Shown here: positions 1-36,831 of the stretch, one piece after another
Position numbering within the stretch: position 1 is the stretch's first letter
How the letters are laid out: the number at the start of each line of letters is the position of its first letter
NCBI GenBank assembly: GCA_016208645.1
Contig: JACQXP010000125.1
Coordinates: 1-36,831 of the forward strand
DNA length: 36,831 nt
Source: Candidatus Methylomirabilota bacterium
GTDB taxonomy: Bacteria > Methylomirabilota > Methylomirabilia > Methylomirabilales > 2-02-FULL-66-22
Direction: 5' to 3'
Position numbers and translations under genes: made by a program
Notes under the pieces: generated by a model
Database searches by the model: none
What the model saw: the letters and a program-made list of their open reading frames with translations, nothing else
What the model was told of the DNA's origin: nothing

Positions 1-185
1 AAGGCTTCGACCCCAATTACGGCGCGCGTCCGCTCCGCCGGGCCATCCAGCGCTACGTGGAAGACGCCCTGGCCGAAGAGGTGCTCAAGGGCCGGTTCGG
101 CGAGGGCGGTACCATCCGCATTCGAAAAGCCGCGGGCGCGAGGCTGTACTTCGAGGTGGCCGAGCCGGTCGAGGCGCCCTCGTAA
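1..185 (+). CDS. C-terminal fragment of a Clp/Hsp100-family AAA+ chaperone (ClpB/ClpC-like); 5' end lies outside the window
   Basis: The frame from nt 3 reads [40 protein letters not shown]...EAPS, with TAA at 183-185. GxDPxYGARPL(R/K)RxIQ is the conserved C-terminal Clp ATPase signature. It is missing from the ORF track because it is open at the window edge. Confidence 0.7.
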
Positions 186-210
186 CCCCCCCCGCCAGAC
201 ACGATCGTCC

Positions 211-242
211 GCACCCATTGCCCCTGCGGGGGCAGTGGGTGC
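211..242 (+). terminator. GC-rich stem-loop downstream of the clp-like gene; possible terminator without a U-tract
   Basis: gcacccattgcccc (211-224) pairs with ggggcagtgggtgc (229-242): 13 Watson-Crick pairs plus 1 G-U around a tgcg tetraloop. No T-run follows, so terminator function is uncertain. Confidence 0.3.
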
Positions 243-462
243 ATGCGGCCCCGGATCCTCGGGGAGCCGTTTCTGCCTTCTGGATGACCGGCCTGGGGGG
301 TGCGGCAGGCCACGGATCCCTCCCTCCCGCGCGTCCCCCGGCTGACCACTGGGCTCCGATTTTCTGCTTGGCTTTCGTGAAGGATGGTGATAAGGTCCGC
401 CGACATTTGCCAGCGGATACAGGAATCCGGTGTAGGTTGCTCGTTCGCCACAGCGAGAGCCC

Positions 463-2754
463 GTGACGTCGCTGCTACGCGTTCGGCTGCCCGTCCTTCT
501 CTGCAGTTGTCTCCTCTTCCTCGCCCCACCCCGGTGGGCCGGGGGGCAGGACCAGCCCCTCGTCACCCAGATTGACGTGGTCGGGGCTCGCAAGGTCGAA
601 GAGGCCACCGTCCGCTTCAAGCTCAAGAGTCGCGTCGGGGATTCCTATTCGCCCGAGGTGGTGCGCGAGGACATCAAGGCCCTCTACGGGCTGGGCTACT
701 TCGAGGACATCGTCGTCCAGGCGGACATCTTCGAGGGGGGCCTCAAGCTGACCTTCGTGCTCCATGAGAAGCCCAGCATCCAGAGCATCCGCATCCTGGG
801 GAACCGGAAGCTGGCGGCGGACAAGATCAAGGCCAAGATTGATCTGGTGGAAGGCGCCATCATCCCCCCCGGCGCCCTGCCCAAGAACGCCGAGAAGATC
901 CGACTGTTTTACGAGGAGGAGGGGTATTATCAGGCCCAAGTGGAAGGGCGCGAGGATCGGATCTCCCCCCAGGAGGTGGCCGTCACCTTCAACATCGTGG
1001 AGGGGGACAAGTTCGATGTGGGTGAGATCCGGATCGTGGGTAACCGGTATCTGAAGGAGAAAGACATCAAGGGCCGGCTCCAGACCTCGGAGCTGTACCT
1101 GTTCTTCTTCAGCGGCACCCTGAAGCGGGAGGAGCTGCGCCGCGACCTGGATCGGATCCGGGCCTACTACCTGGACAACGGGTTCCTGGACATCGCGGTA
1201 GAGGAGCCGGAGATCCAGCTCGACGCGCGCCGGAAGAGGCTCCGAATCCTGATCCGGGTCGAGGAAGGTTCCCAGTACCGGATCGGCGATCTCAGCATCA
1301 AGGGCAACAGCCTGCTCCCGGAGGCCGAGGTCCGGAGCCTCATCAAGATCCGGGCGGGAGGCATCTTCAGCCGGGAGGCGCTGCAGGGCGACGTGGTGGC
1401 CATCACCGACCGCTACGCGGAGCGGGGGTACCTGTTCGCCGACGTGGCGCCCGTCACCGATATCAAACGGGCCGAGAGCACGGTGAACGTCGCCTTGGAG
1501 ATCACCGAGGGCCGCCAGGCCTTCATCAACCGGATCGAGATCACGGGGAATGTCCGGACCCGGGACAAGGTCATCCGCCGGGAGCTTCGCCTGGTGGAGG
1601 GGGATGTCTTCAACAGCACTTTGCAACAACGCAGCCGGCGCAATCTCGAGAACCTCGGATACTTCGAGGAGGTGAAGCTGGACACCAAGCGGGCGGCGGC
1701 CGGGGACCGGGTGGATCTGACGGTGGACGTGAAGGAAAAACCGACCGGCGCCTTCACCATCGGTGGCGGGTACAGCTCCGTGGACGGCCCCATCGCCGTG
1801 GCCAGCATCTCTCAGAGTAACCTCTTCGGCCTGGGAAAGCGCGCCGCCCTGACGGGGCAGATCGGGGAGCGGGCCAACCGGTACAACGCCCTCTACGGCG
1901 ACCCCCACTTCCTGGATACCGACTTCCTGATGGAGGTCCGGGGCTTCGAAAACCAGACGCGGTTCCGGAGCAACCAGGGCTTCAACCAGAGCAGCCGGGG
2001 GGCGTCGCTGACCGTCGGGCACCTGCTGGTGGAGGAGGTCTTCGGCGCGGCGACCTACACCTACCAGCGAGTGCACATCAAGGACGTGGAGGACTCGGCC
2101 CCCTCCCTGGTAAAGCGGCAGGCGGCGGAGTCGGGGGGCGTCTCCAACACCAGCTCCCTGGCCTTTGCCCTGACCCGGGACACGCGCGACTCCTTCAGCG
2201 AGCCGACCCGGGGCCTGCGGGCCCGGGCCGCCTTCGAGTACGCCGGGGGTTTCCTGGACGCGGACAACAACTTCACCAAGTACAGCCTGGAGCTGTCCCA
2301 GTACTGGCCGCTCTGGTGGAAGTTCGTGGGGCATGTCCGGGGCAACCTCGCCTACGGCGAATCCTTCGGCGATACGCCGACCCTGCCGGTGCAGGAGCGC
2401 TTCTTCCTGGGCGGCGTGGGCAGCATCCGCGGGTTCAGGAACTTCACCGTCAGCCCCAGGGAGACCGGTGGGGGCGATGGGCTCACGGGTGGAAACAAGG
2501 CCTTCTTCATCAACAACGAGGTCCTGTTCCCTCTCTACGAGCCCTTGAAGATGCGGGGGCTGGTCTTCGTGGATTTGGGCAATGTGTTCGACGAACGGAG
2601 CAACTTTGAATGGTCGGTCAAGCGGTCGGCCGGGCTCGGCATCCGGTTCACCTCTCCCATCGGGGCCATCCGGCTGGAATACGGCTTCAACCTGGCTCCC
2701 GAGAAGGGGGAGCGAGCCCAGGTGCTCCACTTCAGTGCCGGCACGGCGTTCTAG
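463..2754 (+). CDS. bamA: Outer membrane protein assembly factor BamA
   Basis: 763 aa with a GTG start and a signal-like N-terminus (LPVLLCSCLLFLAPP). Five POTRA-type repeats are visible (IDVVGARKVEEATV, IRILGNRKLAADKI, IRIVGNRYLKEKDI, LSIKGNSLLPEAEV, IEITGNVRTRDKVI). The C-terminal barrel ends ...HFSAGTAF. Canonical bamA-skp-lpxD synteny. Confidence 0.92.
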   Translation: MTSLLRVRLPVLLCSCLLFLAPPRWAGGQDQPLVTQIDVVGARKVEEATVRFKLKSRVGDSYSPEVVREDIKALYGLGYFEDIVVQADIFEGGLKLTFVLHEKPSIQSIRILGNRKLAADKIKAKIDLVEGAIIPPGALPKNAEKIRLFYEEEGYYQAQVEGREDRISPQEVAVTFNIVEGDKFDVGEIRIVGNRYLKEKDIKGRLQTSELYLFFFSGTLKREELRRDLDRIRAYYLDNGFLDIAVEEPEIQLDARRKRLRILIRVEEGSQYRIGDLSIKGNSLLPEAEVRSLIKIRAGGIFSREALQGDVVAITDRYAERGYLFADVAPVTDIKRAESTVNVALEITEGRQAFINRIEITGNVRTRDKVIRRELRLVEGDVFNSTLQQRSRRNLENLGYFEEVKLDTKRAAAGDRVDLTVDVKEKPTGAFTIGGGYSSVDGPIAVASISQSNLFGLGKRAALTGQIGERANRYNALYGDPHFLDTDFLMEVRGFENQTRFRSNQGFNQSSRGASLTVGHLLVEEVFGAATYTYQRVHIKDVEDSAPSLVKRQAAESGGVSNTSSLAFALTRDTRDSFSEPTRGLRARAAFEYAGGFLDADNNFTKYSLELSQYWPLWWKFVGHVRGNLAYGESFGDTPTLPVQERFFLGGVGSIRGFRNFTVSPRETGGGDGLTGGNKAFFINNEVLFPLYEPLKMRGLVFVDLGNVFDERSNFEWSVKRSAGLGIRFTSPIGAIRLEYGFNLAPEKGERAQVLHFSAGTAF

Positions 2755-2755
2755 C

Positions 2756-2791
2756 CCGGAAAATCCACGAAGGGATTTGTGAATTCTCCGG
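2756..2791 (+). repeat. Post-stop hairpin element, copy 1 (13-bp stem, 10-nt loop)
   Basis: ccggaaaatccac (2756-2768) pairs with gtgaattctccgg (2779-2791) at 11 of 13 positions. It starts one C after the bamA TAG. A near-identical copy lies at 7870-7905. Confidence 0.7.
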
Positions 2792-2795
2792 ATCG

Positions 2796-2828
2796 AATGA
2801 CCAATGACCAATTTCCAATGACCAATGG
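2796..2828 (+). repeat. Phased heptamer array, unit AATGACC, about 4.7 units
   Basis: AATGACC AATGACC AATTTCC AATGACC AATGG, read directly, lying between bamA and skp. Confidence 0.85.
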
Positions 2829-2879
2829 AGGGGACGGGTCCGGGGTTGAGGTTCCGGGAGAGAATGGGAGGCAGGGAAC

Positions 2880-3419
2880 GTGAATGTCGGGTTCCAGAGA
2901 GGCCGGGGGACGCTGCTGGCCGCGGCGGCTTGGGTGCTCTTCCTGGGGTGGGTGACGCCGGGGTGGGCGGCGCAGGCGGTCCGCCTCGGCATCGTGGATG
3001 TGCAACAGGTCTTGAATCAGTCCCAGAAGGGCCTGGCGCTCAAGCAAAAGCTGGATCAGGAGCGGGCGGCACGCCAGAAGGAGTTGGACGCTCGCCAGCA
3101 AGAGGTGATGAAGCTCCAGTCCGAGCTGGAGAAGCAGGCCCCGGTGCTGAGCGAGCAGGCCAAGCGGGAGAAATCCGAGGCGATCCAGCGCAAGGTCCGG
3201 GACGTCCGCCGGATCGCCGAGGATGCCAACCGGGACTTCGAGAAGCGGGTCCGCGAGGCGGAGATGGACATCACCCGGGGGATCTTTGCGGTGATCCAGG
3301 AGTACGGAAAGGACCAGGGCTACACCGTCATCCTGGAACGCAGCACCGTGGTCTTCGGCGCCCCCGCGGTCGACCTGACCGCCGAGATCATCAAGCGGTA
3401 CGATGGGAAGCAGAAGTAG
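2880..3419 (+). CDS. skp: Periplasmic chaperone Skp/OmpH
   Basis: 179 aa; GTG start preceded by GGGAGG; signal peptide ending PGWAAQA. The body is K/E/Q/R-rich and helical, typical of OmpH. It sits between bamA and lpxD. Confidence 0.8.
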   Translation: MNVGFQRGRGTLLAAAAWVLFLGWVTPGWAAQAVRLGIVDVQQVLNQSQKGLALKQKLDQERAARQKELDARQQEVMKLQSELEKQAPVLSEQAKREKSEAIQRKVRDVRRIAEDANRDFEKRVREAEMDITRGIFAVIQEYGKDQGYTVILERSTVVFGAPAVDLTAEIIKRYDGKQK

Positions 3420-3422
3420 GCA

Positions 3423-3492
3423 GAGAGCCGAGAGCCGCGAGCCGAGAGCCGAGAGGGAAGCGCCGAGCGCCGCGAACGGAGAGCCGAGACGG
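3423..3492 (+). repeat. Phased heptamer array, unit GAGAGCC, ten units in one phase
   Basis: GAGAGCC GAGAGCC GCGAGCC GAGAGCC GAGAGGG AAGCGCC GAGCGCC GCGAACG GAGAGCC GAGACGG. It begins 4 nt after the skp stop. The reverse-complement version occurs at 13389-13422. Confidence 0.85.
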
Positions 3493-3570
3493 AGCGGGTG
3501 AGGAGTTGAGGACTCCCGGCGCATTGTAGACGCACAGGATTTACCGGCAGGACAGGGGAAACGGGACGCC

Positions 3571-4596
3571 GTGCGACTGGGAGAGTTGGCGGAGCGATTG
3601 GGATGCCGGCTCGAGGGAGATGGCGGGCTGGAGATCGGGGGCGTGCGGGGTCTGGAGGACGCGGGCCCGCAGGATCTGACCTTCCTGGCCCAGGAACGGC
3701 ATCTTCCCCGGCTGGCTGGCTCGGCCGCGGCGGCCGTGATCCTTGCCGAGGGCTGGCCGCCGGTGGATCGCCCCACCCTTCGGACCTCCAACCCGTACCT
3801 CGCCTTCGCGCGCGCCTTGAGCCTGTTCCATCCCGCATCCGTCCCGCCCCCCGGCATCCACCCCACGGCGGTGGTGGCGTCTGACGCGCGCGTGGCCGCC
3901 AGTGCCAGCGTGGGCCCGTTCAGCGTCCTGGGTCCGGGCGCAGAGGTGGGAGCAGACACGATCGTGGAGGCCCAGGTGGCCGTGGGCGCCGGGGTGCGGA
4001 TCGGCCGGGGCTGCCGGATCTTCCCCCAGGTGACCCTGCGGGACGGCGTCGAGCTGGGGGATCGGGTCACCGTGCACAGCGGGGCCGTGATTGGCGCCGA
4101 CGGCTTTGGCTACGCCCGGGACGGCCATCGCTACGTCAAGATCCCCCAGATCGGCCGGGTCGTGATCGAGGATGAGGTGGAGATCGGGGCGAACGTGACC
4201 ATTGACCGGGCCACCCTGGGAGAGACCCGCATTGGACGCGGGACGAAGATTGACAATCTGGTCCAGATCGGGCACAACGTCCGCGTGGGGGCCGACACGG
4301 TGATCGTCGCGCAGGTCGGCATCTCGGGCAGCACGCGCATCGGATCCCGGGTCACGCTGGCCGGTCAGGTCGGCGTGGTGGACCATGTGGACATCGGCGA
4401 TGACGTGATCGTGGGCGCGCAAGCGGGCGTGACGAAGGACATCCCGGCGGGCTCTGTGGTCCTGGGATCGCCGGCCGTCCCCCACCGTGAGTTTAAGCGG
4501 CAGTTGGCAGCGGCCGCGAGGCTACCGGAGCTGCGCAAGATCCTGCGCGCGCTGGAGGAACGCCTGGCAGCCTTGGAGGCCCGCCTGTCAAGATAA
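3571..4596 (+). CDS. lpxD: UDP-3-O-acylglucosamine N-acyltransferase
   Basis: 341 aa with a GTG start. An N-terminal LpxD-type domain is followed by long hexapeptide (left-handed beta-helix) repeats and a C-terminal helical tail ([16 protein letters not shown]). Synteny skp-lpxD-fabZ. Confidence 0.9.
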
Positions 4597-4619
4597 GGGG
4601 CAGGCGGAGGGAGCAGAAC

Positions 4620-5090
4620 ATGTTGGGCCAGAAGGAGATCCAGGAGACCCTCCCGCACCGGTACCCGTTTCTCCTGGTGGATCGCATCCTGGAGCTGGAA
4701 CTGGGCAAGCGGGTGGTGGGGATCAAGAACGTCACGATCAACGAGCCGTTCTTCCGGGGCCACTTCCCGGGCCATCCAATCATGCCGGGGGTCCTCATCG
4801 TGGAGGCCATGGCCCAGGTCGGCGGGGTGCTCCTGATGCGCAGCCTGGACGCGCGGGCCGAGAAGAAGGTGATGTACTTCACCGGCATTGATCGGGCCCG
4901 GTTCCGGCGACCCGTGGTCCCCGGCGACCAGATCCGGTTCGAACTGGAGATCCTCCAGCTCCGCCGGCAGGTCTGCCGGATGAAGTGCGCGGCCTACGTG
5001 GATGGGACGCTGGTGGCGGAGGCGGAATTGAGCTCGGTGGTGGTGGACCGCGATCCCGCGGCGTCGGGGGACGCCCCCCTCACGGTGTAG
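4620..5090 (+). CDS. fabZ: 3-hydroxyacyl-ACP dehydratase FabZ
   Basis: 156 aa carrying [13 protein letters not shown] and [23 protein letters not shown], the hot-dog dehydratase signatures. Confidence 0.95.
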
Positions 5091-5096
5091 ACTGGA

Positions 5097-5195
5097 TCGA
5101 AATGTCGAATATCGAACAGCGAATGATGAACTTCGAACGGGCGGGAGCGCCGGGGTATCGGGTTCCTCGTTCGACATTCGTAATTCGAGATTCGG
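5097..5195 (+). repeat. Inverted pair of TCGAAnn-type heptamer arrays (left arm 5097-5139, right arm 5168-5195)
   Basis: Left arm: tcgaaatgtcgaatatcgaacagcgaatgatgaacttcgaacg. Right arm: cgttcgacattcgtaattcgagattcgg, complementary at the unit level. It shares the 16-mer ATGTCGAATATCGAAC (5102-5117) with 6881-6896. Confidence 0.8.
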
Positions 5196-5231
5196 CATGG
5201 TGGGTTTTTGAGCGGAGACGAAGGGGGTAAC

Positions 5232-6008
5232 GTGGTCACCGTTCATCCCACGGCCGTGGTGGAGCCCGGCGCGGAGTTGGCGGCCGGGGTCCAGGTGGGC
5301 GCCTACGCCATCCTGGGCTCGCAGGTGCGCCTGGGGCCCGGCACCTGCGTGGGCAGCCACACGATCCTGGAAGGCCGGGCGGACATCGGCGCGGACTGCC
5401 GCATCGGGTCCCACGTGATCATCGGGGCCCCGCCCCAGGACGTGAAGTACCACGGGGAGCCCACCGGGGTGGTCATCGGCGACCGCACCCTGGTGCGGGA
5501 GTTCGCCACGATCCACCGCGCCAGCACCGGCGGCTCGGGCGTCACCCGCGTTGGGCCGGAGAGCTTCATCATGGCCTATGCCCACGTGGCCCACGATTGC
5601 CAGTTGGGGGAACAGGTCATCATGGCCAACCAGGCCTCCCTGGCGGGCCACGTGGAGATCGGCCGGTGCGCCGTGATCGGGGGCATGAGCGGCGTGCACC
5701 AGTTCGTGCGGATCGGCGAATACGCGTTCCTGGGCGCCTGCTCCGCCGTCCTGCAAGACATCCCCCCCTTCGTCAAGGCCCAGGGAAACCGGGCCAAGCC
5801 CTATGGCCTCAACGTCGTGGGGCTCCGGCGGGCGGGGTTCTCGGCCGAAGCAATCCAGGCACTGAAACAGGCCTACCGCATCGTCTTCCTCTCCGACCTG
5901 AATACCTCCCAGGCGCTGGCGCAACTGGAGCAGGAGCTCAGCGGACCCCCCGAGGTGCAGCGATTCATTGACTTCATCAAGCGGTCCCAGCGCGGGATCA
6001 GCAAGTAG
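5232..6008 (+). CDS. lpxA: Acyl-ACP--UDP-N-acetylglucosamine O-acyltransferase
   Basis: Hexapeptide repeats, the HDCQLG motif and an LpxA-type C-terminal helical domain. GTG at 5232 follows GAAGGGGG and gives (M)VTVHPTAVV. The ORF-track start (TTG 5208) is an alternative. Confidence 0.88.
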   Translation: MVTVHPTAVVEPGAELAAGVQVGAYAILGSQVRLGPGTCVGSHTILEGRADIGADCRIGSHVIIGAPPQDVKYHGEPTGVVIGDRTLVREFATIHRASTGGSGVTRVGPESFIMAYAHVAHDCQLGEQVIMANQASLAGHVEIGRCAVIGGMSGVHQFVRIGEYAFLGACSAVLQDIPPFVKAQGNRAKPYGLNVVGLRRAGFSAEAIQALKQAYRIVFLSDLNTSQALAQLEQELSGPPEVQRFIDFIKRSQRGISK

Positions 6009-6014
6009 TCGGCG

Positions 6015-6815
6015 ATGGAAGCGCTGGGAATCCTCGCGGGCAGCGGCCGGCTCCCGTTCGTTGCCGCGGCCGAGGCGCGGCGCCAGGGCCTGCGCGTCGT
6101 CGCCGTCGCCATCAAAGACGAGGCCGACCCCGGGCTGGCCGCCGAGGTGGAGGCCATCCACTGGGTCCAGGTGGGGCAGTTGGGCGCCGTGGTCCGCGCC
6201 CTCCGCCAGGAGGGGGTGACCGACGCCATCCTGCTGGGGAAGGTGGAGATCACCCGGTTGTTCTCCCGGGCCCGCCCGGACCTGCTGGGAGCCAAGGTCC
6301 TCCTGAAGGCGCGGGACCTGCGCGGGGACAGCATCCTGGAAGCCATCGTGGACGCCCTGGCTGCGGAGGGGATCCGGGTCCTGGAGACGCCCCGCTTTCT
6401 CGGCCCCCTGCTGGTGCGCCCCGGACAGTTGACCCGGCGGGCCCCCACGGCACGGGAACAACGCGACATCGTCCTGGGCCGGGACGTCGCCCGGCAGGTG
6501 GCTGCCCTCCGGATCGGGCAGACGGTAGTCCTCAAACAGGGGACCGTGCTGGCGGTCGAATCGGCCGAGGGGACCGACGCCGCCATCCGGCGGGGCGGGG
6601 AGTTGGGCCGGGGGGGGATCGTGGTGGTGAAGGTGAGCCGTCCCGACCAAGATCTCCGGTTCGATCTCCCCACGATCGGCGCGGAGACGCTTGTCGTCTT
6701 GCGGGAGGCCGGCGCCACCGCCCTGGCCCTGGACGCGGGACGCACCCTGCTCCTGGATCGGGAGCGGTTCGTGGCCGGGGCGGACGAGCTGGACCTGGCG
6801 GTGGTCGCGGACTGA
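6015..6815 (+). CDS. lpxI: UDP-2,3-diacylglucosamine hydrolase, LpxI type (DUF1009)
   Basis: 266 aa with N-terminal LGILAGSGRLP and C-terminal EGTDAAIRRGGEL. It occupies the lpxA-lpxB slot where LpxI-type genes are found. No lpxH is present in the window. Confidence 0.8.
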   Translation: MEALGILAGSGRLPFVAAAEARRQGLRVVAVAIKDEADPGLAAEVEAIHWVQVGQLGAVVRALRQEGVTDAILLGKVEITRLFSRARPDLLGAKVLLKARDLRGDSILEAIVDALAAEGIRVLETPRFLGPLLVRPGQLTRRAPTAREQRDIVLGRDVARQVAALRIGQTVVLKQGTVLAVESAEGTDAAIRRGGELGRGGIVVVKVSRPDQDLRFDLPTIGAETLVVLREAGATALALDAGRTLLLDRERFVAGADELDLAVVAD

Positions 6816-6822
6816 GCCCAAT

Positions 6823-6933
6823 CCGTTCGAAATTCGCCGTTCGAAGTTCGTCATTCGATATTGCCGACGAGGACCCTCGAATGTCGAATATCGAACGCGG
6901 AATGTCGAATGACGAAGTGAAGATGTCGAATGG
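6823..6933 (+). repeat. Inverted pair of TTCGA/TCGAA-type arrays (left arm 6823-6863, right arm 6876-6933)
   Basis: Left arm: ccgttcgaaattcgccgttcgaagttcgtcattcgatattg. The right arm contains three atgtcgaat units. The last unit supplies the ATG (6930) of the downstream gene. Confidence 0.8.
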
Positions 6934-7868
6934 GGACAGGTGAGCCGAAGTTGAAAGTTGCCGTCGTTGGCGTCGGCCACCTGGGCCAGCACCACGCGCG
7001 GATCTACACCGAGCTGTCCGGTGTGGAGCTGGTGGCGGTGGCGGACGTCGCCGAGGGGCGCCGGCGTGAGGTGGGCGGGCGGCTCAAGGTCGCGGCCGTG
7101 GCGGACTATCGGACGCTGCTGGGCAAGGTGGACGCCGTCAGCGTCGCCGTCCCCACGTGGCTGCACCACGAGATCGCCCGGGACTTCCTGCTGGCGGGGA
7201 GCGATGTCCTGGTCGAGAAGCCGATCACCCGCACGCTCGCCGAGGCGGACGATCTCATCGCCACAGCCGCGGCCGGGGGCCGAATCCTCCAGGTGGGCCA
7301 TAGCGAGCGGTATAACGGCGGCGTCCAGGCCCTGGCCGCGCAGGTCCAGGAGCCCGGGTTCATCGAGGTCCACCGCATGGGACCGTTCCCGGGCCGCGGG
7401 ACCGACGTGGACGTGGTGCTGGACCTCATGATCCACGATATTGACATCATCCTGACCCTGGTCAAGTCGCCGGTCACGGCCGTCAGCGCCGTGGGCGTGC
7501 CCGTGGTCTCCGACCAGGTGGACATCGCCAACGCCCGGGTGGAGTTCGCCTCGGGCTGCGTGGCCAACCTCACCGCCAGCCGGGTGAGCGGCGAGCGACT
7601 GCGCAAGATCCGGGTCTTCCAGCGGGACACCTACTTCGTCCTGGATTACGCCAGCCAGGAACTGCACCTGTTCCGGCCGACCTCCGCCGACGGGTCGGGG
7701 AGATCGCGGCTCGCCCGGGTGGACATCCCGGTGGCGCGGGTGGAGCCGTTGCAGCAGGAGCTCTCGGATTTCGTGCACAGCGTGCGGACCCGCCGCCCGC
7801 CCATGGTGTCGGGCGAGGCCGGGAGGGAGGCGGTCGCCGTGGCGGCCCAGATCATCGAGCGCCTCTAA
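6930..7868 (+). CDS. Gfo/Idh/MocA-family NAD(P)-dependent oxidoreductase embedded in the lipid A cluster
   Basis: 312 aa with an N-terminal Rossmann motif (KVAVVGVGHLGQHH) and the family EKP motif (VLVEKPI). It lies between lpxI and lpxB. Confidence 0.8.
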   Translation: MGTGEPKLKVAVVGVGHLGQHHARIYTELSGVELVAVADVAEGRRREVGGRLKVAAVADYRTLLGKVDAVSVAVPTWLHHEIARDFLLAGSDVLVEKPITRTLAEADDLIATAAAGGRILQVGHSERYNGGVQALAAQVQEPGFIEVHRMGPFPGRGTDVDVVLDLMIHDIDIILTLVKSPVTAVSAVGVPVVSDQVDIANARVEFASGCVANLTASRVSGERLRKIRVFQRDTYFVLDYASQELHLFRPTSADGSGRSRLARVDIPVARVEPLQQELSDFVHSVRTRRPPMVSGEAGREAVAVAAQIIERL

Positions 7869-7869
7869 C

Positions 7870-7905
7870 CCGGATAATTCACGAACGGTCCCGTGAATTC
7901 TCCGG
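7870..7905 (+). repeat. Post-stop hairpin element, copy 2
   Basis: ccggataattcac (7870-7882) pairs with gtgaattctccgg (7893-7905) at 12 of 13 positions, with a 10-nt loop. It starts one C after the TAA. The right arm is identical to the copy at 2779-2791. Confidence 0.7.
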
Positions 7906-7918
7906 ACCAAATGACGCT

Positions 7919-8015
7919 GGTGGATCGGTGGATGGGTGGATTCGTGAGTGATGAACGCCGCAGGCCGATTTCCTGAACCACGGATTCACCAGTCCACGGG
8001 TCCACGCATGCATGG
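7919..8015 (+). repeat. Inverted GGTGGAT / GTCCAC-type arrays
   Basis: Left arm: ggtggatcggtggatgggtggattcgtgagtgatgaac (7919-7956). Right arm: gaaccacggattcaccagtccacgggtccacgcatgcatgg (7975-8015). I count about 20 of 27 positions complementary. The lpxB ATG lies in the right arm. Confidence 0.7.
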
Positions 8016-9162
8016 GTCGCCCGCCGGGCCCCGGATCCTGATCGTGGCGGGGGAGGCCTCGGGCGATCTGCACGGCGCGCGCCTGGTGGCAGCGCTCCGG
8101 CGACTGGCCCCAGAGCTCACCCTGGAGGGCATGGGTGGGGGACAGATGCGGGACGCCGGCGTGCACCTTTTGGCCGACGCCGGCGACACCGCCGTGGTGG
8201 GGCTCACCGAGCTGTGGGAGAAGCGGCGGGCCCTGCGGGATGCGCTCCGGCGCCTGCGCCAGCACCTGGCGACCGCTCGTCCTGCCCTGCTGATCTGCAT
8301 CGACTTCCCGGACTTCAACCTCCTGCTGGCGCGCACGGCTCGTCGCCTCCGCATCCCGGTTTGCTACTTCATCAGCCCGCAGGTCTGGGCATGGCGACGC
8401 GGCCGGATCCGGACGATCCGCCGTCTCGTGCGGAAGATGCTCGTCCTGTTCCCGTTCGAGGAAGCCATGTACCAGAAGGCCGGCGTGGACGTGACGTTCG
8501 TGGGGCATCCCCTCCTGGACGCACTGGCCGACGTGCCGCCGCGAGAGGCCTGCCGGGCGGCGCTGGGCGTCGCGAGCCCCTGCCCGGTCCTGGGACTGCT
8601 GCCCGGCAGCCGTGAGGCGGAGATCCGGCGCCACCTGCCGCTGCTCTTGGGGGCGGCGGCCCGCCTGGCCGGGGGTCGTCCCGATCTGCGGCTGCTCCTG
8701 GGGCTGGCGCCCTCGCTGGATGACCGGGCGGTCGAGGCGGCGGTGGCGGCCTCGGGGATCCGGCCGACGATCATCCAGGGACGGACCCCCGAGCTGATCC
8801 GTGCGGCCGATCTGGTCCTGGCGGTGTCGGGGACGGTGACCCTCGAGGCCGCCATCCTGGGAACGCCCATGGTCATCACGTATCGCGTGGGGACGCTCTC
8901 CTGGGCTCTCGGGCGACTCCTGGTCCGGGTGCGGTTCATCGGGCTGCCGAACCTGGTGGCGGACGAGGGCATTGTCCCGGAGCTGATTCAGTTCGCGGCC
9001 ACGCCGGAGCGACTGGCCCTCACCGCGGCGGCGATCCTGGAATCGCCCGAGCGCCAGGCCCGGATGCGGGCGGCTCTGGCCGAGGTCCGGACGCGGCTGG
9101 GGGCACCGGGAGCCGCGGAACGCGCCGCCCGGGAAGTTCTGGCGCTGCTCCCAGCTTCGTGA
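8008..9162 (+). CDS. lpxB: Lipid-A-disaccharide synthase
   Basis: MHGSPAGPRILIVAGEASGDLHGARL matches the GT19 N-terminal signature. ATG 8008 was chosen because the ORF-track start at 7948 would translate the repeat array. Confidence 0.9.
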   Translation: MHGSPAGPRILIVAGEASGDLHGARLVAALRRLAPELTLEGMGGGQMRDAGVHLLADAGDTAVVGLTELWEKRRALRDALRRLRQHLATARPALLICIDFPDFNLLLARTARRLRIPVCYFISPQVWAWRRGRIRTIRRLVRKMLVLFPFEEAMYQKAGVDVTFVGHPLLDALADVPPREACRAALGVASPCPVLGLLPGSREAEIRRHLPLLLGAAARLAGGRPDLRLLLGLAPSLDDRAVEAAVAASGIRPTIIQGRTPELIRAADLVLAVSGTVTLEAAILGTPMVITYRVGTLSWALGRLLVRVRFIGLPNLVADEGIVPELIQFAATPERLALTAAAILESPERQARMRAALAEVRTRLGAPGAAERAAREVLALLPAS

Positions 9163-9178
9163 GGGTCACAGCATCGCC

Positions 9179-9856
9179 ATGAGCAGACACTGGCGTTCCC
9201 CTCGAGATTGGCCGATCAGCCTGACCCTGGGCCCCTGGCTTGCCAGCCACCTGATGCGGATCGGCATGGCCACCCTTCGCCGCTCGGATGTGGGGCGCCA
9301 GCATCCGGAGGCCTGCTGGGCCAGGGGGGAGCGGATCGTCGTGGCCTTCTGGCACGGGCGGCTCCTGATGATGCCGTTCGCCTCTCCTGGACTGCGGGCC
9401 ACGGTCCTCATCAGCCAGCACCGGGACGGCGAGTACATCACGCGGATCGCCGAACGGCTGGGCTTCACGGTGGTGCGGGGATCGGCCACGCGCGGCGGGG
9501 CCCACGCCTTCAAACAGCTCCTCCGGAGCTTGCGACATGGCAGCCACGTGGGCATCACCCCCGACGGGCCGAAAGGGCCGCGGCAGCGGGTGAAATCCGG
9601 CGTCGTTGAATTGGCGCGCCTGTCGGGGATGCCCATTCTGCCAGTCGCCTTCGGGGCGTGGCCCCGGACGATCCTGAAGAGCTGGGACCAGTTCCTGGTC
9701 CCCTATCCCTTCAGCCGCGGGGTCTACGTCTGGGGCGAGCCCATCTACGTGCCGGCGGATGCCGACAAAGCCGCAGTGGAGAAGTTCCAGTCCCTGCTGG
9801 CCGAACGACTGGACGCCCTGGTTGCGGAGGCGGACACGCGGGCCGCAAACGGATGA
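9179..9856 (+). CDS. DUF374 / lysophospholipid-acyltransferase-like protein commonly linked to waaA
   Basis: 225 aa with FWHGRLLMMP...ISQHRDGEYI...GSATRGG...ITPDGPKGPR, which fits my memory of DUF374. It sits directly upstream of waaA. Confidence 0.7.
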   Translation: MSRHWRSPRDWPISLTLGPWLASHLMRIGMATLRRSDVGRQHPEACWARGERIVVAFWHGRLLMMPFASPGLRATVLISQHRDGEYITRIAERLGFTVVRGSATRGGAHAFKQLLRSLRHGSHVGITPDGPKGPRQRVKSGVVELARLSGMPILPVAFGAWPRTILKSWDQFLVPYPFSRGVYVWGEPIYVPADADKAAVEKFQSLLAERLDALVAEADTRAANG

Positions 9857-9861
9857 AACGC

Positions 9862-9935
9862 GTTCGGGGCACCCACGCCATTGCGGTGGATCCCCACCGC
9901 CGTGGCGTGGGTGCCGCGAACCACCGAACTTTTTT
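9862..9935 (+). promoter_or_regulatory. 28-bp imperfect hairpin plus a T6 tract immediately upstream of waaA (terminator/attenuator or REP-like structure)
   Basis: 9862-9889 pairs with 9894-9921: 25 Watson-Crick pairs, 1 G-U and 2 mismatches around a 4-nt loop. T6 lies at 9930-9935, 8 nt after the stem and 6 nt before ATG 9942. Confidence 0.55.
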
Positions 9936-9941
9936 GGAAGC

Positions 9942-11210
9942 ATGATGTACTGGCTCTACAGCCTCGGGCTCGGTGCCTTCTTCCTGGGGGGACTGCCGGT
10001 CTTCATGGCCCAGGCGATCCTGCGGGGAAAGTACCGCCGGGGCCTGCCCGAGCGGTTGGGGCGGGTCCCGGCCTGGGCAGGACTGGTGCCGCCCGTCTGG
10101 CTGCATGCGGTCTCCGTGGGTGAGGTCATGGCGGCCATCCCGCTGGCGCGGGAGCTGGCGGGGCGTCGGCCGGACCTCCCGCTCCTGGTCTCCACGGTCA
10201 CGGACACCGGCCGCGCCGTGGCGGAGCAGCGGCTGCCGGCCAAGCAGTTCGTCTTTTTTCCCGTGGATCTCGGGTGGGCCGTCGAGCCGGCGCTGGACCG
10301 GCTCCGCCCGCGGATCGTGCTGCTCACCGAGACGGAGATCTGGCCGAATTTCATCCGTGCCTGCGGGGCCCGTGGCGTCCCCGTGGTGCTGATCAATGGC
10401 CGGATCTCCCCGCGCTCTTATCCCCGCTATCGTCGGGTGCGCCGGCTCTTTGCGCAGGTGCTCCGGGGGATCCGGCTCTTTTGCATGCAGACCGCGCAGG
10501 ATGCGGAGCGGATCCTGCTCTTGGGCGCGCCCGCAGATCGCGTTCGGGTCGTGGGCAACCTGAAATATGATCTCCCCACCCTGGGCGCGGCGCCGGATGT
10601 AGCGGGCGTGCGAGCGCGGCTCGCCCTCTCGCCGGACCGGCGGCTCATCGTGGCCGGGAGCACCCACCGGGGCGAGGATGAGGTCCTCCTGGAGGTCTTC
10701 CGGGACCTCCGCCGCTCCCGAGAAGACCTGTGCCTCCTGCTCGCGCCGCGGCATCCAGAGCGGCTGGACGAGGTGGAGCGGCTCGTCCGACGGGCGGGGC
10801 TGACCTGGGTTCGCCGCAGCCAGTTGCCGGCGAAACCTTTGGACGGAGCCTCAGTCATCCTCCTGGACACCATGGGGGAACTGGCGCTCCTGTATGCCGC
10901 TGCAACAGTGGTGTTCATCGGGGGCAGCCTGATCCCTCACGGGGGGCAGAACATGCTCGAGCCGGCGGCTGTCGGGCGCCCCGTCCTCCACGGTCCCCAC
11001 ATGGGCAACTTCGCCGAGATGCGGGATCTGTTCCGGCAGGCGGGGGCGGCCATCCAGGTGGAGGATGGGATCGGCCTCGGCGAGAAGCTGGCGGCGCTTT
11101 TGGATGATCCGGCGCGGGCCGACCGGATGGGGAAGGCGGGCCGCCAGATCGTGGAGACCCACCGGGGCGCCGGTCACCGGACCCTGGACCTGCTGGAGGC
11201 GCTCTTGTGA
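9942..11210 (+). CDS. waaA: 3-deoxy-D-manno-octulosonic acid (Kdo) transferase
   Basis: Starts MMYWLYSLGLGAFF (TM segment), with WLHAVSVGEV and a GT30-type C-terminal half. The ORF-track 5' extension (9759-9941) overlaps the upstream gene and the hairpin. Confidence 0.9.
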   Translation: MMYWLYSLGLGAFFLGGLPVFMAQAILRGKYRRGLPERLGRVPAWAGLVPPVWLHAVSVGEVMAAIPLARELAGRRPDLPLLVSTVTDTGRAVAEQRLPAKQFVFFPVDLGWAVEPALDRLRPRIVLLTETEIWPNFIRACGARGVPVVLINGRISPRSYPRYRRVRRLFAQVLRGIRLFCMQTAQDAERILLLGAPADRVRVVGNLKYDLPTLGAAPDVAGVRARLALSPDRRLIVAGSTHRGEDEVLLEVFRDLRRSREDLCLLLAPRHPERLDEVERLVRRAGLTWVRRSQLPAKPLDGASVILLDTMGELALLYAAATVVFIGGSLIPHGGQNMLEPAAVGRPVLHGPHMGNFAEMRDLFRQAGAAIQVEDGIGLGEKLAALLDDPARADRMGKAGRQIVETHRGAGHRTLDLLEALL

Positions 11211-12346
11211 GCCTGGGCGCCGCCCTCCGAAGCTACTCCCTGGGGGCGATGCAGGCGGGGCAGCCGACGCCGGGCCAGCGCGCCTGGCGCCTCGTGTTGA
11301 CGGCCGCAGCGGCCGGATATCGCGCAGGCGTCGGCGTGCGCGCGTGGGCCTTCGCCTCGGGGCTGCGGGGCGTCCGGCGCCTGCCCTGCCCGGTCATCTG
11401 CGTCGGCAACCTGACCGTGGGGGGAAGCGGGAAGACCCCGTGCACGATCGCCCTGGCGCGCTGGTTCCGCGCCCGGGGCCGGGCCGTCGGGATCCTGCTC
11501 CGCGGGTACGGAGGCCGGGAGTCCGGGGTGAGGGTGGCGGCGGACGATCGCGGGGTTTCCGCCCGATGGGAATCGGTGGGTGACGAGGCCATCCTGCTGG
11601 CGCGGCGGCTGCCCGGCGTCCCGGTCGTCGTGGGCGCCGACCGCTTCCGGGCCGGCCAGGAGGCCCTGCGGCGGTTTCGACCGGATGTCCTGCTGCTCGA
11701 CGACGGGTTTCAGCACCGGCAACTGCATCGCGACCTGGATCTCGTCATGGTGGATGCGACTGATCCGTTCGGCGGCGGGTGGCTCTTGCCGCGGGGACGG
11801 CTGCGGGAGCCCGTCGTGGGGCTTCGCCGCGCTCACGCGGTGATCCTGAGCCGGACGGATCAGGCCCCGGACCTCGCCAGTCTCCGGCGGTGCCTGGAGC
11901 AGATCGTTCCCGGCGCGCCCCAGATCCTCACGCGCCATCGCCCGTCCCGTCTGGCCGATCTGGGGGGCGGCGAGGAACATCCGCTGGAATGGCTGGCGGG
12001 CCGCCGGATCCTGGCGGTCTGCGGCATCGCCAATCCCGGGGGGCTTCACCGGACGCTCACGGACCTCGGGGCGATGCTGGTCGGGACGGCGGTGTTTCCC
12101 GATCACCATCCCTATGGGCCAGCGGATCTGCTCCGGGTGGATCGGATGGCCCGGGAGGGGCGCGCCGAGCTCGTCGTCACCACGGAGAAGGACGCGATCC
12201 GGATGCCGGCGCCGCAGGCGGTCCCGCACGGGGCCGGGACGCCGGGCCGGCCGATGCTGGTGCTCCAGGTGGAGCTGGAGGTCACCGAGGGAGCGGAATC
12301 GCTCGAGCGGCTGCTGATGGGGTGCGGGGGAGGGGGACGTGGCTGA
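11207..12346 (+). CDS. lpxK: Tetraacyldisaccharide 4'-kinase
   Basis: P-loop VGNLTVGGSGKTP plus the DDGFQH motif. The GTG start overlaps the waaA stop (GTGA). Confidence 0.88.
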   Translation: MSLGAALRSYSLGAMQAGQPTPGQRAWRLVLTAAAAGYRAGVGVRAWAFASGLRGVRRLPCPVICVGNLTVGGSGKTPCTIALARWFRARGRAVGILLRGYGGRESGVRVAADDRGVSARWESVGDEAILLARRLPGVPVVVGADRFRAGQEALRRFRPDVLLLDDGFQHRQLHRDLDLVMVDATDPFGGGWLLPRGRLREPVVGLRRAHAVILSRTDQAPDLASLRRCLEQIVPGAPQILTRHRPSRLADLGGGEEHPLEWLAGRRILAVCGIANPGGLHRTLTDLGAMLVGTAVFPDHHPYGPADLLRVDRMAREGRAELVVTTEKDAIRMPAPQAVPHGAGTPGRPMLVLQVELEVTEGAESLERLLMGCGGGGRG

Positions 12347-13322
12347 GCGGTCCCGCTGGAGCCCGGCGGCGCTCCTGGAATGGGGACTGGTCGTGTGTCT
12401 TGCCAGGACGTTCGCCTGGCTGCCGGAATCGGCGGCGTATGCCCTGGGGGTGGGGGCGGGCCGCCTGGCCTTCCGGCTGGACGGGAGACATCGCGCCATC
12501 ACCGTGGAGAATCTCGCCCGGGCCTTTCCGGGCAAGTTCTCCCCCCCAGAGGTCGAGGCGCTGGCGCGGGCCGTGTTCGAGAACCTGGGACGGACGGCCG
12601 TGGACGTGGCGCGCTCGGACCGCCTCCTGCGCGGGTCGAGCCCGGAGGCCGTGCGTATTGACGGCCTGGCCCGGTTGCAGGAGGCCCGGCGGCGCGGCAA
12701 GGGGGTTCTCGTGATCACGGCCCACCTCGGTCCTTGGGAGCTTTTGCCTGTCATCATGGCCACTCGCTATGGGCCGGGCCATATGGTGGCCAGGCCTCTG
12801 GACAATCCCAGATTGGACGATCTGCTCACAGCCCTGCGGGAGCGGGGGGGAAATCGGGTCATCCGGAAGCGCGACGCGATCCTGGCGGTCCTCCCGATCC
12901 TCCGCCGCGGCGAGATGGTGGGCATTCTGATCGACCAGCACATCAGCGAGAAGGATGGGGTCGTCGTTCCCTTCTTCGGTCGCCCCGCCTCAACCGTCTT
13001 TGCGCCGGCCCTCCTGGCCTTGCGGTCGGGGGCGGCCGTCCTGCCCGCGGGCATCATCCGGGAGGGACGGGGGCGATACCGGGTCCGGGTCGCGGAAGAG
13101 GTGCCCGTGCGGCGGAGCGGAGACTTGAGGGCCGACCTGGTGGAGAACACGGCACGGTTCACGGCGGCCATCGAGGCGTTCATCCGGGTGCATCCGGATC
13201 AGTGGTTCTGGGTGCACCGGCGGTGGAAGACGCAGCTCCCGCTGGATCCGAAACTGGAAACTGGAAATCGGAAACTGGATGCGGACCCGGAACGTGTCGG
13301 AAGCGTCTCCGAGACAGACTAA
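12339..13322 (+). CDS. lpxL: Lipid A biosynthesis (Kdo)2-lipid IVA acyltransferase, LpxL/HtrB family, with a repeat-encoded C-terminal tail
   Basis: ITAHLGPWELL (HX4E motif) and HPDQWFWVHRRWK are the usual family signatures. About 30 further residues (…PKLETGNRKLDADPERVGSVSETD) run through the heptamer array at 13250-13278. Confidence 0.8.
   Translation: MAERSRWSPAALLEWGLVVCLARTFAWLPESAAYALGVGAGRLAFRLDGRHRAITVENLARAFPGKFSPPEVEALARAVFENLGRTAVDVARSDRLLRGSSPEAVRIDGLARLQEARRRGKGVLVITAHLGPWELLPVIMATRYGPGHMVARPLDNPRLDDLLTALRERGGNRVIRKRDAILAVLPILRRGEMVGILIDQHISEKDGVVVPFFGRPASTVFAPALLALRSGAAVLPAGIIREGRGRYRVRVAEEVPVRRSGDLRADLVENTARFTAAIEAFIRVHPDQWFWVHRRWKTQLPLDPKLETGNRKLDADPERVGSVSETD
13250..13278 (+). 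repeat. Heptamer array, unit GAAACTG, x4, inside the lpxL 3' end; partner arm at 13339-13351
   Basis: GAAACTG GAAACTG GAAATCG GAAACTG G. The complementary ccaatttccagtc lies just after the lpxL stop. Confidence 0.75.
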
Positions 13323-13369
13323 GGTCCGCTCCCGAGCCCCAATTTCCAGTCAGCAACGACACCGGCGCC

Positions 13370-14020
13370 ATGAATCTTTTTGATGCCTCTCTCGGCTCTC
13401 GGCTCTCGACTCGCGGCTCTCCGGCGGCGTTCCTGGACCGCGACGGCACGGTCATCGAGGATCTCGGCTATCTGGGCGATCCAGCAGGGATCCGGTTCAT
13501 CCCGGGCGCGCTGGAGGCCCTGCGGGCCCTCCGGCGCGCGGGGTTCCGGCTGGTCCTGGTGACGAACCAGGCCGGTGTGGCGCGAGGCCTGATCAGCGAG
13601 GCGGACGTTCGCCGGGTCAACGGCCGTCTGGCGGGCCTCCTGGCCGAGGCGGGAATTCCCCTCGACGGGATCTACTACTGTCCGCACCATCCGGAATACG
13701 GGCCGCCGGAATACCGGCGCGACTGCGACTGCCGCAAGCCGCGGCCGGGGATGATTCGGCAGGCCGTTCGCGACCTCGGGCTGGATCCCGCACGGTCGGT
13801 GGTCATCGGGGACCACGTCAGCGATGCCCTGCTGGCCCAGGCGTTCCCCGGGATGCGGGGGATCCTGCTGCGCACCGGGCACGGTGCCGAGCAGTGGCAG
13901 AAGATCCAGCAGGGTGAGCTGGCGCGCCCGGAACACGTTGCGGATGATCTCCGGGTGGCCGTGGAATGGTTCCTGGCCCGGGCAGGAGGGCAGGATGTCG
14001 TCGGTTCCCATCCGGCTTGA
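13370..14020 (+). CDS. gmhB: D-glycero-beta-D-manno-heptose 1,7-bisphosphate phosphatase
   Basis: HAD motif FLDRDGTVIED, VTNQAGVARG, the Zn-binding loop CPHHPEYGPPEYRRDCDCRKPRPGM, and GDHVSD. The only start in frame is ATG 13370, so residues 8-17 are encoded by a repeat array. Confidence 0.8.
   Translation: MNLFDASLGSRLSTRGSPAAFLDRDGTVIEDLGYLGDPAGIRFIPGALEALRALRRAGFRLVLVTNQAGVARGLISEADVRRVNGRLAGLLAEAGIPLDGIYYCPHHPEYGPPEYRRDCDCRKPRPGMIRQAVRDLGLDPARSVVIGDHVSDALLAQAFPGMRGILLRTGHGAEQWQKIQQGELARPEHVADDLRVAVEWFLARAGGQDVVGSHPA
13389..13422 (+). repeat. Heptamer array, unit CTCTCGG (reverse complement of GAGAGCC), inside the gmhB 5' coding region
   Basis: CTCTCGG CTCTCGG CTCTCGA CTCGCGG CTCTCC. It translates as LGSRLSTRGS. 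Confidence 0.8.
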
Positions 14021-15083
14021 CGGCGCCCGGCGAATCCTGCTGGTCAAGCCGAGCGCCCTGGGCGATGTGATCCACGCCCTCCCCGTGGCGGCCACCCTCC
14101 GCCGCCGCTACCCGAATATTCGCCTGGACTGGCTCGTCGAAGAAGAAGCGGCAGACCTCGTCACGGGACACCCCGCTCTGAGCGGGGTCGTGGTGTCGGG
14201 AAGGCGACGGTGGCTGCGGCAGCTCCGGAATCCGGTGGAGATCCCCCGAACGCTGATGGAGGCGAGACGCTTCGCCGCGGATCTCCGGCGCCGGCGCTAC
14301 GGCGCGGTGCTGGACCTCCAGGGACTGTTCAAGAGCGCGCTTTACGTCCTGGCGACCGGGGCTCCCATCCGGGTCGGCTTTGCCGAGGGGCGGGAGGGGG
14401 CGACGCGGGTCCTCACGCATCGGGTCGTGGCGCCGCCCCAGCCGGTGCACGCGGTGGACCGGTACCTGGCGCTGGCCGCGGCCGTGGATGCGACCGAGCC
14501 GGTTCGCGAGTTCCACATCGCCCTGGGTCCGGAGGATCTGGCCGCGGCGAGATCCCACCTGGCGGCTTGCCGGGTACCCCCTGGGTGCCCATGCGTCGTG
14601 TTGCACCCGGCGGCCCGCTGGCGCACCAAGCTGTGGGAGGTGGAGCGATGGCGCGAACTGGCGGCGTCGCTCCTGGCGGAAGGGATGGGGGTGATCCTCA
14701 CCGGCAGCCGGCAGGATGAGGCGTTGGCGGCGACGATCGTGACCGGCCTTTCCCCGCCGCCCGTGTCGCTGGTGGGGCGACTGTCCTTGAAGCAGCTTGT
14801 GGCCGTCCTTCGGGATGTGGACCTCATGATCACGGTGGACTCGGGCCCCATGCACATGGCTGCCGCGGTGGGGACCCCGGTCGTGGCCCTGTTCGGCCCC
14901 ACCGATCCGCGGCGCACGGGACCGCTGGGGCCGGGGGCCGTCCTGCGGCGCGAGCTGCCCTGCAGCCCCTGCCTGCGGCGAGGCTGCCAGATCGCGGACA
15001 CCTATCGCTGCATGCGCGATCTCGGCGTCGCCGAGGTCCTGCAGGCGAGCCGAGAGCTTCTCCGCACCCGTGCCCGACTCTGA
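13995..15083 (+). CDS. ADP-heptose:LPS heptosyltransferase (glycosyltransferase family 9)
   Basis: RILLVKPSALGDVIHALP is a GT9 N-terminal signature, and DSGPMHMAAAVGTPVVALFGPT a C-terminal one. ATG 13995 is preceded by AGGAGGG and overlaps the gmhB end by 26 nt. Confidence 0.82.
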   Translation: MSSVPIRLDGARRILLVKPSALGDVIHALPVAATLRRRYPNIRLDWLVEEEAADLVTGHPALSGVVVSGRRRWLRQLRNPVEIPRTLMEARRFAADLRRRRYGAVLDLQGLFKSALYVLATGAPIRVGFAEGREGATRVLTHRVVAPPQPVHAVDRYLALAAAVDATEPVREFHIALGPEDLAAARSHLAACRVPPGCPCVVLHPAARWRTKLWEVERWRELAASLLAEGMGVILTGSRQDEALAATIVTGLSPPPVSLVGRLSLKQLVAVLRDVDLMITVDSGPMHMAAAVGTPVVALFGPTDPRRTGPLGPGAVLRRELPCSPCLRRGCQIADTYRCMRDLGVAEVLQASRELLRTRARL

Positions 15084-16024
15084 TGAAACCGCAAATGAAC
15101 GCAAATAGACGCAAATGGTTCTCTCGGGCGGGCTCTCAGACAAAGAGGTCATCATTTGCGTTCATTCGCGTTTATTTGCGGTTGCATTTGGTTTTGATCG
15201 CGGTGCTGGTTTTCTTGGGACACGCATGGGCGGGGCAGGCGGCCGAGATGGAGCGCCTCTACCGCGAGGGCGAACGGTTGGTCTATGACGTGAGCTGGCT
15301 GGGGATCAAGGGGGGGCAGGCCACGCTCGAAGTCCGGGGCGTGGTCCAGCTCGACGGCCAGCGGGCGTACCACGTGGTGACGACGGCGACCTCGGGTCCC
15401 GTGCTGTCCAAGATCTACCGGGTGGACGACCGGACCGAATCCTACATCGCGCTCCACCCGATGCGGGCGCTGCGGTTCGAGAAGCACCTGCGGGAGGGCC
15501 GCTACCGGCACAGCAGCCAGACGGAGTTCGACCACGAAAAGGGCCGGGCGAGCTTCCGGTACCTGGATTTCAGCCGGGTGCCGCGGGAGGTCTCGCGGCT
15601 GGAAGAGGCGGAGCGCTACGGAACGTACGTGAACCAGGAGTTTCCCCTCACCCCCGGTGCCCTGGATGAGCTGTCGGTCCTGTACTACGTGCGGACCCTG
15701 CCCCTGGCCTCCAGCACGACGGTCGTGACCAGCGTGTTTGCCAGCAAGAAGAATTGGGACCTGGAGGTCAAGGTGCTGCGGCGGGAACCCTTGGAGACGG
15801 CCCTGGGCCGCCGAGACACGGTGGTGGTGGAGCCCCTCCTGAAATTCGAGGGGATCTTCCAGCGGAAGGGCCGGATGATCGTCTGGATGACGGACGATGC
15901 GGAGAGGATCCCGGTGCAGATGAAGAGCGAGATCATCATCGGCAGCTTCGTGGCGAGCCTTACCCGGCGGGAGGTCGGGACGCCCCCGCCGCGGCTGGAC
16001 CTTCCGGGAGGGCCAGCCCAATGA
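15083..16024 (+). CDS. DUF3108-like exported protein; start codon uncertain
   Basis: YDVSWLGIKGGQATLEV and the overall pattern fit my memory of DUF3108. A signal-like LHLVLIAVLVFLGHAWA is present. ATG 15083 would translate both repeat arms; TTG 15176 is an alternative. Confidence 0.6.
   Translation: MKPQMNANRRKWFSRAGSQTKRSSFAFIRVYLRLHLVLIAVLVFLGHAWAGQAAEMERLYREGERLVYDVSWLGIKGGQATLEVRGVVQLDGQRAYHVVTTATSGPVLSKIYRVDDRTESYIALHPMRALRFEKHLREGRYRHSSQTEFDHEKGRASFRYLDFSRVPREVSRLEEAERYGTYVNQEFPLTPGALDELSVLYYVRTLPLASSTTVVTSVFASKKNWDLEVKVLRREPLETALGRRDTVVVEPLLKFEGIFQRKGRMIVWMTDDAERIPVQMKSEIIIGSFVASLTRREVGTPPPRLDLPGGPAQ
15088..15191 (+). repeat. Inverted GAACGCAAAT-type arrays (10-nt period); left arm 15088-15117, right arm 15153-15191
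   Basis: The reverse complement of the left arm matches 15153-15182 at 26 of 30 positions; the loop is 35 nt. It shares ATGAACGCAAAT and TTCTCTsGGG with 28199-28240. Confidence 0.85.
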
Positions 16025-16989
16025 CGGTCATGCCCGCCTCCCTGGTCACGGGCGCCGCGGGATTCATCGGCTCGCACCTGTGCGAGCGCCTCCTTCAGGC
16101 GGGTCACCGGGTCGTCGGCCTGGACGCCTTCACGGACTATTATCCCCGGGCGGTCAAGGAGGCGAACCTCGGCACGCTTCGGACCCGCCCCGACTTCCGG
16201 TTCCTGGAGGTGGATCTGGCGCGGGCCGACCTCGCGCCGGTCGTGGCCGAGGCCGACTTCATCTTCCACCAGGCCGGACAGCCCGGCGTCCGCGCGAGCT
16301 GGGGCAGGGAATTCGACGTGTACGTCGAGCACAACATCCGGGCGACGCAGCGCCTGCTCGAAGCGGCCAGGGGATCGGCCCGCCTCCAGCGACTGGTATT
16401 TGCGTCCTCCTCTTCGGTATACGGGGAGACATCCGACCTGCCGCTCCGGGAACACTCTCCGACGCGCCCGTTCTCGCCGTACGGCGTGACCAAGCTGGCG
16501 GCCGAACACCTGTGCTCCCTGTACCACGCCAATTACGGGCTCCCCACGGTGGCCCTGCGCTATTTCACCGTCTACGGGCCAAGGCAGCGGCCGGACATGG
16601 CCTTCCACAAGTTCATACGGGCGGCGCTCCAGGACCGGCCCATCGTCCTGTACGGGGACGGGGAGCAGACCCGCGACTTCACCTACGTGGGTGACGCCGT
16701 GGAGGCGAATTGGCTGGCCCTGGCTCCCCGCGCGGTGGGGCAGGTGTTCAACATCGGCGGCGGCTCCCGCTGCAGCGTCATCCAGGTCCTGGCCAGCCTG
16801 GAGGAGATCCTGGGGCGGCCCATCCGTCGCGACCAGCGCCCGACCCCGCCGGGGGACGTCCGCCACACCTGGGCGGACACCACCCGCGCCCGCGAGGTCC
16901 TGGGGTTCTCGCCCCGCGCTTCCCTCCAGGAGGGTCTGGCCCGCCAGGTGGCATGGCTCCGGATGACCGCCCCCCCGGAGAGCGGATAG
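16021..16989 (+). CDS. NAD-dependent nucleotide-sugar epimerase/dehydratase (extended SDR; resembles UDP-glucuronate 4-epimerase-type enzymes)
   Basis: TGAAGFIGSHL Rossmann motif and catalytic YGVTKLAAE (YxxxK). YFTVYGPRQRPDMAFHKF...GDGEQTRDFTYVGD is also present. The ATGA overlap with the upstream stop suggests coupling. Confidence 0.85.
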   Translation: MTVMPASLVTGAAGFIGSHLCERLLQAGHRVVGLDAFTDYYPRAVKEANLGTLRTRPDFRFLEVDLARADLAPVVAEADFIFHQAGQPGVRASWGREFDVYVEHNIRATQRLLEAARGSARLQRLVFASSSSVYGETSDLPLREHSPTRPFSPYGVTKLAAEHLCSLYHANYGLPTVALRYFTVYGPRQRPDMAFHKFIRAALQDRPIVLYGDGEQTRDFTYVGDAVEANWLALAPRAVGQVFNIGGGSRCSVIQVLASLEEILGRPIRRDQRPTPPGDVRHTWADTTRAREVLGFSPRASLQEGLARQVAWLRMTAPPESG

Positions 16990-17275
16990 CTCTCGCCTCG
17001 ACATCCACCTTTCTCGCACCTCCACCTCGCTGCCAGGGCTATCCAGATTCCCCGACGGTCCATCGGCCCTATCGGGGCAGCTTCCTTCCTGCCTCTTCGC
17101 TTGGACCGAAAGGACCGTGTCCCGAGACAATCTCTGGAAAGACCTTGACGCTCCCCATCGGTTCAATTGAACATGTATGGAGGGGCGAGCTTGTGGGACC
17201 ATCGGGGGGCCGTGATGGATCGAGCGGGCTCCACTGCGGGGGCCGGGACGAACGGGGAGGGGGAGGAGGAGCGTC

Positions 17276-18350
17276 ATGAAGCGCATGGGGTGGATTTCGA
17301 TGCTCGCCATTGCCCTGGTATGCATGGCGACGTCAGCCAGCGTCGCCGGTGAGGTCATCAAGGTGGGGTTGCCCCTCCCGCTCACGGGCATCCATGCCAA
17401 GTTTGGCGAGGCCATTCGGAATGCCTACCTGCTGGGCCTGGAGGAGATCACCGCGGCCGGCGGCGTGACCAAGGGGGCGTTCAAAGGGAGCAAGATCGAG
17501 CTCCTCATCGAGGACACCACCAGCAAGCCAGAGGTGGCGCGCTCGGCGGTGGAGAAGTTGATCACGCGGGACAAGGTTCCGATGATCGTCGGCGAGTATT
17601 CGAGCTCCAACACCTTCGCCGTGGCGGCCGTGGCCGATAAGTTCCAGATCCCGTATCTCTCCCAGACCGGGGCGGCCGATAACATCACGTCGCAGGGGTG
17701 GAAGTGGATCTTCCGGGTTAACCAGCCCGCCAGCGAGTACGCCGGAGGCCTAGCCCTACGAGGCGGGGGCCATTGACTTCAAACCGATGCTGCTCAAGGT
17801 GAAGGCCAAGAGCCCGGACGTGGTGTTCATGGTCTCCTATCTCATGGACGCCATGCTCCTGATGCGGCAGTCGAAAGAGTTGGACATCAACCCCAAGATC
17901 TTCGCCGGGGGCGCCGCCGGCTTCACCATGCCGGAGTTCATCGAGGGGGCCAGGGGGGCCGCGGAGCTGGTCTATTCCGCCACCCTCTGGGCGCCCGACG
18001 TGAAGTACAAGGGGGCCAGGGAGTTCTACGACAAATACTACAAGAAGTACGGGGTGCATCCCGAGTACCACTCCACCGAGGGATACGCGGCGGCCTACGT
18101 CCTGAAGGATGTTCTGGAGCGGACGAAGTCGCTGAAAAACGAGGACCTGCGGGAGGCCCTGGCCGCGACCGACCTGATGACCCCCTTCGGTCCCGTGAAG
18201 TTCGTGGCGTACAAGAAGTTCACCAACCAGAACCATCTGCCGACGCTCCTGGTCCAGATCCAGAAGGGGAAGCTGGTGACCGTCTGGCCGAAGGAGTTTG
18301 CCGCGGCGGACTACGTGTACCCGGTGCCCAAGTGGGCCGAGCGGAAGTAA
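17276..18350 (+). pseudogene. Branched-chain amino-acid (Leu/Ile/Val-type) ABC substrate-binding protein, internally deleted and frameshifted
   Basis: Two ORFs (17276-17776 and 17787-18350) lie in different frames. The first has a signal peptide and reaches WIFRVNQPASEYAGGL. The second frame opens after TAG 17751-17753 as PYEAGAIDFKPMLLKVKAKSPDVVF. The segment normally between these motifs is absent. Confidence 0.7.
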
Positions 18351-18352
18351 TT

Positions 18353-18469
18353 GAAAATTTCAAACTGACAATGGAAAACCGACAACGGGGCCGGACGTAG
18401 TTCGGCCCACAGGCGCCGGGCACCCGGGGATTGTTCATTGCCCGTTGTCGGTTCTCCATTTTTCATTGC
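18353..18469 (+). repeat. Inverted GACAAnn / CGTTGTC-type arrays
   Basis: Left arm: GAAAATT TCAAACT GACAATG GAAAACC GACAACG (18353-18387). aatggaaaaccgacaacggg pairs with cccgttgtcggttctccatt (18441-18460) at 19 of 20 positions. It shares CCGTTGTCGGTT and TTTTTCATTGC with 28290-28330. Confidence 0.85.
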
Positions 18470-18480
18470 AAGGCCGCATC

Positions 18481-19359
18481 ATGGACTTGACTATCCTGCT
18501 CCAGACCGTCCTGGCCGGCGTCCTTGTCGGGGGGCTCTACGGCCTCATCGGCATGGGGATGGCGATCAACTTCGGCGTCCTCCGCATCATCAACCTGGCC
18601 CAGGGCGAGCTGTTGATGGTCGGCATGTATGTCTGCTACTGGGTCTTCACGCTCTGGGGCCTCGACCCGCTCCTCTCCCCCGTGGTGACGATTCCGTTCC
18701 TATTTGTGCTGGGAGTCGTCATCCACCGGTTCCTCCTGACCCCGCTCATCCGGGCGCGGGCGCTCCCGGAGAATCAGATCCTGCTGACGGTGGGGGTTGG
18801 GCTGGTGTTGACCAACGCGGCCCTCCTGGCCTTCACCTCTAACTACCGCACCATCACCACAAGCTATTCGGCCTCGCTGATCACGCTGGGCTCCATCGCC
18901 GTCAGCCTCCCGGCCGTGCTGGCCTTCGGCATCGCCATGCTGGTCTCCTCGGCGCTATGGCTCTTCCTGATGAAGACCGACCTGGGCAAGTGCATCCGGG
19001 CCACGGCCCAGGATCCGGATGCCGCCCTGCTGATGGGGGTCAACGTCGAGCGGATCTCCGTCATCACCTTCGGCATCGGCGCCGCCCTGGAGGGGGCCGC
19101 GGGATCCCTCCTGGTCCTCGTCTACTACCTGTTCCCGGCCCTGGGCGGCATCTTCACCCTCAAGGCGTTCATCGTGGTGGTCCTGGGCGGCCTGGGGAGT
19201 ACCCTGGGGGCCCTCCTGGGGGGGATCGTCCTGGGCCTGGCAGAATCGTTGGGGGCGGTCTTCGTCTCCACCGGCTATAAGGATGCCATCGGCTTCATCG
19301 TCTTCGTCCTCATGTTGATCTTCCGGCCCGCCGGCCTGGTGGGCAAGGCGCGGATGTAA
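18481..19359 (+). CDS. livH: Branched-chain amino-acid ABC transporter permease (LivH type)
   Basis: Starts MDLTILLQTVLAGVLVGGLYGLIGMGMAINFGV and is polytopic. The ORF-track start at 18445 lies inside the repeat arm. Confidence 0.85.
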   Translation: MDLTILLQTVLAGVLVGGLYGLIGMGMAINFGVLRIINLAQGELLMVGMYVCYWVFTLWGLDPLLSPVVTIPFLFVLGVVIHRFLLTPLIRARALPENQILLTVGVGLVLTNAALLAFTSNYRTITTSYSASLITLGSIAVSLPAVLAFGIAMLVSSALWLFLMKTDLGKCIRATAQDPDAALLMGVNVERISVITFGIGAALEGAAGSLLVLVYYLFPALGGIFTLKAFIVVVLGGLGSTLGALLGGIVLGLAESLGAVFVSTGYKDAIGFIVFVLMLIFRPAGLVGKARM

Positions 19360-19368
19360 GGGGCCTTC

Positions 19369-20349
19369 ATGGCGGCGCGGGGGGGAAAGGGCTGGCGTTG
19401 GGGTGGGGCGGTCCTGGGTGTGGCTGTGCTCCTGGGGTTCCCGATCGTTGTGTCCGACGTGTACCTGCAGCACCTGGCCATCTTCTTTTTGCTCTGGGTG
19501 ACGCTGGGCACGAGCTGGAACCTGCTGGGCGGATACGCGGGCCAGATCTCCTTCGGGCACGCCGCCTTCTTCGGCATGGGGGCCTACACCTCCAGCCTTC
19601 TCTTTGCGAAGCTGGGATTTCCCCCGTGGCCAGGGATGCTGCTGGGGGGCGTGGCGGGGATCCTCCTGGCCCTCCCCATGGGTCACATCTGCTTCCGCCT
19701 GCGGGGACCGTTCTTTGCCCTGTCCATGCTGGCCCTCTCGGAGTTCCTCCGACTCGTAACCCTGAACTGGCGCGATCTCACGGAAGGGGCGGTGGGGATC
19801 CTGCTGCCGCCCTTCTTCATCAGCAAGCTGCCCTATTACTACATCGCCCTGGCCCTGGCGGCCGCGACCATGCTGGCCACGTGGTTCCTGGTGGATTCCA
19901 AGGTAGGGTTCTACCTGCTGGCCATCCGGGAAGACCAGGACGCGGCCGAGGCCCTCGGCATCGACACCACCTGGTACAAACTGGTGGCCCTCATGGTGAG
20001 CGCCTTCTTCTCGGCGATGGCTGGAAGCTACTACGCCAACTACATGGCCTACATCGATCCACCGATCGTGTTTTCCATCGTGGACATCTCCATCGCCATG
20101 ATCCTGGTGGCGGTGCTGGGCGGGATGGGCACGCTGTGGGGCCCCGTCGTGGGAGCCCTGGTCATCGTGACCCTGTCGGAGGCCTTCCGCGCCTACTTCG
20201 CCGCCGCCCACCTGATCGTGTACGGGGTCCTCATCATCGTGGTCATCGTCTTCATGCCCGAGGGCATCGTCGGGAGCTTGGCCGCCCGGGGGCCGCGGTG
20301 GCTCCGGCCTCGGATGGCAACGGACGCGCCCGGGGCCAGCCAGGGGTGA
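19369..20349 (+). CDS. livM: Branched-chain amino-acid ABC transporter permease (LivM type)
   Basis: 326 aa and polytopic, with GGYAGQISFGHAAFFGMGAY, a LivM-type motif. Confidence 0.85.
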   Translation: MAARGGKGWRWGGAVLGVAVLLGFPIVVSDVYLQHLAIFFLLWVTLGTSWNLLGGYAGQISFGHAAFFGMGAYTSSLLFAKLGFPPWPGMLLGGVAGILLALPMGHICFRLRGPFFALSMLALSEFLRLVTLNWRDLTEGAVGILLPPFFISKLPYYYIALALAAATMLATWFLVDSKVGFYLLAIREDQDAAEALGIDTTWYKLVALMVSAFFSAMAGSYYANYMAYIDPPIVFSIVDISIAMILVAVLGGMGTLWGPVVGALVIVTLSEAFRAYFAAAHLIVYGVLIIVVIVFMPEGIVGSLAARGPRWLRPRMATDAPGASQG

Positions 20350-20353
20350 TGAT

Positions 20354-21088
20354 ATGGGCTGGATGCTGGATGTCCGGAAGCTCTCCAAGGTCTTCGGCGG
20401 CCTCCCGGCCCTTGTGAACGTGGATTTTGGCATCGCCCCCGGGGAGATCGTCGGCCTCATCGGCCCCAACGGCGCCGGAAAGACCACGCTCTTCAATGTC
20501 ATCACCGGGGTGTTCCGGCCGACCTCCGGGGAGATCCTCTTCGAAGGGAAGAACCTGGTGGGCCTGAAGCCCCATGACATCTGCCGGCTCGGCATCACGC
20601 GCACCTTCCAGGTGGTGAAACCGCTTCCGAAGATGACGGTCCTGGAAAACGTCATGGTGGGGGCCTTCGCCCGGGTCGGGACCAAGGAAGAGGCGCGGGA
20701 GATTGCTCTCCGCGAGCTTGAGTTCACCGGCCTCCTCCCCAAGCGTGACGCCCTGGCCCGCAGCCTGACCCTGGCCGACCGCAAACTGCTCGAGCTGACC
20801 CGTGCCGTGGCCACCCGCCCGAAGCTCATCCTGCTGGACGAAGTGGTGGCGGGCCTGAACCCGACGGAGACCGAGGAGACCATCACCCTCATCCAGCGGC
20901 TTCCCGAACGGGGGATCGCCGCGGTGGCGGGGGTGGAACACGTGATGCGGGTCATCATGACGATCTCCCATCGCATCGTGGTCCTGAATTACGGGCGGAA
21001 GATTGCCCAGGGCTCCCCCGAGGAGGTGGGCCACAACCCGGAGGTGATCGAGGCCTATCTGGGAGAGGCGTATGCTGAGACTGCGTGA
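20354..21088 (+). CDS. livG: Branched-chain amino-acid ABC transporter ATP-binding protein (LivG type)
   Basis: Walker A GPNGAGKTT, a LivG-type insertion, and Walker B LILLDE. Confidence 0.9.
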   Translation: MGWMLDVRKLSKVFGGLPALVNVDFGIAPGEIVGLIGPNGAGKTTLFNVITGVFRPTSGEILFEGKNLVGLKPHDICRLGITRTFQVVKPLPKMTVLENVMVGAFARVGTKEEAREIALRELEFTGLLPKRDALARSLTLADRKLLELTRAVATRPKLILLDEVVAGLNPTETEETITLIQRLPERGIAAVAGVEHVMRVIMTISHRIVVLNYGRKIAQGSPEEVGHNPEVIEAYLGEAYAETA

Positions 21089-21776
21089 CGTGCGGGTGTT
21101 CTACGGCGACATGCAAGCCCTCCACGACGTCTCCCTCGAGATCGAGCAGGGGGAGATCGTGGCGCTGGTGGGGGCCAACGGGGCCGGCAAGACCACCGCA
21201 CTCAGGACGATCTCCGGGCTGCTCCGGCCGGCGGCAGGACGCATCGAGTTCGACGGGACCCGCCTGGACGCCGTCCCGGCCCACGAGGTGGCGAGGCTGG
21301 GCATCGCCCACGTCCCCGAGGGACGCCGCCTCTTTCCCCTCTTGACCGTGGAGGAGAACCTGGACCTGGGCTCCATGGCCCCGGGCGCCCGGACGCGGCG
21401 AGCCGAGACGAAGGACTGGGTGCTCAAGCTGCTGCCGCGGCTGGCCGAGCGCCGCCACCAGTTGGCGGAGACCTTGAGCGGCGGCGAACAGCAAATGTGC
21501 GCCATCGCCCGCGGGCTGATGGCCCGGCCCAAGCTGTTGCTGCTGGACGAGCCCTCCCTGGGCCTTGCCCCCATCCTGGTCAACGAGGTCTTCGCCACCA
21601 TTGCGACCATCAACCGGGAGGGGGTCACGATCCTGCTGGTCGAACAGAACGTGCGGCGCTCCCTGGCGCTGGCAGGGCGGGCCTACGTTCTCGAGAACGG
21701 GCGGATCGTCCTCTCGGGCCCCACGGCGGATCTGAAGACGAATCCCCACGTAAAGAAGGCCTACCTCGGCCTGTAG
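21072..21776 (+). CDS. livF: Branched-chain amino-acid ABC transporter ATP-binding protein (LivF type)
   Basis: Walker A GANGAGKTT, signature LSGGEQQM, and Walker B LLLLDEPS. It overlaps the livG end. Confidence 0.9.
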   Translation: MLRLRDVRVFYGDMQALHDVSLEIEQGEIVALVGANGAGKTTALRTISGLLRPAAGRIEFDGTRLDAVPAHEVARLGIAHVPEGRRLFPLLTVEENLDLGSMAPGARTRRAETKDWVLKLLPRLAERRHQLAETLSGGEQQMCAIARGLMARPKLLLLDEPSLGLAPILVNEVFATIATINREGVTILLVEQNVRRSLALAGRAYVLENGRIVLSGPTADLKTNPHVKKAYLGL

Positions 21777-21793
21777 CCCCAGGGGGCTCCCTC

Positions 21794-21843
21794 GGATTTT
21801 CGATTTTGGATTTCCGATTTGGGATTTGGAAATCCGCAATCGG
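21794..21843 (+). repeat. Phased heptamer array, GATTTnn type, seven units
   Basis: GGATTTT CGATTTT GGATTTC CGATTTG GGATTTG GAAATCC GCAATCG. It contains the mini-palindrome ggatttggaaatcc. Confidence 0.85.
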
Positions 21844-21924
21844 GTACCCTCTGGGTGTTCCGCAATCGCGCTGGGATGGCGCCCCGTAAAAACGGTAAAT
21901 GGAGGGGCGCGAGAGAGTCTCAGA

Positions 21925-22359
21925 ATGCCTGCTTCACAGAGTGAGCCTCCCAGGACAGGCCGGCGGGCGCGGATCCTCATCGCCGAGGACGACCCGGACA
22001 TGCGTGAGCTGATCAGGGCCCTCGTGGAGGACCTCGGGCTTGAGTGCGTGGCGGTCCCTGACGGGCAGGCTGCCCTGGACGAGGTGGCCGCACGGCCCCC
22101 GGACCTCATCCTCTCCGATCTCAACATGCCGCGGGTGGGCGGGATCGAACTCTGCCGTCGGGTGAAAGCCGACCCTGCCACCCGGTTCATTCCAGTCGTC
22201 CTGGTCACCGGGATCGGGGAGGAGTTCAAGGGGACGGGGGCCGATGTGGGGGCGGACGCGTTCATGGGGAAGCCCTTCGTTCTGACAGACTTCCGGGCCC
22301 GGATTTACGCCCTGCTTGGGCCGCAGGCGCTCCGCAGCCCCGATGCCGGAACGGCGTGA
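21925..22359 (+). CDS. Single-domain response regulator (CheY-like receiver)
   Basis: ILIAEDDPDMREL, the phospho-acceptor context DLILSDLNMP, VVLVTG and GKPF. No output domain is present. Confidence 0.8.
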   Translation: MPASQSEPPRTGRRARILIAEDDPDMRELIRALVEDLGLECVAVPDGQAALDEVAARPPDLILSDLNMPRVGGIELCRRVKADPATRFIPVVLVTGIGEEFKGTGADVGADAFMGKPFVLTDFRARIYALLGPQALRSPDAGTA

Positions 22360-22457
22360 GCCACCGGCGGGGCGGCGGTTTCGAGGCGCCTTTTCTGAAT
22401 CCTCTCAGTTGCGACCTTTCCGCCACGGCCCATCAGATTCCGGCAATCAACCTCGCA

Positions 22458-22485
22458 GTGACAGAGCCACCAGACGTGCTATACT
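22458..22485 (+). promoter_or_regulatory. Candidate sigma70-type promoter upstream of the Memo-like gene
   Basis: GTGACA (22458-22463), a 16-nt spacer, then TATACT (22480-22485), about 50 nt before ATG 22535. Sequence resemblance only. Confidence 0.35.
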
Positions 22486-22534
22486 CGCGCCCGGGAGGAC
22501 CGAGAGAGGCAATGTCCGGCGAAAGGGGGAGGGC

Positions 22535-23338
22535 ATGATCCGGCGATCGGCAGTGGCGGGATCGTTTTATGCCGGGACGCGGGACCGGTTGCGCCTTCAG
22601 GTGGAAGACCTCCTCCCCAGGGAAGTCACGCGGGAGCGGGCCATCGGCGTGGTGGCACCCCATGCCGGCTACGTCTATTCGGGGCGGGTGGCGGCGGCCG
22701 TCTTCTCGCGGGTGGAGTTTCCGGAGACCTTCGTGATCCTGGGCCCCAACCACACCGGTCTGGGGGCGGGCGCGGCCATCATGACCTACGGGCAGTGGGA
22801 GACCCCCCTGGGTACGGTCCGCATAGACGCGGAGCTGGGGAAGACGATCCTGGCCCACTCGTCCGTCCTGGAGGAGGATCACCTTGGCCACCTCCGCGAG
22901 CACTCCATCGAGGTGCAGCTTCCGTTCCTGCAGTATTTCGGGCGACCGTTCACGTTCGTTCCGATCTGCCTCTTCAGCCACGAGTACGCGGCGTGCCAGG
23001 ACGTGGGGCAGGCGGTGGCGAAGGCGGTGCAGGAGGCAGGCAGGCAGGTGCTGCTCGTCGCCAGCACGGACATGAGCCACTACGTCTCCCGCGAAGAGGC
23101 GACGCTGAAGGATCGAAAGGCTCTTGACGCCATCCTGGCCCTGGACCCGGAACGACTCCATCGGGTCGTGCGGCACGAGGGGATCAGCATGTGCGGATTC
23201 CACCCGACCACGGCCATGCTGGTGGCAGCCAGGGCCCTGCGCGCCACGCAGGCGGACCTCGTGATGTACACGGATTCCGGGGAAGTCACCCGGGATCTCC
23301 ACGAGGTCGTGGCGTATGCCGGCCTGGTCATCCGGTAA
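22535..23338 (+). CDS. Memo-like protein (AmmeMemoRadiSam system protein B family)
   Basis: AVAGSFYAG, VVAPHAGYVYSG, EHSIEVQLPFLQY and STDMSHY fit the Memo/extradiol-dioxygenase-B-like fold family. The RBS is AAGGGGGAGGG. Confidence 0.8.
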   Translation: MIRRSAVAGSFYAGTRDRLRLQVEDLLPREVTRERAIGVVAPHAGYVYSGRVAAAVFSRVEFPETFVILGPNHTGLGAGAAIMTYGQWETPLGTVRIDAELGKTILAHSSVLEEDHLGHLREHSIEVQLPFLQYFGRPFTFVPICLFSHEYAACQDVGQAVAKAVQEAGRQVLLVASTDMSHYVSREEATLKDRKALDAILALDPERLHRVVRHEGISMCGFHPTTAMLVAARALRATQADLVMYTDSGEVTRDLHEVVAYAGLVIR

Positions 23339-23341
23339 TTG

Positions 23342-23448
23342 TGGATTGATGATTTCGGATTGACGATTTGGGATTTACGATTGTACAGTTACGACCTGAC
23401 GCGAGCCACTGCCGGAATCTCAATCATCAATCATCAATCTGCAATCTG
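23342..23448 (+). repeat. Inverted GGATTG/CGATTT (left arm 23342-23383) and CAATCnn (right arm 23414-23448) heptamer arrays
   Basis: Six phased units on the left and five on the right. The right arm contains CTCAATCATCAATCATCAATC (23419-23439), identical to 24716-24736. It abuts the ferredoxin RBS (GGAGGAGGAGGAGGG). Confidence 0.85.
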
Positions 23449-23466
23449 GAGGAGGAGGAGGGCAGG

Positions 23467-23808
23467 ATGACATACGTCGTGGCGGAGCCGTGCATCGGGA
23501 CCAAGGACCACGCTTGCGTAGACGTCTGCCCGGTCGAATGCTTCTACGAGGGGGAGGAGATGCTGTACATCCACCCCGAGGAGTGCATTGACTGCGGGGC
23601 GTGCGTGCCGGAGTGCCCGGTGGCGGCCATCTTCGAAGAGAGCGACGTCCCCGAGCAGTGGAAAGAGTACATCGCCAAGAACGCGGAGGTGTTCAAGGGT
23701 GACGCCGCGCTTCCGAAGGCCCCCACCCGGGAAAAATGGGAGGAGGCGAGGAAGGATCCGGCCAGCGACGCGGCGAAGTACTACGAGAAGTACCCGCCCA
23801 AGCATTAG
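23467..23808 (+). CDS. fdxA: 7Fe-type ferredoxin ([3Fe-4S][4Fe-4S], FdxA-like) with a charged C-terminal extension
   Basis: Starts [29 protein letters not shown], followed by [12 protein letters not shown]. This is the cysteine pattern of FdxA-type ferredoxins. Confidence 0.85.
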
Positions 23809-23827
23809 GCGGCCGTTCCGGCACCCT

Positions 23828-23860
23828 GCAGAGGCGCAGAGGAGCCGAGGAGCAGAGGGG
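23828..23860 (+). repeat. 8-nt-period array, AGCAGAGG type
   Basis: GCAGAGG CGCAGAGG AGCCGAGG AGCAGAGG GG, starting 20 nt after the ferredoxin stop. Confidence 0.65.
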
Positions 23861-24088
23861 AAGATCGGGTGTGTTCTTTTAAATCCAGGACGTTATCGAG
23901 TCTTCCTTGCCTCGTATCTGAGGGATTTGGGCCAGCCTTGATGATTCCCTTCATGTTCCGGCCAGGTGTTCAGGGGCCGGCTTCACTTTGTGCCTAATGG
24001 CCGCGCCAACTTGAGAACGAAACCGCCCGCGCGGGAGACACCTTTGCGCGATCAGGCCAGCCGCTGCTCAGGCTATGGCACCGGCGTG

Positions 24089-24121
24089 AAAAAGCCGCGT
24101 CCGCGCCTTTCGCGCGGGCGC
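24089..24121 (-). terminator. Rho-independent terminator candidate for the universal stress protein gene
   Basis: On the minus strand, a stem 24112-24121 / 24097-24106 (9 Watson-Crick pairs plus 1 G-U, 5-nt loop) is followed by GGC and U5 (A5 at 24089-24093 on the plus strand). It lies 44 nt after the stop at 24165. Confidence 0.55.
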
Positions 24122-24164
24122 AACGCTCCGTCATGTCGAGGGGTCAACCGGGTTCCTTCGGGCG

Positions 24165-24647
24165 TCAGGCAATCTGCGCCTCGGCCCAAGGTACCTGGCG
24201 GGCGACCAAAGAACGAATCAGCAGAACCGGTATCACCGTGCCCCTGACCACCTTTTCCGCAATACTCCCCATGACGAATCGATCAATGCCGCTTCGGCCG
24301 TGGGTCGCCATGGCGATCAGATCAAAACTTTTCTGCTCCGCAAAAGCGATGATCTGGCTGGCCACGTCACCTTCCAGGGCAACACAGTGGGCGGTGACGC
24401 CCTGGCCCTTCAAATCCCTCTGGATCTGTTGCAGGTAAATCAACGCCTCGGACTTGAGGGCGGCTTCGCGCTCGGCCGCGGCCTCGGGCATGGCCTCGAG
24501 CTTCGCTCCGGCACCTCCAACGGTGAACTGGACCACGGTCACCAGGGTCAGCTCGGCGCCGCTGTCCTTGGCCAGGGCTGTGGCATGGGGGAGTACCTTC
24601 TTTGCCAGCTCCGATCCGTCCAGGGGAACGAGAATCTTCTTGTACAT
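24165..24647 (-). CDS. Universal stress protein (UspA family)
   Basis: Starts MYKKILVPLDGS, with MATHGRSG...GSIAEKVV, the ATP-binding-type motif. ATG 24647 is preceded by GGGAGG. The ORF-track start at 24713 lies inside the repeat array. Confidence 0.85.
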   Translation of the reverse strand: MYKKILVPLDGSELAKKVLPHATALAKDSGAELTLVTVVQFTVGGAGAKLEAMPEAAAEREAALKSEALIYLQQIQRDLKGQGVTAHCVALEGDVASQIIAFAEQKSFDLIAMATHGRSGIDRFVMGSIAEKVVRGTVIPVLLIRSLVARQVPWAEAQIA

Positions 24648-24670
24648 GACGCCACCTCCCTTTGAAAAGC

Positions 24671-24751
24671 CGATTTTTGATTTGTGATTGTGGATTTGCG
24701 ATTGACACCCCAATCCTCAATCATCAATCATCAATCGGCAATCATAAATCC
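24671..24751. repeat. Inverted GATTnnn (24671-24706) / nCAATCn (24710-24751) heptamer arrays with a 3-nt loop
   Basis: Five and six phased units. The cores GATT/AATC are complementary while the variable positions are often mismatched (about 23 of 35 by my count). 13 of the 36 nt in the left arm are G/C. Confidence 0.85.
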
Positions 24752-24811
24752 CTCTGCCGGGAAGATGTGGCCGGGCGGCCGGATTGTCAAGGGCGCCGCC
24801 GGGGAGCGGGA

Positions 24812-25594
24812 TCAGAAGGGCACGCCAGGCGCCGTGCAGATCTGAAACCGGACGCCGATGGGGCGGTACATCATCGGGGGCCACCATGGCCGGGGCAGGA
24901 TCCCATCGTGGAGGGCCCAGCTTCGCCCGCGGATGCTGGCGCCTGCGGCCGGTGTTCGGAAGGGAGTTCGCCCGTCCAGCCGCGCCTCCAGCTCTCCGCC
25001 CGGCAGGAATCCCCGGTGGAGGACTTCCAGCCGCTCCTGACCGGCGAGGTAAGCGAACCCGTGGCGCTCGTAGATGAGGGCGTTGTGGTAGAAAAAAGCC
25101 TCCAGGACCAGGGCCGGCTTCTCCAGGCGCGCCGCGAACGCCTCGATCCGGTCCAGCGTGGATCGAAGCATCCGAAGGCCCGGGCGGATCTGCCCCGGCG
25201 TCAACCCGGCCCGCATGGCGGATTCCTCCTCCCGCAGGTTCCGGGACCGCGCGCCCAGCTCCGTGATCCTTCCCTCGTCATCCAGATCTATGCCAAAGCG
25301 CGGGCCCTCGGGATCATTCAGGATGATCCAGGTGATCAGGAGACTCCCGTACCGGCTCTCGTCCAGCTTCAGGAAGAACGCCGGGTCGAGGGCATCGGCC
25401 CGATGTTTGATGCTGAGCCGGACCGAGGCCTTATCGGGTGGAGCCTCCAGGCTGGCGAGCTGTCTTCCCTGGGGGTCGGTGAAGGTGAGCGGGTCGAGCC
25501 CGAAGCGCTCATAGAACGACGAGGGGATGATGGAGAGATAGCACCGATCGCGCTCCACAGCGGGGAGGGCGTTGATCTGGCGCAGGCTGATCAC
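24812..25594 (-). CDS. Hypothetical protein, last gene of the envelope-remodelling operon; weak GNAT-like C-terminal motif
   Basis: This is the only open frame downstream of the PAP2 gene. The proposed GTG start at 25594 follows GGAG by 10 nt. I recognise no family; LEAFFYHNALIYERHGFAY only loosely resembles an acyl-CoA N-acyltransferase motif. Confidence 0.5.
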   Translation of the reverse strand: MISLRQINALPAVERDRCYLSIIPSSFYERFGLDPLTFTDPQGRQLASLEAPPDKASVRLSIKHRADALDPAFFLKLDESRYGSLLITWIILNDPEGPRFGIDLDDEGRITELGARSRNLREEESAMRAGLTPGQIRPGLRMLRSTLDRIEAFAARLEKPALVLEAFFYHNALIYERHGFAYLAGQERLEVLHRGFLPGGELEARLDGRTPFRTPAAGASIRGRSWALHDGILPRPWWPPMMYRPIGVRFQICTAPGVPF

Positions 25595-25617
25595 CGCGCG
25601 TGGGCTCCGCCAGGGGA

Positions 25618-26205
25618 TCAGCCCGCCTCGCTCGGTGCTGGCCCGCGACCCGCGTTGGACCAGCCGGGCCAGGCGCGGGCGACGCAGGAGTAAGCGAGCC
25701 ACCCGATGCCGGCGCCCCAGAGGGCTCCGGCCAGGACGTCCGCCGGATAGTGGACGCCCACGTACACCCGGGAATAGGCCACCCCGGCCGCCAGGACGAA
25801 GAGGGCCCACCGCCAGCGGCGGAAGCCCAGCCATCCGACCGTGGCCACGGCAAACATGTTGCTGGCGTGGTTGGATGGCAAGGAGAAGGACCGGGTACAG
25901 CCGACCAGCACATGGACGTCGGGGATCACGTGACACGGCCGGATTCGTTGGAAGCCGGCCTTGATCAGGTTGGCACCCAGGTCGGAGAGGGCCACGGCCG
26001 CCACGGCCACGGCCAGCAGGACCCACATCCGTCGCCCGCCCCACACCATCAACAGGAGAATCCCCACGGCCGCAGGCAGGAGGGCGTAGCGCTTCGTGCT
26101 CAGGATCGGCATCAGGATATCGAAGAGCGGATTCTGGAGGGTCTGGTTGATCAGCAGAAAACCCCAGGCATCCAGAGCCCGGAGGCCCGACAAGAGGTTC
26201 GGCAT
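25618..26205 (-). CDS. PAP2-superfamily lipid phosphatase (LpxE/LpxF/PgpB-like)
   Basis: All three PAP2 motifs are present: KAGFQRIRP (KX6RP), PSNH, and SRVYVGVHYPAD (SRX5HX3D), in a polytopic membrane protein. The start is ATG 26205. Confidence 0.82.
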   Translation of the reverse strand: MPNLLSGLRALDAWGFLLINQTLQNPLFDILMPILSTKRYALLPAAVGILLLMVWGGRRMWVLLAVAVAAVALSDLGANLIKAGFQRIRPCHVIPDVHVLVGCTRSFSLPSNHASNMFAVATVGWLGFRRWRWALFVLAAGVAYSRVYVGVHYPADVLAGALWGAGIGWLAYSCVARAWPGWSNAGRGPAPSEAG

Positions 26206-26213
26206 CGTCCGGC

Positions 26214-27191
26214 TCAGGTGTCCACCCGCTTGGTGGAATGCGCGTTGACGAGAAAGGCCAGGCCGCCCAGGCCGCTGACCACCAGCGTCAGGGAGAACCA
26301 GGCCAGCGACATGGTGAGGGCGGTGGCCGCGTCCACGCCGACCTTGGCGAAGAAGTAGACGGCGCCTCCCTCGCGCACGCCGAGCCCGGCCACCGATACG
26401 GGCAGCATGGCCACGACAGTGATCAGAGGGACGTACAGGAAGAAGTAGGCGATGGGCACCCCCAGGTTGAGGCCGGCGCCGATGAGGTAGTAGGTGACGA
26501 TGATCAGGGCCTGGAGCACGGTCGAGAGGAGGACGGCCTGCCACAGCGCCCAGTGATGTCCCCGATAGCGGTGGAGCGCGTCCACCAGGCCCTGCAGCTT
26601 GGCCTGGAACCGCGCCAGGCCCACGAGCCGCAAGAGGCCCGAGGCGCGCTCTTTCACGCGATCATGGAGGAGCACGGCGATGGTCAGGCCGAATGCCGCA
26701 GCCACCGCCAGGATCATGACGGCGACCTGGGGGTCGCGGATCCGGCCGTAGGCCAATGCCAGGGCACCCAGGGCAATGGCAATCAGGGCGGCAAAGCCGG
26801 ACAGGCGATCCACCAGGATCGAGGCGATGGACGCATCGTGTCCCCGGGTGATTTTGTAGATGGCGTAACCCCGGACAATATCACCACCAACCAGGGTCGG
26901 CAGGAACAGATTGAAGAAGGCCCCCTCGAAATAGACGAGCGTGAGGCGCCAGAAGGGCAGGCGAATCCCCTCAGCCAAAAGCAGGCGTTGCCAGCGGATC
27001 GTGCTGATGAGATAGCCCAGGGCATACAGACCCAGGCATCCCAGGAAGACCTTCAGGGGCAGCGCCTGGAGGGTGCGGAGGAATGTCGCGCGGTCCGCGC
27101 GCCAGAAAAGCACCGCCAGGAGCAGGCCGCTCATCAGGAGCTTGCCTAGAAATATGAGGCGGCCTTTCCCTCGCGGCGCCTGGGGGTCCAT
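26214..27191 (-). CDS. Flippase-like / lysyl-phosphatidylglycerol-synthase-TM-domain family membrane protein
   Basis: 325 aa and polytopic. GGDIVRGY and LPVSVAGLGVREG fit my memory of the UPF0104/LPG_synthase_TM family. Its ATG overlaps the GT2 stop (ATGA). Confidence 0.7.
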   Translation of the reverse strand: MDPQAPRGKGRLIFLGKLLMSGLLLAVLFWRADRATFLRTLQALPLKVFLGCLGLYALGYLISTIRWQRLLLAEGIRLPFWRLTLVYFEGAFFNLFLPTLVGGDIVRGYAIYKITRGHDASIASILVDRLSGFAALIAIALGALALAYGRIRDPQVAVMILAVAAAFGLTIAVLLHDRVKERASGLLRLVGLARFQAKLQGLVDALHRYRGHHWALWQAVLLSTVLQALIIVTYYLIGAGLNLGVPIAYFFLYVPLITVVAMLPVSVAGLGVREGGAVYFFAKVGVDAATALTMSLAWFSLTLVVSGLGGLAFLVNAHSTKRVDT

Positions 27192-28162
27192 CAGGCCTCC
27201 CGGCCGGGATGGCCCAGGACGCGCTTGACCATGTAGATCGGCTTGCGCTGGGACTCGTGGTACACCCGGACGAGCAGCTCGCCCAGGAGCCCCATCACGA
27301 TGAGCTGCACCCCGACGAGGATGAGCAGGATCCCCAGGAACAAGAGGGGGCGTCCCCCGATCTGGGCGCCGAACGCGAGCTTGAGCACGCTGAGATAGCC
27401 GCCGATCGCGAATCCGACGCCGGCCGCGCAGATCCCCAGGAGGCCGAAGACCTGGATGGGTTTCGTGGCGAAGCTCAGCAGGAATTTGACCGTGATGAGA
27501 TCCAGGATGACCCGCAGCGTTCGGAAGATGCCGTACTTGGAGCGGCCGAAGCGCCGCGCCCGATGGTGCGTCTCCACCTCGGTCAGGCTGATTCCCATCC
27601 AGCTGGCGATGGCCGGGATGAAGCGGTGCATCTCGCCGTACAGGCGGAGGTGCTCCACGACCTCCCGCCGGTAGGCCTTGAGGGTGCAGCCGTAGTCGTG
27701 CAGGCGGATGCCGGTGACCAGGGAGATGAGCCAGTTGGCCAGCATGGAGGGGAGCCGCCGGCTCAGGAACGGGTCCTGCCGTCTCCGCCGCCAGCCACTG
27801 ACCACGTCGAAATCCTTGGCCAGGGCGAGGAGCCGCGGAATGTCGGCCGGATCGTTCTGCAAATCCCCGTCCAGGGTGACGATCACGTCGCCCCGGGCGT
27901 GGTCGAACCCGGCGGACATGGCGGCCGTCTGGCCGAAGTTCCGCCGCAGGCCCACCAGCACCCAGCGGGGGTCCTGGGCGCGCACGTTCTCCAGCCGGGT
28001 CCACGTTCCATCCGTGGACCCATCATCCACCGCGACGACCTCGTAGGCGATCCCGTGGGGGTCCAGGGCCTGCCGGATCTCCTCGGCGAGGAGCGGGACG
28101 TTGTCTTCCTCGTTGAAGACGGGAATCACGATGGAGAGGGTCGGTCGGACGTCAGTCGCCAC
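27191..28162 (-). CDS. Family 2 glycosyltransferase, polyprenyl-phosphate sugar synthase type (ArnC/GtrB/DPM1-like)
   Basis: LSIVIPVFNEE, VDDGSTDGT, LDGDLQNDP (DXD) and two C-terminal TM helices. The GTG start is preceded by GAGGAGG. Confidence 0.85.
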   Translation of the reverse strand: MATDVRPTLSIVIPVFNEEDNVPLLAEEIRQALDPHGIAYEVVAVDDGSTDGTWTRLENVRAQDPRWVLVGLRRNFGQTAAMSAGFDHARGDVIVTLDGDLQNDPADIPRLLALAKDFDVVSGWRRRRQDPFLSRRLPSMLANWLISLVTGIRLHDYGCTLKAYRREVVEHLRLYGEMHRFIPAIASWMGISLTEVETHHRARRFGRSKYGIFRTLRVILDLITVKFLLSFATKPIQVFGLLGICAAGVGFAIGGYLSVLKLAFGAQIGGRPLLFLGILLILVGVQLIVMGLLGELLVRVYHESQRKPIYMVKRVLGHPGREA

Positions 28163-28198
28163 GAGTCCTCCTCGAGGCCGTAAGACTCAAACCATAGC

Positions 28199-28240
28199 AA
28201 CCGCAGATGAACGCAAATGAACGCAGATGATTCTCTGGGG
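28199..28240. repeat. GAACGCArAT-type 10-nt-period array (single arm), same subfamily as 15088-15117
   Basis: accgcagatgaacgcaaatgaacgcagatgattctctgggg. It shares ATGAACGCAAAT (28207-28218) and the TTCTCTsGGG flank with the array at 15088. Confidence 0.8.
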
Positions 28241-28252
28241 GGGTCCAAACCC

Positions 28253-28330
28253 AAAAACTGACAACCGACAACTGACAATCTGGCAATGATCCGTTGTCGG
28301 TTGTCCGTTGTCCGTTTTTCATTGCCAATC
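28253..28330. repeat. Inverted GACAAnn / CCGTTGT heptamer arrays abutting the GT39 stop
   Basis: GACAACC GACAACT GACAATC TGGCAAT, then CCGTTGT CGGTTGT CCGTTGT CCGTTTT TCATTGC. There are two exact helices: 28260-28272 with 28293-28305 (13 bp), and 28281-28289 with 28319-28327 (9 bp). Confidence 0.85.
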
Positions 28331-29696
28331 AGTACCCGGTGAATGCCCGGGGCGGGAATCCCCGGAAATCCCGGCCCCAGTAGATCGAGAAATCGCGCAG
28401 GGGCTTCCCCCGGTGCAGGATGGGGACCACCCGTACCCGCTCCACCTGCTGGAAGGCGCTGCGCAGTTCCCCCGGCGGTTCGCCGGACCCGTACGTCACG
28501 AAGAGGCCGTCCCGTCCCCGCAATTCGTCCCAGCCCCCCCACAGATCGTACTGGTTCATCCGGCGGCCCAGGTTGGCGTTGAATACCTGGGGATGGCCCT
28601 CCACGTAGAATGCCAGTTCGCTGGCGATCTGGTAACGGTCGCTGACCAGAAACGGTGGCTGGGGCACGCTGCGCATCTGGTCGCGCACCGCGCGTCCCAG
28701 CTCGGGCCAGCCGCGCAGTCGCTTGCTGACCAGGTCCACTGCCGCCGGGACCCGAGCGCCGAACAGCCCCAGGACGTCGGGAAAGAGCGCCACGGGGAGC
28801 AGCAGGGCCGGCAGGATTATAGAAGCACGCAGCAGGCCGTTCAAGCGTCTCGTCGTCTGGCGGTGTTCCCCCCACCTCGGCCAGGTCTCGCTCCAGCCGG
28901 CGGCCGCCACCGCAGCGGTGAGGTAGGCATGCGCCGCCCAGTTGGCCTGGACCTTCGTCGCGAAGCTCCAGGCCTGGAAGAAGAGGAAGACGGGGGCCGA
29001 GAAACAGGCCAGCAACAGGAGGTCGTCCCGCGACTGACGGAGACCCTCCTGCCAGGCCCAGGCTACCGCCAGGAGCATGAGCACGAAGAGGAAGGGCGAC
29101 ACCACGCCGAGCTGCGTCCCCAGAAACTCCGGGCCCCCGAGCAGCGAGGAGCCAATGTCCCACTGTGAGCCACTCCCCGCCTGGACCAGGACGTGGCGAC
29201 CCGACAACCAGCTGTGCCGGGCATTCCAGACGACGACCGGGCTGAAGATCAGGAGGCCCAGGCAGGCAGCCTCGTAGGGTTCCCGGCGGCGGAGCCACGG
29301 ACGCAGCCGGGGCGAGGCCAGCAGCCACAGGAGGACACAGGGCAGGAGCATGAGCATGGTGTACTTGCTGAGCAGACCGAAGCCGAAGGCGATTCCGGCG
29401 CCGTACCAGGCCGCCTGGCTGCGGCGGCGCACGGCGTGACAGAGGCACAGGCTTGCCAGGCCCCAGAAGAACACGAACGGCGGATCAATGGTCATCAGGA
29501 AGGAGCCGGCCGCGTACAGCGGCATCAGGCTGAGGAACACGACGCTCAGGAAGGCGGCGCGCTCGCTCTGGAAGATCCGTCGCGTCAGGACATAGGCGAT
29601 TCCGGCCAGGGCGGTCCCCAGCAGCACCGCCGGCAGGCGCACCCAGAATTCCGTGTGGCCACCCAGGCGGGTGCTGATCCCGATGAGGAATGCCAC
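28329..29696 (-). CDS. Family 39 glycosyltransferase (ArnT/PMT_2-like lipid-linked sugar transferase); 5' end anomalous
   Basis: Polytopic; the first canonical start is GTG 29696. The same frame stays open upstream to TAG 29823-29825 and encodes RWPLAPDEAHYWEWSRRPDWSYYSKGPL, the conserved loop-1 motif of this family. There is no ATG/GTG/TTG and no first TM helix in that stretch. Confidence 0.75.
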   Translation of the reverse strand: MAFLIGISTRLGGHTEFWVRLPAVLLGTALAGIAYVLTRRIFQSERAAFLSVVFLSLMPLYAAGSFLMTIDPPFVFFWGLASLCLCHAVRRRSQAAWYGAGIAFGFGLLSKYTMLMLLPCVLLWLLASPRLRPWLRRREPYEAACLGLLIFSPVVVWNARHSWLSGRHVLVQAGSGSQWDIGSSLLGGPEFLGTQLGVVSPFLFVLMLLAVAWAWQEGLRQSRDDLLLLACFSAPVFLFFQAWSFATKVQANWAAHAYLTAAVAAAGWSETWPRWGEHRQTTRRLNGLLRASIILPALLLPVALFPDVLGLFGARVPAAVDLVSKRLRGWPELGRAVRDQMRSVPQPPFLVSDRYQIASELAFYVEGHPQVFNANLGRRMNQYDLWGGWDELRGRDGLFVTYGSGEPPGELRSAFQQVERVRVVPILHRGKPLRDFSIYWGRDFRGFPPRAFTGY

Positions 29697-29824
29697 CAGG
29701 GGACCCTTGCTGTAATAGCTCCAGTCCGGGCGGCGAGACCACTCCCAGTAGTGGGCCTCGTCGGGGGCGAGTGGCCAGCGGCTCTCACGCGGCAGAGGCT
29801 CCGGCCCCGGCGGGGGAAGGAACT

Positions 29825-29899
29825 ACGAATAACGAATAACGAATGACGAATATCGAAGTCAAAAATTCGTAATTCGTAATTCGTAATTCGAAATTGCGT
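29825..29899. repeat. Inverted ACGAATr (29825-29859) / ATTCGTA (29865-29899) heptamer arrays
   Basis: Five phased units per arm with a 5-nt spacer. The arms align as reverse complements at about 23 of 27 positions in the best register. The element lies between the purE stop and the GT39 gene. Confidence 0.85.
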
Positions 29900-29909
29900 T
29901 GCGATCGCA

Positions 29910-30449
29910 TCAGGCGGGCTCCGGCTGGATCTGCCGATCCTTGGTGGCGACCTCGGCGGCCATGCGAGCGCGGTAGTCGGCCAACTTCCGCTTGAGATGG
30001 GCATCCGACAGCGCCAGGATCTGGACGGCCAGCAGGGCCGCGTTGCGCGCGCCGGCCCGCCCGATCGACACGCTGGCGACTGGCACCCCGCCGGGCATCT
30101 GCACCGTGGAGAGCAGGGCGTCCAGGCCGCTCAGCGGGCCGGAATCCATCGGCACGCCGATCACCGGCAGCGTCACGTGGGCAGCCAGGACGCCGGCCAG
30201 GTGCGCCGCGCCGCCGGCCCCGGCGATCAGGACCCGGATCCCGCGTCCCTCGGCCTCGCCGGCGTAGCGGGTGAGCCGGTCCGGGGTCCGATGCGCCGAG
30301 CAGATCCGCAGCTCGTGAGGGACGCCGAATTCCTCCAGGATCTTGCCCGCCTCCTGCATGGTGGGGAGATCCGAGTCACTGCCCATCAGGATCCCCACCC
30401 GTGGCGCTCGGCCGGCCGGCAAGGCGGACTTCGCTCGCTTGCGTGTCAT
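29910..30449 (-). CDS. purE: 5-(carboxyamino)imidazole ribonucleotide mutase
   Basis: [22 protein letters not shown] and [12 protein letters not shown] are class I PurE signatures. Confidence 0.92.
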
Positions 30450-30465
30450 ACACCCCCGTCCTCAA

Positions 30466-30533
30466 TTTTGGATTTCGGATTGCGGATTTCGGATTGAAAT
30501 TCGAAATCTGAAATTCGACATTCGAAATTTGCC
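30466..30533. repeat. About 9.5 heptamers in one phase filling the purD-purE spacer; the unit switches from TTnCGGA to TCGAAAT
   Basis: TTTTGGA TTTCGGA TTGCGGA TTTCGGA TTGAAAT TCGAAAT CTGAAAT TCGACAT TCGAAAT TTGCC. Confidence 0.85.
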
Positions 30534-30534
30534 G

Positions 30535-31818
30535 TCAGGCGGCCCGCCCCAGCCCCTTCCGGCCGATGTCGGTGCGATAGTGGGCCCCCTCCCACCGGAT
30601 CTTTTCCACGGCGCGATAGGCGCGGGCGATGGCATCGGGGACGTCCTTGCCCAGGGCGGTGACGCCCAGCACGCGTCCGCCGCTGGTGACCACCTTTCCG
30701 CCGGACAGCGCCGTCCCGGCATGGAAGACGACCACGTCCTTGAGGCGGGCGGCGGCACGCAGGCCACTGATCACTTTCCCCTTCTCATGGGCCCCCGGAT
30801 AGCCTCCCGACGCCATGACCACGCAGACGGCCGGCTCTGGTCGCCAGCGGATGTCCACCTCGTGCAGCCGGCGATCCACCACGGCCTCCAGGACCGGGAG
30901 GAGATCACTCTCCATGCGCACGAGCAGCGGCTGCGCCTCCGGGTCGCCGAAACGGGCGTTGAACTCCAGCGCCTTCGGCTCGCCACCCTTGATCATCAGG
31001 CCCGCGTACAGCACCCCGCGGTACGGGCGACCCTCGGCGGCCATGGCCTTGACCGTGGGGATCATGACCTGCTCCATGATCTTGCGGTGGACCTCGTCGG
31101 TGACCACGGGTGCCGGCGAGTAGGCCCCCATGCCACCCGTGTTGGGGCCCTTGTCGTCGTCGAAGACTGCCTTGTGATCCTGGGAAGAGGCCATGGGCAG
31201 CACGGTCTCTCCGTCGGTGAAGGCCAGGAACGACGCTTCCTCGCCGCACAAGAACTCCTCCACCACGACCTTCTCGCCGGCGTCCCCGAAGACGCGGTCC
31301 TCCATGATGATCTTGATGGCGTCCAGGGCCTCCTTCACCGTCTGGCAGACGATCGCCCCCTTGCCCGAGGCCAGCCCGTCGGCCTTGACCACGATGGGCG
31401 CGCCGACGTCCTGGATGTAGCGTTTGGCGTCCTCGACCCGGTAGAAGGTCTGGAAGAAGCCGGTGGGGATCTTGTACTTCTTCATGAGCCGCTTGGTGAA
31501 GACCTTGCTGCCCTCCAGGATGGCCGCCCGCTGGTTGGCCCCGAAGATCCGGAGGCCGCGGCTCTCGAATTCGTCCACGATGCCCAGCGTCAGGGGCAGT
31601 TCGGGACCGACCACCGTCAGGTCAATCCCCCGCTTGGCGGCGAAGTCGGCCAGCCGGCGCACCTCGGACGCGCCGAGGTCGGCGCATTCCGCCAGCTCGG
31701 CGATGCCGGCATTGCCGGGCGCGGCGAAGAGCTGCTTGATGCGCGGACTCTGCTTCAGTTTCCAGACCAGGGCGTGTTCCCGACCCCCGCTCCCTACCAC
31801 GAGCACTCGCATGTTCAC
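30535..31818 (-). CDS. purD: Phosphoribosylamine--glycine ligase
   Basis: 427 aa with VLVVGSGGREHAL, an ATP-grasp core and a PurD C-terminal domain. Confidence 0.95.
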   Translation of the reverse strand: MNMRVLVVGSGGREHALVWKLKQSPRIKQLFAAPGNAGIAELAECADLGASEVRRLADFAAKRGIDLTVVGPELPLTLGIVDEFESRGLRIFGANQRAAILEGSKVFTKRLMKKYKIPTGFFQTFYRVEDAKRYIQDVGAPIVVKADGLASGKGAIVCQTVKEALDAIKIIMEDRVFGDAGEKVVVEEFLCGEEASFLAFTDGETVLPMASSQDHKAVFDDDKGPNTGGMGAYSPAPVVTDEVHRKIMEQVMIPTVKAMAAEGRPYRGVLYAGLMIKGGEPKALEFNARFGDPEAQPLLVRMESDLLPVLEAVVDRRLHEVDIRWRPEPAVCVVMASGGYPGAHEKGKVISGLRAAARLKDVVVFHAGTALSGGKVVTSGGRVLGVTALGKDVPDAIARAYRAVEKIRWEGAHYRTDIGRKGLGRAA

Positions 31819-32182
31819 TCCGTTTCACCCGATGTGAAATGTGCCGGCCGTCAATGCCGGAAGTGACGGATGCCGGTGAAGACCATGGCCATTCCGTGCT
31901 CATCGGCGGCCGCGATGACCTCGGCGTCCCGGACCGACCCGCCGGGCTGAATCACAGCGGTCACCCGCGCCTCTGCAGCCGCGTCCACCCCGTCGCGGAA
32001 GGGGAAGAAGGCGTCGGAGGCCAGCGCCGTTCCCTGGGTGGGAAAGTTTGCCTTCATCCTGGCCAGCCTGGCGGAATCCACACGGCACATCTGGCCGGCG
32101 CCGATGCCGACGGTGGCACGCGCCGTGGCGAGGACGATCCTGCACCAGCATGCCCCCGCTGATCCGCCGCATTTCGAACCCG

Positions 32183-32217
32183 CTCATGGCTGATGGCTCA
32201 TGGCTGATGGCTGGTGG
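32183..32217. repeat. Five phased heptamers (CTCATGG/CTGATGG) inside the purH coding sequence
   Basis: CTCATGG CTGATGG CTCATGG CTGATGG CTGGTGG on the plus strand. The array lies within the stretch read on the minus strand as [13 protein letters not shown], in a loop that varies between PurH proteins. Confidence 0.8.
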
Positions 32218-32680
32218 CATCTCGAGGAGGCGGAGATTCTTCCGATCCTTGAGAATGCCCAAGGCCTCGGCCGTGTATCCCGGGGCGACGACGGCCTCCA
32301 CGAAGGTGGAGGCGATCTCCCGGGCGGTGGCGGCGTCCAGCGGGCGGTTCGACCCCAGGACGCCTCCATAGGCAGAGACCGGGTCGGTGTCGCGCGCGCG
32401 GGTGTATGCCTGGACGAGTTCGGCTGCGGTCGCCACGCCGCAGGGGTTCGTGTGCTTGATGATGGCGACCACGGGCTCCCCCCATTCCTGGGCCAGCTCC
32501 CAGGCGGCGTGCAGGTCCATGAGGTTGTTGTAGGAGAGTTCCTTGCCCTGGAGCTGGCGGGCGGCGGCGATCCCGCCCTGCAGGGCCAGGTCCCGGTAGA
32601 AGGCCGCCCGCTGGTGCGGGTTCTCGCCGTAGCGCAGCTCCTGCACCTTCTCCAACCGGACGTGGAGGAGATGGGGAAAG

Positions 32681-32701
32681 GCGAGCCGAGAGCCGAGTAC
32701 C
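32681..32701. repeat. Three GAGAGCC-type heptamers inside the purH interdomain linker
   Basis: GCGAGCC GAGAGCC GAGTACC. The 17-mer at 32681-32697 is identical to 3437-3453. It is read on the minus strand as VLGSRLA. Confidence 0.7.
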
Positions 32702-33386
32702 CCGCCCTGGGGCGGGGTGGGCGAGAGCCACGAGCCGTCGGGGGCGAGTTCTCCGCTCTCCAGGAAGCCCGCGATCAGCGCATCGTATCGCGCCGTGTGG
32801 GCGAACGCCTTCCGGGCCAGCCCGAATCGTGTCGCGCGGGACAGCCCGCCGTCATTCCGCTTCAGCTCGTCGAGGATGCTCTCGTAATCCTGCGGGTCCA
32901 CGATGACGGCGACCGCCGCGAAGTTCTTGGCAGCGCTGCGGATCATGGCCGGCCCACCGATGTCGATGTGTTCCACGGCCTCGGCCAGCGGGACGTCCCG
33001 GCGCGCCGTGGTCGCCTCGAAGGGATACAGGGTGATGGCCACCAGGTCGATGGGGACGATCCCCTGGGCGGCCATCTGGCCTTCGTGCCCCGGATTCCCC
33101 CGGATCCCCAGCAGCCCGCCGTGGATGCGCGGGTGCAGCGTCTTCACGCGTCCGTCCAGCATCTCGGGAAAGCCGGTAATCTCCGCAACGTCGGTCACGC
33201 GAAGGCCGCCCTCCCGCAGGGCGCGGGCGGTTCCCCCCGTGGAGATGAGATCCACCCCGAGGCCCGCCAGGCTGGCGGCGAACGGAATCAGCCCGGTCTT
33301 GTCCGAAACGCTCAGGAGTGCACGGCGCACGCGTGTCATCCGGTCTCCTCGTCCTCGGTGTGGCGCGTCAGGACTTCCAAGAAAAT

Positions 33387-33457
33387 CGTTCGGCAGTTCG
33401 ACCGTTCGAGGGTCCGGCAGTTCGTTGGGAACGCCCGAACCGCCGAACAGCCGAACG
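33387..33457. repeat. Inverted CGTTCGG / CCGAAC-type arrays upstream of purH
   Basis: cgttcggcagttcgaccgttcgagggtccggcagttcgttggg, then cgcccgaa ccgccgaa cagccgaa cg (8-nt period). Confidence 0.75.
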
Positions 33458-33572
33458 CTTTTCCTGGAATGAGCTGGTGTGTGGGACGCGACTGCGGACC
33501 GTTGAAAAAGCGAGCGGATGCTACCAAAAAGGGATGGCCCCGGCAAGGGAATTTTCCATGCCGGGGAGCGCC

Positions 33573-34154
33573 TCAGGATCCCGACGGCTCGATGGGCAGG
33601 TCATCGGTGAACCGATCCACGCTGAAAACCTGGATCTCGGCTCCATGCTTCCAAGCGTCGCCCGGCAGGCCGGCCTTCAGGCACGCCTGGCGGAGAAAGG
33701 TTTCACGGTCCCAGCCGAACTCGGTGGCCACCTGCGGCAGCAACAGGCCGTGGCGGCCCCCCTGGCTGATGTAGAGCCCGTGCGTGCCGACCTCGATCGC
33801 GGTGGGGTCGGGAATCACGCGCAGGGGCGAGAGCACGGAGACCTCGACCCGGAGGTGGGGGAACTCCTCCGGTGTGACGGGAGGGAACCGCGGATCGGCC
33901 GTGGCGGCCGAGGCCGCGCAATGGGCAACGGCCTCGGCCAGCGGCTTGATGGGGTCCACGTAGCCGATGCACCCTCGCAGCTCCTCATCGCGCGTGATAG
34001 TGACGAAGGCCGCCCCGGGCGTGCGTAAGGCCGGATCCTCCGCCGCCGGAGGCACATCCGGCGCGCCCCGTCCGCGTCCACGAATGGCGCGGCGGGCGAT
34101 GGCGAGCAACGCCGCACGATGCTCCGGGGTCAGGACGGGCGGGGCGTCGGTCAC
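33573..34154 (-). CDS. AMMECR1-domain protein (AmmeMemoRadiSam system protein A family)
   Basis: GAAFVTI...LRGCIGY and LLPQV are AMMECR1 signatures. The GTG start overlaps the upstream stop (GTGA). Confidence 0.85.
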   Translation of the reverse strand: MTDAPPVLTPEHRAALLAIARRAIRGRGRGAPDVPPAAEDPALRTPGAAFVTITRDEELRGCIGYVDPIKPLAEAVAHCAASAATADPRFPPVTPEEFPHLRVEVSVLSPLRVIPDPTAIEVGTHGLYISQGGRHGLLLPQVATEFGWDRETFLRQACLKAGLPGDAWKHGAEIQVFSVDRFTDDLPIEPSGS

Positions 34155-34678
34155 GCCGATCGCTCAGCGGCATCGCGCCGCCAGTAGAGCCGGACGAGCT
34201 TGTCTTCGTGGGAGAAGCGGATCTCCAGGGATCCGCCGCAGGCCTTGCTCACGGCGCGCCCCAAGCGGCGAGCCAGCTTTTCCGAGGTCGTCTCGACCAC
34301 GAGCGGGTACCGGGAATCCTTGTCGATGCGAAGGATGCGCTCCAGCGGATTCTTTGCCGCGGCTGCCCGCTCCGCATTTCGGAGGAGGTTGAGGATCTCG
34401 GCGCGGTTCTTCTTGAGAAACGACCCCGTCAAATACAGGATGCCGGCGGGGGTGCGCTCCTTGGCGCTGCGGCAGGCCGGACAGATCGCAGGGGCTGGCG
34501 TGTGCCACCGCAGCACCTCGCGGCGAATGGCAGGATCGAGAGACCAATTCCTCTTGCGCCACACGGCCTGACAGTGGGAGCAGATGGCGGGGTCACTTGG
34601 AGGCTTGAGGTCGGGAAGGGCGCTGGTGGAGGAAAGTGCCTTGTCGCGTCGGACGAACCGAGCCTTGGTAGAGAACAT
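34151..34678 (-). CDS. Small zinc-ribbon protein (CxxC...CxxC), possibly BCAM0308/NMD3-N-like; translationally coupled to AMMECR1
   Basis: 175 aa with CSHC...CPAC, then GILYLTG...NPLERI...VETTSEKLARRLGRA...LVRLYWRR. The family assignment is from memory only. Confidence 0.5.
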   Translation of the reverse strand: MFSTKARFVRRDKALSSTSALPDLKPPSDPAICSHCQAVWRKRNWSLDPAIRREVLRWHTPAPAICPACRSAKERTPAGILYLTGSFLKKNRAEILNLLRNAERAAAAKNPLERILRIDKDSRYPLVVETTSEKLARRLGRAVSKACGGSLEIRFSHEDKLVRLYWRRDAAERSA

Positions 34679-34784
34679 CGGTCTCCTCCTTGACAGCGGT
34701 CCAGGGATTGCTGCACTTCAATATAGGTCGAAAGGAGACGGCATGCAATCGCAGGAATCCTTCAGTCTTCTCAGGGTCTGGGGG

Positions 34785-34813
34785 TTGACAGAGGATAGGT
34801 CGCATGTTAAAAG
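34785..34813 (+). promoter_or_regulatory. Candidate sigma70 promoter for the rrf2-cysK-cysO operon
   Basis: TTGACA (34785-34790), a 17-nt spacer, then TAAAAG (34808-34813), 47 nt before ATG 34861. Confidence 0.45.
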
Positions 34814-34860
34814 TTGAGTCAATCGGTCGGCTATTTGGGATTTAAGCCGAGGGGGTAGCC

Positions 34861-35310
34861 ATGAGGATCAGCACGAAAGGCGACTACGCCACTCGGGCAT
34901 TACAGGACCTTGCCTTGCGTTATGCTGAAGGCCCTGTCCCCATCGAGGCCATCGCGCAACGACAGGCGCTGCCCGCCCGGTACCTGGAGCAATTGCTCCT
35001 GAGCCTGAAGCGGGCCGGCTACCTGGCGAGCAAGCGAGGCGTGAACGGGGGGTATTACCTGGCCAAGCCGCCGCGAGAGATCACCCTGGGCCAGGTCCTC
35101 CGGGCGGTGGACGGACCCGTCGCGCCCATCTTCTGCGTGTCCGAGGAGAACCCCCGGGAGCATTGTTCCCAGGAGACCTTCTGCGCACTCCGCGATGTCT
35201 GGGCCGAGGTGCGGGACGCCGTCTCGGCCATCGTGGATCACACGACGTTGGCCGATATCTGCGACCGGATCCGGGCGAAGACGAAAGAGCGGATCAGCTA
35301 CCAGATCTGA
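34861..35310 (+). CDS. Rrf2-family transcriptional regulator (IscR/CymR-like)
   Basis: Starts [18 protein letters not shown], with a winged helix ([28 protein letters not shown]) and three Cys ([17 protein letters not shown]). Confidence 0.85.
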
Positions 35311-35325
35311 CCCGGACGGGGGAAC

Positions 35326-35359
35326 GGCAATTGGGCAATCGGGCACTCTGGCAATCGGG
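35326..35359 (+). repeat. GGCAATC-type 7-9-nt array
   Basis: GGCAATT GGGCAATC GGGCACTCT GGCAATC GGG, lying between rrf2 and cysK. Confidence 0.65.
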
Positions 35360-35392
35360 TGGATGCGGGCCCGGGCCTGCGGGGACCTGAGC

Positions 35393-36307
35393 ATGGCACG
35401 GCTGGTCTCCAGCGCACTGGATCTCATCGGCGACACCCCGCTGGTCCGGCTCCGCCGGCTGGTCAGGCCGGCATGGGCCATGGTCCTCGGGAAGCTCGAG
35501 TCCCTGAATCCGGGGGGGAGCGTCAAGGATCGGATCGCCCTCGCCATGATCGAGGAGGCGGAGCGGGAGGGTCGGCTGAAACCCGGCGACACCGTCGTGG
35601 AGCCGACCTCGGGCAACACCGGGATCGGTCTGGCCATCGTGGCGGCCGTCAAGGGGTACCGGCTGATCCTGACCATGCCCGAGGATATGAGCGTGGAGCG
35701 GCGCGCCCTGCTCCAGCGGTTTGGCGCCGAGCTGGTTCTCACGCCGGCCGTGGAGGGAATGACGGGTGCCGTGTTCGCCGCGGAGGAGCTGGTGCGCGAG
35801 AATCCGCGATTCTTCATGCCGCAGCAGTTCCTGAACCCGGCCAACCCCGAGATCCACCGGCGGACCACGGCCCAGGAGATCCTGAAGGCGACGGACGGTC
35901 AGGTGGATGCCTTCGTCGCCGGCGTCGGAACGGGCGGGACCATCACCGGCGTGGGCGAGGTCTTGAAGCGCGAGCGACCGGGCACCCTGGTGGTGGCGGT
36001 CGAGCCGGCGCGCTCACCCGTCCTGCAGGGGGGGAAGTTCCGGCCGCACGCCATCCAGGGCATTGGCGCCAGTTTCGTCCCCGGCGTGCTCAACACCGAG
36101 GTCTACGACGAGATCATCGGGGTCCGCGACGAGGACGCCCTGGCCATGACGCGGCGCCTCTCCCGGGAAGAAGGCCTCCTGGTCGGCGTCTCCTCCGGGG
36201 CCAACGTGTTTGCGGCCCTCAAGGTGGCGGAGCGGCTCGGCGCGGGCAAGACCGTGGTGACCATGCTCTGCGACACCGGCGAGCGCTATCTCAGCGTGGC
36301 GATCTAA
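35393..36307 (+). CDS. cysK: Cysteine synthase (PLP-dependent, CysK-type O-acetylserine sulfhydrylase fold)
   Basis: [15 protein letters not shown] (PLP lysine), [31 protein letters not shown] and GERYLS. Confidence 0.9.
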
Positions 36308-36346
36308 CAGGCAGTCTTTGCACCGGCATTATTCGAGGAGGCACCC

Positions 36347-36831
36347 ATGGCAGTCACGGTGTATATCCCCACCCCGTACCGCAAGTACACGGACAACACC
36401 GCGCGGGTGGAGGCCCAGGGGGGCGATGTCCTCGCCCTGGTCCGTGAGTTGGAGGGCCGCTACCCGGGATTGCGCGAGCGGATCCTGGGACCCGACGGGA
36501 AGGTCTACCGGCACGTGAATATTTACGTGAATGACCAGCTCGTGGAAGACCTGCAGGGCATGCACACACCGCTGCGGGACGGGGACGAGGTGGCGGTGAT
36601 CCCGGCCATGACGGGCGGGAGCCTGACCTTCACGGAGGAGCAGATCCGCCGCTACAGCCGGCACATCATCCTCCCAGAGGTGGGGGGAATGGGCCAGCGG
36701 AAGCTGCTCAACAGCAAGGTCCTGCTGATCGGGGCGGGAGGCCTGGGGTCCCCGGCGGCGCTCTATCTCGCGGCCGCGGGCGTCGGGACCCTGGGGATCG
36801 TGGACTTCGACGAGGTGGACCTCAGCAATCT
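36347..36831 (+). CDS. CysO/MoaD/ThiS-like sulfur carrier (residues 1-91, ending GG) fused in frame to a MoeB/ThiF/MoeZ-type E1 adenylyltransferase; 3' end outside the window
   Basis: ATG 36347 follows GAGGAG. The product reads [15 protein letters not shown]...VNIYVND...[13 protein letters not shown] (GG codons at 36614-36619). It continues without a stop as [45 protein letters not shown]. It is missing from the ORF track because it is open at the window end. Confidence 0.75.

Follow-up and report, generated by a model that had tools for sequence, protein, structure and literature searches.

The window, the whole stretch of 36,831 nucleotides that was analyzed, comes from an uncultured Methylomirabilota, an NC10/Rokubacteria-type bacterium, and contains genes including bamA, lpxB, lpxL, purH, and a ferredoxin gene. 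The gaps between its genes hold runs of tandem 7-nt units (sometimes 8 or 10 nt), each usually followed by a second, reverse-complement run; the arrays start 2–20 nt past stop codons, 5′ of the next ribosome-binding site. Intergenic and coding DNA were separated on a Pfam-supported gene map, and period-7 arrays of at least 3.5 copies were counted with Tandem Repeats Finder (TRF). An earlier, sequence-only reading of this DNA had placed the arrays at gene junctions, and the counts bear this out: 13 arrays in 3.2 kb of intergenic DNA (4.07/kb) versus four in 33.6 kb of coding DNA (0.12/kb), a 35-fold excess. The four coding arrays all lie either at the end of an ORF or in a variable purH loop. 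The arrays are non-random: across 200 dinucleotide shuffles of the intergenic sequence, the average was 0.02 arrays and no shuffle had more than 1. Intergenic base autocorrelation has maxima at lags 7, 14, and 21 (0.33, 0.325, and 0.319; background 0.25–0.27), whereas coding DNA exhibits period 3 only.

TRF detected an array at 17 of the 18 loci listed in the sequence-only reading; the exception, 18353, is a 20-nt inverted repeat with 95% complementarity, in which 7-nt units are only weak. At 5097 the right arm alone (5170–5198) exceeds the TRF threshold, and the left arm was recognized by eye, with its CGAA cores in phase. The period is 7 at most loci, 8 at 7919, 23828, 33387, and 35326, and 10 at 15088 and 28199. 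The constancy of phase was reproduced, with 9.6 units running without an indel at 3423–3489 (TRF), and so was the AT-richness of the arrays (48% G+C, versus 68% in coding and 62% in other intergenic DNA), although the GAGAGCC, GCAGAGGA, and GTTCGGNN families are exceptions at approximately 70%. The claim that almost every junction is occupied is too strong; most are. Of the 25 gaps that measure 20 nt or more, 15 contain a TRF array, and our own inspection raises this to 18 by adding the 18351 hairpin, the 9857 remnant, and the arrays on either side of the lpxL-HAD gap. Three of the four array-less gaps that had been set apart as promoter-type are likewise co-directional junctions, and the label is therefore partly circular. 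Overlooked in that reading were arrays at 13389–13421 and 32182–32218, and a remnant at 9857–9944.

Directly 3′ of the bamA stop codon is a REP-like hairpin (CCCGGAAAATCCAC...GTGAATTCTCCGG) followed by 4.6 copies of AATGACC (2755–2830; TRF and folding). At 3423–3492 lies a direct GAGAGCC array of 9.6 copies with no inverted partner (TRF); this unit is also found at the orthologous junction of L003 and L005. Inverted pairs follow at 5097–5198 (six CGAA-core heptamers, a GC-rich loop, and four TTCG-core heptamers; z = −3.6, one mismatch per unit) and 6823–6932 (five TTCG-core and eight CGAA-core heptamers; TRF, z = −4.3). A second copy of the REP-like hairpin, directly past the stop codon of a GFO-family gene, precedes three copies of GGTGGATN that abut the lpxB start (7869–7942), and this element is kept in L003. 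At 9862–9921, a 45-nt mini-hairpin is nested within the remnant of an octamer-array hairpin (inverted repeat, 89% complementary), of which one GTTCG unit, two CGAAC units, and then a T-run are left. The last codons of the lpxL ORF contain 4.3 copies of GAAACTG (13250–13350; TRF and inverted-repeat scan), with a short inverted partner at 13332–13350, and the predicted N-terminus of the HAD gene contains 4.7 copies of CTCTCGG (13389–13421; TRF), the reverse complement of the GAGAGCC family.

The pair at 15083–15190 is built of 10-nt units, three of CGCAAATGAA per arm (TRF; z = −7.0), and at 18353–18465 the CCGACAA/TTGTCGG arms of a long hairpin are weakly heptameric, while GC-rich hairpins are nested in its loop (z = −5.2). 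Five copies of GGATTTN with a short inverted partner (GGAAATCC) occupy 21794–21840 (TRF; z = −2.0). At 23343–23448, an inverted pair of six GGATTGA-type and five AATCATC-type units precedes a Shine-Dalgarno run, (GGA)n, and the start of the ferredoxin gene. A convergent gap at 23828–23858 holds 3.9 unpaired copies of GCAGAGGA, with period 8 (TRF). The inverted pair at 24672–24750 comprises five GATTnnn and six CAATCnn units (TRF; z = −2.9), and its arm at 24716–24743 is 96% identical to 23419–23446. At 28202–28316, a single arm of the 10-mer family (28202–28230) precedes an inverted pair of four AACTGAC and four TCCGTTG units (DNA fold, z = −5.5). In the pair at 29825–29895 (ACGAATA, 4.7 copies; AATTCGT, 4.6 copies; z = −5.5), 6-bp helices alternate with A-A mismatches; at 30465–30529, abutting arms of ATTTCGG (4.4 copies) and GAAATTC (4.9 copies) pair solely via G-T/G-U, on the + strand. 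Within purH, 5.3 copies of GCTCATG/GCTGATG are in frame (12 residues) in a variable loop (32182–32218; TRF). The octamer-array hairpin at 33375–33469 has four copies of GTTCGNNN and three of CCGAACNN, flanked by an A-run and a T-run (z = −7.9), and 35326–35359 contains 4.2 unpaired copies of GGCAATCG, with period 8 (TRF).

Inverted arm pairs, which the sequence-only reading had described, occur at approximately 12 of 20 array loci; the other eight or so lack a partner arm and fail to fold (z about 0 at 2796, 3423, 7919, and 35326). Junction arrays account for nine of the 11 longest inverted repeats in the window. The long stems were also confirmed, at 86% over 35 nt for 15083–15117 against 15153–15187 and 95% for 18370–18389 against 18441–18460. 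Nine paired-array junctions fold far better than shuffled sequence, with z from −2.0 to −7.9. When the consensus units of one arm are compared with the reverse complement of the other, there is exactly one mismatch per unit in seven of nine pairs, two in the remaining two, and never none. The arms differ in length (six versus four units, five versus eight), and a period-14/21 superstructure is present in the arrays.

Elements have been gained, lost, or replaced at orthologous junctions, which in relatives are often compact (9–11 nt) or contain other elements. The fabZ-lpxA gap is 147 nt in the window, with an array hairpin, 8–11 nt in L004, L005, L006, L008, and L009, and 166 nt in L003, with an unrelated palindrome. 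The bamA-ompH composite at 2755 is missing from the orthologous site of L003, where there is a different hairpin. The 6823 junction is homologous in L005 and holds octamer GTTCGGNN hairpins in L003, L004, and L006; the octamer hairpin at the 9862 junction is uninterrupted in L003 and L005. Downstream of lpxI an array hairpin is found in six of nine genomes, with different units. No target-site duplication was seen when filled and empty orthologous junctions were compared.

Such structures could be selected RNA punctuation, with mRNA hairpins that protect upstream cistrons from 3′-exonucleases or partially terminate or attenuate transcription, like enterobacterial REP/BIME; the regular mismatches would keep the hairpins from being RNase III substrates. 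The position of the arrays between stop codon and ribosome-binding site, their folding, the T-runs after several hairpins (9857, 28290, 33435, and the octamer hairpins of L003 and L005), the recurrence of a hairpin downstream of lpxI despite differing units, and the lack of any pair with perfectly complementary arms are all consistent with such a role. However, the sense strand has no advantage in energy or in G-U pairs (51 sense, 58 antisense), terminator-like sites are not enriched (10 versus 8.2 expected) and only two touch arrays, the unpaired loci do not fold, many relatives have 9–11-nt junctions at the same positions, and GAGAGCC arrays are found both along and against the direction of transcription. 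No Rfam family was found for the arrays. We therefore regard selected RNA punctuation as unlikely.

The sequence-only reading held that the unit differs between loci and only the architecture is shared. This is half right: a limited set of approximately 10 unit families recurs at unrelated sites in the window and in other genomes, and 36 site pairs lie within one mismatch, against a permuted mean of 17 and maximum of 29. The bamA composite of REP-like hairpin and AATGACC array recurs at a non-orthologous site in metagenome locus L091, with the same defective third unit; there the array part has one difference in 33 nt and is better kept than the adjoining hairpin. The 15083 10-mer hairpin has homologous copies at window position 28196, in L003, and in L114, and the ends of the 18353 hairpin are common to window 28245–28330, L185, and L144. 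The 33375 octamer hairpin matches the junctions downstream of lpxI in L004 and L006 with 96–100% identity over 22–28 nt, the 14-nt double unit of purH is also present in L009 (1258–1308) and L197, and the GGCAATCG family in L091 (6.2 copies) and L189 (13.8 copies). The octamer, 10-mer, and CCGACAA families have copies at non-orthologous sites in L003, L004, L006, L114, L144, and L185. The mini-hairpin, of 21 or 45 nt, inserts into arrays: of the 16 copies found of the 45-nt form, 15 sit in octamer arrays, within the CGAAC arm and in one orientation.

Recurring units might also be phased sites for a multimeric or cooperative protein on single-stranded RNA or DNA (for example, cold-shock-domain or S1-type proteins, which cover approximately 6–7 nt) or on duplex DNA, where it could be a nucleoid-associated protein or a global regulator of the kind suggested for the Geobacter sites. 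Arrays with GATT or TTCG cores have an invariant 4-nt core and three variable positions (P = 0.04–0.1 per array), a pattern also seen in the (GGGANTN)n arrays of Xanthomonas (PMC4692102), but the combined test is not significant (P = 0.068). Distant phyla have identical or nearly identical heptamers: Nostoc has GACCAAT (bioRxiv 10.1101/2022.06.06.494920), and Beggiatoaceae have TAACTGA (PMC4679880) versus CAACTGA here, although by a rough estimate such near-matches are close to chance among the approximately 1,170 rotation- and strand-equivalent heptamers. The conservation of the L091 array over its flank would suit a binding site. However, at least 10 unit families with unrelated cores in 37 kb would call for as many different binding specificities, three periods (7, 8, and 10 nt) occur side by side, and no candidate protein was identified, making binding arrays, in our judgment, quite improbable.

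Approximately 24.6 kb of the window was compared with the near-identical assembly GCA_016207935.1 (99.5–99.6% identity). Between the strains, no intergenic indel in this comparison falls outside an array or the GGA run next to one, and unit number changes by whole units. The 23343 array has one AATCATC unit fewer (−7 nt) and its GGA run (GGA)2 fewer (−6 nt) in strain contigs L083/L085, the 30465 array has one unit fewer in L085, and the CTCTCGG array at 13389 has an in-phase net +21-nt mini-hairpin insertion in L001. Two one-unit changes at 99.5% identity show unit-number polymorphism, but slippage is not fast, because approximately 17 of 20 arrays are the same between strains. These polymorphisms would also fit purely local repeats, each grown at its present site by slippage on a chance seed, with inverted arms made by local template switching and no dispersal, and the single AATGAC ending the 7869 hairpin copy, versus 4.6 copies in the first, agrees with local amplification of a heptamer that was already there. 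Non-orthologous copies, however, share non-repeat flanks and idiosyncratic defective units, unit families recur beyond chance, and where five relatives have an 8–11-nt junction there is a 115-nt hairpin whose GC-rich loop is unique; a purely local origin is thus very improbable. Assembly or sequencing artefact is effectively refuted: the window lacks 70 nt in a PMT_2 gene and 125 nt in purH relative to the near-identical MAG, and therefore has assembly errors or pseudogenes, but the arrays are identical base for base, three indels aside, in three independent assemblies (the NCBI MAG GCA_016207935.1 and Logan SRR12113402 and SRR12113406), and over 20 further genomes and contigs have similar arrays.

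The period-7 junction arrays are thus real, slippage-prone, and copied to many sites. Among the three roles offered in the sequence-only reading, the slippage-prone selfish element is supported by the one-unit polymorphisms, the presence or absence of arrays at orthologous junctions, and the near-identical non-orthologous copies; nothing tested favors operon punctuation or binding arrays. On balance we lean toward the arrays being repeat modules of small, non-coding, mostly palindromic dispersed elements, whose arms are simple sequence repeats resized by replication slippage and which would colonize short gaps just past stop codons in this lineage. Repeat units of this length would escape mismatch repair, and arrays probably grow and shrink by replication slippage. 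Each arm would homogenize within itself faster than against its partner, and through this concerted evolution a single arm-specific substitution could become a regular helix with one mismatch per unit; long palindromes without mismatches are probably eliminated. New junctions may be reached by hairpin-DNA transposition, with an enzyme encoded outside the window, or by recombination between copies. The gene map and Pfam revealed no transposase, RAYT, or other mobilizing gene within the window, and with no target-site duplication either, mobility is therefore inferred from distribution alone. Once transcribed, paired arrays would form long imperfect hairpins that could incidentally slow 3′-exonucleases or attenuate read-through, an effect that we regard as a by-product and not the reason for the arrays.

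Some observations sit less easily with dispersed, slipping elements. A neutral, slippage-prone sequence would not be expected to be better preserved than the adjoining hairpin, as the L091 array is, and this could point to constraint. The array hairpin downstream of lpxI could reflect a need for structure there, and slippage alone does not explain why 7 nt is preferred to 5, 6, or 9 nt.

The suggestion that the arrays fit no described repeat class does not hold, as there are close precedents in the heptamer repeats of Xanthomonas and Nostoc, the cyanobacterial STRR, and the paired sites of Geobacter metallireducens. In Xanthomonas, heterogeneous heptamer arrays lie as inverted pairs between co-oriented ORFs (PMC4692102), and G. 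metallireducens has paired tandem octa-/heptanucleotide sites on opposite strands, one of them between proB and proA (PMC2700814). The AATGACC unit of the window is equivalent to the heptamer repeat GACCAAT of Nostoc (bioRxiv 10.1101/2022.06.06.494920). The arrays belong to this poorly understood class, already reported in cyanobacteria, Xanthomonas, and Geobacter, and so add a new member to a known kind of element instead of founding another. This member stands out by the unusually high density of its arrays.

The tandem arrays of mostly 7-nt units in the gene gaps of the window are real, non-random elements. They vary between strains in whole-unit steps, appear and disappear at junctions, recur as families, and are targets of a mini-hairpin. 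TRF called an array at 17 of the 18 junction loci listed by an earlier inspection of this DNA made without database searches (the sequence-only reading). With a threshold of at least 3.5 copies, there are 13 period-7 arrays in 3.2 kb of intergenic DNA (4.07 per kb) and four in 33.6 kb of coding DNA (0.12 per kb), each of the four being located at the end of an ORF or in a variable purH loop. Against the 13 real arrays, the mean over 200 dinucleotide-shuffled versions of the intergenic DNA was 0.02, and the autocorrelation of intergenic DNA peaks at lags 7, 14, and 21. The arrays are also AT-richer than the genes, as had been proposed, with 48% G+C compared with 68% in coding and 62% in other intergenic DNA. 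Identical arrays were recovered in independent assemblies, and they are therefore not assembly artifacts.

According to Pfam, the window (67% G+C) comprises a plus-strand outer-membrane/lipid-A cluster (bamA, ompH, lpxD, fabZ, lpxA, lpxI, a GFO-family oxidoreductase, lpxB, DUF374, kdtA, lpxK, lpxL, HAD, GT9, DUF3108, and an epimerase), then a liv-type ABC transporter followed by a response regulator, Memo, and ferredoxin, then a minus-strand block (Usp, PAP2, an LPG-synthase-like protein, GT2, PMT_2, purE, purD, purH, and AMMECR1), and finally Rrf2 on the plus strand. The nearest genomes are Methylomirabilota/NC10 MAGs, with LpxI 91% identical in RIFCSPLOWO2_12_FULL_66_18 and 60 to 83% identical in seven more, and parts of the window are matched at 99.5 to 100% identity by contigs of the MAG GCA_016207935.1 and by two Logan read-set assemblies. 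The claim that almost every junction is occupied proved too broad: a TRF array is present in 15 of the 25 gaps of at least 20 nt, but not in the remainder, three of which have, respectively, a hairpin of weak periodicity (18351), a remnant (9857), and arrays on either flank (the lpxL-HAD gap). Fourteen of the 15 occupied gaps are co-directional, and at most loci the array starts 2 to 20 nt past the upstream stop codon. The contrast previously drawn with array-free promoter-type gaps is partly circular, because three of those four gaps are co-directional junctions as well. Counted per 10 kb, the window has 4.9 period-7 arrays, compared with 2.1 for seven relatives and 0 for L010, the most distant of the relatives; the figure for 72 syntenic loci of other phyla is 0.23, with 12 of these loci containing any array. 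The array density here is about 20 times that at the same locus in other phyla, and most operon junctions are occupied.

The arrays at 13250-13279 and 13389-13421 run into predicted coding ends, the former into the final 29 codons of lpxL and the latter into the N-terminal tail of the HAD phosphatase, and the relative L005 has a different heptamer, CCTCACG in four copies (11195-11222), at the HAD N-terminus. Inside purH, a GCTCATG/GCTGATG heptamer array with a period-14 superstructure (32182-32218) contributes 12 in-frame residues to a variable surface loop; the same double unit is found at unrelated sites in two genomes, the relative L009 (1258-1308) and the metagenome locus L197 (5923-5969). 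For annotation, the lesson is that repeats at junctions, along with the small insertions they contain, are genuine and ought not to be dismissed as assembly noise. Compared with the near-identical strain contig L085 (JACQZA010000385.1), the window is missing 70 nt inside PMT_2 at 29782 and 125 nt inside purH at 32134, each with a resulting frameshift; L085 encodes intact PMT_2 and purH proteins of 509 and 537 aa, and the losses are either errors of the window assembly or strain pseudogenes. The liv-type periplasmic binding protein is present as two ORFs (17276-18350) covering positions 2-122 and 183-342 of the Peripla_BP_6 profile, with about 60 profile positions absent between them, and may represent another deletion or frameshift in the window assembly.

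Inverted pairs are found at about 12 of 20 array loci, with arms of three to eight units and spacers of 0 to 56 nt, and nine of the 11 longest inverted repeats of the window are junction elements. Nine paired-array junctions fold far beyond shuffled sequences, with z from -2.0 to -7.9, in agreement with the hairpins first proposed by eye; the unpaired arrays at 2796, 3423, 7919, and 35326 fold no better than shuffles. The two arms had been described as reverse complements at the level of the unit. Among the nine pairs compared, the consensus units of the arms are reverse complements apart from exactly one mismatch per unit in seven pairs and two in the other two, and none is perfectly complementary. 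The resulting helices consist of 6-bp segments (7 bp for octamers) with single mismatches in between. The two arms frequently differ in length, and a superstructure with a period of 14 or 21 is present in many arrays. In GATT- and TTCG-core arrays the deviations cluster at three positions (P = 0.04-0.11 each); the combined test for unit variation concentrated at particular positions gave P = 0.068, which is only suggestive and too weak for constraint to be claimed.

Comparison of about 24.6 kb with GCA_016207935.1, at 99.5 to 99.6% identity, revealed the unit-number polymorphism that had been put forward as a check: one AATCATC unit (-7 nt) is lost in that MAG within 23441-23453, and one unit is lost at 30465. 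In addition, a mini-hairpin of 21 nt (net) is present at 13397 inside the CTCTCGG array of the strain contig L001 and absent from the window. Together with two GGA triplets of the adjoining run within 23441-23453, these make up the intergenic indels of the comparison; the remaining arrays in the compared sequence are unchanged. The array at 3423 differs in unit number from that of the relative L003. The Shine-Dalgarno region of the ferredoxin gene is itself a (GGA)n run, GGAGGAGGAGGAGGG (23448-23462), that is two triplets shorter in the sister strain, and the strength of this ribosome-binding site may therefore vary by slippage.

Across more distant relatives, whole elements differ at orthologous junctions. 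The fabZ-lpxA gap is 8 to 11 nt long in five relatives and 147 nt long in the window, where it holds an array hairpin; in L003, the nearest relative at the species level, the gap (9052-9217) consists of 166 nt with an unrelated palindrome. L003 likewise has a different, 65-nt hairpin (6760-6824) in place of the bamA-ompH element of the window. Unrelated palindromes in L003 where the window has array hairpins mark these two junctions as insertion hotspots for several element types. Downstream of lpxI, an array hairpin is present in six of nine genomes, built of heptamers, octamers, or unrelated units.

The sequence-only reading held that the unit differs between loci. At least ten families do coexist, but families also recur within the window and across genomes. 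GAGAGCC is present at 3423, reversed at 13389, and again in the relatives L003, L005, and L007, the family occurring in both orientations relative to transcription; TTCG/CGAA-core units are found at five window loci and GATT/AATC-core units at four. CCGACAA, the 10-mer CGCAAATGAA, CCATSAG, and GGCAATCN each recur in the window or at non-orthologous sites elsewhere, where they are sometimes accompanied by shared non-repeat flanks. Among 42 sites in 286 kb of clade sequence, there are 36 pairs of sites whose units differ by no more than one mismatch, whereas permutations gave 17 on average and 29 at most; the count of 36 is inflated because some pairs are orthologous. The clearest case of dispersal is the metagenome locus L091, which is otherwise unrelated to the window and yet contains the composite of 2755-2830: a 40-nt hairpin right after a TAG stop codon, then AATGACC AATGACC AATTTYC AATGACC AATG. 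The array part differs from that of the window at one of 33 nt, and the hairpin part is far more diverged.

The 40-nt REP-like hairpin, CCCGGAnAATTCAC...GTGAATTCTCCGG, is found in the window at 2755-2795 and 7869-7906, in L003 at 11843-11880, and in L091 at 9353-9392. At all three independent sites, its first base directly follows a TAG or TAA stop codon, and each copy is followed by a tandem array, the unit being different each time. Hairpins with inverted arms of 7- to 8-nt units also lie beside the lpx cluster in the Pyrinomonadaceae (Acidobacteriota) MAG L017 (1598-1662 and 4245-4345; z = -7.0 and -8.7) and in the Nitrospirota MAG L018 (6525-6632; z = -3.8), and one of these has a perfect 22-bp stem.

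A second small hairpin is found within the arrays. Window positions 9862-9921 contain a nested hairpin of 45 nt, made up of GGGACCCACGGCACC-GCGGTGGATNCCCACCGC-CGTGGCGTGGGTGCC, at a place that is the middle of an octamer-array hairpin in L003 and L005. By scanning metagenomes for the inner palindrome, we detected 16 copies in all, counting those of the window and of the relative L004 (10870-10925), the others being at the metagenome loci L091, L114, L117, L134, L144, L152, L157, L159, L160, L171, L185, L189, L196, and L197. In 15 of the 16, the surrounding hairpin is of the GTTCGGNN/NNCCGAAC type and the element occupies its CGAAC arm in a single orientation, usually with CCG on both sides. The 21-nt insertion of L001 (9533-9560) corresponds to the outer stem alone and keeps the HAD reading frame, and this derivative inside a heptamer array is present or absent between strains that are 99.5% identical. 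The mini-hairpin looks like a very small, target-specific mobile element. The small dispersed repeats (SDR, 21-27 nt) of Nostoc punctiforme, which Elhai and colleagues are said to have described in 2008, are defined as dispersed small hairpins inserted in tandem short-unit repeats, and the mini-hairpin, likened to them by description only, fits that definition in its 21- and 45-nt forms, its location inside tandem short-unit arrays, and its polymorphism between strains. Unlike SDR, its main target is an octamer (CCGAAC) array, and its orientation is fixed in 15 of the 16 copies.

We conclude with moderate confidence that the arrays are small dispersed palindromic elements with simple-sequence-repeat arms. 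Replication slippage would resize them, and each arm would homogenize within itself, turning a single arm-specific substitution into a helix with one mismatch per unit. Perfect palindromes would be removed, copies would spread by some transposition or recombination route, and an effect on mRNA, if any, would be a by-product.

The arrays might instead be RNA punctuation maintained by selection, a possibility that we regard as unlikely, with the strong folding of paired junctions on one side and the unpaired arrays on the other. The sense and antisense folds of 23 hairpins contain 51 and 58 G-U pairs, respectively, and show no bias in energy, a comparison that does not separate an RNA role from a DNA-level origin. 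Intrinsic terminators are not enriched, with 10 consensus sites compared with 8.2 expected in window positions 1-19000, and only two of the sites touch arrays. The array stems are long, AT-richer, and interrupted, with a T-run after a minority, and do not correspond to the short G+C-rich stem-loop and U-tract that define an intrinsic terminator. No Rfam family was matched: the sole match, of the octamer-array hairpin at 33380-33462 to the animal miRNA precursor mir-341, scored 29 bits against a gathering threshold of 90 and is regarded as a chance resemblance between repeat-built hairpins. CsrA-type GGA motifs were rejected upon inspection, GGA being present in about half of the units in an inconsistent pattern.

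Like REP/BIME/REPIN and MITE elements, the arrays are small dispersed elements without coding function that form hairpins, lie after stop codons between co-transcribed genes, differ from strain to strain, and serve as targets of other mobile elements. REP elements, however, have one conserved palindrome (20-40 nt) per family and a cognate RAYT, whereas the array units are many and unrelated, Pfam identified no transposase or RAYT among the window ORFs, and tandem short units are foreign to REP and MITE alike; REP-like behavior is confined to the 40-nt hairpin (2755, 7869) and the 45-nt mini-hairpin. MITEs are characterized by terminal inverted repeats, by target-site duplications, and by a related autonomous IS as parent, and of these the arrays are known to have inverted arms alone, with no duplication in filled compared with empty junctions. 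The 7-nt units were also rejected as transposon footprints or target-site duplications, because no duplication was seen and repeat lengths of 7, 8, and 10 nt occur together. CRISPR arrays have repeats of 23 to 47 nt, unique spacers of similar length, and usually cas genes; the units here are 7 to 10 nt long and contiguous without spacers, and no cas domains were found among the window ORFs. The sequence-only reading had likewise set the arrays apart from REP/BIME, MITE, and CRISPR. They share tandem units and inverted pairs with long simple sequence repeats (SSRs) and with the paired sites of Geobacter, and an intergenic bias with the former.

The Geobacter sites are the closest architectural match. 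In Geobacter metallireducens, tandem octa- or heptanucleotide sites on opposite strands form families of 24, 21, and 8 pairs, with three to five tandem units of 7 to 9 nt per strand at a variable pairing distance; some lie within operons, for example, between proB and proA, and insertions of the mobile elements ISGme8/9 keep a constant distance from the sites (Aklujkar et al. 2009, PMC2700814). Like them, the window arrays have arms of few units, variable spacers, and multicopy families within and between genomes. The unit sequences differ, the inserted element is a 45-nt hairpin rather than a full insertion sequence, and the slippage polymorphism seen in the window strains is not reported in the Geobacter paper (PMC2700814). 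That paper interprets the sites, as a proposal only, as putative binding sites of a global regulator of the IHF/HU type (PMC2700814). We consider it quite unlikely that the window arrays are protein-binding arrays; no candidate gene for such a regulator was identified among the window ORFs.

Long SSRs have units of 5 to 11 nt; in most genomes, heptanucleotide repeats were reported to be the commonest of them, and polymerase slippage was put forward as an explanation (Mrazek et al. 2007, as cited in PMC4679880). Intergenic heptameric SSRs were described by Rehm et al. 2015 (PMC4692102) in Xanthomonas (GGGAATC) and Nostoc (GGGGAYT), 89 to 93% of the arrays being intergenic. Most of them lie between ORFs of the same orientation, close to the upstream one, and they differ in length among close relatives, for which slippage was proposed. 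Xanthomonas has about 186 heterogeneous GGGAATC arrays, typically of about four units with conserved and variable positions, and 70 to 75 convergent pairs per genome capable of forming stem-loops (PMC4692102). The window units are similarly arranged head-to-tail, mostly intergenic and between co-directional genes, and variable in number between strains, with frequent convergent pairs. One G-rich unit is dominant in Xanthomonas and Nostoc, where the focus was on G-quadruplexes, whereas the window has at least ten mostly AT-richer families, periods of 8 and 10 nt in addition to 7, and a far higher density (4.9 period-7 arrays per 10 kb, 15 of 25 gaps). For this comparison we placed the 186 published arrays in a genome of about 5 Mb, a figure of our own. 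Purely local SSRs would share the slippage but, beside the recurrent families and the composite found again in L091, are very unlikely.

Observations of tandem heptamers between bacterial genes go back to 1990, when Mazel and colleagues reportedly described the cyanobacterial STRR heptamers. To our knowledge, neither the origin nor the function of heptamer repeats has been established. STRR2, TTGGTCA, is what we take to be the reverse complement of a Nostoc unit, GAC(C/T)AAT, of which the AATGACC unit of the window is a rotation. In Nostoc, heptamer repeats are found upstream of recF and recO, with eight copies of GAC(C/T)AAT upstream of recO (bioRxiv 10.1101/2022.06.06.494920). Like the window arrays, the STRR/Nostoc repeats are tandem heptamers by start codons and between operon genes; unlike them, few are reported as inverted pairs in Nostoc (PMC4692102), and their hosts are low in G+C. 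TAACTGA direct repeats, described in marine Beggiatoaceae, cyanobacteria, and Bacteroidetes by MacGregor 2015 (PMC4679880), also form intergenic sets of two to six tandem heptamers, placed shortly before start codons and present in distant phyla, and the CAACTGA family of the window (28256) is one base different. They are nevertheless a single unit, direct in 169 of 170 sets with one indirect, for which a role in translation was proposed (PMC4679880).

We give little credence to a further reading, that the arrays are the cis-elements of a dedicated cross-phylum system in which a trans-acting protein reading, or a machinery writing, phased 7-nt motifs on single-stranded nucleic acid would keep a small repertoire of heptamers, for example, GACCAAT, AATC/GATT-core units, and CAACTGA-like units. 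Such a system, if real, would explain the units shared among cyanobacteria, Xanthomonas, Geobacter, Acidobacteriota, Nitrospirota, and Methylomirabilota and their pairing with tiny array-targeting SDR-like hairpins, and would make the helices with one mismatch per unit a designed feature. Across phyla, about ten families yield a single exact match (GACCAAT) plus two or three near-matches, which is close to chance by a rough estimate, and therefore we make no claim of a shared factor from unit identity.

In the literature that we searched, such an array density in Methylomirabilota appears not to have been reported previously: the Rokubacteria genome paper makes no mention of repeats, and a 2025 STR survey does not mention heptamers. 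The architecture is already described in the literature, and the arrays are not a new category of element. As dispersed palindromic elements with simple-sequence-repeat arms, our preferred reading, they combine in one lineage high density, diversity of families, paired and unpaired forms, slippage between strains, and an array-targeting hairpin. With these features, population metagenomes of Methylomirabilota offer a good natural setting in which to follow the birth, resizing, and spread of arrays, and metatranscriptomes from the same sites could reveal whether the arrays shape operon expression.
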